A DNA stretch of 48,995 nt from an uncultured Bacteroidales bacterium (GTDB lineage Bacteria; Bacteroidota; Bacteroidia; Bacteroidales; F082), in the NCBI GenBank assembly GCA_937877465.1, contig CALFIT010000286.1:1-48995 (forward strand), in the 5' to 3' direction. Made by a program: the position numbers and the translations under genes. The notes below the pieces were generated by a model, which saw nothing but the letters and a program-made list of their open reading frames with translations, did not search any database and was not told the origin of the DNA. Shown here one piece after another: positions 1 through 48,995 of this stretch (positions within the stretch are counted from its first letter, which is position 1; every line of letters starts with the position of its first letter).

Positions 1-29
1 CCCTACCGGAACCACCAAAGACCAAGAAA

Positions 30-55
30 GGCAACCCTTCGGGGCTGCCTTTTTT
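30..55 (+). terminator. Rho-independent terminator of an upstream off-window gene
   Basis: GGCAACCC-ttcg-GGGCTGCC hairpin (8 bp, one mismatch) followed by TTTTTT. Confidence 0.6.
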
Positions 56-114
56 GGTTTTGCCTTTCGGGATAAAAAATTTCGTGAAGATATACCACAA
101 TACGAAATAATCTG

Positions 115-122
115 TAAATTTG
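115..122 (+). promoter_or_regulatory. Bacteroidota-type -7 promoter box (TAAATTTG) upstream of the NfeD gene
   Basis: Matches TAnnTTTG 20 nt upstream of the ATG at 143. No clear -33 TTTG. Confidence 0.4.
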
Positions 123-142
123 CAGAATCAAAATCGTATGTT

Positions 143-574
143 ATGGCAATCTATCTTTGGCTTATCGCCGCCATCGTGCTCGTGATCGTCGAAATCGTCA
201 CTGCTGGCTTCGGCTCCATCTGTTTCGCCATCGGCGCGGGCTTTGCCGCCCTCGTAGCCGCTTTGGGTGGCAACATCACCTGGCAAATCATCGTCTTTGC
301 CGTCGTTTCCATGCTGACTTTCATCTTCTTGCGTCCCGTCGTGATGCGTTTCTTAGACAAAAGATCAAAGGACGTGAAGACCAATGCCGATGCCCTTGTG
401 GGGCGTAGAGGCATGGTCTCGGAGCGTATCGACGCAGCCCAACATACGGGCCGAGTAGCCATTGATGGCGACGATTGGAAGGCCGTGACCTCCGACGGCT
501 CCGTCATCGAGAAAGGCACGGAAGTGGAAATCGTCAAATTGGACAGCATCATCGTCACCGTCGTCGTGGTATAA
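143..574 (+). CDS. NfeD family membrane protein (OB-fold C-terminus)
   Basis: N-terminal hydrophobic helices. C-terminal GRVAIDGDDWKAVTSDGSVIEKGTEVEIVKLDSIIVTV is typical of the NfeD OB domain. Sits directly upstream of an SPFH gene, the classic pairing. Confidence 0.8.
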   Translation: MAIYLWLIAAIVLVIVEIVTAGFGSICFAIGAGFAALVAALGGNITWQIIVFAVVSMLTFIFLRPVVMRFLDKRSKDVKTNADALVGRRGMVSERIDAAQHTGRVAIDGDDWKAVTSDGSVIEKGTEVEIVKLDSIIVTVVVV

Positions 575-626
575 TGAAGTAATCGACAATAATTTACCAA
601 TCAATAACCTTTAAAATCAACACATT

Positions 627-1583
627 ATGAGTATTCCCAACATTGTACTGATTGTAATAGTGGCCCTTGTGGTGATCTACATCCTCAAGGGAATCAAGAT
701 CGTGTCCCAGTCGGAAACGATGATTGTCGAACGCCTCGGCAAGTACAACCGTACGCTGAACGCGGGCATCAATGTCATTCTGCCCATCATTGAGCAGGCC
801 AAGGAAACCATCGTGCGTCGGCAAACCGGTGCCATGACACGCACCTCGCGCATCGATATGCGTGAACAGGTGTATGATTTTGACAAACAGAGCGTTATCA
901 CCAAGGATAACGTGATGACCGAAATCAACGCCTTGCTCTATTTCCAGATTGTCGACCCGATGAAGGCCGTCTACGAAATCCAAAACCTGCCTGTCGCCAT
1001 CGAGAAACTGACCCAGACCACCCTCCGTAACGTGGTCGGTGAGATGGAACTCGACGAAACCCTCACTTCGCGCGACACCATCAACTCGAAGTTGCGCAAC
1101 GTGCTCGACGATGCCACCAACAAATGGGGCGTGAAAGTGAATCGCGTTGAGTTGCAAGATATTACGCCGCCTGAGAGCATCCGTCGTACCATGGAACTCC
1201 AGATGCAAGCCGAGCGTAACCGCCGTGCTGAAATCCTGAAGGCCGAGGGTGAGAAACAAGCCCAAATCCTTAATTCGGAAGGTGAGAAGCAGGCCGAGAT
1301 CAATGCGGCAGAGGCTGAGAAGCAGGCCAACATCCTGAAGGCCGAAGGTGAAGCCAAGGCCAAGGTGCTGCAAGCCGAAGCCGAAGCCACCGCCATACGC
1401 AACATCGCCGAGGCCGTGTCGGACCGTGGCGCCGATCCCGTCAACTACCTGCTCGCTGTCAAATACATCGAGACGCTGAAGGAAGTGGCTGGCGGACAGA
1501 ACAATAAGACCGTCTATCTGCCCTACGAAGCCTCCAACATGCTTGGCTCGTTGGGTGGCATCAAGGATATGTTCGCGAAATAA
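627..1583 (+). CDS. SPFH/band-7 (stomatin/prohibitin-like) membrane protein
   Basis: N-terminal TM helix, then an SPFH core (IVERLGKYNRTL..., VITKDNVMTEINALLYFQIVDP). Ends with an AEGEKQAQIL-type alanine/glutamate coiled coil. Confidence 0.9.
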   Translation: MSIPNIVLIVIVALVVIYILKGIKIVSQSETMIVERLGKYNRTLNAGINVILPIIEQAKETIVRRQTGAMTRTSRIDMREQVYDFDKQSVITKDNVMTEINALLYFQIVDPMKAVYEIQNLPVAIEKLTQTTLRNVVGEMELDETLTSRDTINSKLRNVLDDATNKWGVKVNRVELQDITPPESIRRTMELQMQAERNRRAEILKAEGEKQAQILNSEGEKQAEINAAEAEKQANILKAEGEAKAKVLQAEAEATAIRNIAEAVSDRGADPVNYLLAVKYIETLKEVAGGQNNKTVYLPYEASNMLGSLGGIKDMFAK

Positions 1584-1599
1584 ACCGCGAAAGCCATTG

Positions 1600-1632
1600 C
1601 GCCCAGATGTCAGCATCTGGGCGTTTTTTTTG
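1600..1632 (+). terminator. Rho-independent terminator of the NfeD-SPFH operon
   Basis: CGCCCAGATG-tcag-CATCTGGGCG perfect 10-bp stem followed by a 9-T run. Confidence 0.85.
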
Positions 1633-1685
1633 ACATTTTTTGACAAAAAATCAATTTATATTATCCCTGTATTCAAAAATTTGAT

Positions 1686-1693
1686 TACTTTTG
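1686..1693 (+). promoter_or_regulatory. -7 promoter box TACTTTTG
   Basis: TAnnTTTG match 16 nt upstream of the ATG at 1710. The same TACTTTTGC core recurs at 2011, 4030, 11216 and, on the minus strand, 47738. Confidence 0.5.
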
Positions 1694-1709
1694 CGCAAAA
1701 ATATGGTCT

Positions 1710-1931
1710 ATGTTTTCCTATAAGAAAGAATTCCACATCGGCAAGATGATCCAAGAGGAACTGGAACGGCAGGGGAGAAGTGCCTCGTGGTTGGCCAAGT
1801 CCATCTATTGCGAGCGGTCGAACATCTACAAGTTGTTTGCACGCGAAAGCATTGGCGTCGACTTGCTGATGCGCATCTCAACGGTCATGGGACATGATTT
1901 CTTGAGGGACCTTTACGAAAATGAGGCGTGA
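1710..1931 (+). CDS. Small (73 aa) helix-turn-helix DNA-binding protein, paralog 1
   Basis: XRE-like HTH core SASWLAKSIYCERSNIYKLF. Collinear and equal in length with the 4062..4283 product, with about 41 of 73 identical residues by hand alignment. Confidence 0.6.
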   Translation: MFSYKKEFHIGKMIQEELERQGRSASWLAKSIYCERSNIYKLFARESIGVDLLMRISTVMGHDFLRDLYENEA

Positions 1932-1951
1932 AAATTCAAAAATAGTAGAAT

Positions 1952-1979
1952 AAAAATCTAAAAATATTAGATTTTTTTT
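1952..1979 (+). terminator. Weak AT-rich hairpin terminator
   Basis: AAAAATCTAA-aaata-TTAGATTTTT 10-bp stem followed by extra Ts, 20 nt after the stop codon. Confidence 0.4.
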
Positions 1980-2010
1980 CCTATTTTTTCTTTTTGTTTC
2001 GCTTTTCCCT

Positions 2011-2018
2011 TACTTTTG
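2011..2018 (+). promoter_or_regulatory. -7 promoter box TACTTTTG
   Basis: TAnnTTTG match 28 nt upstream of the ATG at 2047. Confidence 0.5.
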
Positions 2019-2046
2019 CCCCTGTTTTTCTGAAACTGGCAGTTTG

Positions 2047-3879
2047 ATGAACAGATGGCAAATCTTCCCTTTGGCCTTGTTGTTTTTGGCCACTTCTTGT
2101 AAGGATCCATCCATGAAGCAGGTGTTTTTGTGCGATTCGGTGGGCTTTGATGAAGTTTATGCCTTGAAAGACACCTATCCTGACAGTGCGTTGACGCTTT
2201 TCGACAGTTTTAAGGATACGGTCGACTTGGTGGAAATGTATCGTGTTAGTCTACGAAAGTACTATGATTATCAGATACTTGAAGCCGAGTTGAACTATAA
2301 GAACAATTTTCTTGTCGAGAATGGGGATTTGGTGCTTGAGGCTGCCGCCTATTATGATACCGTAGTACCTTATCGCCGTGTCGCGTTGGGACCATCCGAG
2401 ACCGAGTTCATGCGTGCGCGGGCTTTCTATTATGCCGGCGTCGTCGAGTTGCAGGAGCATCGCTCGGTGGAGGCACTCCAGCATTATCTCTCCGCTTTGC
2501 GCATCATGGACACGCTGAACGGGGAGCTGTGTTTGGTTCCGCATCGGACCAACAACAAGGATTATCTGCATTTTACTGGATTGATTTACAATCGGATAGG
2601 TTGGGTTTTTTATGTCAACGACCTGTGGGACGAAACCCAGACGGCCTTGGAGCGGGCCATCGATTGCTTTCATGCCGAGGGCAACGTACTGGGTGAGTTG
2701 CCCAACTATTCCGTGCTTGGCGAAATCATGATGACCAAGGGCGACCGTCAGGCGGCCATGCACTATTATCGCATCGTCGACAGCCTCAACTGGGCGACCG
2801 ACTCCATTCCTCCTTGCATGGACTGGGATTGCCAGCTCAACGAGGTATTGAGGATGTATGAGAACGATGAGAAACCAGCGGCTTACCAGCTTATTTACAG
2901 TGTTTTGGAACAAGACAACGACTCCTCGGCCATCAAGCAGTTGCGTTTCCATTTAGGTCGTTTCTATTATGAAGACCATGAATACGACTCGGCCTTGGCT
3001 TATCTCGGCAATGGTATGCAGGATTTCTCCTATCAGACCATCGCCTCGCTCGATATGATTATTAAGATGTGTAACGAGTTGGGCTACAGCGAGAAAGCGG
3101 CTTATTATAATGAAGTATTGGCACATGTTTCCATGGAACGGATTGAGCAAATGCGCGTGGGTTCGCAACTGAGTTCGCTCTTCGACAACTACCTGAACGA
3201 AAGGGAGGATTCCAAGCGTGGCGGTCGCTTTTGGCTGATTATCAGTGTGATATTGCTGGTAGTCGTGCTGCTGCTCATTTTCGACTATCACCGTTATCGG
3301 AAGCGGAAAAGAATTCATAAGAGCAGTTCAGAAGCCTACGAGCGGCAACGGATCCAGTTGGAGCGTGAGATTGAGAAGGCGCAAGCTGAATCGATGAAGC
3401 AGGAAGAGAGAATCAAAAACCTTGAGTCTGAGTTGATTAAGGTGATAGCGCGACGCGATGTGTCGTCGATGACCTTCATGGAGCGTGTCAAGGTGCTGGA
3501 AGAGACACCCATTGGCAAGCGCGTGCGTTTGGTGACAGAAGCCAACGTCAAGGCGGGTGTGGCCTATCCCGAATTGGTGCTGTCGCGCAGCCAGTTGACG
3601 CAGTTGGTCAACGCCGTCGATACCGTGTTCCCAAAGTTCTCGTCGAGGCTCATCGATATGTATCCGCGACTGAAATACTCCGATGTGGTGTATTGCTGCA
3701 TGTATATCCTCGGCATCAGCGAGGTGCAAGCCGCCGCATTGACCGGGAAGACCTACCAAGCGGTGTGGATGCGGTCGGGGAAACTCCACGAAATCTTCGA
3801 CAGCAAGTCGGATTTGCAAGTCGTTTTGTTCGATATTCTTAAAAAGATGCATATCGATGGAATGATTGCAAATAACTGA
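2047..3879 (+). CDS. Membrane-anchored one-component regulator candidate: lipoprotein signal, TPR-like region, TM helix, coiled coil, C-terminal HTH-like domain
   Basis: The ORF track starts at a TTG (2044); the ATG at 2047 is preferred. Signal MNRWQIFPLALLFLATSC has a Cys. A helical-repeat region of about 380 aa is followed by the TM helix FWLIISVILLVVVLLLIF, then positive-inside DYHRYRKRKRIHK and an E/K/Q-rich coil. The C-terminus YSDVVYCCMYILGISEVQAAALTGKTYQAVWMRSGKLHEIF is paralogous to the C-terminus of the 47818.. gene. Confidence 0.6.
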   Translation: MNRWQIFPLALLFLATSCKDPSMKQVFLCDSVGFDEVYALKDTYPDSALTLFDSFKDTVDLVEMYRVSLRKYYDYQILEAELNYKNNFLVENGDLVLEAAAYYDTVVPYRRVALGPSETEFMRARAFYYAGVVELQEHRSVEALQHYLSALRIMDTLNGELCLVPHRTNNKDYLHFTGLIYNRIGWVFYVNDLWDETQTALERAIDCFHAEGNVLGELPNYSVLGEIMMTKGDRQAAMHYYRIVDSLNWATDSIPPCMDWDCQLNEVLRMYENDEKPAAYQLIYSVLEQDNDSSAIKQLRFHLGRFYYEDHEYDSALAYLGNGMQDFSYQTIASLDMIIKMCNELGYSEKAAYYNEVLAHVSMERIEQMRVGSQLSSLFDNYLNEREDSKRGGRFWLIISVILLVVVLLLIFDYHRYRKRKRIHKSSSEAYERQRIQLEREIEKAQAESMKQEERIKNLESELIKVIARRDVSSMTFMERVKVLEETPIGKRVRLVTEANVKAGVAYPELVLSRSQLTQLVNAVDTVFPKFSSRLIDMYPRLKYSDVVYCCMYILGISEVQAAALTGKTYQAVWMRSGKLHEIFDSKSDLQVVLFDILKKMHIDGMIANN

Positions 3880-4029
3880 CAATTAACTTCTTGTATTTTC
3901 GTTTCCATAGTATTTAATTACCTTTATTATTTCTGTAATATATTGGTATACAATTTACTATAAAAATTTACTTTATTTTCCTTTATCGCTTTGTTGTTTC
4001 GTTTTGTTACTCGTTATTTTGTGCGTTTG

Positions 4030-4037
4030 TACTTTTG
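4030..4037 (+). promoter_or_regulatory. -7 promoter box TACTTTTG
   Basis: TAnnTTTG match. It overlaps the TTG start (4035) proposed by the ORF track, which argues for the ATG at 4062. Confidence 0.5.
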
Positions 4038-4061
4038 CGGGCGAAACAAAATCGAGACACT

Positions 4062-4283
4062 ATGAAATTTGTCATGAAGGATGTCCACGTCGGCAAGATG
4101 ATTAAGGAAGAGCTTGATCGTCAAGGCAGGACGGTGGTTTGGTTCGCCAAACAGATCTATTGCGAGAAGTCCAATGTGTATAAGATGTTCAGGCGCAAAA
4201 GCATCGACCTCGACCAGTTGATGGTGATTTCTTCAGTGCTCGACCATAACTTCCTCAAAGATTGCTATGAAGAATTGGAATGA
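4062..4283 (+). CDS. Small (73 aa) helix-turn-helix DNA-binding protein, paralog 2
   Basis: Start trimmed to the ATG at 4062, so MKFVMKDVHVGKM aligns residue for residue with MFSYKKEFHIGKM of paralog 1. HTH core VVWFAKQIYCEKSNVYKMF. Confidence 0.6.
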   Translation: MKFVMKDVHVGKMIKEELDRQGRTVVWFAKQIYCEKSNVYKMFRRKSIDLDQLMVISSVLDHNFLKDCYEELE

Positions 4284-4320
4284 TTCTTCAGAATTGGTTA
4301 ATAAATTATTTTTTTTTTGA

Positions 4321-4359
4321 GCCGCAATTTTCCACCCCAAGGAGATTGTGGCTTTTTTT
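4321..4359 (+). terminator. Rho-independent terminator
   Basis: 12-bp stem (4321-4332 pairs with 4341-4352, three G.U pairs), 8-nt loop, then seven Ts. Confidence 0.7.
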
Positions 4360-4361
4360 GT

Positions 4362-4392
4362 TTTGCCGTTTGTGATAATTGGCGTATCTTTG
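4362..4392 (+). promoter_or_regulatory. Bacteroidota promoter: -33 TTTG, 19-nt spacer, -7 TATCTTTG
   Basis: TTTG at 4362-4365 and TATCTTTG at 4385-4392. The ATG at 4419 lies 26 nt downstream. Confidence 0.6.
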
Positions 4393-4418
4393 CGGCACGG
4401 AAATCAAAGTCGCACACT

Positions 4419-4916
4419 ATGGAAATGCTGGATTTGTATGACAAGGACTTGAAGCCCACGGGGTTGACCGTTGAGCGAGGCCAGCCAATCCCTGTCGGCC
4501 TGATGATCCCCATCGTGGCGGTGTTTGTCCACAACAACCAAGGCCTGTATCTGATCCAGAAGGTGGCGCCCTCGAAAGGCAACTATTATTCGACCACGGC
4601 AGGCCATGTGAAGAGCGGCGAGCGCGACTTCGCCCTTTCGATGTTGCGCGAACTGAAGGAGGAAATCGGCCTCTCCGTGACCAAAAGCGAACTCAAGTTG
4701 GTGAAAATCAGGCGTTACGAGCATAAGTTTACACTGCTTTATATGCTGAAGAGCAATGTTCCTGCCTCGATGCTCAGGCTGCAAAAAGAAGAAGTGGAAT
4801 CGGTGAGTTGGATGAGCCACGACGACATTGAGGCCTTGTGCAAACAGGGGCTTTTCAACCGCTACCATTACCAGTTGCTCCTCGATTGCGAAGAAAGATT
4901 GCAAAACCTGCGCTGA
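4419..4916 (+). CDS. NUDIX hydrolase
   Basis: Nudix box GHVKSGERDFALSMLRELKEEIGL (GX5EX7REUXEEXGU). Start trimmed from 4317 to the ATG at 4419, because the terminator and promoter lie inside the longer ORF. Confidence 0.85.
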   Translation: MEMLDLYDKDLKPTGLTVERGQPIPVGLMIPIVAVFVHNNQGLYLIQKVAPSKGNYYSTTAGHVKSGERDFALSMLRELKEEIGLSVTKSELKLVKIRRYEHKFTLLYMLKSNVPASMLRLQKEEVESVSWMSHDDIEALCKQGLFNRYHYQLLLDCEERLQNLR

Positions 4917-4919
4917 TTG

Positions 4920-4950
4920 TTTGTCGGTTTCGTTATTTTGGCTATATTTG
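4920..4950 (+). promoter_or_regulatory. Bacteroidota promoter: -33 TTTG, 19-nt spacer, -7 TATATTTG
   Basis: TTTG at 4920-4923 and TATATTTG at 4943-4950, 34 nt upstream of the ATG at 4985. Confidence 0.65.
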
Positions 4951-4984
4951 CGGCAAAATAATCAAGTCATAAACACCTATTAAT

Positions 4985-7045
4985 ATGATAGCAAGAGAAT
5001 TACTCGACCCGAAAAGCATCGTGGTCGTTGGAGCCTCCGCCGACATCCATAAACCGGGCGGAAAAGTATTGTCGAACCTTTTGGCCAGCCCTTTCAAGGG
5101 TACGGTGTATGCGGTGAATCCGAAAGAGACTGAGGTTCAAGGTGTTAAATGTGTCGCCAAAGTGGAAGACCTGCCTCAGGTGGACTGCGCCATTTTGGCC
5201 ATCGCCGCCAAGTATTGCCCATCGACGGTTGATGTCCTTGCCTTGCAGAAAGGCACCAAGGGCTTCATCATCATCTCCGCCGGCTTCGGCGAGGAGAACG
5301 CGGAAGGCGCGGCCTACGAGAGACACATCGCCGATACCATCAACAGCGTGGGTGGCTCATTGATTGGCCCCAACTGCACGGGCTTCCTCAACACCAACTA
5401 CTGCGGTGCCTTCGACGCGCCCATCCCGACCTTAGACCCTCATGGCGTCGACTTCATCACCGGCTCGGGCGCCACGGCGGTGTTCATCAAGGAGTATGGT
5501 ATTAGCAATGGATTGACTTTCAACAGTGTATGGGCGGTGGGTAACTCGGCCCAACTCGGTATCGAGGACGTGCTCGAACACCTTGACGAGACCTTCGACC
5601 CCGAAAAGAGCAGCCGTGTCATCATGCTCTACATGGAGAAGATCGGCGACCCGCAGAAGATGCTGAAGCACTCGCGCTCGCTCATCAACAAGGGCTGCAA
5701 GATTGCCGCCATCAAGAGCGGTGGGTCGGCTGCCGGAAGCCGTGCCGCCAGCTCGCACACGGGTGCCTTGGCCACCTCCGATGTGGCCGTCGACGCGCTG
5801 TTCCGCAAGGCGGGCATCGTGCGCTGCCAAAACCGTCAGGAGCTGACCACGGTGTGCGCCATCTTCATGCACCCCGAGGTGAAAGGCAAGAACATGGCCG
5901 TCATCACCCACGCCGGCGGTCCAGCCGTGATGCTCACCGACGTGCTTTCCAACAACGGCATGGACGTGCCGCACATCGAAGGCCCTAAGGCTCAGGAACT
6001 TTTGGGCAAGCTCTTCAACGGCTCTTCCGTTGGCAACCCGATCGACTTCTTGGCCACGGGTACCGCCGAACAACTCGGCTACATCATCGACGCCTGCGAA
6101 AACGACTTCGACGACATCGACTGCATGTGCGTCATCTTTGGCTCGCCCGGCCTGTTCCAGAACTACGAGGTCTACAAGGTGCTGGACGAGAAGATGAAGA
6201 CCTGCAAGAAGCCCATTTTCCCGATTTTGCCTTCCATCATCAACGTGAAGGACGAAATCGACGACTTCATCCGCAACAAGCACCGCATCAACTTCCCAGA
6301 AGAATGTGTGTTCGGCAATGCCTTGTGCAAGGTGTATAACACGCCCAAGCCGCAGCCCGAGAACCCTGAGATGCCCGAAATTGACGTGAAGCGCATCCGT
6401 GAGGTCGTCGATAGCTGCGAGAATGGCTACATCGACCCCGATAAGATCTATCAACTCCTTGACGCTGCGGGCATTGCGCAAAAGCAGATCCGCGTGGTCG
6501 ACAAGAAGCAGCAGGCCGTCGACTTCGCCAACGAGGTGGGTTATCCGCTCGTGATGAAGGTGGTGGGTCCTGTCCACAAGAGCGACGTGGGTGGCGTGAC
6601 CTTGAACGTGCGCGACATCGAGACCGTGCAGAAGGAATTCGACCGCTTGATGGCCATCAAGGACACCTACGCCGTTGAGATGTATCCCATGCTCGACGGT
6701 ACTGAGGTCTACATCGGTGCCATCCGCGATGCGAAGTTCGGCCATCAGGTGTTCTTCGGTCTGGGCGGCATCTTCATCGAGGTGCTGAAGGACGTGCAGA
6801 GCGCCTTGGCTCCCGTCAACGTGAACGAAGCCAAGGAACTGCTGACCAAGCTCCGTGGCTACAAGATTTTGCAGGGCGTGCGTGGCCAGCAACCCGTAAA
6901 CATTGACGTCTACGCCGAGCAAATCGCCCGCGTGAGTGCCTTGGTGATGGCCGCTCCCGAGATTGCCGAAATGGACCTCAACCCCTTGCTCGGCAACCCG
7001 AAGAACGTCGTCGCCGTTGACGCTCGAATCCGCATAGAGAAATAG
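4985..7045 (+). CDS. Acetate--CoA ligase family protein (ADP-forming acyl-CoA synthetase, fused alpha/beta)
   Basis: N-terminal CoA-binding Rossmann motif SIVVVGAS, phosphohistidine loop SSHTGALA, and a C-terminal ATP-grasp region (YPLVMKVVGPVHKSDVGGVTLNV). Confidence 0.85.
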   Translation: MIARELLDPKSIVVVGASADIHKPGGKVLSNLLASPFKGTVYAVNPKETEVQGVKCVAKVEDLPQVDCAILAIAAKYCPSTVDVLALQKGTKGFIIISAGFGEENAEGAAYERHIADTINSVGGSLIGPNCTGFLNTNYCGAFDAPIPTLDPHGVDFITGSGATAVFIKEYGISNGLTFNSVWAVGNSAQLGIEDVLEHLDETFDPEKSSRVIMLYMEKIGDPQKMLKHSRSLINKGCKIAAIKSGGSAAGSRAASSHTGALATSDVAVDALFRKAGIVRCQNRQELTTVCAIFMHPEVKGKNMAVITHAGGPAVMLTDVLSNNGMDVPHIEGPKAQELLGKLFNGSSVGNPIDFLATGTAEQLGYIIDACENDFDDIDCMCVIFGSPGLFQNYEVYKVLDEKMKTCKKPIFPILPSIINVKDEIDDFIRNKHRINFPEECVFGNALCKVYNTPKPQPENPEMPEIDVKRIREVVDSCENGYIDPDKIYQLLDAAGIAQKQIRVVDKKQQAVDFANEVGYPLVMKVVGPVHKSDVGGVTLNVRDIETVQKEFDRLMAIKDTYAVEMYPMLDGTEVYIGAIRDAKFGHQVFFGLGGIFIEVLKDVQSALAPVNVNEAKELLTKLRGYKILQGVRGQQPVNIDVYAEQIARVSALVMAAPEIAEMDLNPLLGNPKNVVAVDARIRIEK

Positions 7046-7064
7046 TTAATAGTTTTCAGTTGTT

Positions 7065-7104
7065 CAGTTGTTCAGTTAGGCGATTACCCATAACTGAACA
7101 ACTG
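7065..7104 (+). terminator. Perfect 14-bp hairpin after the acyl-CoA synthetase stop (possible partial terminator, no T run)
   Basis: CAGTTGTTCAGTTA-12 nt-TAACTGAACAACTG, embedded in TTCAGTTG x3 and AACTGCA x2 short tandem repeats. Confidence 0.45.
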
Positions 7105-7131
7105 CCAACTGCAAACTGCAAACTGAATGAA

Positions 7132-7428
7132 ATGATTACCGAAAAAGCAACCTATTACCTCGTCTATGCCGCCTTGGTGCTTGTCAGTTTCTTGATTGAC
7201 AACTTGTTGCTGAAGAAAACGGACAAGACGAGTCGCACCATCGGCTATGTTCTCAGCGTCATCGTCGATTTGGCCATCTTCGGCTACGGCATCTACCTTT
7301 ACAAAGCCAAGGGCGAGGACCAGACCGGCTTCGTTCTAGGCGGCATCCTCTTCGGCGTGTGCCTGTTGTGCCTCTTGGGACGCTATTGGCAAAACAAGGA
7401 AGCCGACAAAAAAAGGAGGAAGGGATGA
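7132..7428 (+). CDS. Small (98 aa) three-helix membrane protein
   Basis: Start trimmed to the ATG at 7132, downstream of the hairpin. Three hydrophobic segments and a basic tail KEADKKRRKG. Its TGA stop overlaps the next gene's ATG (ATGA at 7425-7428). Confidence 0.6.
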   Translation: MITEKATYYLVYAALVLVSFLIDNLLLKKTDKTSRTIGYVLSVIVDLAIFGYGIYLYKAKGEDQTGFVLGGILFGVCLLCLLGRYWQNKEADKKRRKG

Positions 7429-9245
7429 AACGTTGGGTCGTCGTCGTGTTGGCCGCTGTGTTGCCACAGATGTTGCTTGCACAAGGCGACCGTGTCGTTT
7501 TTTCTGCCGGCGGAGGGTTCTATGATGCGCCTTTCGCCCTGTCGTTGCAATGCGATGGCGGCTATGAGATTCGTTACACGACGAATGGGGCCACGCCAAC
7601 CGCCCAATCCTTTTTGTACGAAAATCCTTTGCTATTGAATGAAGGATTGTATTCAAAATCAAATATTTACACGATTCAAAACACGATCGATGAGTTGTTT
7701 TATGTTCCCGAAACGGTGCAACATTGCATCACCATTCGGGCGGCGGCTTTCGATGAGGCTTGTCGTCGGGTAGGGCCTGTCGTCACACAGAGCTATTTCA
7801 TCAAGGCGTTGGGCTGCGATACACACGGACTGCCAGTCGTGTCGTTGTGCGCCGATTCGTTGGATTTGTTTGATTACGAGCGCGGCATCATGGTGCCAGG
7901 CGCGAACTATGATCCTGCAAATGCCTATTGGACTGGCAATTACTACCAAAGCGGCAGGGAATGGGAGCGTTTGGTCAATGTGGAGTTTTATGAGCTTGCC
8001 GACAACAGCGGCATCAACCAACAAGCGGGTCTGCGGACGCATGGCGGCACCTCCCGTCGTGGCTTGCAAAAGGGAATGAAACTGTATGCCCGCGAGGAAT
8101 ATGGCACCAAACGCTTCAAGCACAGGTTTTTCGACGCCATCCCCAACGACAGCTTCAAGCATTTGGTGCTCAAGCCTTTCACCGACCAATGGTTTTTGAC
8201 AGGCATTCAGGACGACATCACCAATCGGATGGCCCAACGGCTCAATGTCGAGTCGATGGCTTCGCGTCCGGCCGTGTTGTTCATCAACGGTGAGTATTGG
8301 GGCATCTATTATCTTCACGAAAAGCCTGACGCTCATTATCTTGAGGACCATTTCGGCCATTCCGACGAGGAGTTCAACGTAATGGGCAATTGGCATGGCT
8401 ATTGCGTGGATGGCGACGGCTCCAACTTCGTCACGATGATGGATTGGCTGCAAACCGCCGACCTGACGGTGGACGAAAACTACCAAACCTTGTGTACCTT
8501 GATTGACGTGGATTGCTTCATCGATTACTATTGCCTTGAGCTGTTCATCGCCAACAACGACTGGCCTGCCAACAACATGCGGTGCTACCAATGGCGCGAC
8601 GGCAAGTGGCGTTGGATTTTCTACGACGGCGACGATGCATTGGCGAAGATGGACGAGGATGTCATCTATTACGCAACGACGACCGACGACTTAGGCTGGC
8701 CCACCGATTCGCGCTCGACGCTGATGTTTAGGAAACTACTTGATAACGAGCAGTTTGAGAGCCGTTTTGTTGACTGCTTCAAGCAGTTGCTGTCCTCTCA
8801 GTTTAGCTATGCCTCCACCAAGCCTTTGTTTGATGCCGCTGCCGAAAGGGTGAGGGCCGAGGTGCCGCAACAGGGCGAACGGTTCAACCGTCCCCGTCGC
8901 TTGCGCGATTGGGAATCAGCCATTGCCAAGAATGACGATTTCTTGAAACACCGCGTGAACAACATTCGTGGTCGACTCGGCGACCTCTTCTATATTGATG
9001 ATAGGAGTTTGGTATTCAGTGACTTGTATCCTAATCCTGCTCACTACGAATTACAGTTGACCCTTGTGAGCGAGGGTTTTGCCATTCGCGAAATCGAAGT
9101 GTACGACATGATGGGTAGGTGTGTGGATGTCATGCAGGTGAAGCTGTTTACGGGTGCCAATACAGTGAAGTTGCAGTGTCCTTATGCTCAGGGCGTTTAT
9201 CTTCTGAGATTTGGGAACCAAACGAAACGTTTTGTAATTCAATGA
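7425..9245 (+). CDS. CotH kinase family protein with T9SS C-terminal sorting domain
   Basis: Signal peptide MKRWVVVVLAAVLPQMLLAQ. A chitobiase-C-like segment (GGFYDAPFALSLQC...IRYTTNGATPT). CotH hallmarks: GLRTHGGTSRRGLQKGMKLYAREEYG, INGEYWGIYYLHEKPD, ANNDWPANNMRCYQW...IFYDGDDAL. CTD LYPNPAHYELQL...GVYLLRFGNQTKRFVIQ. Confidence 0.85.
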   Translation: MKRWVVVVLAAVLPQMLLAQGDRVVFSAGGGFYDAPFALSLQCDGGYEIRYTTNGATPTAQSFLYENPLLLNEGLYSKSNIYTIQNTIDELFYVPETVQHCITIRAAAFDEACRRVGPVVTQSYFIKALGCDTHGLPVVSLCADSLDLFDYERGIMVPGANYDPANAYWTGNYYQSGREWERLVNVEFYELADNSGINQQAGLRTHGGTSRRGLQKGMKLYAREEYGTKRFKHRFFDAIPNDSFKHLVLKPFTDQWFLTGIQDDITNRMAQRLNVESMASRPAVLFINGEYWGIYYLHEKPDAHYLEDHFGHSDEEFNVMGNWHGYCVDGDGSNFVTMMDWLQTADLTVDENYQTLCTLIDVDCFIDYYCLELFIANNDWPANNMRCYQWRDGKWRWIFYDGDDALAKMDEDVIYYATTTDDLGWPTDSRSTLMFRKLLDNEQFESRFVDCFKQLLSSQFSYASTKPLFDAAAERVRAEVPQQGERFNRPRRLRDWESAIAKNDDFLKHRVNNIRGRLGDLFYIDDRSLVFSDLYPNPAHYELQLTLVSEGFAIREIEVYDMMGRCVDVMQVKLFTGANTVKLQCPYAQGVYLLRFGNQTKRFVIQ

Positions 9246-9255
9246 GTTGTTAGAT

Positions 9256-11115
9256 ATGAAAAAATCGGAGTTAGATATTTGGAGGTCACAAGGATGCCGA
9301 ACCAAACTAAGGCCTTTGGGATGGAAATGGGCATCGATGTTGGCTTTGCTTCTGCTGTCGCAGTTGGCGATGGCGCAGAGTCCATTGGTCGCTTTCTCTC
9401 GTCCAGGAGGCTTTTATGAGGACAGCTTCGCCCTCGAATTGTCGTGTGGCGAGGCCTGTCACATCTGCTTCACCGTGAATGGCGACACTCCGACGGACAG
9501 CTCAATGCGCTATCAGTCACCGCTTTATCTCGACACAACGCTCTATTCGCCGTCCAATATCTACACCATCAGGGACTGCCTCAGCTCGGTTTTTTATCTC
9601 CCCGACGATGTGGAGCGTGCCATCGTCATCAGGGCGGCGGCTTTCGATGACGACGGCAATCGGGTGAGTCCCGTGGCGACCCAGAGCTATTTCATCCGTG
9701 CCTTGGGCTGTGATTTGCATGGCCTGCCCGTGCTTTCCATCGTGACCGATTCGTTGAGCCTCTTCGACTACGAGACCGGCATCCTCGTTCCGGGCGCCAG
9801 CTTCAATCCGGAGGATTCCGTCTTTTCGGGCAACTACTACAATCGCGGGCGCGACTGGGAACGTTTGATTAATATGGAGTTTTATGAGCCTGACAACCAA
9901 GGTATTAACCAGCAATGTGGCCTGCGTGTGCATGGTGGCGCCTCGCGAGGTTTCCAGCAAAAAGGCCTTCGGCTCTACGCCCGCGAGGAGTATGGCAAGA
10001 AACGCTTCTCACACCGCTTTTTCGAGATGACGCCGATCTACAAGTTCAAGCGCCTCAACCTGCATCCGTTCCGTTGCAGCAACTGGCTCCAGACGGGCGG
10101 TCAGGACTTCCTCTCGCAGAGCATCGCCGCCAACCTCAACTTCGAGTCGTTGGCCGTGCGGCAGACTGTCGTCTTCATCAACGGCGAGTATTGGGGCATC
10201 TACACCTTGGAGGAGTCGGCTGACGAGCGTTATCTTGAAGACCATTACGACGTGAGCCTCAACGAGGTCGTCCTGATGAAGTATTGGGGCGTGCCCGAAT
10301 ATGGCGACCTCACCGAATGGCGGGCACTTTTCTCGTGGATGCGCGAGGCCGACCTCACCCAACCTGAGGACTCGACCTTTGCCTATACGCGTATCGACGT
10401 GCCGTGTTTCATCGACTACCTGCTTTTCGAGACCTTCAGCGCCAACCTCGACTGGCCGTGCAACAACGTCAGGATCTGGCAACCCGTCGCGGGCGAGCCT
10501 TTCCGCATGTTTTTCTACGATGGCGACGGCTGCTTCAGTTGGTATTGGTACAACGCCATGGAAAACGCCACGCAGCAAGACCTTTGTAGCTTGATTATCA
10601 ATCGTTTCCTTGAGAATCCCTATTTCAAGGAGGATGTCTACCGACGCTATTTGGAGTTGAAGTCGACCCATCTCAGCTACGAGAGCATGAAGGCCGTTTT
10701 GGACCATTATCGCGACATCGTCGACGGCGAGGTGGATGGTCAGGCGGCACGTTTCCATTTCCCGACCAACCGCGACCGATGGCTCACCGACATGGACAGT
10801 GCCGACAGGTTCTTGCAGCGCCGTCATTGGTATTACGAAACGGAGTGGGAGTGGAATGTCCTTCCCCAGCATCAGCAAGAGGTCTTGTCGGCGTGCTATC
10901 CCAACCCCTCGGCGGGCAAGTTCCGCATGGGCGCAATGGCCGCGACGAGTGGTGACTACGCCGTTGAAGTCGTCGACATGATGGGCCGCAGGGTCTACGC
11001 CAAGACCGTCGCGTTGCAAGACGGCGAAAACCAGATAGATATGGATGTTTCGCTCCCTGCCGGACTCTATGTTGTCAAGGTTGGCGCCGCGACGCAAAGG
11101 ATTGTAATTGAATAA
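9256..11115 (+). CDS. CotH kinase family protein with T9SS C-terminal sorting domain (tandem paralog)
   Basis: Same motif set as the upstream paralog: GLRVHGGASRGFQQKGLRLYAREEYG, INGEYWGIYTLEESAD, ANLDWPCNNVRIWQP...MFFYDGDGCF. CTD CYPNPSAGKFRM...GLYVVKVGAATQRIVIE. The start is uncertain (ATG at 9256 preferred over TTG at 9247; ATG at 9337 is also possible). Confidence 0.8.
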   Translation: MKKSELDIWRSQGCRTKLRPLGWKWASMLALLLLSQLAMAQSPLVAFSRPGGFYEDSFALELSCGEACHICFTVNGDTPTDSSMRYQSPLYLDTTLYSPSNIYTIRDCLSSVFYLPDDVERAIVIRAAAFDDDGNRVSPVATQSYFIRALGCDLHGLPVLSIVTDSLSLFDYETGILVPGASFNPEDSVFSGNYYNRGRDWERLINMEFYEPDNQGINQQCGLRVHGGASRGFQQKGLRLYAREEYGKKRFSHRFFEMTPIYKFKRLNLHPFRCSNWLQTGGQDFLSQSIAANLNFESLAVRQTVVFINGEYWGIYTLEESADERYLEDHYDVSLNEVVLMKYWGVPEYGDLTEWRALFSWMREADLTQPEDSTFAYTRIDVPCFIDYLLFETFSANLDWPCNNVRIWQPVAGEPFRMFFYDGDGCFSWYWYNAMENATQQDLCSLIINRFLENPYFKEDVYRRYLELKSTHLSYESMKAVLDHYRDIVDGEVDGQAARFHFPTNRDRWLTDMDSADRFLQRRHWYYETEWEWNVLPQHQQEVLSACYPNPSAGKFRMGAMAATSGDYAVEVVDMMGRRVYAKTVALQDGENQIDMDVSLPAGLYVVKVGAATQRIVIE

Positions 11116-11193
11116 AGACGGCGTTGTTCGGCATGGCTTTGGGCGTGATATTGATCCTAACGAAAAAAAATCAAAAAAATCTCACTTTTTCTC

Positions 11194-11223
11194 TTGACAG
11201 TAAAGAAATTTGTTGTACTTTTG
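11194..11223 (+). promoter_or_regulatory. Promoter: TTG, 19-nt spacer, -7 TACTTTTG
   Basis: cTTGac at 11193-11198 and TACTTTTG at 11216-11223. A direct repeat ACTAAT-ta-ACTAAT (11230-11243) lies just downstream, around the predicted TSS. Confidence 0.55.
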
Positions 11224-11266
11224 CAGCGTACTAATTAACTAATACACTAAAACAAAATACAACAAC

Positions 11267-12091
11267 ATGATTGAAATCAACAACTTAGACTTCGGTTACA
11301 AAACGCAACCCGTCTTCAAGAACATCAGCCTTGCTTTCGAGAAAGGCAACATCTACGGCCTTTTGGGCGAGAACGGGGTGGGGAAGACCTCGCTGCTGAA
11401 ACTCATCAGCGGCTTGCAGAAACCCACCGCCGGCACCTGCACCGTCGATGGCGTGGCGGCCTTCAACCGCTGGCCCGAAACCTTGCAGAAGATCTTCTTC
11501 ATCTCCGAGGATTTCGCCATCCCCGAGGGTACACCTATTAATAATGTGCGCGAGTTGGGCGTGTTCTACCCCAACTTCGACGAGAGCCTTTTCCACGAGC
11601 TTTGCAAGGAAATGGAAGTCGTTCCCACGCGCAAGTACGCTGAGATGTCGTTTGGCCAGCAAAAAAAATGTCTGATTGCCACGGCTTTGTCGCTCAACAC
11701 GGACTATCTGCTCTTAGACGAGCCTACCAACGGCTTGGACATCCCCTCCAAGACCCTCTTCCGTCAGGTCATCGCCAAGCACGCCAACGACGACCGCACC
11801 GTCATCATCTCCACCCATCAGGTGAAGGACGTGGAAAACCTCATCGACCCCATCATCATCCTCGACCACGACGAGGTGCTTCTGAAAGCCTCGTTCCGCG
11901 AGATTACGGACAAGCTCTATTTCGACTATGGCATGGAGAAGGTCGATGCCGCGCTCTACAGCGAAATGATCCCCGGCGGCTACGTCAACGTGACGCGCAA
12001 CACTGAAGGCTTGGACAGCAAGGTGAGCATCGACGTGCTGTTCAACACCGTGATGAAAAACAAGGAAACCATCAAACAAATCTTTAGCTAA
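11267..12091 (+). CDS. ABC transporter ATP-binding protein
   Basis: Walker A GENGVGKTS, signature-like FGQQKK, Walker B LLLDEPTNGLD, H-loop STHQ. Confidence 0.9.
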   Translation: MIEINNLDFGYKTQPVFKNISLAFEKGNIYGLLGENGVGKTSLLKLISGLQKPTAGTCTVDGVAAFNRWPETLQKIFFISEDFAIPEGTPINNVRELGVFYPNFDESLFHELCKEMEVVPTRKYAEMSFGQQKKCLIATALSLNTDYLLLDEPTNGLDIPSKTLFRQVIAKHANDDRTVIISTHQVKDVENLIDPIIILDHDEVLLKASFREITDKLYFDYGMEKVDAALYSEMIPGGYVNVTRNTEGLDSKVSIDVLFNTVMKNKETIKQIFS

Positions 12092-12105
12092 TAGGAAGAC
12101 AAGTC

Positions 12106-12945
12106 ATGAACAACACATTCACTTTCAATCGTTTCAAGAACCTCTTGCTGAAAGACGGCAAGATGTATTTCCGCAAATACGGCGTCTCGCTCATCGTGTG
12201 GTGCAGCCTGAACGCCATCTTTTGGATTTTCAACCTGCTGTTTGGCTCGTCAACCACGCCTCCGGTCCGTTTCGGAATGCTTTGCGTTTGGACGGCTTTG
12301 GCCATGATGATGGTGCCAGAGAAGGTTTACGGCAATGCCAATCTCTCGCGCGAGGGTGTGGGCTTCGCCATGCTGCCCGCCTCCTCTTTGGAAAAGTTCG
12401 TCAGCATGTTCATCTACTGCGCCATCGTCACCCCAATCATCGTCTTTTTCGGCGGTTATTTGGTTGACACGCTGCTGTCGCTCTTCCCCTTTGGCGGTTT
12501 CGAGAAACCGATACACATTAACACCTTCAACGATATTTACCGCATAATCAATGACCACGAAGGTGCGGTTCAGGCAGGTGATATGGCTTATCCTTTCGAT
12601 AAGATTATGTCCGTAGGCATGATGCGCACCTCGTTCTACATGTCCATCATCCAGTGGGCGGCCATCTTCATGCTCGGCAACATGCTTTTCAAGAAGCGCA
12701 AGACCGGCAAGACCTTCGCCTGCTTTTTGGGTATCGGTTATGTGCTTTCAACAATCATTGGTGGTGTCGTCTTCGCAAATACAGACCGTATGGAGCAATG
12801 GATGGAAAGATTTTCGGACTTTCCAACAGAGCAAATGGTTCGCCTGTGTCATAACGCAACGATTTGCGGCATGGTCATCGGAATCATCATTACGGGCGTG
12901 CTGCTCTACTTCACCTATCGTAAAATCAAGACCCAAAAATACTAA
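12106..12945 (+). CDS. Polytopic membrane protein, probable permease partner of the ABC ATPase
   Basis: Several hydrophobic helices. Starts 14 nt after the ATPase stop and ends 3 nt before the GntR start. I recognise no family signature. Confidence 0.55.
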   Translation: MNNTFTFNRFKNLLLKDGKMYFRKYGVSLIVWCSLNAIFWIFNLLFGSSTTPPVRFGMLCVWTALAMMMVPEKVYGNANLSREGVGFAMLPASSLEKFVSMFIYCAIVTPIIVFFGGYLVDTLLSLFPFGGFEKPIHINTFNDIYRIINDHEGAVQAGDMAYPFDKIMSVGMMRTSFYMSIIQWAAIFMLGNMLFKKRKTGKTFACFLGIGYVLSTIIGGVVFANTDRMEQWMERFSDFPTEQMVRLCHNATICGMVIGIIITGVLLYFTYRKIKTQKY

Positions 12946-12948
12946 ACC

Positions 12949-13299
12949 ATGGAATTTAACGCACACAAACCCATATACTTGCAGATTTGTTCGCAGCTCT
13001 ATGAACAAATCCTGCGCGGCGACCTGAAAGCCGACGACCGCATCCCCTCGGTGCGCGACTACGGCATCCAGCTCGGCGTGAACCCCAACACCATCATGCG
13101 CTCCTACGAGCACATGACCAACGCGGGCGTCATCTACAACAAGCGCGGCATCGGCTACTTCATCGCGCCCGAGGCCAAGGACATCGTCCTCCGCCAGATG
13201 CGCGACGAGTTCCTCACGAAAGAACTGCCCGAAGTGGTCAGGAAGATGAAGCTCTTGGGCATCAGCCCCGACGAGATGAAAAACGCCTACGGGCTGTAA
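12949..13299 (+). CDS. GntR family transcriptional regulator (short YtrA-like type)
   Basis: Winged-HTH motif DRIPSVRDYGIQLGVNPNTIMRSYEHMTNAGVIYNKRGIGYFI. At 116 aa it has no large effector domain, and it is linked to an ABC transporter. Confidence 0.85.
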   Translation: MEFNAHKPIYLQICSQLYEQILRGDLKADDRIPSVRDYGIQLGVNPNTIMRSYEHMTNAGVIYNKRGIGYFIAPEAKDIVLRQMRDEFLTKELPEVVRKMKLLGISPDEMKNAYGL

Positions 13300-13359
13300 C
13301 TTTTTCGGGCTTTGCCCGTCTTACCGGAAAGTAAATCTCTTTTTCATACCTTGTAATGA

Positions 13360-13394
13360 GAAACGGCTGACCAAGCAAATTGGCCAGCCGTTTC
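13360..13394. terminator. Hairpin between convergent genes (candidate bidirectional terminator)
   Basis: GAAACGGCTGACCAA-gcaaa-TTGGCCAGCCGTTTC, a 15-bp stem with one mismatch. Flanking T/A runs are weak. Confidence 0.5.
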
Positions 13395-13418
13395 CTGTTG
13401 TCGGTGAATGTGTGTCCA

Positions 13419-16400
13419 TCAACGGACAACGCTCACGCGCTTCATGCCCACGCCGTCGTTGGTGTAGATGCGAATCATGTACATGCCTACGCCGAATTGG
13501 CTCATGTCGAGCGTGGTGGCGTCGGCGTTCAGCTCGGTGTCGTAAACCACCTGGCCGAGTTCGTTGACCACCGTGAGGCGTTGCATTCCCTCAGCCTCAA
13601 TGGTGACGTTGCCGTTGGTCGGGTTGGGGAAGAGCTTCACATTCGCGCTGAACTCGTCCACGTCGGTCGAGTTCTTCACGGTGATGTTCAGTGTGCCGTT
13701 GCCGTTGTTGCACTCCGTAGTAGGTGTGGCGGTCAGGACGGCCTCGCCTTTGTAGGTGTCGCTCCATGCGACCACCACCGACTTGCCGTCGTTGGCGGGC
13801 GTGAGCGTACCGGCCTCTTCAGGCGCGATGCTGAAGCCCACCATCACATCGTTGGCGATGGTGTAGGTTGTGGTGGGCGTGAGGCGCACGTCCAATTCAG
13901 TGTCGCCGCTGATTTCGGGTTGGGCAACGGAAGACAGCATTTCTATGGTTACAGAATGTGCAGGAGTAATGGTGCTGCAACCAGTCGCATCGGTCACATT
14001 GGTAACGATAAAGGCAGCGGGGGCATCAAATGTCATGGTGTAGCTGTCGCCTTCAGAAACAAACCCGTCTGTGCCGTCAACCTCCACCATGAAAGGAGCC
14101 GTTCCGATAAAGTTGAACGCAATGTCAACGCTTTCGCCTTCGCAGAAGCTTGCATTTGTTTCACTGACGGTGTAAGTCGGATTTGCGTTCACATTGACGG
14201 TGAAGGTGAGTTCGCCTTCCTCGAAGGTGGTGCTGCACCCGCTGGTGATTTCGGTGATGTTGAAGACGTTTTCACCTACAGGAAGGTGTCCGAGGTCGAT
14301 GGAAGTGCTGTTTTCGTCAAGGCCATACTCTGCACCGTTGATGATGACATAGCCTTGGCCTTCAATACCATACAGGCTGAAATTCATGTAGGCGTTTTCA
14401 CCTTCGCAGAGTTGGACGACGTCAGCTTCCAAAGTCATCTCAGGCATCGGGGTCATCTCGAAGGGATAGTCGTAGGTGACTGAACCACAGCCAGGCGAAA
14501 CGGCAAAAGCGGTCAGGGTGACGCCATTGTTGATGTCGTTGAGTCCGGGCGTATAGGTGGTTTCCAACGCCGAGGCGTCTTCAAACTCTCCGTCGCCATC
14601 GGTCAGCCAAGAGAAGGAAATGTAGTCGCCGGTGATTTCGACCGCTATGGGTTGCGGCTCGCTGACGGCGCAGTAGTTTTGTCCGACAAGAGCGGGGGTG
14701 ATTTCCACTCCGTCCATGATGAACACCGTCATCTCGTCGGTCATCGTCTCGCCGTTGCCCGTGATGGTGAGCGTCAGCGTGGCTTGGTGGTTGGCGATGT
14801 CTTGTGGGCCGGGGGTATACATTGGCATGGCGATGGTGGCATCGTCGAAGGTGCCGTCGCCCGAGGTCGTCCACAGCAGGTTGTCGTAATGGATGGCGTA
14901 GCCGATGATTTGTGCGTCGTTGCCTTCGCAAATGGTCACGTCGTTGCCGGCGGTACCGGCCATGATGCGGGCTGCGGGCAGGCTGACATAGTCGATCCAT
15001 GCGCAGTCGCTGCCGTTGTTGACGCTACCGTCCTTGGTGTACGACCATTTGTAGTTGTGGGTGCCTTCGCTGACGGCGTAGGCGGCCTTGGTCCAAGCCA
15101 CGGTGCCCGACCAAGTGCCCATCTCGTTGTTGTCGATGTAGAAGTGCAGCTTGTCGTAGCCGCTTTCCGACGACACCTTGTAATAGAACGAGATGGTGTC
15201 GTTTGAGCCGGCCTCGTGGCGGAGGGTCAGGTTGGAGGTGACATTGGCAATGCCGGCACCGCCGCTTTTCACGCAGTATTGGCCTTCGTAGGGGTTTTCG
15301 GTGACGAAAGTCCAGGGGTGGGAGGCATCGTTGGACCAGCCTTCGCCAAACTCGCCTGATTCAAAGTCTTCAAGGATGAGTCCTACCTTGACGGAGAAGT
15401 CCTTCTGCTCGGTGTATTGGCCGGAAACGATAGTGAGGACGATGGGGCAGCTGTAGCCTATCGGGGTGTCTTCGCTGATGGTGATGTCGTAGACTGCCGT
15501 CTGGCTGTCGCCGGCATTCAGGTTGTCGAAGCCGACCGTGCTTTCGGCCACGGTGATGTAGGGCGAAAGCATCTGGATGTTGACAGAGGTGGCCGCCGCG
15601 TCGCTGTGGCCACGGTTCTCGATGGCGAAGCTGAGGGTGGCGGTCTCACCGGCATCCAAGCGTCCGTTGCCGTTGCCGTTCACCTCGGTGATGGTCATGC
15701 CGCCGATGGTGAGCACGGGGGCGTAGGCCTTGATGGCGAGGTTGCTGACGTAGGTGTCTTCGCCGTTGGTCACGGTGATGGTGAACGCATTGCTTGTGTT
15801 GTCGGGCACGTTGTCGGCCACGGTGAAGGCGAAGGCGTTCTCAACGGTTTGCATCTCGTTGGGTCCGATGCCGTCGTATTGGGCCGTGCCGTTGGTGATG
15901 GTGATGTAGTCCGAAGTGGTCTCAAGGACGGCTTCAAAGGCATCCATTTGCTCGGAGCCGACGTTCTTCAGGGTGACGTCGAGGTTGATGGCTTCGCCGA
16001 AATCGAGTTGGGCGTTGCCGTTCTGGTCGTTGATGACCTTGCTGTCGAAGACGATGTAAGGGCCGTCGGCGGGGATGACGCTCATCACGGCCTCGTAGCG
16101 GAGGTAGTTCTGGCCCGTAACGACGAGGTGGATCTCGGTGGGAGGCACTTGGGGCGCAAACTCGATGGTTTGCGCGTCGCCTGTGGCTTCGGCCACGGCG
16201 AGGATGTTCCAGCCGCCTTCCGTGTTCTCCCTGACGAGGCTAATCATGCAGCCTTCGGGCGCGGTGATGCTGACTTCGCCCAAGCCGGCGATGACGACGT
16301 CAGGATGCACGACTTCCATCGTCTGTGGCACTTGCGTATAGACGCGCAGGAAGGCGTCGCAGTGGGCAGTGAACATGGTGTAGGTGATGTCCTTGCTTTC

Positions 16401-18257
16401 AGTGTTGTAAGGCCAGTTGCTTTGGGCGAGGAAATACTTGCCGGCCACGTTGCCAAAGGCAGGCATCCAGTTGCCGGTGTTGTCAGCGTATGGGCCATAG
16501 GTGGGCATGAAGTCGCCATCGAAGAGGTCGTAGACACCCCAAACGTAGGCGTCGTTGACGAAGGAGTAGGAGGTCTCGGTGGGGCAGAGAAGACCGACGG
16601 CACCGGCGTTCTCGCCGTTGTAGGTGCGACGCATCCAAGCCTCGCAGAAGCAGTCGGAGCTGTAGTTGAACTTACCCGTGAGGCAGTTGATGGACATCAC
16701 GAAAGGCAGCTTGCCCACGTTGTTCATCTGTGCGACATGGGTGTTGCGCACTGCGGGTTCGCCCCAGCCAGTCTCCAAGCCGTGGTCGCGGTGCTGCAAC
16801 CAGAATGAGCCTTGGTTGATGGCTTGCACGACCAATTCGGGCGAGCCGTTGTTCCAATCGCCAAGTTCGCTCGGCGTGGCAGGGATGTAACCCGTACCCG
16901 AAGGCCCGAAATAGCTGGTCACCATCGAGGTGTTCTGGTTGCTCGACCATGTGTTGCCGGGCGAGCCGCTGTAGATGCAGTTGATGCGGTTGGTGTCGTA
17001 GCCTTTCAAGCGCATGTAGCCACCAAACACCTCGGAGCAGAGTTGGAACCAACGTTCTGTTTGCCAGCCCAATGCGGTGATGGGACGGGCGTAGAAGTCG
17101 GCGTCCATGTTGGGGTTGGTGTACTCATATTCGAGTTGTTTGCCGACGAAGACAGGAAGCTGTGCGGGCGTTTCGGCAATCAGGCGCGAAAACACCATGT
17201 CGGGCAGGTTGTCGTTGCCCTCGGCATCGGCATAGCGGTTGTCGGTGATGCAGCTGCCGTTGTAGGGGTGGCTGACGGTCTCGGCAGGGATGTATTGGCC
17301 CATGTTGGTGCCGTGGTCACCCAACAGGCAGACGGCCACAGGGGCAATCTCCCATGTGTGGTAGGCATTGTGGAACCAGCTCTTCATCATCTCTGTGGTG
17401 GTGGCAGGCATCTCGTCGAGGCGGAAGACCTCGGTGATGATGCCTTGGCGGGTGCGGTATTCCTTCAGCTGGTTGGCGTATTCGGCCCAAGCGTCGTTGT
17501 TGGGCGTGATGATGAGGTATTCGGCTCCTTCCTTGTCGTCGCGCAGCCATTCCTGCATACGCTTCTCGTAGTCGATGACGGGCAGTTGGTCGTAGTTCAT
17601 CAGCTCTGCGGCCAAGATGGGGTCCCAATAGGGCGAGCGCAGGCGGTCGTCGCCGAAGTGGCCGTTGCCGCCTTCAAAGCTGACCGAAAGCTCGATGTTG
17701 GTGTAGACCTTCAGCTCTTTGGTGACGGGGTTGTACTGGAAAGGCGTGATGGCCACGGTGACGGCCTCAACGCCACGGATGTACGACTCGCCCATCACGA
17801 AAGGCTCGGCGGGAAAGAAGGCGTCCTTGCCGTAGACGGCCATGTCTTTCACATAGTTCATGTCGGGTTCCTCGCTCTCGGCTTGGATGCGGAGGGCAGG
17901 GGCGATGTTGACGTTATGGATGGTCTCGGTCTCGAAGCTGACCACATTGAGGGTGGCTTTGGCCCCTTGCGGGACAGCCATCATGCGGCTGTCGGTAGGC
18001 AGGTTGGGTAGCCCTGCGTCGTTGGGGATGGCGATGGCGGAGATGCTGATCTCCGACATTTCCTCGCCACGGTAGGTGATGGGGTTCAAAGACATCTGGC
18101 CGAGGTTGTAGCTGATGCGCAACCCGTCGCGTGTCTTCTCCGTCAGGTTGAAACCTTGCTTTCCCTTCAGGGGATAGTCGAAGGTTTGCGCCATGCCGTG
18201 GATGCCCGTGAGGACGGCCAAGGCCATGGACAGGATTAAGGTCAATGATTTTTTCAT
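13419..18257 (-). CDS. Gingipain-like cysteine peptidase (family C25), 1612 aa, with adhesin-like modules and T9SS CTD
   Basis: Signal peptide, then a C25 propeptide-like N-terminus. Catalytic HRDHG and SINC motifs have 33 residues between His and Cys, as in gingipain. Two CARDB-like modules and a MAM/cleaved-adhesin-like jelly roll (FESGEFGEGW...AWIDYVSLP) follow. W.T.GDG.F.D...TYTPG Ig-like repeats precede the CTD LFPNPTNGNVTIEAEGMQRLTV... Confidence 0.85.
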   Translation of the reverse strand: MKKSLTLILSMALAVLTGIHGMAQTFDYPLKGKQGFNLTEKTRDGLRISYNLGQMSLNPITYRGEEMSEISISAIAIPNDAGLPNLPTDSRMMAVPQGAKATLNVVSFETETIHNVNIAPALRIQAESEEPDMNYVKDMAVYGKDAFFPAEPFVMGESYIRGVEAVTVAITPFQYNPVTKELKVYTNIELSVSFEGGNGHFGDDRLRSPYWDPILAAELMNYDQLPVIDYEKRMQEWLRDDKEGAEYLIITPNNDAWAEYANQLKEYRTRQGIITEVFRLDEMPATTTEMMKSWFHNAYHTWEIAPVAVCLLGDHGTNMGQYIPAETVSHPYNGSCITDNRYADAEGNDNLPDMVFSRLIAETPAQLPVFVGKQLEYEYTNPNMDADFYARPITALGWQTERWFQLCSEVFGGYMRLKGYDTNRINCIYSGSPGNTWSSNQNTSMVTSYFGPSGTGYIPATPSELGDWNNGSPELVVQAINQGSFWLQHRDHGLETGWGEPAVRNTHVAQMNNVGKLPFVMSINCLTGKFNYSSDCFCEAWMRRTYNGENAGAVGLLCPTETSYSFVNDAYVWGVYDLFDGDFMPTYGPYADNTGNWMPAFGNVAGKYFLAQSNWPYNTESKDITYTMFTAHCDAFLRVYTQVPQTMEVVHPDVVIAGLGEVSITAPEGCMISLVRENTEGGWNILAVAEATGDAQTIEFAPQVPPTEIHLVVTGQNYLRYEAVMSVIPADGPYIVFDSKVINDQNGNAQLDFGEAINLDVTLKNVGSEQMDAFEAVLETTSDYITITNGTAQYDGIGPNEMQTVENAFAFTVADNVPDNTSNAFTITVTNGEDTYVSNLAIKAYAPVLTIGGMTITEVNGNGNGRLDAGETATLSFAIENRGHSDAAATSVNIQMLSPYITVAESTVGFDNLNAGDSQTAVYDITISEDTPIGYSCPIVLTIVSGQYTEQKDFSVKVGLILEDFESGEFGEGWSNDASHPWTFVTENPYEGQYCVKSGGAGIANVTSNLTLRHEAGSNDTISFYYKVSSESGYDKLHFYIDNNEMGTWSGTVAWTKAAYAVSEGTHNYKWSYTKDGSVNNGSDCAWIDYVSLPAARIMAGTAGNDVTICEGNDAQIIGYAIHYDNLLWTTSGDGTFDDATIAMPMYTPGPQDIANHQATLTLTITGNGETMTDEMTVFIMDGVEITPALVGQNYCAVSEPQPIAVEITGDYISFSWLTDGDGEFEDASALETTYTPGLNDINNGVTLTAFAVSPGCGSVTYDYPFEMTPMPEMTLEADVVQLCEGENAYMNFSLYGIEGQGYVIINGAEYGLDENSTSIDLGHLPVGENVFNITEITSGCSTTFEEGELTFTVNVNANPTYTVSETNASFCEGESVDIAFNFIGTAPFMVEVDGTDGFVSEGDSYTMTFDAPAAFIVTNVTDATGCSTITPAHSVTIEMLSSVAQPEISGDTELDVRLTPTTTYTIANDVMVGFSIAPEEAGTLTPANDGKSVVVAWSDTYKGEAVLTATPTTECNNGNGTLNITVKNSTDVDEFSANVKLFPNPTNGNVTIEAEGMQRLTVVNELGQVVYDTELNADATTLDMSQFGVGMYMIRIYTNDGVGMKRVSVVR

Positions 18258-18311
18258 CGTATTAATATTGAGTTAAACTTATGATTGCTCTGACAAATTG
18301 GTTTCGTGCCG

Positions 18312-18319
18312 CAAAAATA
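18312..18319 (-). promoter_or_regulatory. -7 promoter box TATTTTTG (minus strand) for the 1612-aa C25 gene
   Basis: Plus-strand CAAAAATA. Lies 55 nt upstream of the ATG at 18257 and just downstream of the neighbouring terminator. Confidence 0.5.
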
Positions 18320-18370
18320 AGATAAAATCCGACATATGTTATATAGGTGTGCCGCTTTTTTTAGGCCCGA

Positions 18371-18402
18371 AAACAAAAAAAGAGACGCGAATCTCGCGCC
18401 TC
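18371..18402 (-). terminator. Rho-independent terminator of the lipoprotein/OMP operon
   Basis: Minus strand reads GAGGCGCGA-gat-TCGCGTCTC followed by TTTTTTTGTTT. Confidence 0.8.
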
Positions 18403-18434
18403 TTCTCAACCCTTAAAATAATTCGTATGAAAAC

Positions 18435-19313
18435 TTAGTCGTATTCACCCCAATTCATGCAGGCGCCTTTCAGCTGTTTTTTCAGCGGGAACATCAGCGT
18501 CACTTTCACGGTGGCATCGGTGTTGAAGCGCTTGCCCAAGAGATAGGGGTCGATGTAGCCGGCACCAATCACGTTGGTCGACTCGCCGTTGATTTCCTCC
18601 TTCGTGAACGAATTGATGACGGCACCATGGGCCGAGGCATCCACCTTCAAGAGGAGGTAGTAGTTGCTGAAATTGATTTTGAAGAGTACACCGGCACCCA
18701 ACACCACGCCCACATTCCATTGGCGCAGGTTATGGGCACTCATCGTCACCGTGTCGATAGTGGCAGAGGCCTCGTTGTATTGTTGCTCTTCCGTGCCGTA
18801 GTTCAAGATTTCCATCTTCTGCCAAATCATACGGCCAGCGATAGGAAGGCTAAAACGTGGCGCGACAAAGACATAGGGCCTGATGTTGCCTAACGAGAAG
18901 TAGTGGGTGAAGGGAACCTGTATGTCGACTTCTTGATAGTCAACATCATATTGCCTGTAGAAATCCTTGTTCTCGTTGATGGCCACGGGGAAGTTAAGCA
19001 CCTCGTAATTGAGTTGCGTGTTACGCATGGCGTAGAGGCCTTCAAGGGAGATGGAGTTGTTGGCATTCAGCATCCGCTCAACGACCAAGCCGCCAGTGGG
19101 GCCGAAATTGAAAGGCTGGTTGTATTTCGTCTCCGTCCCGCCAAAGTGGAGCCAATAGGTCATGGTAAGGCCACCAGTGAGGCCGATGTTGTATCTGGCT
19201 TCCGACGAACTCACTCTGCTGTAGGCAGGTTTCAATGGCTTGTTGAATTGTGCCATTGCCGTGTTGCCTATCAAGGTCAAGACAAGGAGAAAAAGGATAT
19301 GCGCTTTTTTCAT
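18435..19313 (-). CDS. Outer-membrane beta-barrel protein (292 aa), family uncertain
   Basis: Signal peptide MKKAHILFLLVLTLIGNTAMAQ. Alternating hydrophobic/aromatic strand pattern with G/N/Y-rich turns throughout. No PorP/SprF N-terminal signature seen. Confidence 0.55.
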   Translation of the reverse strand: MKKAHILFLLVLTLIGNTAMAQFNKPLKPAYSRVSSSEARYNIGLTGGLTMTYWLHFGGTETKYNQPFNFGPTGGLVVERMLNANNSISLEGLYAMRNTQLNYEVLNFPVAINENKDFYRQYDVDYQEVDIQVPFTHYFSLGNIRPYVFVAPRFSLPIAGRMIWQKMEILNYGTEEQQYNEASATIDTVTMSAHNLRQWNVGVVLGAGVLFKINFSNYYLLLKVDASAHGAVINSFTKEEINGESTNVIGAGYIDPYLLGKRFNTDATVKVTLMFPLKKQLKGACMNWGEYD

Positions 19314-19337
19314 AAGAGTTAGTGTTTCTTGAGTCGA

Positions 19338-20189
19338 TTATTCAGTGTATTCGCCGTGTTGAAGATCCCCCATGCTCTTCAGAATCCACACATTGCCAGG
19401 TAGAGGCAATGATCCGTTGTTGATAAGAGGTTGATACAGAATGGTTTCCTTGTTGTAGTAATACATGGACTGGGAACCGATTCTGAAGTCTTTGATGATG
19501 CGTGTTGTGAGGGTGTCAGAGGTGTTGTTGATGGTGTCGGTGGTAACGATGGTTTCCGTATCAACTTTGCCCGACATGATGACGGCGATGAGGGGTTGGG
19601 TCTTCGAACTGATGTTGCGGACTTCATAGTAGTAGGCAGTGAAGTAGGGGTCGTGTCCCATGATGTACATATACTGGAAGTCTTTGCTCGATGGGTTGCC
19701 TGACTTGAAATAGGAGGGGGCGATGGTGTCGTTGATGAAGTTGTCGAATCGCTGGTTTTGTTCAATCAACAGCATCGTGCTGTCGTTGCTTGAGTTTTCC
19801 AAAAAGATCAGCGAGCCGTTTTGGGCGTTATAGGGTCTGTTTTGGATATATTTGGCAATGCCTTTGTGTTGCTCGTAGATTTCGAAGTAGTCCTTGACGG
19901 GCAGTACCCCTGTGCGCGGTTGCCACAATGAGTCAATCTTCACAAAAGCTTCGTAGATGTAAGAGTCGACGAGGTATTTGCCATCGATTTTTGGTGGCTC
20001 GTCACCATAGTAAAGATGCTCCTGGCCAAATGCCATCAACAGACGCTGGGGCATGTAATCGTTGATGTTCGGAATCTGTTGGTATCCATAATAGATAGTG
20101 GCATTATCCTCCAGATCGTCTTTCAAACATGAGTTTAAAAGCAAAAGACCCGAGAGGAGGAGAATGGTTTTGAATAAGTGCTTCTTCAT
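19338..20189 (-). CDS. Lipoprotein of unknown function (283 aa)
   Basis: Signal plus lipobox LLLLNSC. The 24-nt gap to the downstream OMP gene suggests a two-gene operon. Confidence 0.6.
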   Translation of the reverse strand: MKKHLFKTILLLSGLLLLNSCLKDDLEDNATIYYGYQQIPNINDYMPQRLLMAFGQEHLYYGDEPPKIDGKYLVDSYIYEAFVKIDSLWQPRTGVLPVKDYFEIYEQHKGIAKYIQNRPYNAQNGSLIFLENSSNDSTMLLIEQNQRFDNFINDTIAPSYFKSGNPSSKDFQYMYIMGHDPYFTAYYYEVRNISSKTQPLIAVIMSGKVDTETIVTTDTINNTSDTLTTRIIKDFRIGSQSMYYYNKETILYQPLINNGSLPLPGNVWILKSMGDLQHGEYTE

Positions 20190-20241
20190 CTTTTGTTATG
20201 TGCTTGAAGAGGTTCTAGGTATCAACTGCGATTTTAATCCG

Positions 20242-20249
20242 CAAATGTA
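20242..20249 (-). promoter_or_regulatory. -7 promoter box TACATTTG (minus strand) for the lipoprotein/OMP operon
   Basis: Plus-strand CAAATGTA, 53 nt upstream of the ATG at 20189. Embedded in an AATGTAA/TTACATT 7-bp inverted repeat. Confidence 0.5.
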
Positions 20250-20319
20250 AGGATTTCTATTTTACATTCGACATATTAAACGCAATTTTTTTGTTATTAT
20301 TATTGTAAGCGATTATATA

Positions 20320-23190
20320 TTAGTTCGTTATGATGACTTTTTGGGTGACGGTTATGCCTTTGTAGTTGAACACAAAGAGATAAATGCCGTCATTATAGGT
20401 GCTTATGGTGTATGGGAATGGGCGTTCGGCGATCACACTCAGTTCGAAGTCGTCGATGAGTCGGCCTATCATGTCATAGACCTTGATGGCCACTATTCCT
20501 TGCATATTGCCTAACATGAGGGTCATCTTGCCGTGATTGGGGTTGGGCATGATGGCAATATTCGGATGGCCTTCTTGCTCGTCGGTGCCGATGAAGCTGC
20601 TGATGAGCCAGAAACGACGGACGATGCCGTTGTTAGGGTCGCAGGCATTGTAGACGGTCGCACGCAGCCAAACGGTGTCTTCGACGCGGCCAGTGACGGT
20701 GACGGAACAGAATTCGCCGACGTCGCCGTAGGAGCGCAGCAGCCAGCCGGTGTTGTTCTCAAGGCTCCAAACCACCGAGTCCCATACGTTGCCTTCATTT
20801 TGGTCCCATAGAGTGAAGTCGAAGCTATTCATCTCGAATTCGGTTGGCGTAATGACCCAGTGGGGTGCCACATTATAAGGATCGGTGGAATGGATTTCTG
20901 ACGGGTTGGGTGGCACCGACAAGCTCAGTTCCAAGTGGACGATGCTGTCGCACCCCAACGAATTGGGGATGGTGTCGGTGTAAAATCCGGGCTGGCTGTA
21001 GAGTTGGCCGTGCCATTCGTAGGCCGTGCAGCCGCCGCTGACGCTGTCGGTGCCGCCTTCGACGGTGGCCGTGAGCGAGAGCCGCAGGCTGACGATGCTG
21101 TCGCAGCCGAAAGTCGAGGTGAAGACTTGGTCGTAGATGCCGTCCTCTGTGTAGGTCGTGCCGTTCCATGTGTAGGAAGCACTGCACTCGCTGTGGACGA
21201 TGGTGTCGGGGTTGATGATGCGGTCGGCCACGACGAGGTGCAGGTCGATGATGCTGTCGCAACCTTCGGGGTTAGGCTTGACGATGTGTCGGTCGTAGGT
21301 TCCAGGGTGGTCGTAGACGAAGCTGAAGCCATGTCCTTCGTAGGTCTCAGGCTCGCCAAACCAGCAGCGCAGGTCGTTGAAGGCAGCGTAGAAACCGGGC
21401 AGGGCATCGACGTAGATGAGCAGGCTGTCGCTGCATTCGGGGTGGACGGCGTTGGCGACTTCGAGACCCAAGATGGTGTCGTTGATGATGGTCACGTCGA
21501 AGCCGTGACCGGTGTAGGTGCCGCCGCTACACACCTCGGCGCCTTCGGTGAGGGTGTGCGTCCTCGTGTCGACATAATATCTCGACACGTCGATGGCCTT
21601 CCCAAACGAGTTGACGGTGAGGACGACTTCATAAATGCGCTTCTCGGCGTAGGTGTGGGTGGCGGGGTTTTGTGTGCTGGTGGCACCGTCGCCAAAGTCC
21701 CAGTCGACAGTGTAGTTGTCTTGGTTGACGTCAGCCTCAAAGGTGATGCTCTCGTCGGGGCAGTATTCGTAGGTGCCTTGTTTCGGGACCAAGGTCTCGT
21801 TGAGGGTGACGCGCGTGCTCAGGTCGATGGTCTTCGAGCCCACCAAATAGGCATAGCCTTTGGCGAAGCCGAAGCCGTAGACATGGGCGTTGAAGCCTCG
21901 CTCGCACAGCAGGTGATGCACGCCGTGCTCGATGTTTTGACGGGTGAACGAGAACTCGTCGGAGCCTTCGACGCGCTCAAACGCGCTGGCAGGCAAGAGG
22001 TTGCCGTCCAAATACACCTCGTCGACGGCGTTGTTGTTGACGATGATGTTCACATGGTGCGTGCTGATGTCGATGTTCTCGTCGTTGAAGGTGGAGAAGG
22101 TGATTTCGTCGATGCGTTGCTCGACGGGGGCAATCCAAACCACCGAAGGGTCACCGATGCTGTTGTTGCCTCTCGTGGTGTTGTAGAGGTAGACGGCTGC
22201 GGCCCCCGACGACTCGATGAGGCACGATTTCTCGGTGCTCGTCAGCTCGAAGATGTAGGATTCGTTGGCCTGCAGGCTGACCAAGAACTGCCCGTTTTTG
22301 AGGATGGTGTTGTCGTTTGACGAGGAGGTCACCTTCACCATGTCTTTCTCGCGTTCGAGCGAGTTGGTGACCACGAATTTCTTGCCCCACGATTGCAGAG
22401 GCATGGCTTGCTCGAAGATGTGGTCGAAGCTGCTGCCGTTGTTGGGAATGGCGGTCAGGTTGTTGCCGTTGTAGACGGCGATGGGCTTACCGTCGCGTGC
22501 CGTCACCCGTGAGCCGCTCAGGTCGCGCATGTCGCTGTTGCTGTTGGAACGCACTTGGTAGGTCTGTCCTTGGTTCAGCTGCACGCTGAAGGTCTGGCCC
22601 GCCGCATGTCCGTTGAGGGTTTGGGTGGCCGGCGTGATGTCGACGGTGGTGTTGTTTTCGGTGGCCACGATGAGAAAGGCGCTGGTTTGGTTTTGGGTTT
22701 GGAAAGGCTGGTTCGAGGAGATGTGCGACTGGTCGTAGGTCTGTATGATGTAGTCGTCGGCAAGGCTTTGGATGGGCAGCACATACGAGGCATCGAACGA
22801 GAGGTAGGCGATGTTGGTGCAGAAGACCGAAACGGTGTCGGAGCAACTGACCAAGATGCCTTTGTTCTGTACCTGTTCGGAGTTGCCGTCGATGTAGGCC
22901 ACGTCTTCGGGGATGTCGACGGTGGTGATGTTGTCGGCTTGCACGGTGAAGTCGGTGCTCCAGCCGGTTTGTGGGTTGGTGATGGTGCCAGTGCAGTCGG
23001 TCTTCGAGCTGATGAGCACTTGGGTGAGGAGCCAGTTGCCGTTGTTGGGGGCGCTGGAGTGGTATTTGTGTCCGTTGGTCATAAACGAAACCCAAAACTC
23101 CGTGCCTTGCGTCGAAGCGTCTTGTGCCTTGGCGGTAATTGCGGCGAGCAGCAATGCTGAAAGGATGGCAAAAGGTTTGAAAATCTTCAT
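20320..23190 (-). CDS. Type-A modular T9SS cargo protein (about 956 aa): IgGFc-binding-like N-domain, PKD, 4 two-Cys repeats, pre-CTD module, CTD
   Basis: Start moved to MKIFKPFAILSALLLAAITAKAQ (ATG at 23190). The ORF-track start at 23229 would overlap the upstream gene. Motifs: QGTEFWVSFMTN, FDHIFEQAMPLQSWGKKFVV, PKD WDFGDGATSTQNPATHTY, GCDSIV repeats, CTD MPNPNHGKMTL... Confidence 0.75.
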   Translation of the reverse strand: MKIFKPFAILSALLLAAITAKAQDASTQGTEFWVSFMTNGHKYHSSAPNNGNWLLTQVLISSKTDCTGTITNPQTGWSTDFTVQADNITTVDIPEDVAYIDGNSEQVQNKGILVSCSDTVSVFCTNIAYLSFDASYVLPIQSLADDYIIQTYDQSHISSNQPFQTQNQTSAFLIVATENNTTVDITPATQTLNGHAAGQTFSVQLNQGQTYQVRSNSNSDMRDLSGSRVTARDGKPIAVYNGNNLTAIPNNGSSFDHIFEQAMPLQSWGKKFVVTNSLEREKDMVKVTSSSNDNTILKNGQFLVSLQANESYIFELTSTEKSCLIESSGAAAVYLYNTTRGNNSIGDPSVVWIAPVEQRIDEITFSTFNDENIDISTHHVNIIVNNNAVDEVYLDGNLLPASAFERVEGSDEFSFTRQNIEHGVHHLLCERGFNAHVYGFGFAKGYAYLVGSKTIDLSTRVTLNETLVPKQGTYEYCPDESITFEADVNQDNYTVDWDFGDGATSTQNPATHTYAEKRIYEVVLTVNSFGKAIDVSRYYVDTRTHTLTEGAEVCSGGTYTGHGFDVTIINDTILGLEVANAVHPECSDSLLIYVDALPGFYAAFNDLRCWFGEPETYEGHGFSFVYDHPGTYDRHIVKPNPEGCDSIIDLHLVVADRIINPDTIVHSECSASYTWNGTTYTEDGIYDQVFTSTFGCDSIVSLRLSLTATVEGGTDSVSGGCTAYEWHGQLYSQPGFYTDTIPNSLGCDSIVHLELSLSVPPNPSEIHSTDPYNVAPHWVITPTEFEMNSFDFTLWDQNEGNVWDSVVWSLENNTGWLLRSYGDVGEFCSVTVTGRVEDTVWLRATVYNACDPNNGIVRRFWLISSFIGTDEQEGHPNIAIMPNPNHGKMTLMLGNMQGIVAIKVYDMIGRLIDDFELSVIAERPFPYTISTYNDGIYLFVFNYKGITVTQKVIITN

Positions 23191-23201
23191 GTCGGTTGAA
23201 T

Positions 23202-25613
23202 TTAATGAATTGTTATTGTTTTCTTGCACAAGGTGCCTTCCTTGCCCGTGGCCACGAAGAGGTAGATGCCGTCGGAAAGGTTTTTCATCTCGTAGGGACA
23301 GGTCAGGGAGCCTTGGCTGTTGTAAATCTGGAAATGGTCGATGATGGTGCCGCGCATGTCGTACACCTTCATGTCGATGGTGCCGGTCAGGTGCTCGAAG
23401 TGGAGGGTCATCTGGCCGTTGTTGGGGTTGGGCGCGACGCTGAACAAGGCCGGCTCTTCGTTATTTTCCTCGGTGCCGAAGAAGGAACTGACGAACCAAT
23501 AGCGGCGCACGATGCCTTCGGGATGGCACTTGTTGTAGACCTTGGCATCGAGCCAAATGGTGTCGTTGACGTGTTCAAGGACGTACATCTTACAGACGAT
23601 GCCTTTCGGATGGGCGTTTTCGTCGGGCACAAGGAGCCAACCGATGCCGGTGTTCTCGAAGGCCCAAGTGACGGAGTCCCAATGGCACGCGGTGTTGTAG
23701 TCCCAGAGGTAGAAGTCGTACGACATGATTTGGAACTCGGTGGCGGTGATGACCCAATGGGGCGCGGTGTTCATGGTATCCTTGGGATAGATCGGGGTGG
23801 GGTCGGGGGTGTATTCCAAGTCGAGGTCGAGATGCCCGATTTGGTAGCATCCCGTAGTGGGGTCGGGAAGGGTGTCGGCGTATGCACCGGCGACGAAATA
23901 GGTCTGGCCGTTAAAGTCCCAAGTGTAAGCATCGCAGTCCGTGGCCGAAACGGGTTCGATGTCTTCGAGATTGGAGGTGATGTAAAGCTTTGAGGTGATG
24001 CCCGAGGTGGAACCGCCGCCGCAGGGGTTCTCTTGTGTTCGCACCGTAAGGGTGGCTTCGTAGAAGGCATAGCTCTCGTAGGTGTGCGTGGCGGGATTGT
24101 CGGTGCTGGTGGTGCCGTCGCCAAAGTCCCAAAGCAGCTCGTAGTTGCTCAGGTTGATTTCGGCGGCAAAGGTGAGAGGCTCCAAGAAGCAGTTCATGAT
24201 GGTGTCGTTGGGCGCGACCGTTTCGCCGTTGACGATGAGGGTGGTGGAGAGGTCGGCGGTTTTCGAGCCAACCATGTAGGCATAGCCCCTTGCGTCGCCG
24301 AAGCCGTAGATGTGGGCGTTGAAGCCGTTGGGACAGCTCAAGTGGTGTACGCCGTGCGTGATTTGCGCCCTGTAATAGCTGTAGTCGCTGTTGCCCGCCA
24401 CGGCATCGAATTGTCCTGACGGCAAGAGCGCATTGTCCATATAGACCTTGTCAACGTCTTGACTCTCAACGATGATGTTCATGTAATGGTTGCTGATGTT
24501 GACGTTGCTGTGGTCGTAGTTGAAGGTCGAGAAGGTGATTTCGTCGATGCGTTGCTCGATGGGGGCAATCCACACCATCGACGGGGCGCCGTTGCCCGAA
24601 CCGTTTGAGCTGGTGTTGTAGAGGTAGACGGCGCAGCTGTGGGTGGCTTCGAGATAGCACGATTTCTCCGAACTCGAGATGCTGATGCTTCGCGACTCGT
24701 TGGCATTGAGGGTGAAAAGCACTTCGCCGTTCTTGCGGATCACGTTGCCGTCAGCCGACGAGGTGATTTTGTAGTAGTCTTGGCTTCGTCCCAACGAGGT
24801 GGTGACGACAAACTTCCTGCCCCACGAGCGCAAGGGCATGGCCTGCTCAAACACGCAGTCGCAGTCGCTCGACGCGCTGACGGGAATCAGGGTGAGGTTG
24901 TTGCCGTTGAAGATGGCGATCTTCTTGCAGTCGTGGGCGGTGACGCGCGTCCCGCTCAGGTCGCGGTTGCTGTTGCTGTCGCTTGAGCGCAGCTGGTAGG
25001 CTTGCCCCTTGTTGAGCACGATGCTGAACTTCTGATGGGCTGGCTTGCCGCCAAAGGTCTTCACCGATGGCGTGATGTCGATGGTGGTGTTGTCTTCCGT
25101 GGCCACGATGACGAAGGCGCTGGTGGGGTCGTAGGTGCTGGTGTAGTTCGACTGGTCGAAGGTCTGGATGATGTAGTCGTCGGCCAAGCCCTCAGTGGGC
25201 AACACATAGGAGGCGTCAAACGAGTAGGTGGCGATGTTGGCGCAATACACCGAAACGGTGTCGGTGGTGCTGATTTGCAGCCCTTTGTTGACCACTTGCT
25301 CGTATTCCGAGCTTTCAACATACACTTGCGTTTCCTCAAGGTCGACAGAGAAGATGTTGTTGGCTTCCACGCTGAAGCTTTGCGACCAGCCGGTGTTGGG
25401 GTTGGTGATGACGCCCGTGCAGCTCCGTTGGGCACTGACCATCAGTTGCACGCGCACCCAGCCGTTGGGGTTGTTGGGATGGTATTTGAACCCGTTCCCG
25501 ATGAAGGAAAGCCAAAACTCCTTGCCTTGCGTCGAGATTTCCTGCGCGTTTGCGGCATTGATGCCTCCGAATAGAGCCAAAGCCATGAGTGCCAATATCT
25601 TGAAGTGCTTCAT
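23202..25613 (-). CDS. Type-A modular T9SS cargo protein (803 aa): IgGFc-binding-like N-domain, PKD, 1 degenerate two-Cys repeat, pre-CTD module, CTD
   Basis: Motifs: QGKEFWLSFIGN, CDCVFEQAMPLRSWGRKFVV, WDFGDGTTSTDNPATHTY, APHWVITATEFQIMSYDFYLWD, CTD APNPNNGQMTLHFEHL... Only 11 nt to the downstream gene. Confidence 0.75.
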   Translation of the reverse strand: MKHFKILALMALALFGGINAANAQEISTQGKEFWLSFIGNGFKYHPNNPNGWVRVQLMVSAQRSCTGVITNPNTGWSQSFSVEANNIFSVDLEETQVYVESSEYEQVVNKGLQISTTDTVSVYCANIATYSFDASYVLPTEGLADDYIIQTFDQSNYTSTYDPTSAFVIVATEDNTTIDITPSVKTFGGKPAHQKFSIVLNKGQAYQLRSSDSNSNRDLSGTRVTAHDCKKIAIFNGNNLTLIPVSASSDCDCVFEQAMPLRSWGRKFVVTTSLGRSQDYYKITSSADGNVIRKNGEVLFTLNANESRSISISSSEKSCYLEATHSCAVYLYNTSSNGSGNGAPSMVWIAPIEQRIDEITFSTFNYDHSNVNISNHYMNIIVESQDVDKVYMDNALLPSGQFDAVAGNSDYSYYRAQITHGVHHLSCPNGFNAHIYGFGDARGYAYMVGSKTADLSTTLIVNGETVAPNDTIMNCFLEPLTFAAEINLSNYELLWDFGDGTTSTDNPATHTYESYAFYEATLTVRTQENPCGGGSTSGITSKLYITSNLEDIEPVSATDCDAYTWDFNGQTYFVAGAYADTLPDPTTGCYQIGHLDLDLEYTPDPTPIYPKDTMNTAPHWVITATEFQIMSYDFYLWDYNTACHWDSVTWAFENTGIGWLLVPDENAHPKGIVCKMYVLEHVNDTIWLDAKVYNKCHPEGIVRRYWFVSSFFGTEENNEEPALFSVAPNPNNGQMTLHFEHLTGTIDMKVYDMRGTIIDHFQIYNSQGSLTCPYEMKNLSDGIYLFVATGKEGTLCKKTITIH

Positions 25614-25705
25614 ATTCGAGTTTTTTTGTGCGACAATGCCGTTTAATAATTAATAGGTGCAGCTTGGGTCGAAATACTAACGCGCAAGCATGGGGTTGTT
25701 GTGGC

Positions 25706-28348
25706 CTATGGTGCCACGACGACTTTCCGTGCCACGGTGCCGTTGCGTCCTGTGACCACGAAGAAATAGATGCCTGAGGCATCGGTGCTCATATGGTAGG
25801 TGAGGGAATGGTTATCGGTTTCGTTGTGGGTCACGAATCGGTCGAGCAGCGTGCCTCTCATGTCGTATACTTTGACTTCAACGGGACCGAAGAAGTTCTC
25901 GAAGTTGAGCGTCATCTGCCCGTTGTTGGGGTTGGGTGCCACGCCGAAGTCGGCCATGTTGTGTTCGTCCACGTCATAGAAGGAGCAAACAAACCAATAC
26001 CTGCGCTCGATGCCTTGTGGGGCACAGTCATTGTAGGCCTTGGCACTGAGCCATACGGTGTCGTCGACACGCTCAAGGACATACATCGTGCAACTCAGTC
26101 CTTTTGGGATAGAGCTTTCGTCGGGTTCAAGGATCCACTGGATGTCGGGGTTGGCAAACGCCCATGTGACGGAATCCCAATGACAGGCCGTGTTGTCGTC
26201 CCACAAATAGAATTCGTAGGAGTTGATCTGGAACTCGGTCGCGGTGACCACCCAGTGCGGAGCGGTGTTGTCGGGGTCTTTGGGGAAAATCGGGGTGGGA
26301 GTGGGGGTGTATTGCAGACTGAGGTCGAGGTGGACGATGCTGTCGCAACCCATTGGGGTGTAGAGGTTCTCGGTGTAAACGCCCGGCGTTGTGTAGGTCA
26401 TGCCTTGCCAATCGTAGCTGTCGCAAGTTGACACAACGAGCGGCTCGGTGTCGACATGGCCATACACGCGGATGTTCACGTCGACAATCTGTGTGGTGTA
26501 TCCGTCGTTGACGGTGCAGGTGAAGACGGTCGTGCCTACGGGCGGCGTGGCCACGGGGTCTTGTATGTTGGCGTTGTTCAGCAGGTTGGCGGGCGACCAG
26601 CTGTAGGTGTAGCTGCCCGTGCCGCCCAAAGGCAGGGCATGAAGGGTTGTCGTCTCGCCGTCGCAAAGGATGTATTGGTCGGCGGAGGCTGTGGCAGTCA
26701 GGTTGGAACCGGCCATGACGACGGTGACCTGCGCCGTGTTGGTGCAGCCGCCTTCAAGGTTGGTGACGGTGACGGTGTAGACCTGCGTCTCCTCCAAGTT
26801 CACGGTCTGGGTGGTGGGACTGTTGGGGTCGACGACCATGTTGGCCGGCTCCCAATGGTAAGTGCAATGGCTTGCGTTTGTCGCCTCCGCGCCGATGGTG
26901 GCGATGCCTCCAAAGAAGACGGAGGCAGGCTCAGCCGACGTGGCGATGGCGGGAATCGTGTACACCGAAACGGTTTGCGTCTTTTGGTCGGTACACATGT
27001 TGTAGGTGGTGCCCACGCTGAGCGTCACCTCATATTCGCCGGCTTGGGCGTAGGTGTGCGAGGGGTTCGTTTCGTCGCTCGTATGGCCGTCGCCAAAGTC
27101 CCATTCGATGTGCTCGATGGCTTGCCCTGAAGGGTTGGTAGTCGAGGTGTTGGTGAACTGCATGGGGCTGCCTTCGCAAACCGCGACGAAGCTGAAGTCG
27201 GCGGTGGGTTGCGCCACCACTTCAACAAAATCGGTCTCGGCGCTGCTCGTCTCGTTGCCCACGGTGATGGTGCAGGTGTAGACGCCGGCCATCTCCATCG
27301 TGCAGTTCGGGATGACGGGGTTTTGCTCCGTTGAGTTGAAGCCGTTGGGACCGCTCCAGCTGAAGGTGGCGCCAATCTGGTTTTGTGCCGTCAGGTTGAT
27401 GGTCTCGCCCACGCAATAAGGGCCGCCGCCGTTGACCAAAGGCGGCAGGATGCTACAGTCCGTGGTGCCCGTCCCCGTGTTCTCGAACGAGATGTTGCAA
27501 GGGCTGTTAGAGAAGTTGGTAATCAGCAAGATGTAGTATTCTCCGCTTTGCGCGTTGTTGATGTGGCAATTCTCGGTTGCGCTGGTGCTGTAGCTGCAAT
27601 CAACGATGTTGCTGCATGCTAACATGTCGCAGGCCGTGGACATGTCGGTAAACGGGCCCCAGCAGTCAAAGTCGATGTCGACGAGCGGGGTGCTGTACAT
27701 GTAGATGTTGAGGTTGCCGGGTTCGTCGATTCTCAGGAAATAGAAAGCGGGATTGGGGGCCGTCGAGAGGCAGTTCGAGGATTGTCCGGGCGTGCCTGAA
27801 CAGGCGTAAGGGTCGCTGCAATGCGCGTTGTAGGTGTCGCCGCAGGGCGAACCTGAATTGGTGCCTGCCGGGAAGGAATAAAGCCCCACATCGGTGCAGA
27901 AGGGTGAAGCCGTTTCGCATGTGGCGTTGTCGGAGGCGACGCCTCTCGTGAAGTCCTCGTAAAGGGTCTTGAAAACCTCGTCGTCGATGCCGTAGCGCCA
28001 TTGCACGAAAAGCTCGCCGCGCTGGTTCTTGTCCAAATAGCTGAACTCGTTGCGTTGCTCAAACAGGAGGTTGTCGAAAAAGAAATCAAAATCCGACAGC
28101 TCGTCGGGGGCGTCGTTGCCCACATACACGTCGATGGTGTTGGCCTTGTCGGGGTTCTTGTAGCAGAAATAGCCGTGGTCAAGGATGGCGTGTACCACAA
28201 AGACCCGTTCCTCGATGGTCGGGATGTGGGAAACGCTGAATTCCGACACCTTGATTTGACGCGGCTGCTGGGCAAACTGCTTCGTCGGGATGGCGCAGAG
28301 AAGCAGGACAGCCATAAAGAAAACACTATTTTTGCTTGTTGGTTTCAT
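25706..28348 (-). CDS. Type-B modular T9SS cargo protein (880 aa): N-domain, Cys-rich PPC-like domain, Ig-like, PKD, Ig-like repeats, 1 two-Cys repeat, pre-CTD module, CTD
   Basis: Motifs: signal MAVLLLCAIPTKQFAQ, PFCTDVGLYSFPAG...DIDFDCWGPF...GEYYILLITNFSN, GGPYCVGETINLTAQ, PKD WDFGDGHTSDETNPSHTY, GCDSIVHLDLSL, CTD APNPNNGQMTLNFENF... Confidence 0.75.
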   Translation of the reverse strand: MKPTSKNSVFFMAVLLLCAIPTKQFAQQPRQIKVSEFSVSHIPTIEERVFVVHAILDHGYFCYKNPDKANTIDVYVGNDAPDELSDFDFFFDNLLFEQRNEFSYLDKNQRGELFVQWRYGIDDEVFKTLYEDFTRGVASDNATCETASPFCTDVGLYSFPAGTNSGSPCGDTYNAHCSDPYACSGTPGQSSNCLSTAPNPAFYFLRIDEPGNLNIYMYSTPLVDIDFDCWGPFTDMSTACDMLACSNIVDCSYSTSATENCHINNAQSGEYYILLITNFSNSPCNISFENTGTGTTDCSILPPLVNGGGPYCVGETINLTAQNQIGATFSWSGPNGFNSTEQNPVIPNCTMEMAGVYTCTITVGNETSSAETDFVEVVAQPTADFSFVAVCEGSPMQFTNTSTTNPSGQAIEHIEWDFGDGHTSDETNPSHTYAQAGEYEVTLSVGTTYNMCTDQKTQTVSVYTIPAIATSAEPASVFFGGIATIGAEATNASHCTYHWEPANMVVDPNSPTTQTVNLEETQVYTVTVTNLEGGCTNTAQVTVVMAGSNLTATASADQYILCDGETTTLHALPLGGTGSYTYSWSPANLLNNANIQDPVATPPVGTTVFTCTVNDGYTTQIVDVNIRVYGHVDTEPLVVSTCDSYDWQGMTYTTPGVYTENLYTPMGCDSIVHLDLSLQYTPTPTPIFPKDPDNTAPHWVVTATEFQINSYEFYLWDDNTACHWDSVTWAFANPDIQWILEPDESSIPKGLSCTMYVLERVDDTVWLSAKAYNDCAPQGIERRYWFVCSFYDVDEHNMADFGVAPNPNNGQMTLNFENFFGPVEVKVYDMRGTLLDRFVTHNETDNHSLTYHMSTDASGIYFFVVTGRNGTVARKVVVAP

Positions 28349-28391
28349 TGTTGACTTTTAAATATGTCGCTTGTTAAAATGAAAAATATGG

Positions 28392-31300
28392 TTATCTCTG
28401 GAGGATGACTTTCTTGGCGATGGTGCCTTCTTTGCTCGTCGCTACCAAGAAATAGATGCCGTCGGCTCTCGACGACATGTCGTAGAGCAACGAACTTGAG
28501 CTCATGTCGCTGAAAGTCTGTATGTTGTCGATGAGCGTGCCTCTCATGTCGTACACTTTGATGTCGATTTTGCCCGTCAGACGCTCGAAGTTGAGTGTCA
28601 TCAGTCCGTTGTTGGGGTTGGGCGTCACACTGAAGTCGGCCATGGTGTGCTCGTCAACATCATAGAAGGAGCAGACGAACCAATAGCGGCGGTCGATGCC
28701 TTGTGGCGCGCATTCATTGAAGGCTTTGGCGCGGAGCCAGATGGTGTCGTCGACGTGTTCAAGGACATACATCCTGCAGGTCTTGCCTTTCGGATAGGTA
28801 GTAAGGTCTGGCTCAAGCACCCAATCCAAGTCGGGATTGTCGAACGACCAGGCGATGGAGTCCCAATGGCATGAGGTGTTGTAGTCCCAAAGGTAGAATT
28901 CGTAGGACATGATCTGGAACTCGGTGGCCGTGATGACCCAGTGCGGCGCGGTGTTGGTGGGGTCGGTGGGGAAAATCGGGGTGGGGTTGGGGGTGTATTC
29001 CAAGTCGAGGTTGAGACGGAGGATGCTGTCGCAGCCCAAGGCGGTCGCAAGCACCTTCTCGTAGCTGCCCGAGGCGGTGTAAAGGGAGTCGATCCAGAAA
29101 TAGGCGTCGCATTCGTCGATGTCTAAGGTCGCGCCTTCCACTGCGCCCGAGATGAGCAGGTGGCAGTCGACGATGCTGTCGCAGCCGTCGTAGGTCGTGA
29201 ACAGCTGGCTATAGGTGCCGGTGGCCGAATAGTTCTCTCCGTTCCATTCAAACACACCGCAGGTGATGGTGTCGAAGGAGGTGTGTTGGGGCATGCCTAA
29301 GGTGAGGTGCATGGTGACGATGCTGTCGCAACCGCCCACGGAGGCATAGAGCCGCTCATAAGTGCCTGGACTGTTGTAGGTCTGGCCGTCCCAAACGTAG
29401 GTGCTGCTGCATTCGTGGTGGTCAAATTCGTAGGTGACGCGGTCGGCCACGGTGAGGTGCAGGCTGACGATGCTGTCGCAGCCGTCGACGCTTTCCAAGC
29501 TGAGCTGTCGGTCGTATTCGCCCGGGTGGTCGTATTCGAAGCTGAACCCGTTGCCGTCGTAGATGCCAGGCTCCCCGTGCCAGCAGCGGCTGTCGTTGAT
29601 GGGGATATGGTATTGCGGACGCGCCGTGATGTATAGCAACAGGCTGTCCTTGCATTCGGGATAGACGGGGTTGTCTTGCAGACGACTCAATATGGTGTCG
29701 TTGTTGATGAGAATGTTGTTGAAGCCGTGGCCGCTGTAGAGTTGGCCGGCGCAAGCCTCGTCGCTTTCGGTGACGTATTGCTGGCTGAGGTCCACAAAGA
29801 AATAGGTGGTGTCGCTCGACGAGGCGGTGCATCCGCTGGCATCGGTGGTGATGGCCAAGGCCACGCGATACACTTGCTTGTCGTGGTAGGTGTGCGTGGC
29901 GGGGTTGGCGGTGCTGGTGGCGCCGTCGCCAAAGTCCCAAAGCAGGTCGTATTGCTCGTAGTTGACCTCGGCGGCAAAAGTCATGGTGTTGTCGATGCAG
30001 TATGGGAAGCTCTCGTTGGGCTTCACTTCTATGTCGTTGATGGTCATCGTCGAACTCAAGTCGATGGCGTTGGAGCCGACGAGATAGGCATAGCCTTTGG
30101 CATTGCCGAAGCCGTACACATGGGCGTTGAAGCCGTTCTCGCAGGCGATGTGGTGTACGCCGTGGCTGATGTTCATCCTCGTGTAGCTGTAGTTGCTGTT
30201 GCCGTTGACGCGGTTGAAACTCAAGGGCGAGATGAGCTGGCCGTCGAAGTAAACATTGGCGATGTCTTCGGTCTTGACGATGATGTTGACGGAGTGGTTG
30301 GTGATGCCGATGTTGGCATGGTCGAAGGTGGAGAAGGTGACTTCGTCGATGCGCTGCTCGACGGGGGCTATCCACACCATCGAGGGGTCGCCCAAGCCGC
30401 CTCCGGGGTTCTGGTCGTAACTGGAGTTGTTGAAAAGGTAGACGGCGCTGGGTTGCGTGGCCTCAAGGAAGCACGAGCCTACGCTTTCGTTCATCGAGAA
30501 GGTGTAGGACTGGTAGGCCCGCAAGGTGGTCAGGCTGTCGCCGTTCATGGTGATGACGTTGTTGTTGGCGCTCGACGTGATCTTGATGAAGTCGCGGTTG
30601 CGGTTGAGCGAACTGGTGACCACGAAGTTCTTGCCCCACGAGCGCAGCGGCATGGCTTGCTCAAACACATGGTCGTAGCCGTTGCCCATGTTGATGGGGA
30701 CGCAGGTGAGGGTGTTGCCGTTGAAGACGGCGATGCGCTTGCAGTCGCTGGCGAGGATGTGGGTGCCGCTCAAGTCGCGTTGCGAACCCGAGCGCACCGA
30801 CCTGACGTGGTAGGTCTCGCCGGCGTTCAAGGTGATGCTGTAGGTCTCGCCGGCGACATGTCCGAGCAAGGTGGCGCAGCTCGGCGTGATGTCGATATGG
30901 GTGTCGTCTTCCGTGGCCACGATGACGAAGGCGCTGGTCTCGTTGTTGTAGACGTAGGCGTTCATGCTGCCTGCCACCGACTGGTCGTGCGACTGGATGA
31001 TGTATTCGTCGCCCAAGCTCTCAACGGGCAAGACGAATGAGGCGTCAAACGAAACGTAGGCGATGTTGGTGCAATACACCGAGATGGTGTCGTTCGCCTC
31101 CACCTTGATGGCTTTCTGCGTGATGGTTTCATAAGTGTAAGCGTCGTGATAGCCTTGTGCTTCGGGGATGTCGAGGATGGTGGTGTTGTTGGCGGTCACG
31201 TTGAATTCCCGTGTCCAACCCGTCAGTGGGTTCGAGATGGTGCCCGAGCAGTCGCGCTTGGCACTGATGAGCACTTGGTTGATGACCCAGCCGCCGCCTG

Positions 31301-31439
31301 AGGTGTGGTCGCGGAAACCGTTGTGCATGAACGAGAGCCAAAACTCCTTGCCTTGTGTCGATGTGTTTTGGGCCAACGCCGCCGGCATGGCAAGGCTGAA
31401 AAGAAGAAGCAATGATATTGTTTTTTTGATGAGATTCAT
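28392..31439 (-). CDS. Type-A modular T9SS cargo protein (1015 aa): IgGFc-binding-like N-domain, PKD, 5 two-Cys repeats, pre-CTD module, CTD
   Basis: Motifs: QGKEFWLSFMHN, YDHVFEQAMPLRSWGKNFVV, WDFGDGATSTANPATHTY, four GCDSI plus one ECKDS repeat, CTD TPNPNNGLMTLNFERL... Confidence 0.75.
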   Translation of the reverse strand: MNLIKKTISLLLLFSLAMPAALAQNTSTQGKEFWLSFMHNGFRDHTSGGGWVINQVLISAKRDCSGTISNPLTGWTREFNVTANNTTILDIPEAQGYHDAYTYETITQKAIKVEANDTISVYCTNIAYVSFDASFVLPVESLGDEYIIQSHDQSVAGSMNAYVYNNETSAFVIVATEDDTHIDITPSCATLLGHVAGETYSITLNAGETYHVRSVRSGSQRDLSGTHILASDCKRIAVFNGNTLTCVPINMGNGYDHVFEQAMPLRSWGKNFVVTSSLNRNRDFIKITSSANNNVITMNGDSLTTLRAYQSYTFSMNESVGSCFLEATQPSAVYLFNNSSYDQNPGGGLGDPSMVWIAPVEQRIDEVTFSTFDHANIGITNHSVNIIVKTEDIANVYFDGQLISPLSFNRVNGNSNYSYTRMNISHGVHHIACENGFNAHVYGFGNAKGYAYLVGSNAIDLSSTMTINDIEVKPNESFPYCIDNTMTFAAEVNYEQYDLLWDFGDGATSTANPATHTYHDKQVYRVALAITTDASGCTASSSDTTYFFVDLSQQYVTESDEACAGQLYSGHGFNNILINNDTILSRLQDNPVYPECKDSLLLYITARPQYHIPINDSRCWHGEPGIYDGNGFSFEYDHPGEYDRQLSLESVDGCDSIVSLHLTVADRVTYEFDHHECSSTYVWDGQTYNSPGTYERLYASVGGCDSIVTMHLTLGMPQHTSFDTITCGVFEWNGENYSATGTYSQLFTTYDGCDSIVDCHLLISGAVEGATLDIDECDAYFWIDSLYTASGSYEKVLATALGCDSILRLNLDLEYTPNPTPIFPTDPTNTAPHWVITATEFQIMSYEFYLWDYNTSCHWDSIAWSFDNPDLDWVLEPDLTTYPKGKTCRMYVLEHVDDTIWLRAKAFNECAPQGIDRRYWFVCSFYDVDEHTMADFSVTPNPNNGLMTLNFERLTGKIDIKVYDMRGTLIDNIQTFSDMSSSSLLYDMSSRADGIYFLVATSKEGTIAKKVILQR

Positions 31440-31459
31440 TGGTTGAGGTTTCTAAAAGT

Positions 31460-31485
31460 GGGAGACGCGATGGCTCGCGCCTCCC
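31460..31485 (-). other. Intra-operon GC-rich hairpin between the 1223-aa and 1015-aa genes
   Basis: Minus strand reads GGGAGGCGCGA-gcca-TCGCGTCTCCC (11-bp stem) followed by ACTTTTAG. The core GAGGCGCGA/TCGCGTCTC is identical to the terminator at 18382-18402. Confidence 0.55.
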
Positions 31486-31503
31486 AAAATACATAAAACG
31501 TAA

Positions 31504-34500
31504 TTAATGCTGTATAACAACTTTCTTGGCTACGGTGCCTTCCTTGCTTGTCGCAATGAAGAAATAGATGCCATCCGTCCGGCTCCTCATGTCATATTGA
31601 TAGGTGCCAGGACCGGCGTTATTGTAAGTCTGGAATTTGTCAATCAGCGTACCGCGCATGTCGTATACCCTGATGTCAATCTTGCCAGAGAGTTGCTCGA
31701 AGTTGAGCGTCATCTGTCCGTTGTTGGGATTGGGGATCACGTCGAAGTCTTTGGGCTCGGCTTGATGCTCCTCGACGCCGATGAACGAACTGATGAGCCA
31801 ATACTTCCGCTCGATGCCATCGCTGGGTGAGCAGCGGTTGAAGGCACGGGCATTAAGCCAAACGGTGTCGTTAACCCAACTGAGCACATACAACCTGCAG
31901 CAAGCGCCATTCGTTCCAAAAGGTTCAAGCACCCAGTCCAAGTTGGGATTGTCGAACGACCACGAGATGGAGTCCCAATGGCAGTTCGGGTTCTGGTCCC
32001 AAAGATTGAAGTCATAGGTGTTGATTTGGAACTCGGTGGCTGTGACGACCCAGTGTGAAGTCGTGTAATCCATCGGGTAAATGGGCGTGGGGTTGGGCGT
32101 GTATTCAAACTGCACGTTCATTGTCACGATGCTGTCACAGTCCGAGTTGTTCTTGTAGGTCCTGTGGTAGACGCCCGACATATCGTAAACCAAGCCTTCG
32201 TGGTCGGTCGAGATAATCTCGTGCCCTTGGGGGTCCCAGAAGTATTCGTTGCAGTTCTCTTCGTCGCTGACGGTGAAAGTATATTCGTCGTGGTCGTTGA
32301 TGGTGAGATGCAGTGTGGCTTCGCTGTCGCAGCCGTAGGCGTTGATGTAATGATGCGTGTAGACGGTGCTTTCCGTGAAGGTCATGTCGACGTTGTAGGT
32401 GTCGTTTTTCCAACGGTAGGCATCGCAACTTGTGACAACCACCTCGTCGTCGAAACTCGGTCTGAGTTCGAGATTGAGAATCAGCGTACTGTCGCATGAG
32501 TTGGCATATTGCAGCGTGTCGAAGTAGATGCCGGTCTCATAATAGGTGTGTCCGTTCGAGGGCCATGTGTATTCGGTGGCGCAAAGCGACACAACATAGG
32601 TCTTGGAGTTGTATTCCGCCTCTTCAACGGTCAGGTAAACGATGCTGTCGCAGCCGGCTTGCGTTTGGAACACAAGCTCGTTGGGGATGGGGCTGGGTTG
32701 GAAGTAGGTGTCCAACGGAGCAAAGTAGTAGCCTGGGCCTCCTTCGCAAGTCGATTCGGTCAGATACACTTCATAGCTTGGATCTTGGATGAGGTTCAGC
32801 CTGATGATGCTGTCGCAGCCGTTGACGGTTTCGAGGGTGTGGTAATAGACACCCGAACTCGTGATAGGCTCTCCGAAGAAGCTGTAGGTGTCGCCTTGGC
32901 AGAAGTGGTCTGAGATGGAGGTCTCGTAGGTCTCGTGATGGGTGAGGTGCAGATGGATGGTGCTGTCGCAACCGTGTTGCGAAACAACGATATGGTCGTA
33001 GTCGCCTTCCTCGGAGAGGATCTCGCCGAAGAAGTTATAGGTGTCGTCGGGGCAGATGCTCACGTTGATGTCGGACTCGACGTGGGGATAGACGTAGACG
33101 CTGACGCTGACGTCTTGCGCCGAGAGGCCGTCGCTGACATGGCAGGTGTAGGTGGTGAGCCCAAGGGGCGGCGTAGCCACCGGGTCTTGGATGTTGGCGT
33201 TGTTGAGGGTGTTGGCTGGTGTCCAGGCAAAGGTGTAGTTGCCCGTGCCGCCCGAAGGCTCGGCATGGAGCATCGTGGATTCGCCTTCGCAAAGCTCGCT
33301 GTTATCGGCAGAGGCCGTGGCCATCATGTTGGAGCCTTCGATGACTACGGTGACACGACCCGAACCCGAACAGCCGCCTTGGGGGTTGGTGACGGTGCAA
33401 GTGAATTGCACGTTCTCATAAAGCGGGACGGTTTGAGTGGTCTGGCTGTTGGGATTGACGACCTTGTTGGCGGGCTCCCAACGGAAGTTGAAGGTGCCTT
33501 GCGTGCCCGCAGTGGCGGTGAGGGTGGTGGTGCCACCATAGATGACCGTGCTGGGGTTGGCCGACACGGTGGGTGTCGGCAGCGCGTTGACAGGTACCGT
33601 GCGGGTTGTCACGTCGGAGCACATGTTGTTGGCCGTCTGCACGGTGAGGGTCACTTGATAGCTACCCGCTTGCGCATAGGTGTGGCTTACGGTCTGGCCC
33701 GTGCCGGTCTGTCCGTCGCCGAAGTTCCACTGATAACTCGAGATTTGGCCTGTCGAAGTGCTGGTGAACTGAGTGGCGGTGCCTTGACAAACGGTGGTGA
33801 AGTTGAAGTTGGCGGTCGGCTGGGCAACGATGGTCACCGGAAGGGTCTTCTCGCTGGTGCAATGCCCTCCGCACGAAACGGTGAGCGTCACTTGGTAGGT
33901 GCCTGCGTTGGTATAGGTGTGCGAAACGCTGGCGCCCGAGCCGGTCTGTCCGTCGCCGAAGTTCCATTGGTAGCTCTGGATGGGCTGCCCCGTCGGGTTG
34001 GTGGTCGAGGTGCTGTTGAATTGCACGGCGTTGCCCGCGCAGGCGGCGGTGTAGGTGAAGTCGGCGGTGGGTTGGGGATAAATGACGACTTCCGTCGTGG
34101 CGCTGTTGGTCTGGCTACCCACAGCGATGGTGCAGGTGTAGGTGCCGGCCATGTTCATCGTGCAGTTCGGACGGGTCGGGTTCTGCTGGTTCGAACTGAA
34201 GCCGGCAGGGCCTGTCCAGCTGTAGCTTGCGCCCGACTGGCCGTTGGCGGTCAGGCTGATGGTCTCGCCCACGCAATAGGGGCCGCCGTTGTCGACCAAG
34301 GGAGGCAGGATGCCGCAGTCGGTGACGCCCGTGCCGCCCACCTTACTGAAGTTGATGTTGCAAGCTTGGTTCGAATAGTTGGTGATGACCAAGATGTAAT
34401 ACTCGCCTGTCTGCGAAGTGGCTGGAATCATGCAGTGTTCGGTGGCGGCGGCAGAGTAGCTGCAACTCACCACCTTGTCGGAGGTCAGTCCGTTGGGGCA

Positions 34501-35175
34501 AGGCGTCGTTTCGGGAATGGTGGGGTCGACGCTGTAAGGCCCCCAGCAGCAGAAGTCGATGTCGTGGCTCGGTGTGCTGTACATGTAGATGTCGATGCTG
34601 CCTGCGGGACTGCCGATTCTCATGTAATACCAAGCGGGGTTGGGCTGCGTGTAAAGGCAGCTGTAGTAAGGTCCCGATTCGCCCGAGCCGGCATTCACGC
34701 CCGCCGGAAACTCATACATTCCGTTGTCGGTGCAGAAAGGGTCGGCAAGGACGCAGAGATTGTTGTCACGCGACCTCGCGTAGATGTCCATCATCAACGA
34801 CATGGTGAAGTCGTTGGGCAGCGCGGCCTTGAGGGCAGCCGCGGCTTCTGCGGCTTGCTCCTTGTCCATCATCGAAAACGCAGCGGCGTTTTGCGTGCGA
34901 AATTCGTTGTAGGCCTCTTCCAAGTTGAGCCCTTCAAAAGCCTCGTTGGCACTGACGATGAAGATGCCGTCGCGCTCGCTGGTGATGACGTCGAAGCGGC
35001 TGTCGTTGGCCAAGTTGTAGAGCGTGAAGACGCGCTCGTCGAAGTTGGCGATGTCAGTGATGTTGAACTCGATGGTTGGCTGGCCGTGGACGGTTTGGAC
35101 TGGCTGAGCGAACTGTCTCAAAGGCATGGCCAACAGCAACAGGGTTGCACAAATGATTCTCGTAAAGCTTTTCAT
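31504..35175 (-). CDS. Type-B modular T9SS cargo protein (1223 aa): N-domain, Cys-rich PPC-like domain, Ig-like, 2 PKD, Ig-like repeats, 6 two-Cys repeats, pre-CTD module, CTD
   Basis: Motifs: PFCTDNGMYEFPAG...DIDFCCWGPY...GEYYILVITNYSN, GGPYCVGETISLTAN, two PKD units (WNFGDGQTGSGASVSHTY, WNFGDGQTGTGQTVSHTY), six CDS[IT] repeats, CTD IPNPNNGQMTLNFEQL... Confidence 0.75.
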   Translation of the reverse strand: MKSFTRIICATLLLLAMPLRQFAQPVQTVHGQPTIEFNITDIANFDERVFTLYNLANDSRFDVITSERDGIFIVSANEAFEGLNLEEAYNEFRTQNAAAFSMMDKEQAAEAAAALKAALPNDFTMSLMMDIYARSRDNNLCVLADPFCTDNGMYEFPAGVNAGSGESGPYYSCLYTQPNPAWYYMRIGSPAGSIDIYMYSTPSHDIDFCCWGPYSVDPTIPETTPCPNGLTSDKVVSCSYSAAATEHCMIPATSQTGEYYILVITNYSNQACNINFSKVGGTGVTDCGILPPLVDNGGPYCVGETISLTANGQSGASYSWTGPAGFSSNQQNPTRPNCTMNMAGTYTCTIAVGSQTNSATTEVVIYPQPTADFTYTAACAGNAVQFNSTSTTNPTGQPIQSYQWNFGDGQTGSGASVSHTYTNAGTYQVTLTVSCGGHCTSEKTLPVTIVAQPTANFNFTTVCQGTATQFTSTSTGQISSYQWNFGDGQTGTGQTVSHTYAQAGSYQVTLTVQTANNMCSDVTTRTVPVNALPTPTVSANPSTVIYGGTTTLTATAGTQGTFNFRWEPANKVVNPNSQTTQTVPLYENVQFTCTVTNPQGGCSGSGRVTVVIEGSNMMATASADNSELCEGESTMLHAEPSGGTGNYTFAWTPANTLNNANIQDPVATPPLGLTTYTCHVSDGLSAQDVSVSVYVYPHVESDINVSICPDDTYNFFGEILSEEGDYDHIVVSQHGCDSTIHLHLTHHETYETSISDHFCQGDTYSFFGEPITSSGVYYHTLETVNGCDSIIRLNLIQDPSYEVYLTESTCEGGPGYYFAPLDTYFQPSPIPNELVFQTQAGCDSIVYLTVEEAEYNSKTYVVSLCATEYTWPSNGHTYYETGIYFDTLQYANSCDSTLILNLELRPSFDDEVVVTSCDAYRWKNDTYNVDMTFTESTVYTHHYINAYGCDSEATLHLTINDHDEYTFTVSDEENCNEYFWDPQGHEIISTDHEGLVYDMSGVYHRTYKNNSDCDSIVTMNVQFEYTPNPTPIYPMDYTTSHWVVTATEFQINTYDFNLWDQNPNCHWDSISWSFDNPNLDWVLEPFGTNGACCRLYVLSWVNDTVWLNARAFNRCSPSDGIERKYWLISSFIGVEEHQAEPKDFDVIPNPNNGQMTLNFEQLSGKIDIRVYDMRGTLIDKFQTYNNAGPGTYQYDMRSRTDGIYFFIATSKEGTVAKKVVIQH

Positions 35176-35251
35176 GTGTAGATTGTTTATCGTTTAACTT
35201 CAGATTTTGTCTGTTTGTTGATGCTTCCAAAAAGCACTAATTATCAACCGA

Positions 35252-35259
35252 CAAATATA
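35252..35259 (-). promoter_or_regulatory. -7 promoter box TATATTTG (minus strand), candidate promoter of the five-gene array
   Basis: Plus-strand CAAATATA, 77 nt upstream of the ATG at 35175 and downstream of the terminator at 35303-35329. No TAnnTTTG box seen in the four internal intergenic gaps. Confidence 0.5.
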
Positions 35260-35302
35260 CAAATAATCCTCAAAATAGAATGCAACTATGGAAAAAAAAG
35301 CG

Positions 35303-35329
35303 AAAAAAGCGGCTTAAGGCCGCTTTTTT
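35303..35329 (-). terminator. Rho-independent (palindromic, potentially bidirectional) terminator of the C25 pair
   Basis: AAAAAAGCGGC-ttaag-GCCGCTTTTTT. On the minus strand it is followed by more Ts (CGCTTTTTTTT). Lies 25 nt after the stop at 35354. Confidence 0.8.
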
Positions 35330-35353
35330 CTGTTCAAAACAAGGTGTGTCGTC

Positions 35354-38300
35354 TTATTGCGTGACCATGACGCGCTTGACGGCCACGCCTTCTGCCGTGC
35401 GGATGCGGATCGTGTACATGCCCGCTCCGAAGGGCTTCAGGTTCAAGATGTAGGTGTCGTTGCCCGTCTCCACATCGTCGACCACCTGTCCGAGCACATT
35501 GCTCACCGTGAGGCGTTGCATGTTTTCGGCTTCGATGGTGACCATGCCTTGGGTCGGGTTGGGATAGAGCTTGGCCTTGGCACCTAACTCGTCGACGTCG
35601 GTCGAGTTCTTCACCGCGACGGACAGGGTGCTGCCGCTTTCGCCGCACTCGTTTTCGGCTTCAGCCTTCAGCGTGGCTTGGCCCTTGAAGGTGTCGCTCC
35701 AATACACTGTGGCATGGCTGCCTTCGGCAACGATGTCGCCCGCGCCTTCAGGCTCGATGCTCCAACGGTATTCGGCCCCAAAGCCTTCGCCCTCAATGGA
35801 ATATTCGCTTGAGGGGAAGTAGAGTACGTCGACGGCATCGTCACCCACGATGGCTTCAACGACGGGCGGCCTGTTGATGCTCAGGTGCAGGGTCACGATG
35901 CTGTCGCAGCCCGCAGCGTTGGCGTAGACCTGCTCGAAGTCGCCACTCTCGGTATAGACGGTGCCGTCCCATTCGTAGCTTTCGCAAGCGTCGACTTGGA
36001 ATGCCACTTGGTTGGATGTGTTGACGGTGAGGTGCATGACAACGGTCGAGTCGCAACCGTGGATGGAAGTGAAGATATTTTCGTAAACTCCTGATTCGTA
36101 ATAGGTTGTACCGTTCCATTCAAAGGCGTCGCAAGCCGTCGCTTCGGTCTCGATGTTGTAGGACTCTATTAATACAAGGTGCATGGTGACGATGCTGTCG
36201 CAGCCATAAACGCTTTGGAACTGCTGTTCGTAGTCGCCTTCCTCGCTGTATTCGATGCCGTTCCATGTGTAGGAGCCGCACGAGGCTACCTCAAACTCAA
36301 CATTGTGCTTCCTGTGGATGAAGAGCGTGAACATGGCTGTGTCGTCGCCGCAACTCGAGAATGCATTGAGATAGAAGGTGACGAACCCGTTTTCAATGTC
36401 TTGTGGGCCAGGCGTGTAGGTGGTGACGGGGGATGCTTCGTCGCCCATCTGTCCGTCGCCGACGAACTCCCAATAGAGGTCCTCGGCTTCGTTGACGGTG
36501 GCATGAAGCTCGTAGGTCTCGCCTTCGCAGATGTCTGCCGATTCGTCCATTTCGATGCTTGCCGGGTCGTGCAGGATGCCCACCATGCTGTCGCTGAGGG
36601 TCTCGCCGGCGGCATTGGTGACGGTGAGGGTTAAGGTCACCGTCTTGCGCTCACGGTCTTGCGGGCCTGGCTCGTAGGTGGTGACCAAGGCGTTGGCGTC
36701 GCTGAAAACGCCGTCACCGTCGCTAGTCCATTCCACGGTCTCATAACCTAAGGCAGTGCCTTCCAATTCAAAGTTCCCGAAGACGCAGGTCTCTTGGTTG
36801 AGTCCGGCATCGCAGGCGAAGGTGATGTGGCGCACGGGGAAGAGGATCTCGTCGATCCAGACGTGGTCGGCGCCGCTGCTGCCTGATGCGTCTTTCTCGT
36901 AAATCCATGAGAAGGTGTGCTCGCCTTGGCTGACGGCGAAGGTCATTTCGCGCCAGTTGAGCGTTTCGCTCCATGTTTGTTGCACTTGACCGTCGATGCA
37001 GAATTTCAGGTGGTCGTTGGCCTCGCAGTCGGTTTTCCTGTAGAAGCGGATCTCGTCCATGGGGTTCTCCACGTTGAAATGGAGGGATAGCGTCGAGCTT
37101 TCGTTGTGCCCGATGGTGCCCGATTGCAGGCAATAGGCTCCGGCGTAGGGTTCGATGCTGCTGACGACCCAAGGATGGTCGGGGTCGTTCTCCCATTCAA
37201 AGTCGTCCATGCCGTTTTCGAAGTTGGCGAGTTCGAGTCCGACGCGATGGTGGAAGGTCTGGAGGGTGTTGTAGGCGCCTGCCACGACTTGCAGGTTCAT
37301 CACGGCGTCTTCGCCACGCGGCATGTCGGGGGCGACGCTTACGGTGTAGGTCACGGTGACGGTTTGCGCCGGCGACACGGTGGCGGTGCTTACGCTCGGG
37401 TTGCTGATGCTGAGGTAAGGAATCATGGTGCCTAAGGTGGCGACGACGTTGTTGGCTTCGGCCCCGCCGATGTTTTGGTAGATGAAACTGATTTCGGCAG
37501 TCTCGCCCGGGTCGAGGCGACCGTTGCCGTGGCCTCGGTTGCTGATGTTGTCGTCGATTATCATCTCTTCTTCAATCTTGAAGTTGGGCGCGTAGGCGGT
37601 GAAGTTGAAGCCTGCGTTCCATGTGTGTGTGCCGTCGGTCATCAGCAAGCTGAAGCGAATGAGGGTGCCGTCGGGCACGTTGTCGGCCACGCGGATGCCA
37701 AACACCTCGTCGAGGGTGATGCTTTGGTTGGGACTCAAGGCGGGGATGGTAGTGGTGGCGTCGGTGATGCTGACCAAGTCTTGCATGACGGTGGAGAGGG
37801 TGGCGGTGGCAGCGGTTGAAGCCAAGTCGCCGGTATTCTTGACGGTGAGGTTGAAGCGGGCTTGTTCGCCGTATTCAAGCTGGCCGTTGCCGTTGGCGTC
37901 GCTGAGGGTCACTTCGGTCATGACGAGTTCGGGCTCGCTGATGACGTTGATGCTGCCTACATAACGCAGGCGGTCTTGCTTGGTGGCCACGATGGTGATG
38001 GTGCCGGTGGGTTGTGCCGCAAAGTTGACGCTTTGGGTGCTGCCCGTGGCGGTGGCCACGGCGAGGATGTTGTTGTCGCGTGTCAGGGCGATGACGGCAC
38101 CTTGCGGGGCACTCACGTTGATGGTCGTCGTGGAGGTCGTGATTTCAGCGGGATGGCTCACGTTCATTGCGGTGGGCACCTGCGTGAAAAGGGTCAGGAA
38201 GGCGTCGCAGTGGGCGGTGAACATCTTGTGGGTGATGGCTTTGCTCTCCGGGTTGTAGGGCCACGAGCTTTGTTGCAGGAAGTATTTGCCGGCCACGTTG

Positions 38301-40117
38301 CCGAAGGCGGGCCTCCAGTTGCCCTCATAGTTGGCGTAAGGGCCGAAGTCGGGGAGGAACTGCGGGTCGTATTGGTCGTAGAGTCCCCAAGCGTAGGTGT
38401 CGTTGACGAAGGAATAGGAAGTCTGCGTGGGACCGATGCAGCCCACGGCGCCGGCGTTTTGGTTGTTGTAGGTGCGGCGCATGAAGGTCTCGATGAGGCA
38501 GTCGGAGCTGTAGTCGAAGGTGCCGGTTTGGCAGTTGATGGTGTTCACGAAGGTCATCTTGCCCACGTTGTTCATCTGGCTGACGTGGCTCGTGCTGAAC
38601 GAAGGCTCGCCCCAGCCTTGGTAATAGCCGTGGTCGCGGTGTTGCAGCAACATGCAGCCGCTGTTGACGGCATCCACGACCTGTGCCGCCGTGCCACCTG
38701 TCCAGCCGCCCAACTCGTTAGGCGTGGCGGGGATGTAGCCGCGCCCGTTAGGGCCGAAGTAGTTGACGACCATGTAGGTGTTTTGGTTCGACGACCACTG
38801 CGAGCCGGGCGTGCCCGAGTAGATGGCGTTGATGCGCACGGGGTGCTTGCCTTGGTTGCGCCAATAGCCGCCCACCACTTCCGAACAGATCTGGAACCAG
38901 CGTTGGGTTTGCCATCCCAAGGCGGTGATGGGCTGGTCGTAGGTGGAGGCATTCATGTTGGGGTTGGTGTACTCGTATTCAAGTTGCTTGCTCACCATCA
39001 TCTGGGCTTCGTTGGCGTTGGCGGCCACGAGGCGGCAGAAGGCCATGTCGGGCAAGAGGTCGCCGTCGACGTCGGCGTAGCCGTTGTCGGTGATGCAGTT
39101 GCCGTAACTCGATGAGTGATAGGTGTATTCGGCAGGGATGCCGAGAGCCATGTTGGTGTTGTGGTCGCCCAAAAGCAGCACCGCGACGGGCGGGATGGTC
39201 CAGCTGTTGTAGGCGTTGTGGAAGTAGGCCTTCATCTGGTCGGTGGTGGTGCAGCCCATGTCGCTGAGGCTCTTCACCTCGGTGAGGATGCCTTGCTTGA
39301 TGCGGTATTCGGCCAATTGGTTGGCGTAGGGACGGAAGCTCTCGTTGTTGGGGATGACGATGAGGTATTCGCAGCCTTGGGGACGTTGGGTCACCCAGTC
39401 TTGCATACGGGCTTCATAGTCGACCACAGGCAGCTGGTCGTAGTTGGCCAAGTTCTGCATGAGGATGGGGTCCCAATAGGGCGACCGCAGGCGGCTGTCG
39501 CCAAATTCGCCGTTGCCGCCGTCGAAACGCACGTCGAACTGCATGTCGTCGTATACGCGCAGCTCCTTCGTGACGGGGTTGTACTGGTAAGGCACCACCG
39601 TGACGGCCACGGTTTGCACGCCTCTCAGGTTGAATGGCGCCGACACGCTGACGGGCTCTTCGGGGAAGAAGGCGTTCTTGCCGTAGATGCTCATGTCGCG
39701 CTCGTAGGTGTTGGGCGTGTCGTCGGTGTCGAACTTGATGGGCGCAGCGGCCAACAGGTCGACGTTTTGGATTGTGGTCACGCTGCGGTAGCCCATCTCG
39801 ATGTGGGCCGAGGCACCGTTGGGGACGGCCACGAAACGGCTGAAGCTCGGCAGGTCGGGTTCGCCGGGGTTGGCGGGAAGACTGATGCCCGAGCCGCCTT
39901 CCAGCACCTCGCCAGCGTAGCCGTTGTCGCTTACACTGACGATATGTAGCGCTTTCAGGGCGTGGCGCATCTGTAGGCCCGAGCGGGTGTCTTGCTCGAC
40001 GCTGAGACCTTCATCCGCCGCCGAATTGTTGAAAATGAAGTCGCGCGTCTGCGCGAAACTTGTCATTACCATGCCCATCATGAGGGCTAAAGTGGTGATG
40101 CGTAATGTAGTTTTCAT
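35354..40117 (-). CDS. Gingipain-like cysteine peptidase (family C25), 1587 aa, with adhesin-like modules, 3 two-Cys repeats and T9SS CTD
   Basis: C25 propeptide-like N-terminus. HRDHG...(33 residues)...TINC dyad. CARDB-like modules, a jelly roll (FENGMDDFEWENDPDHPW...VWIDEILFP) and W.S.GDG.F.D repeats. Repeat motifs CGSYTWNG...GCDSIVTMHL, CDAFEWNG...GCDSTVVMHL and CESYEWDG...GCDSIVTLHL. The CTD is very similar to that of the 1612-aa paralog. Confidence 0.85.
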   Translation of the reverse strand: MKTTLRITTLALMMGMVMTSFAQTRDFIFNNSAADEGLSVEQDTRSGLQMRHALKALHIVSVSDNGYAGEVLEGGSGISLPANPGEPDLPSFSRFVAVPNGASAHIEMGYRSVTTIQNVDLLAAAPIKFDTDDTPNTYERDMSIYGKNAFFPEEPVSVSAPFNLRGVQTVAVTVVPYQYNPVTKELRVYDDMQFDVRFDGGNGEFGDSRLRSPYWDPILMQNLANYDQLPVVDYEARMQDWVTQRPQGCEYLIVIPNNESFRPYANQLAEYRIKQGILTEVKSLSDMGCTTTDQMKAYFHNAYNSWTIPPVAVLLLGDHNTNMALGIPAEYTYHSSSYGNCITDNGYADVDGDLLPDMAFCRLVAANANEAQMMVSKQLEYEYTNPNMNASTYDQPITALGWQTQRWFQICSEVVGGYWRNQGKHPVRINAIYSGTPGSQWSSNQNTYMVVNYFGPNGRGYIPATPNELGGWTGGTAAQVVDAVNSGCMLLQHRDHGYYQGWGEPSFSTSHVSQMNNVGKMTFVNTINCQTGTFDYSSDCLIETFMRRTYNNQNAGAVGCIGPTQTSYSFVNDTYAWGLYDQYDPQFLPDFGPYANYEGNWRPAFGNVAGKYFLQQSSWPYNPESKAITHKMFTAHCDAFLTLFTQVPTAMNVSHPAEITTSTTTINVSAPQGAVIALTRDNNILAVATATGSTQSVNFAAQPTGTITIVATKQDRLRYVGSINVISEPELVMTEVTLSDANGNGQLEYGEQARFNLTVKNTGDLASTAATATLSTVMQDLVSITDATTTIPALSPNQSITLDEVFGIRVADNVPDGTLIRFSLLMTDGTHTWNAGFNFTAYAPNFKIEEEMIIDDNISNRGHGNGRLDPGETAEISFIYQNIGGAEANNVVATLGTMIPYLSISNPSVSTATVSPAQTVTVTYTVSVAPDMPRGEDAVMNLQVVAGAYNTLQTFHHRVGLELANFENGMDDFEWENDPDHPWVVSSIEPYAGAYCLQSGTIGHNESSTLSLHFNVENPMDEIRFYRKTDCEANDHLKFCIDGQVQQTWSETLNWREMTFAVSQGEHTFSWIYEKDASGSSGADHVWIDEILFPVRHITFACDAGLNQETCVFGNFELEGTALGYETVEWTSDGDGVFSDANALVTTYEPGPQDRERKTVTLTLTVTNAAGETLSDSMVGILHDPASIEMDESADICEGETYELHATVNEAEDLYWEFVGDGQMGDEASPVTTYTPGPQDIENGFVTFYLNAFSSCGDDTAMFTLFIHRKHNVEFEVASCGSYTWNGIEYSEEGDYEQQFQSVYGCDSIVTMHLVLIESYNIETEATACDAFEWNGTTYYESGVYENIFTSIHGCDSTVVMHLTVNTSNQVAFQVDACESYEWDGTVYTESGDFEQVYANAAGCDSIVTLHLSINRPPVVEAIVGDDAVDVLYFPSSEYSIEGEGFGAEYRWSIEPEGAGDIVAEGSHATVYWSDTFKGQATLKAEAENECGESGSTLSVAVKNSTDVDELGAKAKLYPNPTQGMVTIEAENMQRLTVSNVLGQVVDDVETGNDTYILNLKPFGAGMYTIRIRTAEGVAVKRVMVTQ

Positions 40118-40141
40118 AGAACGATATAATTTATTGATTCA

Positions 40142-43100
40142 TTACAACTTGATGATTTTGTGGTGCCAACGATGGCCGTCTTGCTCCACGATAATGTGAT
40201 AGAGTCCGGCAGGCTGTTGCTCTATCGACACCTCGGCCTTGTTGCTCTCGGTCAGGATGTGCTTCCCGTCGCTGTCGAAGACTTGGATGGTGAAGCCGTC
40301 TTCCGCTTTCAGGTCGACGCTGACGCGCCCCGTGGTGGGGTTGGGGTGGATGCCAGGCGTGGCGACGCCTTCTTCCTCTACGTCGTCGAGATTGGTCGGC
40401 AAGACGATGTAATCAATCCAAGCGGCGTCGAGTCCGGCGTTGACCGAGTAGTCCTTGAGATACGTCCAAGTGTAGGTGTGGTGGCCTGGGTGGACGGCGT
40501 AGCTGTGCTCGCCCCACCATTGTTCGCCCGACCAGCGTTCACGCTCCTCGCCGTCGATGGAGAACACGAGGAAGTCGTAGTTGCTTTCCGACGACACCAT
40601 GGCGTAGAACGAGAAGAAGCCGCCGTCGCGGGTGTCGTGGGTGAAGGTCAGCTGCGACGACTCGTTGTGCTCTATCGTGGCCGACCTCGCGGAATAATAG
40701 CCGTCGTAGGCGTAGGCGTTGCCGACAACCCACGGATGCTCGCTGTCGTTAGTCCAATATTCGGGGCTGAGCTGTCCGCTCTCGAAACTTTCGATGATGA
40801 AGCCCACGGCGCATGGAATCTCTTGCTCCGAGCTGAGGTTGCCGACGGTCGGGATGAGCAGGAGATGGACATGGGTGGACTCGCCCGCGATGTACTCCAC
40901 ATAAACGTCGAACGAAACCACGGCCACGCCTCCCATCTCCAAGTCGTCAATCGTGGTCTCGGGCGTGATGACGCGGACGTAGCCTTCGTTGTTGCGCAAG
41001 GCGATACGCGGACTCTCGGCCACATAATGCCCTTCGTTGGTGATGCGGAAGAAGAGTCTGACCACTTCGCCCGGGTCGAGCAGGCCGTCGCCGTTGCCTT
41101 CCGAGTCGTCGATGCTGATCAGCTCGCCGACCAAACGCGGGGCTTTTATGGCAATGTCGTAGTTGCGGGCATAGCTCTCGTCGCCGAAATGGGTGGTGCA
41201 GGTGATGGGGAGCAACGAGCCGTCGGCAAGGGCACCATCCAAGCCGAATTGGAAGGCGTTTTCGATGACGACGCTCTCACTCGGGTCAAGCGGCTCAAAC
41301 TGCACTTCGTCTTGTGTGATGCCGACATGGCTCGATATGGAACTCAAGGTGACGCTGCCACTCTCGCTTGCCACGTCGCCGATGTTGGCCACCTTGATGT
41401 CGGCCACGGCTGTCTGGTCGTAGGCAAGCACAAGCCCGCCTGCGTTCAGCGCGATGCTGTCGACCACGACAAAGGCCTGATTGTGAGGCGCAACGATGAG
41501 GTCTTCCTCATGGCGCAGGAGGTTCAGTCCCGTAATGGTCAGGTGGACGACGTTGGCGTTGACGGATTGCATGATGGTGATGGTCTGCTCCTCGCCGGTG
41601 CCCGTGGCCGTGGCCAAAATGTGGATCTCGCCGCCTTGCCTCATGCTCAGCGCGATTTGCGAGCCTTCGGGCGCGGTGATGTGGAAGGGTTCATAGGGCG
41701 CGACGGTCAGGTCGTGCGTGGTGGCGATGGACTCAGGCATGTTGGTGAAGATGCGCAGGAAGGCGTCGCCGTGGGTGTGGAAGGTGTTGTAGGTGCAGAC
41801 GCACATCTCTTGGTTGGTGCTGGGAAAGACGTGGGTCTCAAGGAAATACTTGCCCGACACGCAGGCAAAGGAGGGCAGCCAAGCGTCGGCATGGTCGGCA
41901 AAAGGCCCGTAATCGGGCAGGAAGCTGGAGTCGAACAGGTCCCACACGCCCCAAAGGAAGATGTCGTTGGCATAGGAATAGGTCTGTCCCGCCGGTGCGA
42001 TGGCACCCACGATGCCGGCGTTTTGTCCGTCGCGTTGCATACGGATGAGCCGTTCCACGAAGCAGTCGTTGGGCCAGTCGTACATTCCCGTGCGGCAGTT
42101 GACGGAGACGAGGTAGGTCATCTTGCCGGGGTTGTTGATGTCGCCGAAGTCGGTGATGTAGATCTCGGGCTGGTACCAACGGTTGTTCCATCCGTGGTCG
42201 CGGTGCTGGATGATGTAGGCACCCGTGTTGATGGCGTTGATGACTTGTTCGGCGGTGCCGCCCGTCCAGCCACCCAACTCGTCGGGCGTGGCGGGGATGT
42301 AGCCCACGCCGTTGGGTCCGAAGTAGTTGACCACCGAGGCCGTGCCCGGTGCCGTCGACCATTGGGGGCCTTGCTCGCCGCTGTAGATCTCGTTGATGCG
42401 GGTGGGTATTTTCCCGTGTTGCGTCAAGAAGCCGCTCACGGTGGCGATGGCGATTTGGAACCATTTGGCATCTTGCCATCCTGCCGCCGTCAAGGGATGC
42501 GCATAGTAATAGAGGTTGTTGACGGGGTTGGTGTATTCGTATTCGATTTGCTTGCCGATGAAGATGGGCAGCTCCGACTCGTTCTGTGCGATAAGGCGGG
42601 TGAAGCAGATGTCGGGCAGGTTGTCGTCGTTGATGTCGGCGTAGGGGTTGTCGGAGGTGATGAAGTCGTCCTTGGGGTGTTGCGTCCTGAAGCCGGGCAC
42701 GTATTGCCCAAGGTCGTCGCCGCTCTCGCCGATGAGGCACACGGCCACGGGCGGGATGTCCCAGTTGGCATAGATGTCGCGAAACCACATCCTGAGCAAG
42801 CCTGCGGTGGTGGCACCGGTCTCGGCCAAAGTCATCACCTTGGTCAGGATGCCTTGGCGCAGGCGGAAGTCGGCCAATTCTTGCGCGGCTTCCACATAGG
42901 CCTCGTTGTTGGGCGTGATGATGAGGTACTCGCAGCCGGTGGGGCGCGTCGTCGACCATTGCTGCATACGGGCGTCGTAGTCGATAGGCTCAAGGCTCTC
43001 GTAGTTGAGGATGTTGTTCCTTAGGATGGGGTCCCAGTAGGGCGAGCGCAGGCGGTCGTCGCCGAAATGCCCATTGCCGCCTTCAAAGCGGATGTCGATG

Positions 43101-43630
43101 TCGAACTGGCGATGGATGGAGAGCGTCCGCGCCACGGGGTTGAACTGGGCGGGACAGATGCCCAAGTGGATGACGTCGACACCGCGCAGCGACTGTGGCT
43201 CAGCCGTCCTGACCGCCTCGGTGGGATAGAGCATGTCGCGACCGTAAACGCCGGGGTCTTTCATGAAAGGACGCTCGGCTTCGTTCTCGCATTGGCTGCC
43301 GTCGGAAGGCGCGATGTTGATGCCGCTCAGCTGCTCGTCACGCGAGGCACGCACTTCCACCACGGCCCTTGCGCCTTGGGGGATGGCGACGAAACGGTTG
43401 AAGGTGGGCAGGTCGGGCTGGCCATACTCGTTGGGCACCACGATGCCTTGCGTGGCGATGGTGTGCATCACTTCGCCTTCGCGCACGACGGTGTCGATGC
43501 TGAAGTCGTCGAAGCGGAAACGCAGGCTGATGTGGTTGTGGTCGGCCTCGGTGATGCTGAAGGTCTGGCCAAAGACAGCCAGGGGCATGGCGAGCCACAA
43601 TACGAGGGTGAGCAATGTATGATTCTTCAT
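40142..43630 (-). CDS. Gingipain-like cysteine peptidase (family C25), 1162 aa, with T9SS CTD
   Basis: Signal MKNHTLLTLVLWLAMPLAVFGQ and a propeptide-like region. HRDHG...(33 residues)...SVNC dyad. One CARDB-like module, a jelly roll (FESGQLSPEYWTNDSEHPW...AWIDYIVLP) and CTD IHPNPTTGRVSVDL... Only 24 nt upstream of the 1587-aa gene. Confidence 0.85.
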   Translation of the reverse strand: MKNHTLLTLVLWLAMPLAVFGQTFSITEADHNHISLRFRFDDFSIDTVVREGEVMHTIATQGIVVPNEYGQPDLPTFNRFVAIPQGARAVVEVRASRDEQLSGINIAPSDGSQCENEAERPFMKDPGVYGRDMLYPTEAVRTAEPQSLRGVDVIHLGICPAQFNPVARTLSIHRQFDIDIRFEGGNGHFGDDRLRSPYWDPILRNNILNYESLEPIDYDARMQQWSTTRPTGCEYLIITPNNEAYVEAAQELADFRLRQGILTKVMTLAETGATTAGLLRMWFRDIYANWDIPPVAVCLIGESGDDLGQYVPGFRTQHPKDDFITSDNPYADINDDNLPDICFTRLIAQNESELPIFIGKQIEYEYTNPVNNLYYYAHPLTAAGWQDAKWFQIAIATVSGFLTQHGKIPTRINEIYSGEQGPQWSTAPGTASVVNYFGPNGVGYIPATPDELGGWTGGTAEQVINAINTGAYIIQHRDHGWNNRWYQPEIYITDFGDINNPGKMTYLVSVNCRTGMYDWPNDCFVERLIRMQRDGQNAGIVGAIAPAGQTYSYANDIFLWGVWDLFDSSFLPDYGPFADHADAWLPSFACVSGKYFLETHVFPSTNQEMCVCTYNTFHTHGDAFLRIFTNMPESIATTHDLTVAPYEPFHITAPEGSQIALSMRQGGEIHILATATGTGEEQTITIMQSVNANVVHLTITGLNLLRHEEDLIVAPHNQAFVVVDSIALNAGGLVLAYDQTAVADIKVANIGDVASESGSVTLSSISSHVGITQDEVQFEPLDPSESVVIENAFQFGLDGALADGSLLPITCTTHFGDESYARNYDIAIKAPRLVGELISIDDSEGNGDGLLDPGEVVRLFFRITNEGHYVAESPRIALRNNEGYVRVITPETTIDDLEMGGVAVVSFDVYVEYIAGESTHVHLLLIPTVGNLSSEQEIPCAVGFIIESFESGQLSPEYWTNDSEHPWVVGNAYAYDGYYSARSATIEHNESSQLTFTHDTRDGGFFSFYAMVSSESNYDFLVFSIDGEERERWSGEQWWGEHSYAVHPGHHTYTWTYLKDYSVNAGLDAAWIDYIVLPTNLDDVEEEGVATPGIHPNPTTGRVSVDLKAEDGFTIQVFDSDGKHILTESNKAEVSIEQQPAGLYHIIVEQDGHRWHHKIIKL

Positions 43631-43654
43631 GCGTAGTTTTGACAGAAAATAAAG

Positions 43655-43676
43655 AAAGCCGTAAATTTACGGCTTT
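43655..43676 (-). terminator. Perfect 22-nt palindrome, candidate terminator of the upstream two-gene unit
   Basis: AAAGCCGTAAATTTACGGCTTT. On the minus strand it is followed by CTTTATTTTCTG. Lies between the stop at 43751 and the C25 start at 43630. Confidence 0.5.
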
Positions 43677-43750
43677 ATTGGTGAGTTTATGGGCATAAAT
43701 CGCCTAAAAGTGAAATATTCCCTAATGAAGCGGCTATAAAAGGGTCTTAT

Positions 43751-44527
43751 TTATTCCTTCACCACTTTGCGCACGCATTTGCGGCCTTCCTCGTCGGTGA
43801 CGTTGACGAAGTAGACGCCGGCGGGCAGATTGCTGATATCGATGGTGATGCGCTCGCCCTTGCCTGTGGTGCTGGCCACGCGCTGACCAAGCGTGTTGAG
43901 TACTTCGGCTTGCCTCAGGTTCTCGCCCGTGATAGTGACGAGACCCGTGGTGGGGTTGGGGTGGAGGGTGGCGAAAGCAGCATATTCGTTCTCATCAACG
44001 CCAGTCATGCTGGTCTGTCCCCAATGCAGGGGATAGTTGGGGACGGTGCAGAAGCACTGCTTGTTCAAAATAAGATAGCCTTCTGAATGCCATCCTGACT
44101 TTTGCTCTCCGTCTTTATCCTGCCACCAATGCACTCCATACGATACCTTTATCCATCCATAGCAATAGCCATCGTCGGTGAGATGCCGTACGGCGAATCG
44201 TTCATATTGTGTGGGTGGCAATAAATTAAAGCCGATGCCCCAGTCGCCGTGAAGCTCACTAATAGGGGTAATGGTGTCCTCGCACCAACATAGTTCCCAA
44301 CCTGAAAGAGAATAGATGTCAAACCACCATCCTCCGTTGGTTGCATGAGTATACAGATAGGCATCGGAATTACCGTCCTGGTCAAAATCAATGTATAACT
44401 TGCTGATAGGATAGTATACGATAGAATCTGGCTCGAAATCCATATAGATGATTTCGCCTTCTTGGGCAAAGGCTCTCGTGAAAGGCAGTAACGCCAAAAG
44501 AGCAAGGATGAGTTTTGTGTGTTTCAT
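43751..44527 (-). CDS. T9SS CTD-containing secreted protein of unknown function (258 aa)
   Basis: Signal MKHTKLILALLALLPFTRAFAQ. Trp/Cys-rich core with no family I can name. CTD LHPNPTTGLVTITGENLRQAEVLN...GVYFVNVTDEEGRKCVRKVVKE. Confidence 0.65.
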   Translation of the reverse strand: MKHTKLILALLALLPFTRAFAQEGEIIYMDFEPDSIVYYPISKLYIDFDQDGNSDAYLYTHATNGGWWFDIYSLSGWELCWCEDTITPISELHGDWGIGFNLLPPTQYERFAVRHLTDDGYCYGWIKVSYGVHWWQDKDGEQKSGWHSEGYLILNKQCFCTVPNYPLHWGQTSMTGVDENEYAAFATLHPNPTTGLVTITGENLRQAEVLNTLGQRVASTTGKGERITIDISNLPAGVYFVNVTDEEGRKCVRKVVKE

Positions 44528-44563
44528 TGTTTTGTGATTTTAAGGATGTGATGATGTGGTTCC

Positions 44564-46141
44564 TTATTCCTTCACCACCTTATCGGTGAACACCTGTCCG
44601 TCCGTCAGCGTGACCTTCATCACGTATTGCCCTGGCGTGAGGCCTTGCAGGTTGAGGATTTCGAAGGTTTCGTACTGCGAGCGCACTAAGCGGCCTTGCA
44701 GGTCGTAAAGCTCGATTTGCTTGGGCTGCACGTCGGGCGAGTATTGCAGGCGGAGCTGGTCTTGTGCGGGGTTGGGGTAGAATGCGTAGGGGCGGACGAT
44801 GGACTCGGCCTCTGGCACGCTCACCGTACCGTCGTCGTACACGAAAAGGAAGAATAGACCAATGTCATTGGCGTTTGGGTTGGTGCTCCTGCTATATCCA
44901 TATATTGCCATCCCTTTCTCGCCCTCACCGTCGTCGAACAATGTAGTGGCTGCGCTAAAATTAGGCACCCCTTGGTCGAGGTTTGACAACTTGCAATAGC
45001 GCTTCCAAAGGAGGTTGAGGTCGGCATCCAGCTTTAGGGCCACATACAGATCCCCTTCCTTGAAGACGTAGAGGAATCCTCCGTCGGGCACCCTTTCGAA
45101 GCCGAAGCAAAAGGGAGCGCTATAAGGCCCATGCACTTCATTGAATTTCACGCACTTCTCCAACTGGCTTGTCCTCAGGTCGAATCTTGCAATGGCAACG
45201 CCATTTTCTGTAGAATCGTAAGGGAGTTGATAATACCCATAAATGTTGCCCAAGCTGTCGTATACTGGCGCCAGGGGCGATTTATGGTAGGTTGTGGCTA
45301 CAACGATGTCGTCGCCGTCGGGAAGCACATGGTCAGACCCAGCATAAGGACCTGGTCTGAAAAAGAAATTTTCCACTACGGGGACGTATTCGTTTTGGAA
45401 AACGTGGGAGTTGACAACCTGGAAGTCCTCGTCGAGGATATAGAGCATCAAGTTGTTGGCCTCGTTTTTTTTATATTTGTAATACATCAAGGGAGATGAC
45501 GAAAACTCGTAAATGCCGGAAGTGTAGTTCAGGTATTGCGGGAATGTCGCCTCGTGCTTCAGCGTCCCGTCGAGCCCATAGCGGGTAAGATGCCCCAACA
45601 GCCCCTCGTCAGTGATTGTGTAGTAGGTGAGGATCAGGTCGTTGCGGCTGTCAATCATGTTTTCGATATAGTCAACCGCATAGCCGTCGTACAGGGGCAC
45701 GACGATGTCCTCGTCGGGGTTGCCAGCGAGGTTGTCGTCAGTGAAATGTGAGATGACCAGGTAGGCCACGCTGTCTTCCCTGTTTTCCACATGGATGCGC
45801 AGGTTGTCGTCGCCCAAGGGGTTCCGTTCCACGAGATAGAAGTAGCCGATTCCGTCGGAAACGAGCAACGAGTCGATGAAGGCCATAGGGCTTCTCGACA
45901 CCTTGTGGAAAACACTTCCGTAGATGGTGTCGGCATTTGGGGAGGCCACCAAGGTCTTGGTGACAAACTCGCCATTGCGCTGGCAGCAGAGGTTTTCGGG
46001 CTGGATGAGGCCGTAGCCTATGTGGTGGTAAGGTATGAGGCTATCCTGCGCCCAAGCCTTGTCGGCCAAAATCATCGTCTGGGTCAGAAGAAGGAGGAAC
46101 AACGCCTTCTTGATGAAAGAGGATTTCAATGTGGTTTTCAT
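44564..46141 (-). CDS. T9SS CTD-containing secreted protein of unknown function (525 aa)
   Basis: Signal peptide ending AWAQ. CTD FYPNPAQDQLRLQYSP...GQYVMKVTLTDGQVFTDKVVKE. 36 nt upstream of the 258-aa gene. Confidence 0.65.
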   Translation of the reverse strand: MKTTLKSSFIKKALFLLLLTQTMILADKAWAQDSLIPYHHIGYGLIQPENLCCQRNGEFVTKTLVASPNADTIYGSVFHKVSRSPMAFIDSLLVSDGIGYFYLVERNPLGDDNLRIHVENREDSVAYLVISHFTDDNLAGNPDEDIVVPLYDGYAVDYIENMIDSRNDLILTYYTITDEGLLGHLTRYGLDGTLKHEATFPQYLNYTSGIYEFSSSPLMYYKYKKNEANNLMLYILDEDFQVVNSHVFQNEYVPVVENFFFRPGPYAGSDHVLPDGDDIVVATTYHKSPLAPVYDSLGNIYGYYQLPYDSTENGVAIARFDLRTSQLEKCVKFNEVHGPYSAPFCFGFERVPDGGFLYVFKEGDLYVALKLDADLNLLWKRYCKLSNLDQGVPNFSAATTLFDDGEGEKGMAIYGYSRSTNPNANDIGLFFLFVYDDGTVSVPEAESIVRPYAFYPNPAQDQLRLQYSPDVQPKQIELYDLQGRLVRSQYETFEILNLQGLTPGQYVMKVTLTDGQVFTDKVVKE

Positions 46142-46189
46142 AGCTGTTCTTTTTTAGGGGTGGATTCTTCCATGATTGTTTTACAAGTG

Positions 46190-46197
46190 CAAAGATA
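46190..46197 (-). promoter_or_regulatory. -7 promoter box TATCTTTG (minus strand)
   Basis: Plus-strand CAAAGATA, 49 nt upstream of the ATG at 46141. Confidence 0.5.
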
Positions 46198-46282
46198 AAC
46201 AAATTTTTCGGATTCGATGCCAGACAAACAGACAATTATTGGTTCTGCTTGAGTTGCAGAGGAAGCCTATTATATGATGATT

Positions 46283-47293
46283 TTAGTCATCGATTGGCGG
46301 CTGTGCTATAGCTGTTGGAACCCCATACTTGATAGAAGGGATGTGATACCAAACGGTTAGGTGAGAGTGATTGGGTATTCTAGAATCCGTTCCTATTCCC
46401 CAATCTAGAATTATTTCGTCATCAACGGCAAGCTCTTGCCCTAAACCAAGGTACGAATCAAGAGCGTAGCACATTTCATCAAAAGAAAGAGATGTTCCTT
46501 GACTTGCCGTATTGAATATCCTTGAGTCATAACCGAAAGGTGAGCCATATGGGTCAATATGATCCAAGAAATCAGGATTAAGGGTCCTGGAATAAGTGCA
46601 ATAGACTCTTTCCTCTACAGGAAATTCATAGTTCCACACCCCTCTCAAAGCGGCTTTCAAAGTGTCCACAGCCGTTGTGCCCCAATCGTAGTTTCCGTAG
46701 TAATCAAAATAAGTTTCGCAAGCAGAATAGGCTGCGAAAATGTCTGAGAAGTGCCATGTGTGGTCAAACAGGTTTTTATTGCTATTATTAAAGGTCTGTA
46801 TCATCGAGATCACAGTTTGCCCATTGTCTGAGATGTCAATGCCAATGAAGCGAAAATGCATGTTCTCGAGTTTGGTATTTGACTGTATCTTGGTAATTTC
46901 GGAATGGATTTCCTGGTATGCTTTTTCAATGTCGCATAACAGTATGTTACCATCTGTGACCTTGGTTTGGATGAAGATTGTGTCGAAGCACACAGCGTCA
47001 AAGTCAACATTGACGTGTCCGAAGTCGTAGTTGGCCACGCTGGAGAGGTGCCAGGCGGCTTCGTCGAGCGAAAGCGCCTCGTCGTCGCCCTTGGCGGCCG
47101 ACTGCATCCTCTGCTTGAAGTCCTTCAGGTAGGCGTTCATGTCGTCGACCTGTGGCGGGGTGAAGGCCGCTTTTGCGGCATGCTGCCCAGTCGGGGCTAC
47201 GGTGTCCTCTTTCTTGCAGGACACGATGGCGACCGAAACAAGGGTCGCGACTACCATCGCGAGGATGGCAATGAAAAACTTGGATTTTCTCAT
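46283..47293 (-). CDS. Lipoprotein of unknown function (336 aa)
   Basis: Signal plus lipobox VAIVSCKKED. Lower GC than the large cargo genes. 34 nt downstream of the 127-aa gene. Confidence 0.55.
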   Translation of the reverse strand: MRKSKFFIAILAMVVATLVSVAIVSCKKEDTVAPTGQHAAKAAFTPPQVDDMNAYLKDFKQRMQSAAKGDDEALSLDEAAWHLSSVANYDFGHVNVDFDAVCFDTIFIQTKVTDGNILLCDIEKAYQEIHSEITKIQSNTKLENMHFRFIGIDISDNGQTVISMIQTFNNSNKNLFDHTWHFSDIFAAYSACETYFDYYGNYDWGTTAVDTLKAALRGVWNYEFPVEERVYCTYSRTLNPDFLDHIDPYGSPFGYDSRIFNTASQGTSLSFDEMCYALDSYLGLGQELAVDDEIILDWGIGTDSRIPNHSHLTVWYHIPSIKYGVPTAIAQPPIDD

Positions 47294-47327
47294 AATTTTT
47301 GAAATTTAATTGTTAGTAAATTGGTTA

Positions 47328-47711
47328 TCAATCCGTTACCGTAAATTCACCATAATACTCATCCCCATCGGAGAGTGTAAATGTGACAATGTAATTCCCT
47401 GCATTAGGGATGTAGACCTGCAGACCATTTGGGGTAAACACTGATAGGCAATCTACCTGAGTACCTGAGGCCGTTGAAACTTCAACAGCAACTTGCCCGA
47501 GGTTTTCACTGAATACCACAGTAAGCACATTTCCATTAATTGATGGTATTATGCTTCCGCTCTTGTCTGTACCTCCATGGTGAACTTTCTGTTTTATTAG
47601 AATGGATCCTTCTACTTTTTTGTTTTCCGTTCTGGCTGTGACATGGGCATAGCATAATGCTCCCGAAAGAATGAAGCAGAGCATCAGAATCAATGTTGTT
47701 ACTTTTTTCAT
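47328..47711 (-). CDS. Small secreted beta-sandwich protein, DUF3244-like (127 aa)
   Basis: Signal peptide. The pattern INGNVLTVVFSENLGQVAVEVSTASGTQV...IPNAGNYIVTFTLSDGDEYYGEFTVTD resembles the small Bacteroides DUF3244 proteins. Assigned from memory, not from a search. Confidence 0.45.
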   Translation of the reverse strand: MKKVTTLILMLCFILSGALCYAHVTARTENKKVEGSILIKQKVHHGGTDKSGSIIPSINGNVLTVVFSENLGQVAVEVSTASGTQVDCLSVFTPNGLQVYIPNAGNYIVTFTLSDGDEYYGEFTVTD

Positions 47712-47737
47712 CGTGTATTAGAATTAAAATCACGATG

Positions 47738-47745
47738 CAAAAGTA
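47738..47745 (-). promoter_or_regulatory. -7 promoter box TACTTTTG (minus strand) for the DUF3244-like gene
   Basis: Plus-strand CAAAAGTA, 27 nt upstream of the ATG at 47711. On the minus strand a TTG lies 20 nt upstream, and the GGGGTT-ttag-AACCCC hairpin (47748-47763) sits in the spacer. Confidence 0.55.
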
Positions 47746-47775
47746 CCGGGGTTCTAAAACCCCTGCAAGAACATG

Positions 47776-47794
47776 TTGGTTAGGATTGGTTAGG
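47776..47794. repeat. Tandem direct repeat TTGGTTAGG x2 with 10-bp phasing
   Basis: TTGGTTAGG-a-TTGGTTAGG, just upstream of the -33 region of the 47738 promoter and 24 nt below the regulator stop codon. Confidence 0.6.
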
Positions 47795-47817
47795 GTTTTT
47801 GACTAACATCTTATTAA

Positions 47818-48995
47818 TCAAATGAATAAGAAATCCTTGGCCATACCCATCAAGGTGATGGGAAGTGGATTATCGCTACCGAATATCTTACGCATTTTAC
47901 CATTGCGCTCGAAAACGGTATTGTAGGTACGTTGCATCAATGCCGCGATATCTGCGTCATTTAAACCAAGCAGGTAGAGGCAGCAATAGTCAAGGTCGCT
48001 ATTGGTAAGTTCTGGATAGGCCTTTTTGAGACGGATAGTAAATTGTCCGAAATGGCGATCGACTGCCATGCGTAAGTCTAACAGTTGTTGCTTGTCCAAA
48101 GCATAATCCTTATAGACGATATAATCAATTTTCGATTTAAACTGCCCTTCGTTCACCCGATCCATAATGAGACGACATATAGGTTCTTCATCGAAAGATG
48201 CTGCAACTTCGGCTTTTGCAGCCAAATCATCCAATTGTTTGATTTGCTCTTTAAGTTCGCGCAGTTCCTGGTTGCTCCGTTTCAGCCGGCCCGCTATGGC
48301 GGCTTGCTCCATCCGGTGGGTTTGTCGCTCGGCTTCAAGGACTTCGGAATACTGTTTATCTTTTTCTTCCAACTCTTTTCTTGCCTCGGCCTCTTTCGCT
48401 TCCATCTCCTGTTGGTGATGTATGTCTTTGTATTCCAGTGCTTTTTTCGCTTCAGCCTCCCTCTGTCTCAATTCCTCCGCGTGCTGTTGTACTGTTTCTC
48501 TAAGCACCCTGTTTGCTTCCACTTGTTGCTCCTTCAGCTGCTTCTTGTTTCTGTGTTTTGCAACAATGAAGACAACCATAGCAACCGCAACAGCTATGGG
48601 AATAATCATCCACAATGCTTTCTTCACGGCTTTTTCTCGCTTCATTTCGGCCTGCCTCTCCTGTTCTTTAGCCAAATGCTCTTTGAACATTTCATTGACC
48701 TTTGAGACCTCTGTTTTCTTTTCAATTTCCGACATCGTTAAGCCAACGAGAAACGAAGCGTACTTTTGGGCTTTTACGGAATCCCCTTCCATTTGGTATA
48801 TGCTACTCAAATTTTCCGCAGCCATAATTTTGGATGTAATGTCTTCTTGTTGTTCAAAGATAGTTTCCAAATAAACCCTTGATGAATCATACTGTTGAGC
48901 TTCAAATAATATATTGCCAAGGGTCAATAATCTCGTTGTTCTTTCTTCTTCATCTGCTGAGAGTGTGACATAATATTTTAAACTCTCAATGATGG
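47818..48995 (-). CDS. Second TPR/TM/coiled-coil/HTH membrane regulator, 5' end outside the window
   Basis: The reading frame stays open to the window edge: I translated 48928-48995 as ...IIESLKYYVTLSADEEERTTRL with no stop. TM helix ALWMIIPIAVAVAMVVFIVA is followed by KHRNKK and a long E/K/Q coiled coil. The C-terminus NSDLDYCCLYLLGLNDADIAALMQRTYNTVFERNGKMRKIF is paralogous to the 2047..3879 product. Confidence 0.65.
   Translation of the reverse strand, partial: IIESLKYYVTLSADEEERTTRLLTLGNILFEAQQYDSSRVYLETIFEQQEDITSKIMAAENLSSIYQMEGDSVKAQKYASFLVGLTMSEIEKKTEVSKVNEMFKEHLAKEQERQAEMKREKAVKKALWMIIPIAVAVAMVVFIVAKHRNKKQLKEQQVEANRVLRETVQQHAEELRQREAEAKKALEYKDIHHQQEMEAKEAEARKELEEKDKQYSEVLEAERQTHRMEQAAIAGRLKRSNQELRELKEQIKQLDDLAAKAEVAASFDEEPICRLIMDRVNEGQFKSKIDYIVYKDYALDKQQLLDLRMAVDRHFGQFTIRLKKAYPELTNSDLDYCCLYLLGLNDADIAALMQRTYNTVFERNGKMRKIFGSDNPLPITLMGMAKDFLFI

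Follow-up and report, generated by a model that had tools for sequence, protein, structure and literature searches.

The five co-oriented B and A genes described here are best explained as the cargo core of a conserved, lineage-specific module found in uncultured Bacteroidales of the rumen and hindgut. Its general order is (x) P (P) - Bn - An - l - o - P, in which P denotes a gingipain-like C25 peptidase, l denotes a lipoprotein and o denotes a beta-barrel outer-membrane protein (OMP). The fuller reading, in which this conserved module is transcribed as one unit from B to A, displayed on the surface by the T9SS and built of old heads joined to homogenised tails, is one that we consider somewhat likelier to be right than wrong.

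Coordinates refer to the window, the whole 48,995-nt stretch of contig CALFIT010000286.1 that was analysed, and all listed features lie on its minus strand. ORF calls, Pfam and TIGR04183 define B1 (B-alpha, 31504..35175, 1223 aa), A1 (A-alpha, 28392..31439, 1015 aa), B2 (B-beta, 25706..28348, 880 aa), A2 (A-beta, 23202..25613, 803 aa) and A3 (A-gamma, 20320..23190, 956 aa). A3 is taken to start at the ATG at 23190; the mechanical ORF from an upstream GTG (969 aa) would overlap the previous gene. The five genes are intact and, as the preliminary description had reported, share one strand in B-A-B-A-A order and are separated by 64, 43, 92 and 11 nt. It had called them giant T9SS cargo; a sorting domain is present in all five, but the size label is generous for proteins of 800-1200 aa. 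Its 14.9-kb block is likewise real, but forms only the middle of a longer co-oriented run of T9SS cargo genes (13419-46141), and the unit as drawn omitted the l/o pair, the flanking C25 peptidases and a stem-loop at the B|A boundary.

In transcription order, this cluster (13.4-46.1 kb) reads y x P P, B A B A A, l o, P. Upstream lie two type-A CTD cargo genes, y (44564-46141, 525 aa) and x (43751-44527, 258 aa), followed by a C25 peptidase gene (40142..43630, 1162 aa) that ends 24 nt before a second one, C25b (35354..40117, 1587 aa). Downstream of A3 are l (19338..20189), encoding a 283-aa lipoprotein with the lipobox LLLNSC, and, 24 nt after it, o (18435..19313), encoding a 292-aa outer-membrane beta-barrel protein (OMP_b-brl_2). 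The downstream C25 peptidase, C25a (13419..18257, 1612 aa), carries a propeptide and a type-A CTD. The l protein has no match in Pfam, NCBIfam or PDB and belongs to a narrow family of 195 clusters, always following an A or B gene in the examined loci; o, with 107 representatives, has a conserved C-terminal motif, FPLKK.L.GAC..WGEY.

The A and B proteins are modular, with a diversified N-terminal head, Ig/PKD spacers, a variable number of two-Cys repeats and a common C-terminal part. Each of the five begins with a signal-peptide-like N-terminus and exceeds the cut-off of TIGR04183, the type A sorting domain. Pfam resolves type A into an IgGFc_binding/FCGBP_N head (PF17517, full-length match, E 6e-58 to 7e-62), PKD and Por_Secre_tail, in agreement with the IgGFc-binding-like domain and PKD unit first proposed, and the motifs quoted at that time (TQG[KT]EFW.SF, FEQAMPL.SWG..FVV and GGPYCVGETI.LTA) are all found. 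In type B, Pfam matches PKD_4/PKD, a weak Ig_2 and Por_Secre_tail, and leaves the head without annotation. The Ig-like and PKD units expected of type B are thus present, whereas the "PPC-like" domain proposed alongside them is not confirmed: the B head matches nothing in Pfam even at E<=10. Its structure model, of moderate confidence and in parts below pLDDT 50, indicates a beta-sandwich only. The B head is an undescribed domain combining an alpha/beta subdomain with a Cys-rich beta-sandwich.

B1 consists of a signal peptide, the alpha/beta subdomain, the Cys-rich beta-sandwich head (about 30-290), Ig, two PKD and two Ig units, about six two-Cys repeats, a pre-CTD domain and a type-A CTD. B2 has a head of the B1 type (38% identity), Ig, one PKD, two Ig units and one two-Cys repeat before its pre-CTD domain and type-A CTD. 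In A1 the signal peptide and FCGBP_N head (132-443, Pfam match) are followed by PKD, four to five two-Cys repeats, the pre-CTD domain and a type-A CTD. A2 and A3 share the order of FCGBP_N head, PKD, two-Cys repeats, pre-CTD domain and CTD, with one repeat in A2 and three to four in A3, whose pre-CTD domain is divergent. The same tail does end both types, as first noted, but it is longer than the 75-aa sorting domain: about 250-450 aa, composed of 50-aa two-Cys repeats, a pre-CTD domain of 115-130 aa and the CTD. Structure models of the proteins are all-beta, multi-domain and rod-like.

The B1-to-A3 block is best read as a single transcription unit, as the preliminary description had suggested, with promoters and terminators here predicted from sequence signals. 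At its 5' boundary, a strong intrinsic terminator after the upstream C25 gene (35302..35330, a 12-bp stem and then a T-run) precedes a Bacteroidota-type -7 box, TATATTTG (35252..35259). This box falls within the 15-mer TATATTTGTCGGTTG and precedes the B1 ATG by 77 nt. A TAnnTTTG scan of the minus strand from 18 to 36 kb returned this box, one at 20242, one at 18312 upstream of C25a, and two inside the A1 ORF (28888 and 29392). It found none in the four internal gaps of the block, in line with the single upstream box originally described. The two A1-internal boxes, a number equal to the chance prediction, could conceivably act as internal promoters. The exact 15-mer is also found ahead of a B gene in 13 further loci; where its placement was checked (L008, L009, L015, L027 and L045), it precedes a B-alpha orthologue. 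Across 72 related loci, the median gaps are 44 nt (B>B), 52 nt (B>A) and 64 nt (A>A), and TAnnTTTG is rare in them (10/44, 6/43 and 2/47, respectively). Because the promoter upstream of B-alpha is conserved, the gaps are short and boxes are almost absent from them, a single B-to-A unit is favoured.

The l-o pair probably has its own conserved internal promoter. The -7 box TACATTTG (20242..20249) lies in the 130-nt gap upstream of l, and TAnnTTTG is found in 41/49 A>l gaps of the 72 loci; a median of 23 nt separates l from o, and the box is present in 0/60 of these gaps. A terminator after o (18377..18407) has a 14-bp stem, then a T-run, and is related in sequence to the B|A hairpin.

That hairpin occupies the B1-A1 gap, whose 64-nt length had been given correctly but whose conserved stem-loop had gone unreported. 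At 31459..31486, GGGAGGCGCGA-GCCA-TCGCGTCTCCC forms a GC-rich 12-bp stem (-24.3 kcal/mol, z -4.7), with ACUUUUAG behind it. A matching hairpin is conserved in related loci where the last B gene meets the first A gene, and there follows the B stop codon by 10-21 nt. In the alignment, 99.1% of cells are paired and 7/12 pairs show compensatory changes, values that 0/500 shuffles reach, in a set that was selected for folding and for which a DNA palindrome would yield equal pair counts; its G-U pairs are valid on the sense strand only. Since many other gene ends carry related GAGACG...CGTCTC hairpins, the element may be a generic 3'-end element of the lineage and not a cluster-specific regulator. 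Its role as a terminator is uncertain because most copies have no U-tract.

We compared the cluster with 147 related loci, all of them from Bacteroidales of herbivore guts that are uncultured. An A-anchored scan across species-representative genomes yielded 68 loci, nearly all labelled as MAGs of uncultured Bacteroidales/Bacteroidia from ruminants or horses. B and A genes are co-clustered, most often as B B A (A)(A) l o P, an order also given by a B-anchored metagenome scan and by look-ups anchored on B and on l. L006 and L007, for example, read B-alpha (72%), B-beta (81%), A-alpha (80%), A-beta (76%), l, o, P, and L008 and L015 read B?, B-alpha, A-alpha, A-beta, A-gamma, l, o, P. The position of C25a is that of the conserved last module gene, and x and y recur upstream of the module. 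Some variants have no adjacent C25 gene (L001, L025, L031, L057 and L064).

The heads fall into five old orthologue groups whose relative order is fixed: B-alpha before B-beta, and A-alpha before A-beta before A-gamma. Every window gene has 70-81% orthologues in other species. By group, orthologue head identity is 66-73% for B1; 75-81% for A1, always the first A gene; 72-81% for B2, elsewhere directly before the first A gene; 74-79% for A2, always the second A gene; and 69-76% for A3, always the last A gene before l-o. Within the window, head identity is only 38% (B1-B2) and 56-57% (A1/A2/A3). The repeated B-then-A order had been taken for duplication of a two-gene unit; window paralogues are less alike than cross-species orthologues, and the alternation is therefore a permutation instead. 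The B-A-B-A-A order is a local permutation of B-B-A-A-A in which B-beta and A-alpha are swapped. Such alternation is rare: apart from the window and L153, a close relative of it, only L024, L050 and, differently permuted, L086 have it.

The tails have a different history. Among 955 orthologue pairs, median identity is 76% for heads and only 52% for tails, while tails of within-locus pairs are 53% identical though their heads are mostly unrelated. In 133/178 genes, the tail is more similar to that of one gene in its own locus than it is, on average, to the tails of its orthologues. In the window, tail identities reach 68% (A1-B2), 64% (A1-A2) and 63% (B1-A1), and between A1 and its 80% orthologue in L007 the tails are only 55% identical. 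Each cluster has exchanged or homogenised its tails. Their similarity could stem from domain swapping, gene conversion or shared constraint; no long near-identical DNA tracts join the tails, the best being 79-83% over 145-300 nt.

Such recombining tails would also be expected if the genes were functionally uncoupled, that is, independent, paralogous T9SS adhesins or binding proteins made adjacent by tandem duplication and tail recombination, with incidental co-transcription. Genes for T9SS cargo are often many and lie in clusters, both copy number and order vary here, and the A and B heads are unrelated in sequence and both occur in other contexts. However, species with 20-30% head divergence have kept the relative order of the five old orthologue groups, together with the l-o pair, the C25 gene, the promoter placement and the B|A hairpin. 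This conservation exceeds what a passive cluster would lead one to expect, and we regard uncoupling as unlikely, though the strongest of the alternatives.

Slightly less probable still is a protease-centred module for protein or peptide acquisition, in which the flanking C25 peptidases would have the A and B proteins as non-catalytic partners. These would capture substrate or mediate adhesion and would perhaps be processed by the peptidases. Gingipains and HagA of Porphyromonas gingivalis have adhesin regions in common, and A/B plus C25 would, on this account, resemble the RgpA/Kgp/HagA gingipain-adhesin complexes of that species. In most relatives, as in the window, the A/B block has C25 genes on its flanks. 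C25b retains the catalytic His and Cys of RgpB and, over its last 340-420 aa, which comprise two-Cys repeats, a pre-CTD domain and the CTD, shows 25-29% identity with the A/B tails. Against this, A and B have no Cleaved_Adhesin or haemagglutinin domain in Pfam, the downstream C25a shares only the CTD with them, the module also exists without an adjacent C25 gene, and the window C25 genes have their own promoters and terminators, as predicted from boxes and stems.

We give little credence to an obligate heteromeric pair of B and A (an adhesin, filament or coat) with B-A-B-A recording a two-gene duplication. In dozens of species-level genomes the B and A genes do lie together in one orientation and are probably co-transcribed; they share one tail and keep five distinct orthologue groups, as expected of non-redundant subunits. 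But the alternation is derived and rare, because the window paralogues far predate the splits between species and B B A A(A) is the common arrangement, and B and A blocks are often split by their own l-o pairs (L017, L020, L022, L029, L059 and L061). The functional linkage first proposed between A and B is supported by their conserved co-clustering and co-orientation, but a strict 1:1 heteromer is unlikely, since copy numbers differ between the types and vary among loci (about 1-3 B to 1-4 A) and each type is found without the other: the B head in 'B o P' loci and as part of unrelated proteins of about 3000 aa, and A genes in 'y A' and 'A l o' loci.

Under the preferred reading of a conserved cargo module, the promoter upstream of B-alpha would drive one polycistronic unit to the last A gene, as its conserved signals suggest. 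The covarying stem-loop after the last B of the ancestral order (B1 in the window) would probably act as a partial terminator or 3'-end stabiliser, leaving the upstream B product in excess over the downstream products. Judging from the sorting domains and from what is known of the T9SS, whose machinery genes do not occur within the window, the A and B proteins would be exported by Sec and then cross the outer membrane through the T9SS, where the PorU sortase would cut off the CTD and attach the protein to anionic LPS. Our best inference is a co-expressed surface adhesin or coat set, with the heads presented on a common stalk alongside gingipain-like peptidases, of which C25b has the same stalk.

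With respect to known systems, the preliminary description could attach no described one to this arrangement, and we likewise found none that fits. A fold search with full-length A returned generic beta-sandwich arrays only (TM about 0.1). The string of Ig and PKD units in B resembles GhpA fragments, with a TM of 0.53 and 20-24% identity.

The five cargo genes of the window belong to a conserved, lineage-specific T9SS cargo module. All are intact ORFs on the minus strand, in the order B1 (31504-35175, 1223 aa), A1 (28392-31439, 1015 aa), B2 (25706-28348, 880 aa), A2 (23202-25613, 803 aa) and A3 (20320-23190, 956 aa counted from ATG), separated by gaps of 64, 43, 92 and 11 nt. The preliminary description had this layout right: the ORFs, the gaps, the Pfam and NCBIfam domains and the quoted motifs were all found. 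The picture of a five-gene block is altered by further genes on the same strand. Upstream lie two more cargo genes with a C-terminal T9SS sorting domain (CTD), y (44564-46141, 525 aa) and x (43751-44527), and then two gingipain-like C25 peptidase genes, one at 40142-43630 and the other, C25b (35354-40117), directly before the A/B block. The block is followed by a lipoprotein gene, l (19338-20189, 283 aa), an OMP_b-brl_2 beta-barrel gene, o (18435-19313, 292 aa), and a third C25 peptidase gene, C25a (13419-18257).

Ordinary plus-strand neighbours within positions 1-13000 encode Band 7/SPFH, TPR/DUF6377 and ABC ATPase proteins, along with an ADP-forming acyl-CoA synthetase-like protein (CoA_binding_2, Succ_CoA_lig, ATP-grasp_5). 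The same stretch holds tandem CotH kinase-like genes (7359-9245 and 9247-11115, plus strand) with Fn3_assoc, CHB_HEX_C_1 and a T9SS type-A sorting domain; secreted CotH-family proteins are unusual for a gut Bacteroidales genome. Three ORFs have no Pfam match (46283-47293 and 47818-48927 on the minus strand, 12106-12945 on the plus strand), and the 336-aa one among them starts with a lipoprotein-like signal (…VAIVSCKKED). The G+C content is 44-49% at both window ends, compared with 55-61% in the cargo genes.

A1, A2 and A3 are each built, according to Pfam, from IgGFc_binding (PF17517, E 6e-58 to 7e-62), one PKD unit and Por_Secre_tail. The PF17517 match reaches 197-210 bits against a cut-off of 25.6 and spans profile positions 1-297 of 297; this FCGBP_N domain sits at the N-terminus, with the conserved region starting right after the signal peptide. 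B1 and B2 contain one to three PKD units, weak Ig matches and Por_Secre_tail. The B head is unrecognised by Pfam even at E<=10, where its sole match is ScdA_N at 0.14 and PF04151 goes unmatched, so that its earlier labelling as 'PPC-like' is unconfirmed. All five proteins carry PF18962 (30.7-43.3 bits, cut-off 27) and the NCBIfam type-A sorting domain TIGR04183 (25.4-45.6 bits, cut-off 23), and NCBIfam yielded nothing beyond the CTD. A Sec signal peptide, judged by eye from the translations, is present in 5/5 (MK... start, hydrophobic core, A-x-A/AQ site). T9SS core genes (PorK/L/M/N, Sov, PorU, PorV) were not found within the 49-kb window. From general knowledge of the T9SS, the A and B proteins would be exported by Sec and then transit the T9SS, PorU would remove the CTD, and the proteins would become linked to A-LPS, a route that would lead to surface display.

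The tail common to A and B is far longer than the sorting domain, with A-versus-B identities of 42-62% across 240-450 C-terminal residues in all-against-all BLASTP. Inspection by eye and DNA repeat analysis divide it into two-Cys repeats, a pre-CTD domain and the CTD. The two-Cys repeat is 50 aa long and occurs in 1 to ~6 copies per tail (C..Y.W.G..Y...G.Y......GCDS...L.L), while the pre-CTD domain is a conserved unit of 115-130 aa (YTP.PTPI.P.D..NTAPHWV.TATEFQI.SY.F.LWD...C.WDS..W...). As with the B head and l, Pfam at E<=10 returned nothing meaningful for either. At the DNA level the repeat is a unit of ~150 nt (motif GCDS..L.L), w​ith at least 15 copies in A1, A3, B1, B2 and C25b and no Pfam or NCBIfam model; the copies span 20900-36300 on the minus strand, for example at 29012-29502, 32304-33040 and 35881-36272.

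AlphaFold models built from alignments gave a mean pLDDT of 80.7 for A2 and 69.6 for B2, where parts of the head and of the only two-Cys repeat are poorly modelled. A short helical N-terminal subdomain in B is the sole exception to the all-beta make-up of the two models, and the B head is modelled with a beta-sandwich at ~200-290 (pLDDT ~70-80). When the full-length models of A2 and B2 were searched against the PDB, the matches were all generic Ig or beta-sandwich arrays, with TM ~0.1 for A, and neither the FCGBP_N head nor the B head could be given a fold.

The lipoprotein l matches nothing in Pfam (E<=10), NCBIfam or a PDB profile search, and only 195 matching clusters were found among 5.8 billion proteins. 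For o, a search of 1.84 billion proteins gave just 107 representatives at E<=1e-3, and a PDB profile search found nothing. The sequence of o and 26/29 of its relatives match only OMP_b-brl_2, with no NCBIfam match; neither PF11751 nor TIGR03519 was matched, which does not support a PorP/SprF partner. Its C-terminal extension (FPLKK.L.GAC..WGEY, residues 275-292) is conserved and includes a nearly invariant Cys; such an ending is unusual, as beta-barrels normally end in an aromatic residue. In 60/60 loci and in the l-anchored look-ups, l lies behind an A or B gene and ahead of o. The l-o pair is doubled, standing also after the B block, in seven loci (L017, L020, L022, L029, L059, L061 and L144), as in the order B B l o A l o A o P, where P is the gingipain-like C25 peptidase gene. 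This placement after both B and A blocks suggests an association of l-o with a cargo block rather than with the whole cluster.

The flanking P genes match PF01364 at E 1e-37 to 1e-43 and also carry the PF08126 propeptide. C25b, the one peptidase in which the dyad was checked, keeps the catalytic His and Cys, which line up with RgpB's GHG and C-x-x-G motifs. Its C-terminus matches the A/B tail region at 25-29% identity, and C25b alone among the three C25 peptidases has two-Cys repeats and a pre-CTD domain of the A/B type. All three peptidases in the window have a propeptide and a CTD, and they are 37-43% identical to one another.

Homologues are abundant and confined to uncultured material. The genome scan recovered 68 loci, nearly all labelled as uncultured Bacteroidales/Bacteroidia MAGs of ruminants and horses, in genomes named RUG, RGIG, Tb.RUG or 'Candidatus Limimorpha'. 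To map gene order in these relatives, HMMs were made from the domains of the window itself. The genes are invariably co-oriented, and B B A (A)(A) l o P is the prevailing arrangement. This order was also obtained from B-anchored look-ups, l-anchored look-ups and a B-anchored metagenome scan. Alternation in the order B A B A is rare, being found only in the window and its close relative L153 and in L024 and L050, with L086 showing a distinct B A A B A order.

The heads explain how the alternating order relates to the prevailing one. Within the window, head identity is 38% between B1 and B2 and 56-57% among A1, A2 and A3, whereas orthologues of each window gene in other loci share 66-81% head identity. 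We designate B1 and B2 as B-alpha and B-beta, and A1, A2 and A3 as A-alpha, A-beta and A-gamma. The relative order of orthologues is fixed: B-alpha precedes B-beta, and A-alpha precedes A-beta, which in turn precedes A-gamma. The genes run B-alpha B-beta A-alpha A-beta l o P in L006 and L007, and B-alpha A-alpha B-beta A-beta A-gamma in the window. Judged by this orthology, the window order is a swap of two neighbouring genes. The preliminary description proposed duplication of a two-gene unit. A recent event of this kind is excluded, because the window genes are closer to their orthologues in loci of B B A A order than to their paralogues (38% for B and 56% for A, against 70-81%), and an ancient one is not the parsimonious reading.

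Neither the A nor the B family requires the other. The B head is also carried by solo genes and by 'B o P' loci, and loci of the types 'y A' and 'A l o' contain A genes but no B gene; this separate occurrence speaks against the proposal that the two types form a heteromeric pair. Second loci of some of the same genomes (L037, L053, L056, L058, L060 and L063) have an A-type gene after a y homologue, with no nearby B, l or o, and the A-type heads there are 66-71% identical to that of A1. The B head is further embedded within ~3000-aa T9SS proteins, close to their C-terminus, where it is 64-72% identical to the B1 head. Its presence inside such unlike large proteins indicates that it is a mobile domain. 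Metagenome proteins of this kind, 2700-3300 aa long, were seen in L089, L091, L093, L097 (2165-12073), L102, L103, L106 and L112, and they also hold several repeated domains absent from the window genes.

Heads and tails have followed different courses. Across 955 orthologue pairs selected for head identities of 70-85% (median 76%), median tail identity is only 52%, while within-locus pairs, mostly with unrelated heads, have tails that are 53% identical. For 133/178 genes, one tail within the locus is closer than the mean of the orthologues' tails, and the most similar tails tend to belong to neighbouring genes. In the window, tail identities are 68% for A1-B2, 64% for A1-A2 and 63% for B1-A1, whereas the A1 tail is only 55% identical to that of its 80% orthologue in L007. 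The tail of A-gamma stands apart, sharing 43-45% identity with the other tails. Tails that are decoupled from heads and alike within loci point to an exchangeable stalk-and-anchor cassette, and, given the decoupling, the tail region may be a portable stalk for display. We found no long near-identical DNA tracts between tails, the best being 79-83% over 145-300 nt. Their absence speaks against recent gene conversion and indicates that the exchange is not recent and that homogenisation is old or partial. Conserved heads joined to exchangeable tails illustrate clearly how T9SS cargo has evolved by modules in nature.

The transcription signals support two units. Upstream of B1, a strong terminator at 35302-35330 is followed by TATATTTG at 35252-35259, and an extended 15-mer, TATATTTGTCGGTTG, precedes a B gene in 13 other loci, ~80-95 nt ahead of the start codon where this could be judged. 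In related loci, the B>B, B>A and A>A junctions have median gaps of 44, 52 and 64 nt, with a TAnnTTTG box in 10/44, 6/43 and 2/47, respectively. The A>l junction has a median gap of 121 nt and a box in 41/49, and the l>o junction has a median gap of 23 nt and a box in 0/60. In the window, the l-o box lies at 20242-20249 (minus strand), and a terminator follows o at 18377-18407 (minus strand). These junction statistics support one transcription unit running from B to A and a second one, l-o, which is served by a separate conserved promoter and may additionally receive read-through. The earlier suggestion of a single operon for the five genes largely stands as a prediction from DNA signals, since the promoter, the short gaps and the absence of boxes within them are all conserved in relatives. 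Scanning for sigma-70 promoters gave no useful signal, with 10 sites where 7.7 were expected, this being the wrong promoter type for Bacteroidota.

Beside these operon signals, a strong conserved stem-loop that is absent from the preliminary description lies directly after B1. It is a 12-bp GC-rich structure in the B1-A1 gap (31459-31486, minus strand; -24.3 kcal/mol, z -4.7). Between the last B gene and the first A gene, many loci have equivalent hairpins of the form GTAGAGACG....CGTCTCTAC, 10-21 nt past the former and 19-31 nt ahead of the latter. Across nine hairpins, 99.1% of cells pair and compensatory changes occur at 7/12 pairs, values that no shuffle or slid register came near, although this set was chosen for folding and a DNA palindrome would give the same pairing behaviour. 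A U-tract is missing from most copies. The window hairpin has been kept with A-alpha, in agreement with the swap of neighbouring genes.

GC-rich hairpins that share the core GAGACG...CGTCTC, often with GTA...TAC on either side, form a wider family, found at 30 sites in L001-L072 and at 18377-18407 and 31459-31486 in the window. These lie 10-50 nt after the stops of B, o, P and other genes; a T-run is present in some and absent from others. Because related hairpins stand behind many genes, the B1-A1 hairpin is more likely a lineage-typical 3'-end element at a conserved position, and the family as a whole may be a typical 3'-end element of this lineage. This wide occurrence argues against a cluster-specific riboswitch-like element. 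Tentatively, the B|A hairpin could serve as a partial terminator or 3'-end stabiliser that raises B relative to A.

The A/B set might act jointly, next to the peptidases, as an array of adhesins or coat proteins, with l-o assisting anchoring; we hold both ideas with low certainty. A more elaborate scheme, which we regard as improbable, would make l-o a dedicated outer-membrane docking or assembly platform for type-A cargo with the pre-CTD domain, a cargo-specific accessory to the T9SS much as PorP/SprF is for type-B cargo, tail homogenisation the mark of co-evolution with that platform, and A, B and C25 proteins one surface organelle whose stoichiometry is set through the B|A stem-loop. The host lineages (RUG/RGIG, 'Candidatus Limimorpha' and relatives) are uncultured and common in ruminant and equine guts, and the module, being present in most of the species-level genomes recovered here, is probably a major feature of their cell surface. 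It reveals no new kind of secretion or defence system. It does offer a defined target for metatranscriptomics, metaproteomics and heterologous expression, comprising two cargo families, the undescribed B head, two-Cys repeat and pre-CTD domain, and the undescribed l and o.

Our literature search found no description of this module, and its components resemble several known systems in part. The closest to the A proteins are those catalogued by Lang et al. 2016 (PMC4948705), which combine an N-terminal FCGBP_N domain, PKD and a Bacteroidota tail, are of unknown function, and come mostly from Flavobacteria, Cytophaga and Sphingobacteria with CHU_C or SprB domains. The A proteins share the extreme N-terminal FCGBP_N, the PKD that follows it and a Bacteroidota secretion tail. 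They differ in belonging to gut Bacteroidales, in their type-A CTD, in having a two-Cys stalk and pre-CTD domain, and in being encoded within a fixed multi-gene module. IgG Fc binding has been contradicted for purified human FCGBP (PMC11796319). With that activity contested, the disputed Pfam family name should not be read as the function of the A proteins, for which IgG binding is unsupported.

The best specific resemblance for B was to GhpA, the grappling-hook protein of Aureispira, which the B profile matches at E 5e-146 over 22 stretches (PDB 9flp and related), with TM 0.45-0.54 and 20-24% identity between the B2 model and GhpA fragments. Both are T9SS-type surface proteins of strung Ig-like domains. 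The likeness is limited to generic Ig/PKD repeats at the single-domain level of a 5898-aa protein, the B head, two-Cys repeats and pre-CTD domain are missing from these matches, and nothing points to hooks in B.

Among protease-adhesin systems, the gingipains and HagA of P. gingivalis have adhesin regions in common, and the rgpA, kgp and hagA genes are dispersed. The module is comparable in its C25 peptidases with propeptide and CTD, in the large C-terminal region common to protease and non-catalytic proteins, and in the signs of exchange between paralogues, whereas its genes are contiguous and co-oriented. No window A/B or C25 gene of the module has a Pfam match to Cleaved_Adhesin or haemagglutinin domains.

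The S-layer genes tfsA-tfsB of Tannerella forsythia are adjacent and co-transcribed, and encode two large type-A CTD cargo proteins thought to act together. The parallel is one of analogy, and the names TfsA and TfsB were absent from our PDB and literature search results. In contrast to that fixed pair, B genes number 1-3 and A genes 1-4 in the module, which also includes l-o and C25 genes, and nothing points to a lattice. Finally, although o is not PorP/SprF and the cargo sorting domains are type A, not type B, the module shares with sprB-sprF the placement of an OMP gene, here together with a lipoprotein gene, directly after the cargo genes, and one may speculate that l-o has a role in secretion or anchoring.

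Follow-up and report, generated by a model that had tools for sequence, protein, structure and literature searches.

Genes and conserved blocks in the array

The window, i.e. the complete stretch of 48,995 nucleotides from an uncultured Bacteroidales bacterium that was analysed here, contains five tandem genes on the minus strand (A to E) whose products all carry the same block shortly before a T9SS CTD. At 28647-28994 on the minus strand, the DNA translates to TPNPTPIFPTDPTNTAPHWVITATEFQIMSYEFYLWDYNTSCHWDSIAWSF...RRYWFVCSFYDVDEH, which matches the pattern proposed for the block in a preliminary description of this DNA. The plus strand at these coordinates yields only a nonsense translation interrupted by a stop codon. 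The five coordinate ranges given there turned out to be exact, and all of them are in frame on the minus strand. We refer to the block as the module and use the copy of protein D, where it comprises 116 residues, as the reference for all identities. The copies in the other four proteins are 48–77% identical to that of D, and 42 columns are invariant over all five. The copies are located as follows:

20575-20913, minus strand: module of protein A, residues 773-885 of ORF 20320-23229; the most divergent copy, 48% identity to D
23463-23810, minus strand: module of protein B, residues 602-717; gene 23202-25613
25961-26308, minus strand: module of protein C, residues 681-796; gene 25706-28348
28647-28994, minus strand: module of protein D, residues 816-931 of 1015 aa; gene 28392-31439
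31765-32100, minus strand: module of protein E, residues 1026-1137; gene 31504-35175

The N-terminal architecture of protein C is unlike that of proteins A, B and D. An HMM built from the five copies was run with filters off against all six-frame ORFs of at least 50 aa in the window and matched exactly A to E with E-values from 1.4e-68 to 4.4e-55, while the next-best ORF of the window only reached an E-value of about 1. Because the HMM matches only A to E, the module is absent by direct sequence similarity from the other seven CTD proteins of the window, as had been described before. The identities of these seven were confirmed as three C25 peptidases, two CotH proteins and the proteins of 258 and 525 aa.

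In protein D, the module is flanked by the following elements:

28995-29411, minus strand: three two-Cys repeats (C..W.G..Y...G.Y......GCDSIV.L.L), directly upstream of the module
28638-28667, minus strand: acidic inter-domain linker (FYDVDEHTMAD region), residues 925-934; the sole low-confidence stretch of the structural model
28395-28637, minus strand: type-A T9SS CTD, residues 935-1015; Pfam PF18962 and TIGR04183; its fold matches the NucA CTD (8glk_D)

The matches to Por_Secre_tail (PF18962) and TIGR04183 start after the module in all five proteins (at residues 938-940 in D), and the PNPxxG motif which opens the CTD starts 8-10 residues after the end of the block in A to E. The stretch from SFY to PNP between module and CTD has a length of about 13-19 residues, which differs among the copies.

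Fold, distribution and relatives of the module

An AlphaFold (AF2) model of the module together with the CTD, built on a more diverse alignment of database relatives, reached a pLDDT of 92.6 and consists of two separate beta-sandwiches, and its confidence drops nowhere except at the linker; a single fold unit combining module and CTD was not seen. An earlier model of the module only, which was based on 27 close sequences, had reached a pLDDT of 74 and left the conserved N-terminal segment unplaced. As modelled, the module is an autonomous seven-stranded Ig-like beta-sandwich with a proline-rich N-terminal strap; in protein D, the strap (TPNPTPIFPTDPTNTAP) precedes the sandwich, whose core comprises residues 834-924 (nt 28668-28940). 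A Foldseek search with the predicted structure, as proposed in the preliminary description, returned tandem Ig-like domains for module and CTD together, e.g. intimin D00-D0 (E 2e-6), and only Ig/PKD-type sandwiches for the module-only model, none of them with E <= 0.001. The fold is a generic Ig-like sandwich, as it is also found before the CTD of gingipain RgpB (PMC4804311). The CTD part superposes on the NucA CTD from a T9SS complex (8glk_D, TMt 0.85), in a match of 80 columns to a chain of 75 residues that only the C-terminal ~80 residues of the model can account for. The earlier statement that the block does not belong to the generic sorting signal is borne out by its own sandwich, by the low-confidence linker to the CTD and by its absence from the seven other CTD proteins.

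Among 1.84 billion representatives, the module was found in 86 clusters, and its genomic copies come from ruminant-gut Bacteroidales MAGs. It had been asked in the preliminary description whether the module always sits N-terminal to a CTD, and this was indeed observed in all 148 genomic copies, with a gap of 2-16 aa between module and CTD, and in all 60 full-length database representatives, where the tail after the module measures 77-92 aa. The full-length architectures were obtained by an exhaustive database search; a word-indexed profile search had only yielded 38 short fragments, which represent truncated gene calls and not genuine short proteins. In 148 of 152 module proteins, the distance from the end of a two-Cys repeat to the module is about 9 residues. 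The CTD following the module belongs to one particular subtype in 110 of 118 database copies and to another subtype in the remaining 8; therefore, the module and its CTD are separable. At least three N-terminal architectures are combined with the module (IgGFc_binding-type, "C/E-type" and others, some of which contain only a PKD domain), and its genes are found at three locus types, two of which lack a C25 gene within 10 kb. These architectures and the two further locus types do not support a confinement of the block to the five array members or to C25 clusters.

The module is more strongly conserved than its neighbours: its mean pairwise identity is 60%, while the CTD reaches 51% and the upstream repeats 41%. 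It contains a near-invariant HWV(I/V)TATEFQI segment and, in addition, six tryptophans (W31, W56, W61, W70, W98 and W117 in construct numbering), which are invariant or nearly so among 94 close relatives. The DNA identity also peaks in the module, at 80-90%. Recent gene conversion was rejected as a cause, since identical residues are encoded by identical codons no more often in the module than in the N-terminal domains, and the constraint on the module therefore acts at the protein level. The module can serve as a strongly conserved marker of these cargo proteins. Its analysis also delimits module, linker and CTD cleanly in a large paralogous family of adhesin-like surface proteins that belong to abundant uncultured rumen Bacteroidales.

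No Pfam, NCBIfam or PDB sequence match covers the module, in agreement with the previous failure to assign it to a named family, and no description of the module, the two-Cys repeat or the operon was found by literature searches. Canonical PKD domains (PF00801 and PF18911) gave no match at E <= 1 for any of 27 module sequences, and membership in that family was rejected by an hhalign comparison with 68 PKD domains of the same protein family, which aligned over only 11 columns with a P-value of 0.025. No direct Pfam match was obtained to PKD_6 (PF19408), and the gingipain IgSF domain Peptidase_C25_C (PF03785) did not match any module at E <= 1. PF03785 is detectable elsewhere in the window, namely at residues 648-723 of the C25 peptidase encoded at 35354-40117. 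The same peptidase and a second one contain another domain in the position occupied by the module in A to E:

35585-35869, minus strand: pre-CTD domain of the C25 peptidase at 35354-40117, residues 1417-1511; between two-Cys repeats and CTD; remote relative of the module
13650-13922, minus strand: pre-CTD domain of the C25 peptidase at 13419-18257, residues 1446-1536; same type as at 35585-35869

The C25 pre-CTD domains stay below the PKD_6 gathering score of 25 bits, with a match of 20.2 bits (E 8e-4) for the domain of the peptidase at 35354-40117. A relationship to the module became apparent from hhalign comparisons via the pre-CTD domains of giant repeat proteins: the module aligned to these with a P-value of 4.6e-6, and they in turn aligned to the C25 pre-CTD domains with a P-value of 6e-5, compared to 0.03-0.4 for reversed or unrelated controls. 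Aligned directly, the module and the C25 pre-CTD domains gave no significant result (P 0.02), and the link runs only via the giant-protein intermediate. Both the pre-CTD domains of the C25 peptidases and those of the giant Big_9 proteins occupy the same slot as the module, between two-Cys repeats and CTD, are of the same size (about 95-105 aa) and share colinear motifs with it, namely W.(L/I)EP, a Cys conserved close to the end and, at the terminus, a (V/I)(D/E)E linker. Accordingly, the claim that the block is unique to the array members holds within the window in terms of direct similarity, but not with regard to remote relatives, as carried by two of the window's three C25 peptidases.

The module is best explained, with somewhat better than even odds, as a lineage-restricted subfamily within a broader class of Ig-like domains that precede CTDs and have no annotation so far. 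On the same balance of evidence, this class would also supply the pre-CTD domains of the giant adhesin-like proteins and of the two C25 peptidases of the window. Several pre-CTD segments that go by different names or by none, among them those of gingipain-like peptidases, probably represent one domain superfamily missing from Pfam. Because an Ig-like domain in front of a T9SS CTD is already known from RgpB, the main result is a new unannotated domain family and not a new principle.

Linkage to a lipoprotein and a beta-barrel

Two further genes follow directly downstream of the array:

19338-20189, minus strand: gene for a 283-aa lipoprotein, directly downstream of the array; lipobox LLNSC followed by LKDD
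18435-19313, minus strand: gene for a 292-aa outer-membrane beta-barrel, downstream of the lipoprotein gene; Pfam OMP_b-brl_2, NCBI name "PorT family protein"

The lipoprotein belongs to no Pfam or NCBIfam family. In a forward test of the linkage, the order of last module gene, lipoprotein gene and barrel gene was observed in 44 of 58 genome loci, most of the others being truncated. For the reverse test, 41 metagenome loci were chosen by barrel homology from a mixed alignment, and all 33 loci with enough upstream sequence to be informative contained the lipoprotein gene and then a gene for a repeat-module-CTD protein directly upstream of the barrel gene. Among the matches listed, a protein search with the barrel contained only close orthologues of at least 64% identity. 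The lipoprotein/barrel pairs of two locus types share only 22-24% identity and, since the linkage spans both of them, it must be old. Both lipoprotein subfamilies have xK(D/N)D after the lipobox Cys, a pattern that resembles the surface-lipoprotein export signal of Bacteroidota. The analysis exposes a very tight operon link of type-A CTD cargo with a putative surface lipoprotein and a small barrel.

This linkage, its persistence over highly diverged pairs and the motif behind the lipobox would be consistent with the module being a docking element for the lipoprotein and the PorT-like barrel, which we nevertheless consider unlikely. The idea draws on an analogy to type-B CTD cargo, which is anchored via cognate PorP-like proteins according to PMC9143113 and PMC12618676, and whose genes share with those described here the tight linkage to a gene for a small outer-membrane barrel. 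By the same analogy, the pair might constitute a cargo-specific surface anchor or assembly platform like the PorP/SprF-like partners, an assignment that we regard as doubtful. Cargo, surface lipoprotein and PorT-like barrel would then form a hitherto unrecognised, self-contained surface-display unit for type-A CTD proteins, a counterpart to the PorP-like anchoring of type-B CTD cargo, for which we see only a small chance, and the module would act in this unit as the handle that holds the cargo on the platform, instead of or besides A-LPS attachment, which appears no better than a tentative proposal. The systems differ in several aspects: all five proteins match only the type-A model TIGR04183 and not the type-B model TIGR04131 of NCBIfam, the lipoprotein gene is located between the cargo and barrel genes, and the barrel is of the OMP_b-brl_2 or "PorT family" type. 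The window barrel gave no NCBIfam match at E <= 1, and no PorP/SprF, PorQ or PorV model was matched; relatives of the barrel matched only TDE1717-type barrels in NCBIfam and, weakly, PorT/SprT (E 0.025). Moreover, modules from the two locus types whose pairs have diverged to 22-24% share 62% identity, as much as modules within arrays do. Therefore, the module does not diverge together with the pair, and co-evolution was not seen. At a third locus type (L023, L039, L045, L053 and others), the module genes are flanked by genes on the opposite strand and lack the lipoprotein/barrel pair. Finally, giant repeat-CTD proteins without the module share the same operons, and the linkage may therefore concern the operon cargo in general and not the module. 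If the link did represent a cargo-specific anchoring platform, the concept of cognate outer-membrane partners would be extended from type-B to type-A T9SS substrates.

Possible roles of the module

We favour, with a probability of roughly 0.55, the explanation that the module is a structural pedestal or insulator like the IgSF domain of RgpB, rather than a special signal. According to PMC4804311, the IgSF domain of RgpB (PF03785) is likewise a seven-stranded Ig-like sandwich directly before a type-A CTD, the two domains are connected by a disordered linker of 9 residues (about 10 in protein D), and the IgSF domain was proposed to serve as a spacer or insulator. In both cases the domains appear as independent "beads", and the Ig-like domain is the last folded domain after removal of the CTD, as we infer for the module. 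This is a likeness of arrangement and not evidence of family membership: the module shows no detectable sequence similarity to PF03785, is located on the cysteine-repeat stalks of adhesin-like proteins instead of a protease domain, is much more strongly conserved and tryptophan-rich, has a linker of variable length and occurs only in ruminant-gut Bacteroidales. For the proteins of the array, we envisage that they would be exported by Sec, that module and CTD would fold as two independent beads, and that the CTD would be recognised by the T9SS and cut off within the linker, which is the presumed site of CTD removal by analogy to the 9-residue linker of RgpB (PMC4804311). In the mature surface protein, the module would stay behind as the final folded domain, next to the membrane. 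It may shield the CTD from interference by the cysteine-repeat stalk and may hold the linker, at which the protein would be cleaved and probably also anchored, in a fixed geometry.

Some observations do not fit easily to a pedestal. A pure spacer is not expected to outdo the neighbouring secretion signal in conservation, as the module does with 60% vs. 51% identity, and this difference, the HWV(I/V)TATEFQI segment and the tryptophans point to a specific contact. In addition, the length of the linker between module and CTD varies here, while linker length is critical in RgpB, and the strong operon link to the lipoprotein/barrel pair is left unexplained by a pedestal role. Another reading is that the module extends the secretion signal, so that the T9SS translocon or the PorV shuttle would require both the module and its own CTD subtype to recognise the protein. 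This seems improbable to us, even though the module always adjoins the CTD, precedes one particular CTD subtype in the great majority of its database copies (110 of 118) and has a counterpart in RgpB, where, according to PMC4804311, motifs of the two neighbouring Ig-like domains may dictate how the CTD is processed. The seven other type-A CTD proteins of the window lack the module, 8 database copies are combined with the other CTD subtype, module and CTD are modelled as independent domains with a flexible linker between them, and the CTD alone has the fold that is bound in the T9SS complex (8glk_D).

Alternatively, the module may be a lectin-like or carbohydrate-binding sandwich which holds the base of the protein on LPS or capsule glycan or binds plant or host glycans. 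The unusually high content of tryptophan, with six near-invariant residues, the small beta-sandwich fold and the ruminant-gut habitat rich in polysaccharide would suit such a function. Still, we rate its chances as poor: no Pfam CBM or lectin family and no sequence of a solved structure matched the module, the Foldseek matches were generic Ig domains without any CBM, and a fixed slot beside the CTD is atypical of substrate-binding modules. A dedicated adaptor role as considered in the preliminary description may apply, but nothing found here requires it. The further suggestion that the neighbouring C25 (gingipain-family) peptidases recognise the module or use it as a processing site appears very improbable. 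It would account for the C25 genes flanking the array-type loci in the window and in many MAGs, but the other two locus types do without a C25 gene within 10 kb, and the module is a compact folded domain and not an exposed cleavage motif. A recognition site is further argued against by the two C25 peptidases of the window which themselves carry a related pre-CTD domain.

Module-bearing genes and their neighbours

In the window, a complete 48,995-bp metagenomic contig with a G+C content of 54%, a module of about 116 residues precedes the T9SS C-terminal domain (CTD) in the products of five tandem genes, A to E. The copies had been placed at 20575-20913, 23463-23810, 25961-26308, 28647-28994 and 31765-32100 in the preliminary description, and these ranges proved exact and in frame. 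All lie on the minus strand, and 28647-28994 (-) translates to TPNPTPIFPTDPTNTAPHWVITATEFQIMSYEFYLWDYNTSCHWDSIAWSFDNPDLDWVLEPDLTTYPKGKTCRMYVLEHVDDTIWLRAKAFNECAPQGIDRRYWFVCSFYDVDEH. The neighbours were also as described there: three C25 peptidases, two CotH proteins, and proteins of 258 and 525 aa, all with CTDs.

Features of the window
7359-9245: CotH protein with CTD
9247-11115: CotH protein with CTD
13419-18257: C25 peptidase with CTD
13650-13922, minus strand: C25 pre-CTD domain, about 95 aa, ending in KNSTDVDE(F/L)
18435-19313, minus strand: OMP_b-brl_2 barrel gene, 292 aa, NCBI name 'PorT family protein', downstream of the array
19338-20189, minus strand: lipoprotein gene, 283 aa, directly downstream of the array
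20320-23229, minus strand: gene A, 969 aa, module-bearing
23202-25613, minus strand: gene B, 803 aa, module-bearing
25706-28348, minus strand: gene C, 880 aa, module-bearing
28392-31439, minus strand: gene D, 1015 aa, module-bearing
31504-35175, minus strand: gene E, 1223 aa, module-bearing
35354-40117: C25 peptidase with CTD
35585-35869, minus strand: C25 pre-CTD domain, about 95 aa, ending in KNSTDVDE(F/L)
40142-43630: C25 peptidase with CTD

The longest ORF of gene A has a GTG start overlapping the end of gene B (23190-23229, -); the true start probably lies 13 codons further in, near nt 23190, where the signal peptide MKIFKPFAILSALLLAAITAKAQ begins. On the plus strand between 13380 and 43636, many long ORFs, the longest of 954 aa, overlap the real minus-strand genes in antisense (e.g., 29676-31040 and 40160-43024). 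Their translations are of low complexity and rich in Gly, Val, Asp and Ala, and they look like by-products of sense-strand codon usage, not genes.

When the five whole proteins were scanned with Pfam and NCBIfam, the matches were to the type-A CTD (PF18962/TIGR04183), to IgGFc_binding and PKD domains in A, B and D and to PKD and Ig domains in C and E, and none covered the module or the two-Cys repeats ahead of it. Searching 27 module sequences singly against Pfam at E <= 1 gave only scattered single matches, and the module profile found no PDB sequence at E <= 10. The module thus belongs to no named family, as had been proposed.

The two-Cys repeat (about 40-50 aa, C..W.G..Y...G.Y......GCDSIV.L.L.L), likewise without a Pfam or NCBIfam family, occurs at 28995-29411 (-), at the equivalent sites of A-E and at residues 1280-1417 of the C25 gene 35354-40117. 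One to nine copies precede the module, and up to 14 are present in giant CTD proteins devoid of it; it appears to be a stalk repeat of T9SS cargo not described before. The first 300 or so residues of C and E form a common Cys-rich region (e.g., ...CETASPFCTD..YSFPAG...DIDF.CWGP...) without a match in either database, which is found again in 54 module proteins from other MAGs.

Predicted fold, relatives and constraint

Modelled on its own from a shallow alignment, the module gave a pLDDT of 74, and its Foldseek matches, all to Ig/PKD-type sandwiches, were non-significant. A second model, covering residues 804-1015 of D with 49 diverse sequences, reached 92.6. It consists of a Pro-rich strap, seven strands (HWV, SYEFYL, SIAWSF, WVLE, CRMYVL, TIWLRAKA and IDRRYWFVCS), a dip in confidence and a second seven-stranded sandwich. 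The dip (mean pLDDT 60 in block 121-130, below 50 only at residues 125-127) falls in the strand-free stretch 122-131 (FYDVDEHTMAD). Foldseek aligned the module-CTD tandem with tandem Ig-like domains such as intimin D00-D0 (E 2e-6), and the tail with the NucA CTD in the T9SS complex (8glk_D, TMt 0.85). On this model and these alignments, the module is an independent Ig-like domain, separate from the CTD.

An HMM of the five copies, which are 48-77% identical to copy D and have 42 invariant columns, was run without filters against all six-frame ORFs of the window and matched A-E only (E 1e-55 to 1e-68; next score E ~1). To this extent, the claim that the other CTD proteins lack the module stood; remote relatives qualify it. 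Two of the C25 peptidases, as well as the giant proteins, carry a segment of about 100 aa at the module's position, between the two-Cys repeats and the CTD, with colinear motifs in common and the same terminal (V/I)(D/E)E linker. Using hhalign, the module matched the giant-protein pre-CTD domain with 86.5% probability (P 4.6e-6, 81 columns), and the latter matched the C25 pre-CTD domain with 65% (P 6e-5, 99 columns), against P 0.03-0.4 for reversed or unrelated beta-sandwich controls. The C25 segments show remote kinship to the module and a weak likeness to PKD_6 (E 8e-4, 20 bits, under the cut-off of 25); in the third C25 peptidase (40142-43630), the place before the CTD is taken by a different domain. 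A canonical PKD domain was rejected for the module, which shows no relation to the PKD domains of the same proteins. From these profile comparisons, it is best regarded as a conserved subfamily within a wider class of Ig-like pre-CTD domains that has no annotation.

Mean pairwise identity (10,812 pairs) was 60% in the module, 51% in the CTD and 41% in the 120 residues upstream. Between the window paralogues, DNA identity was about 45-50% in the repeats, climbed to 80-90% within the module and fell again in the CTD. Because the fraction of identical codons among identical residues in the module (0.35-0.75) was similar to that of other regions (N-terminal domains, 0.59-0.75), this peak reflects protein-level selection and not recent gene conversion. 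One CTD subtype ('KVYDMRG') follows the module in 110 of 118 database copies. The remaining eight (P0003, P0042, P0049, P0053, P0054, P0055, P0065 and P0090) carry the type-A subtype of the C25 and 258-aa proteins, which shows domain swapping at the module-CTD linker. Module and CTD are usually inherited together, yet separable.

Distribution and locus types

Among 1.84 billion representative proteins, an exhaustive profile search found only 86 clusters. Scanning a single genome for each GTDB species yielded 121 stretches that matched; 58 loci from 29 assemblies (by accession prefix) were kept. All came from MAGs of ruminant or other gut Bacteroidales (RUG bins, Candidatus Limimorpha, and bins from roe deer, red deer and water buffalo). 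One MAG labelled 'Candidatus Limiplasma sp.' (L003, L040 and L052; contigs DAIOUZ0100000xx) has T9SS arrays of the usual Bacteroidales kind, complete with module, lipoprotein/barrel pair and C25 gene; Candidatus Limiplasma is not known to be a Bacteroidota genus, which would make this bin mislabelled or contaminated.

In all 60 full-length database members, 77-92 residues lie between the end of the module and the C-terminus. In the 58 loci and the window, 2-16 aa (median 5) separate it from the CTD in 148 complete copies, and a two-Cys repeat ends about nine residues upstream in 148 of 152.

N-terminal architectures and locus types
IgGFc_binding-type: 62 copies
C/E-type: 54 copies
Neither: 32 copies, including proteins with a PKD domain only
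Locus type 1: arrays of 2-6 genes, often C25-flanked, including the window
Locus type 2: one or two module genes behind a giant Big_9/two-Cys-repeat/CTD protein, without a C25 gene
Locus type 3: module genes standing alone, flanked by genes on the opposite strand

Given these several architectures and locus types, the module is neither array-specific nor tied to C25 genes, contrary to what had been suggested.

Possible role and the lipoprotein/barrel pair

Among characterised systems, the IgSF-linker-CTD tandem of the gingipain RgpB comes closest. One study (PMC4804311) describes it as two Ig-like beads joined by a disordered linker of nine residues, whose length matters for A-LPS attachment, and proposes the IgSF domain as a spacer or insulator. 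The module is a new, lineage-restricted case of this known arrangement of an Ig-like domain preceding a T9SS CTD. By analogy, we favour, with a probability of roughly 0.55, that it serves as a pedestal: it would be the final folded domain left in the mature protein, shield the CTD from the cysteine-repeat stalk and fix the geometry of the linker for removal of the CTD and for anchoring.

The module is conserved above average, and its N-terminal segment is rich in tryptophan and nearly invariant, which would be compatible with a specific partner. The lipoprotein/barrel pair directly follows the last module gene in 44 of the 58 loci, type 2 included, the exceptions being mostly truncated or type-3 loci. 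Conversely, 41 metagenome loci were picked through homology to the barrel; in each of the 33 whose upstream sequence was long enough, the barrel gene was directly preceded by the lipoprotein gene and, before that, by a repeat-module-CTD gene. This operon-level association is robust, and it speaks for the pair as partner. However, the module is 62% identical across locus types, versus 22-24% between type-1 and type-2 pairs, and therefore does not co-evolve with the pair. This partnership is rather unlikely. The T9SS recognition machinery would be a poor candidate, and a glycan would deserve similarly little credence. The recognition site for C25 peptidases suggested earlier is the least supported reading and very improbable; type-1 arrays are often C25-flanked, and type-2 loci have no C25 gene.

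Among these findings, the lead of greatest interest is the linkage, within an operon, of module genes to those for a surface lipoprotein and a PorT-like barrel. Two reports (PMC9143113, PMC12618676) describe PorP-like partners of type-B CTD cargo. The linkage of module cargo genes to an outer-membrane barrel gene recalls this, but the module proteins carry a type-A CTD, the barrel is not PorP/SprF-like, and the module stays conserved across locus types where the pair diverges. The pair falls into two ancient subfamilies, and in both the lipoprotein has xK(D/N)D directly after the lipobox Cys, presumably resembling the Bacteroidota signal for surface-exposed lipoproteins. In one metagenome locus (L079), the pair is duplicated in tandem.

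What the first reader, a model, noticed from the sequence alone, without database searches (positions are those of the whole stretch)
29001..29753. Two-cysteine repeat of about 45 aa (C..[YF].W.G..Y...G.Y........GCDS[IT][IV].L.L) shared by the array and a C25 protease
**Count.** I counted 20 copies by hand:
- 5 in the 1015-aa protein (29001-29753)
- 6 in the 1223-aa protein (32107-33054)
- 4 in the 956-aa protein (20914-21531)
- 1 each in the 803-aa and 880-aa proteins
- 3 in the 1587-aa C25 peptidase (35873-36283)

**Examples.**
- CSASYTWNGTTYTEDGIYDQVFTSTFGCDSIVSLRLSL
- CDAFEWNGTTYYESGVYENIFTSIHGCDSTVVMHLTV

**Why it matters.** Each unit has one Cys at its start and one in GCDS, which suggests a disulfide-stapled mini-domain. 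At DNA level it leaves a recurring plus-strand GATGCTGTCGCARCC motif. Sharing the module between the protease and the array proteins links the two gene sets. I cannot name a family for it.
Basis: seen in the sequence. Interest (0 to 1): 0.65.

Follow-up and report, generated by a model that had tools for sequence, protein, structure and literature searches.

The report
Disulfide-stitched beta-repeat stalk of T9SS proteins
The 20 two-cysteine repeats are real copies of a very common but unnamed ~49-residue all-beta building block of Bacteroidota secreted surface proteins, and the evidence says its two cysteines bond neighbouring repeats to each other rather than closing each repeat on itself.

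Summary
There are exactly 20 units in six minus-strand genes, at the stated coordinates; 18 also match a profile built only from outside sequences, and two first units are divergent. No Pfam-A, NCBIfam or PDB-sequence entry covers the unit, and no paper containing its motif strings was found. It is nevertheless very common: 26,945 clusters at 50% identity, in proteins of up to 7,061 aa with up to 83 units, mostly T9SS cargo of Bacteroidota.

AlphaFold2 predicts a confident (pLDDT 94.9) five-strand all-beta module. Coupling analysis of 2,657 double units puts Cys1 and Cys2 of one unit at opposite ends.

The "one disulfide per unit" reading is not supported, for two reasons:
- Cys1 of unit i and Cys2 of unit i+1 are lost together (126 co-losses against 30 single losses, in 40 proteins).
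- Units that abut the secretion tail lack Cys1 but keep Cys2 (53 of 62).

The best reading is a rod-like stalk whose modules are stitched together by interleaved inter-module disulfides. Each module also carries a conserved D-S/T-hydrophobic O-glycosylation sequon.

Sharing the unit between the C25 protease and the array proteins reflects a common cargo module, not a specific link. This is an undescribed family with an unusual disulfide pattern, of moderate interest.

The parts
28998..29777 (-). Five tandem units in the 1015-aa protein (aa 555-814). Units: 29619-29777 (divergent), 29445-29609, 29295-29435, 29148-29285, 28998-29135.
   Evidence: An HMM built only from outside units recovers 4 of the 5. 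The first unit scores only 1.6 bits.
32104..33078 (-). Six tandem units in the 1223-aa protein (aa 700-1024). Units: 32935-33078, 32782-32925, 32617-32772, 32461-32607, 32296-32451, 32104-32277.
20917..21555 (-). Four tandem units in the 969-aa ORF (956 aa from the ATG). Units: 21400-21555 (divergent), 21226-21390, 21070-21210, 20917-21054.
23814..23960 (-). Single unit in the 803-aa protein (aa 552-600). It has GCYQ in place of GCDS.
26312..26449 (-). Single unit in the 880-aa protein (aa 634-679).
35873..36304 (-). Three tandem units in the 1587-aa C25 peptidase (aa 1272-1415). Units: 36167-36304, 36020-36157, 35873-36010. This is the segment that was modelled.
   Evidence: AlphaFold2 gave pLDDT 94.9 with five strands per unit.
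28392..31439 (-). Gene for the 1015-aa T9SS cargo protein. Domain order: signal peptide, IgGFc_binding-like domain, PKD, 5 units, cap domain, Por_Secre_tail.
   Evidence: Pfam and NCBIfam scans.
31504..35175 (-). Gene for the 1223-aa T9SS cargo protein. Domain order: unassigned N-terminal Cys-rich region, PKD x2-3, Ig-like, 6 units, cap domain, CTD.
35354..40117 (-). Gene for the 1587-aa C25 peptidase. Domain order: propeptide, catalytic domain, Ig-like domain, further domains, 3 units, small domain, CTD.
   Evidence: PF01364 at 1.4e-43, PF08126, PF03785, PF18962.
20320..23229 (-). Gene for the 969/956-aa T9SS cargo protein. Domain order: IgGFc_binding-like, PKD, 4 units, cap domain, CTD.
23202..25613 (-). 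Gene for the 803-aa T9SS cargo protein. Domain order: IgGFc_binding-like, PKD, 1 unit, cap domain, CTD.
25706..28348 (-). Gene for the 880-aa T9SS cargo protein. Domain order: unassigned N-terminal region, PKD/Ig, 1 unit, cap domain, CTD.
28623..28997 (-). Conserved ~125-aa 'cap' domain between the last unit and the CTD, shown here for p1015. The equivalents are at 20554-20916, 23433-23813, 25937-26311 and 31738-32103. Four of the five copies carry a C-H-W-D-S-[IV] cysteine 80-90 residues after the last Cys1.
   Evidence: Alignment A3; cysteine spacings; conservation in relatives. No Pfam hit. The AF2 model was poor.

Best explanation
**What the unit is.** The unit is a ~49-residue all-beta module. 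It has five strands in an up-and-down meander that closes by beta1 pairing in parallel with beta5. The conserved Tyr and Trp residues form its core. [quoted passage not shown]

**How the units connect.** Tandem units stack end to end into a rod. Cys1 sits at the beta1-beta2 turn, at the 'top' of unit i. Cys2 sits in GCDS, at the 'bottom' of unit i+1. These two cysteines most likely form a disulfide. Every junction is then covalently stitched, and the bonds interleave along the chain.

**Possible glycan site.** Right after Cys2, each unit carries the Bacteroidota O-glycosylation sequon D-(S/T)-(A/I/L/V/M/T). It may therefore carry one glycan.

**Role in this locus.** The arrays of 1-6 units lie between the N-terminal functional domains and the C-terminal sorting/anchor domain. 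Those functional domains are a C25 protease, IgGFc_binding-like domains and PKD domains. The arrays therefore most likely act as a rigid spacer or stalk of adjustable length that holds the working domains away from the outer membrane.

**Shown versus inferred.**
- Shown: the repeat itself, its distribution, the predicted secondary structure, the covariation and the cysteine loss patterns.
- Inferred: the disulfide chemistry, the glycosylation and the stalk function.
For: **The repeat and its status in the databases**
- There are 20 units. Of these, 18 are recovered by a profile built only from outside sequences.
- No Pfam-A or NCBIfam model covers the unit at E<=10.
- No PDB sequence matches at E<0.09.

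**Distribution**
- A profile search finds 26,945 clusters at E<=1e-3 and 6,675 at E<=1e-30. Some proteins carry up to 83 units.
- Five of these large proteins show no genuine Pfam family over the repeats.
- Sources name the members only as hypothetical, T9SS type A sorting domain-containing, or gliding motility-associated-like proteins. Named taxa are Paludibacteraceae, Crocinitomicaceae and Bacteroidales.
- 64 of the 150 large proteins and 32 of the 76 short hits end in a window-type CTD. Many of the others end in a type-B-like tail.

**Fold**
- The AF2 three-unit model has mean pLDDT 94.9, including the linkers, with five strands per unit.
- Direct-coupling analysis used 2,657 double units (Meff 2,044).
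- It gives a beta4/beta5 hairpin (pairs 30-38, 29-39, 27-41, 25-43).
- It gives parallel beta1/beta5 pairing at an offset of about 38 (pairs 2-40, 5-43, 7-45, 8-46).
- It gives core contacts 15-42, 20-42/44 and 26-42.
- It gives inter-unit couplings A9-B36 and A47-B34.

**Cysteine pairing**
- Cys1(i) against Cys2(i+1): both present 4,414; single losses 10 and 20; both lost 126. Odds ratio about 2,800, p about 1e-210, in 40 proteins and with different replacement residues.
- Intra-unit co-loss: 2 cases.
- In 62 proteins whose last unit abuts the CTD, canonical Cys1 is missing in 53. Of these, 40 have no cysteine there and 13 have a local C..C pair instead. Cys2 is kept.
- In the window, the last Cys1 is followed at +80 to +90 by the cap-domain cysteine in 4 of the 5 array proteins. 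In tandem units the Cys1(i)-to-Cys2(i+1) distance is typically about 75-80.

**Sequon**
- The sequon sits at profile columns 37-39 in 2,656 of 3,078 units. It sits at columns 40-42 instead in 237 units, and only one unit has both. In total 94% of units have one.
- It is kept in 168 of 175 units that lack Cys2.
- The motif definition comes from PMC8550257.

**Copy number and analogue**
- Unit number varies from 1 to 6 among paralogues and relatives in rumen Bacteroidales MAGs.
- The best structural matches are the stem and neck of GhpA. GhpA is a T9SS-secreted rod with inter-domain disulfides and glycans (bioRxiv 10.1101/2024.01.29.577165).
Against: - No coordinates could be read, so Cys-Cys distances in the AF2 model were not measured. 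The pairing rests on covariation and loss patterns only.
- Many co-loss cases come from internally duplicated giant proteins and are not independent events, although 40 different proteins show them.
- All 20 window units keep both cysteines, including the two single-unit proteins and the first and last units of each array. This leaves 'orphan' cysteines that must find partners in flanking domains.
- p969 lacks both candidate flanking cysteines, yet keeps its orphans.
- The organism's relatives are rumen anaerobes, whose surroundings are strongly reducing. Exposed disulfides may not persist there.
- Ser38 of the sequon has the inward-facing periodicity of beta5 and couples with core-side residue 30. 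This argues for a structural role rather than a glycan site.
- The stalk function is inferred from domain order only.
Confidence: 0.65

Rival explanations
1. Each unit is an autonomous mini-domain, closed by its own Cys1-Cys2 disulfide.
For: - Every window unit has exactly one Cys at each position.
- The single-unit proteins (p803, p880) carry both cysteines. An intra-unit bond is the simplest way to pair them.
- A modest intra-unit 9-36 coupling score exists (1.75).
Against: - Parallel beta1/beta5 pairing at an offset of about 38 places Cys9 level with residue 47 and Cys36 eleven residues lower, roughly 35 Å apart.
- Intra-unit co-loss occurs only twice. There are 174 units with Cys2 lost alone and 416 with Cys1 lost alone, which is a negative association.
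- Units next to the CTD drop Cys1 but keep Cys2 in 53 of 62 proteins.
Confidence: 0.07
2. The units are ligand-binding (lectin or adhesin) repeats. The conserved Y-x-W-x-G-x-x-Y-x-x-x-G-x-Y aromatics would form a binding surface, and multivalency would be the purpose of the array.
For: - The consensus is rich in aromatic residues.
- The units occur in proteins that sources label adhesin-like or gliding-associated.
- They sit next to IgGFc_binding-like and PKD domains.
Against: - The aromatic residues couple with Leu42 and Leu44, as expected for a hydrophobic core rather than an exposed surface (couplings 15-42, 20-42, 20-44, 26-42).
- The surface positions are mostly Thr, Ser, Asn and Asp, and they vary.
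- The same unit occurs behind very different head domains, including a protease.
- Unit number varies freely.
Confidence: 0.18
3. The two cysteines are in contact across the unit junction but are not disulfide-bonded in vivo. They would be free thiols or a metal site, because the host lives in a strongly reducing habitat.
For: - The nearest relatives are rumen Bacteroidales MAGs.
- Co-loss shows a pairwise dependence. It does not show the chemistry of that dependence.
Against: - The family is equally common in aerobic marine and soil-type Bacteroidota: a TARA ocean hit, Crocinitomicaceae, and 7-8 Mb genomes.
- T9SS cargo passes through the periplasm, where disulfides are documented for T9SS components (PMC12635249 and PMC12365241, seen).
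- Two cysteines alone make a poor metal site.
Confidence: 0.1

Closest known systems
GhpA grappling-hook stem and neck repeats of Aureispira (PDB 9flp, 9flw; bioRxiv 10.1101/2024.01.29.577165)
   Same: - Both are T9SS cargo built from dozens of small tandem beta modules that form a straight rod.
- In GhpA, disulfides join nearby domains, and glycan-like densities were seen in every cryoEM map of the stem.
- GhpA gives the best Foldseek matches to the three-unit model (E 1.7e-5 and 9.7e-5).
   Different: - There is no detectable sequence relationship: profile searches of PDB sequences do not find GhpA at E<=10.
- The structural match is weak (TM 0.43-0.44, rmsd about 8 Å).
- The paper describes GhpA's repeats as Ig-like: 52 of them in the stem of a 5,898-aa protein, so they appear larger than the unit here. 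Its example disulfide spans 152 residues.
- GhpA works as a heptamer. Nothing here suggests oligomerisation.
PKD and bacterial Ig-like domains (Pfam PF18911, PF00801)
   Same: Both are all-beta extracellular modules found in the same proteins. They sit immediately upstream of the unit arrays and also serve as spacers in surface proteins.
   Different: - PKD models match only residues upstream of the arrays and never the units themselves.
- The unit is about half the size, has five strands rather than seven, has parallel beta1/beta5 closure, and has two invariant cysteines.
Rod-forming repeats of Gram-positive surface proteins (Rib domains, e.g. PDB 6s5y and 8yke; SasG E-G5 repeats, recalled from memory)
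   Same: They have the same presumed job. Tandem small beta domains of variable number project a functional head away from the cell surface. Rib tandems appear among the weaker Foldseek hits.
   Different: - They belong to a different phylum and use a different anchoring system.
- There is no sequence similarity.
- To my knowledge they have no inter-repeat disulfides (this point is from memory).
- The Foldseek E-values are only about 0.01-0.04.
Bacteroidota general O-glycosylation sequon D(S/T)(A/I/L/V/M/T) (PMC8550257)
   Same: The tripeptide after Cys2 fits the sequon in 18 of 20 window units and in 86% of outside units. When it is absent there, it tends to reappear three residues later.
   Different: - No glycan has been observed on this repeat.
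- The Ser has the periodicity of an inward-facing residue.
RemZ, a Flavobacterium johnsoniae protein (PDB 8gl8)
   Same: It gives a weak profile match to a Cys1-less, GCPS-type unit (E 0.095). My recollection, not checked here, is that RemZ is a T9SS substrate and that 8gl8 is a T9SS translocon complex.
   Different: The match is not significant. Whether that region is resolved in the structure was not checked.

Membership tests
Unnamed two-Cys ~49-aa repeat family (defined here) | A significant match to a profile built only from units of unrelated proteins. | tested here: met
   18 of the 20 window units match at i-E<1e-3. The two first units of p969 and p1015 fail, at 4.8 and 1.6 bits.
Unnamed two-Cys ~49-aa repeat family (defined here) | Cys1 at the beta1-beta2 turn and Cys2 in G-C-D-S, with a fixed spacing of about 23 residues from Cys2(i) to Cys1(i+1). 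| tested here: met
   Both cysteines are present in all 20 units. By hand count from the positions, the window spacing is 23 at most junctions, with one 24, two 25 and one 26. Outside units have 23 in 77% of cases.
Unnamed two-Cys ~49-aa repeat family (defined here) | A disulfide between Cys1(i) and Cys2(i+1). | tested here: inconclusive
   However, no coordinates or chemistry were available, and the window's own units show no loss events to test.
T9SS type A cargo | A C-terminal sorting domain (Pfam PF18962 / TIGR04183) above the curated cut-off. | tested here: met
   All six unit-bearing proteins pass both models.
Peptidase family C25 (gingipain-like) | The catalytic domain PF01364 together with the propeptide PF08126. 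| tested here: met
   p1587 scores 150 bits and 72.5 bits. Catalytic residues were not inspected.
PKD domain (PF18911/PF00801) or any other Pfam-A/NCBIfam repeat family, applied to the unit itself | An HMM match over the unit region. | tested here: not met
   Repeat segments scanned alone at E<=10 gave only sub-threshold noise. Large members gave only spurious summed hits, with 0 significant stretches.
GhpA-type stem repeats | Sequence homology to GhpA repeats. | tested here: not met
   Unit and three-unit profiles do not hit 9flp or 9flw sequences at E<=10.
GhpA-type stem repeats | The same fold. | tested here: inconclusive
   Foldseek gives probability 1.0, but TM is 0.43-0.44 and rmsd about 8 Å, over alignments much longer than the query.
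Bacteroidota O-glycoproteins | The sequon D(S/T)(A/I/L/V/M/T) is present. | tested here: met
   18 of the 20 window units have it, and 94% of outside units have it at one of two alternative positions.
Bacteroidota O-glycoproteins | A glycan is actually attached. | not testable with these tools
   This needs glycoproteomics.

The most novel reading that the evidence does not exclude
The unit defines a new and very large domain family. Its rods are held together by an interleaved 'chain-stitch' of inter-module disulfides: Cys1 of each module bonds to Cys2 of the next, and each bond spans two other half-cystines. Each junction also carries one O-glycan. This would be a general, length-tunable construction principle for rigid surface stalks and giant filaments across Bacteroidota, and it has escaped annotation.
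Probability: 0.45. Interest if true: 0.7.

Novelty: new variant of a known kind. Interest (0 to 1): 0.55.

Why it matters
- **Annotation.** Tens of thousands of protein clusters from gut, rumen, marine and soil Bacteroidota consist largely of this unit, including proteins of 5,000-7,000 residues. They are labelled only as hypothetical or as 'T9SS sorting domain-containing'. A curated model would annotate a large share of the dark sequence in T9SS cargo.
- **Structural principle.** If the inter-module disulfide pattern is confirmed, it explains how such long single chains stay straight. It also gives a simple rule, Cys1(i) to Cys2(i+1), that mass spectrometry can test.
- **Practical readouts.** The rule predicts where arrays truly end, because terminal units lack Cys1. 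It also points to a regularly spaced glycosylation site.
- **This locus.** The units should be read as stalks carrying proteases and adhesin-like heads. They are not evidence of a special functional link between the genes.

Tried and rejected
- **Protein family libraries.** Pfam-A and NCBIfam scans of whole proteins, and of repeat segments alone at E<=10, gave nothing real. Pfam on five large family members gave only spurious repeat-summed hits.
- **PDB sequence searches.** The unit profile and the three-unit profile gave no significant hit. The best was RemZ at E 0.095.
- **Literature.** Full-text searches for the motif strings (GCDSIVTL and similar) found no papers. A general T9SS / cysteine-repeat search found nothing relevant to the unit.
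- **Second AlphaFold2 job.** It covered the last unit plus the cap domain of p880, with only five paralogues as the alignment. It failed (pLDDT 44.8), so it was not used for a fold search. The idea that the cap-domain cysteine pairs with the last Cys1 remains untested.
- **Cap-cysteine co-variation.** In relatives, four proteins lack the cap cysteine but keep the last Cys1, so there is no support from co-loss.
- **Array termini in the giant proteins.** The apparent first and last units are mostly flanked by degenerate units, with a Cys at about 23 residues. That test was uninformative and was replaced by the units that abut the CTD.
- **First Cys co-loss table.** The initial table from HMM-aligned columns was biased by partial alignments. 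It was redone from raw sequence positions.
- **Cys2(i)-Cys1(i+1) pairing.** The fixed 23-residue spacing suggested this pairing. It was rejected for three reasons: the association is weak (odds ratio 2.5), there is no beta5(i)-beta1(i+1) coupling, and terminal units lose Cys1 rather than Cys2.
- **Recent exchange between protease and array genes.** Rejected, because all units are at most 58% identical to one another and are no closer than outside hits.
Full report
**1. The observation**

The window is a block of minus-strand genes, most of them type IX secretion system (T9SS) cargo. It contains three C25 peptidases and five paralogous 'array' proteins. The array proteins combine an IgGFc_binding-like domain or an unassigned N-terminal domain with PKD/Ig domains and a Por_Secre_tail. 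Several further cargo genes lie alongside.

- 4 in the 969-aa ORF (956 aa from its ATG)
- 1 in the 803-aa protein
- 1 in the 880-aa protein
- 5 in the 1015-aa protein
- 6 in the 1223-aa protein
- 3 in the 1587-aa C25 peptidase

The span 29001-29753 is aa 563-813 of the 1015-aa protein. A six-frame HMM scan finds these 20 units and nothing else.

That HMM was trained on the window, so I repeated the test with a profile built only from 3,078 units of unrelated proteins. It recovers 18 units at E<1e-3, against one weak hit in shuffled translations. The first units of p969 and p1015 (motifs C-x-G-x-x-Y-x-G-H-G-F and E-C-[SK]-D-S-L) score only 4.8 and 1.6 bits. They should be called divergent, probable units.

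The plus-strand DNA motif is real. It occurs 11 times exactly and 14 times with up to 2 mismatches, against 0.34 expected. It is simply the reverse complement of the G-C-D-S-I codons.

**2. Is it a named family?**

No Pfam-A or NCBIfam model covers the units. This holds when whole proteins are scanned and when the repeat segments are scanned alone at E<=10. Profile searches of all PDB sequences give nothing significant. Full-text searches for the motif strings return no paper.

**3. Distribution**

- A search with the three-unit segment found 76 short proteins, mostly unnamed metagenome fragments. Many carry Por_Secre_tail.
- A profile of the 20 units was scored against 1.84 billion cluster representatives. 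It gives 26,945 proteins at E<=1e-3, 16,793 at E<=1e-10 and 6,675 at E<=1e-30. The best hits are 1,000-7,061 aa long with 17-83 matched stretches.
- Sources call the members 'hypothetical', 'T9SS type A sorting domain-containing', 'gliding motility-associated-like', 'VCBS repeat-containing' or, in IMG, 'trimeric autotransporter adhesin'.
- Named organisms are Paludibacteraceae, Crocinitomicaceae and Bacteroidales. Some members lie on 7-8 Mb genomes next to CHU_C proteins.
- 64 of the 150 large proteins and 32 of the 76 short ones end in a CTD like those of the window. Many others end in a type-B-like tail.
- The window's own array is conserved as tandem paralogues, with 1-6 units each, in rumen Bacteroidales MAGs.
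- The units of the C25 protease are about 50% identical to array units, which is no closer than unrelated hits. The shared module does not specifically link the two gene sets.

**4. Structure**

AlphaFold2 was run on aa 1272-1420 of the C25 protein with a 49-row alignment. It gives mean pLDDT 94.9, with no block below 90, including the linkers. Each unit has five strands, at 2-9, 12-14, 17-19, 23-30 and 36-46. Coordinates are not exposed by the tools, so I derived the topology independently.

I extracted 5,539 units from the 226 retrieved proteins and built 2,657 distinct double units (Meff 2,044). I then ran mean-field direct-coupling analysis. The two halves of the double unit act as replicates and agree. 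The couplings give:
- a beta4/beta5 antiparallel hairpin (30-38, 29-39, 27-41, 25-43)
- beta2/beta3 and beta3/beta4 hairpins (15-18/20, 14-19, 20-28)
- a beta1/beta2 turn at Cys1 (6-13)
- beta1 paired with beta5 of the same unit in parallel, at a constant offset of about 38 (2-40, 5-43, 7-45, 8-46, 7-47)

The conserved aromatics couple with Leu42 and Leu44 (15-42, 20-42/44, 26-42), so they form the core.

In this meander Cys1 (column 9) is level with the end of beta5, and Cys2 (column 36) is at its start. That is eleven residues, roughly 35 Å, away. The only notable off-diagonal inter-unit couplings are A9-B36 (rank 4 overall) and A47-B34. The top of one unit therefore touches the bottom of the next.

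**5. Which cysteines pair?**

Three tests on raw sequence positions agree.

(a) Adjacent-unit contingency tables:
- Cys1(i) against Cys2(i+1): 4,414 both present, 10 and 20 single losses, 126 co-losses. Odds ratio about 2,800, p about 1e-210, in 40 proteins.
- Cys1(i) against Cys2(i): 2 co-losses, against 174 and 416 single losses.
- Cys2(i) against Cys1(i+1): odds ratio 2.5.

(b) The co-loss cases use different replacement residues in different proteins: R/V, N/A, Y/A, R/R, E/Y. They are therefore repeated events.

(c) In 62 proteins whose last unit directly abuts the CTD, the canonical Cys1 is absent in 53. Of these, 40 have no cysteine there and 13 have a local C...C pair within the beta2/beta3 hairpin. 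Cys2 is kept.

This is what a Cys1(i)-Cys2(i+1) bond predicts. It is the opposite of what an intra-unit bond or a Cys2(i)-Cys1(i+1) bond predicts.

The fixed 23-residue Cys2(i)-to-Cys1(i+1) spacing (77% of 5,264 cases) reflects the invariant beta5-linker-beta1 segment. Insertions occur inside the Cys1-Cys2 stretch.

In the window, every unit keeps both cysteines. The last Cys1 is followed at +80 to +90 by a conserved C-H-W-D-S-[IV] cysteine of the ~125-aa cap domain in four of the five array proteins. The first Cys2 is preceded at -57 to -59 (-50 in the protease) by a cysteine of the upstream domain in five of six proteins. p969 lacks both flanking cysteines. These are plausible partners for the end cysteines, but this is unproven.

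**6. The D-S-[IVT] tripeptide**

The three residues after Cys2 fit the Bacteroidota O-glycosylation motif (D)(S/T)(A/I/L/V/M/T) (PMC8550257). The fit holds in 18 of 20 window units and in 2,656 of 3,078 outside units. It also holds in 168 of 175 units that have lost Cys2.

Of the 421 units lacking the motif there, 237 carry a D-T-L type sequon three residues downstream. Only 1 of 2,657 units has both. In total 94% have exactly one. The strongest coupling in the whole analysis, 37-40, reflects this either/or pattern.

A shift of three residues that keeps the tripeptide intact is easier to explain by a recognition motif than by packing. On the other hand, Ser38 has inward-facing periodicity and couples with residues 30 and 32. 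I put glycosylation at about even odds.

**7. Function**

T9SS type A cargo is attached to the cell surface through its C-terminal end after CTD removal (established knowledge; review PMC5445135, seen). The units always lie between the N-terminal functional domains and the CTD. They vary from 1 to 6 copies among paralogues and reach 83 copies elsewhere. Their core is conserved and their surface is variable.

The most economical reading is a rigid, length-tunable stalk. The best structural matches point the same way. They are the neck and stem of GhpA, a T9SS-secreted 240-nm rod of tandem beta domains with inter-domain disulfides and glycans. That match is weak (TM 0.43-0.44) and has no sequence support. 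GhpA is therefore an analogue, not a family assignment.

A ligand-binding role cannot be excluded. It is disfavoured because the conserved aromatics are in the core.

**8. Verdict**

It is a real, unnamed, cysteine-bearing module of T9SS cargo. It is wrong on the key mechanistic point, because the disulfide most likely stitches neighbouring units rather than stapling each one.
- The family is undescribed in the resources I could search, very abundant, and has an unusual interleaved disulfide pattern.
- It belongs to the familiar class of tandem beta-domain stalks of surface proteins. I rate it a new variant of a known kind, with interest 0.55.

Noticed in passing
20554-20916, 23433-23813, 25937-26311, 28623-28997, 31738-32103 (minus strand): A conserved ~125-aa domain sits between the last unit and the CTD in all five array proteins (motifs APHWV[IV]TATEFQI, LWD, CHWDS, DTVWL, RRYWF). 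It has no Pfam or NCBIfam hit and is conserved in rumen Bacteroidales relatives. Its first cysteine lies 80-90 residues after the last Cys1 and may accept it.
   Followed up: partly
outside proteins, e.g. P0009, P0022, P0040, P0077, P0112 (last unit before the CTD): A distinct terminal-unit variant, D-S-C-Y-x-W-N-G-x-x-Y-C-x-S-G-D-Y, replaces canonical Cys1 with a local pair of cysteines in the beta2/beta3 hairpin. It occurs in 13 of the 62 units that abut the CTD.
   Followed up: partly
25706-28348 and 31504-35175 (minus strand), N-terminal ~300 aa of each protein: The 880-aa and 1223-aa proteins share an N-terminal, cysteine-rich region (for example DPFCTD...YSFPAG...PNPA[FW]Y) with no Pfam or NCBIfam match. 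It takes the place that the IgGFc_binding-like domain holds in the other three array proteins.
   Followed up: no
13419-18257, 35354-40117, 40142-43630 (minus strand): Three C25 (gingipain-family) peptidase paralogues with T9SS tails lie in one window, and only the middle one carries the two-Cys units. p1612 and p1587 also share ~80-aa modules (ICEG...YTPGPQD...) and a similar last domain before the CTD.
   Followed up: no
7359-9245 and 9247-11115 (plus strand): Two adjacent CotH-kinase-domain proteins carry Fn3_assoc/CHB_HEX_C_1 domains and T9SS sorting tails.
   Followed up: no
23202-23229: The 969-aa ORF (GTG start at 23229) overlaps the end of the 803-aa gene by 28 nt.
   Followed up: partly
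18435-19313 and 19338-20189 (minus strand): An OMP_b-brl_2 outer-membrane beta-barrel protein and a 283-aa lipoprotein-like protein sit directly downstream of the array genes. The lipoprotein-like protein has no family hit and the highest sequon density in the window (17.7 per 1,000 aa). They could be anchoring partners.
   Followed up: no
PDB 8gl8 chain D (RemZ), residues ~503-618: The three-unit profile gives a weak match (E 0.095) to a Flavobacterium johnsoniae protein named RemZ. The matched region looks like Cys1-less, GCPS-type units. My recollection, not checked here, is that RemZ is a T9SS substrate.
   Followed up: no
window 14001-44000: GC skew on the plus strand is strongly positive (0.10-0.23) across the whole minus-strand cargo block. 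GC content there is 54-61%, against 44-53% in the flanks.
   Followed up: no
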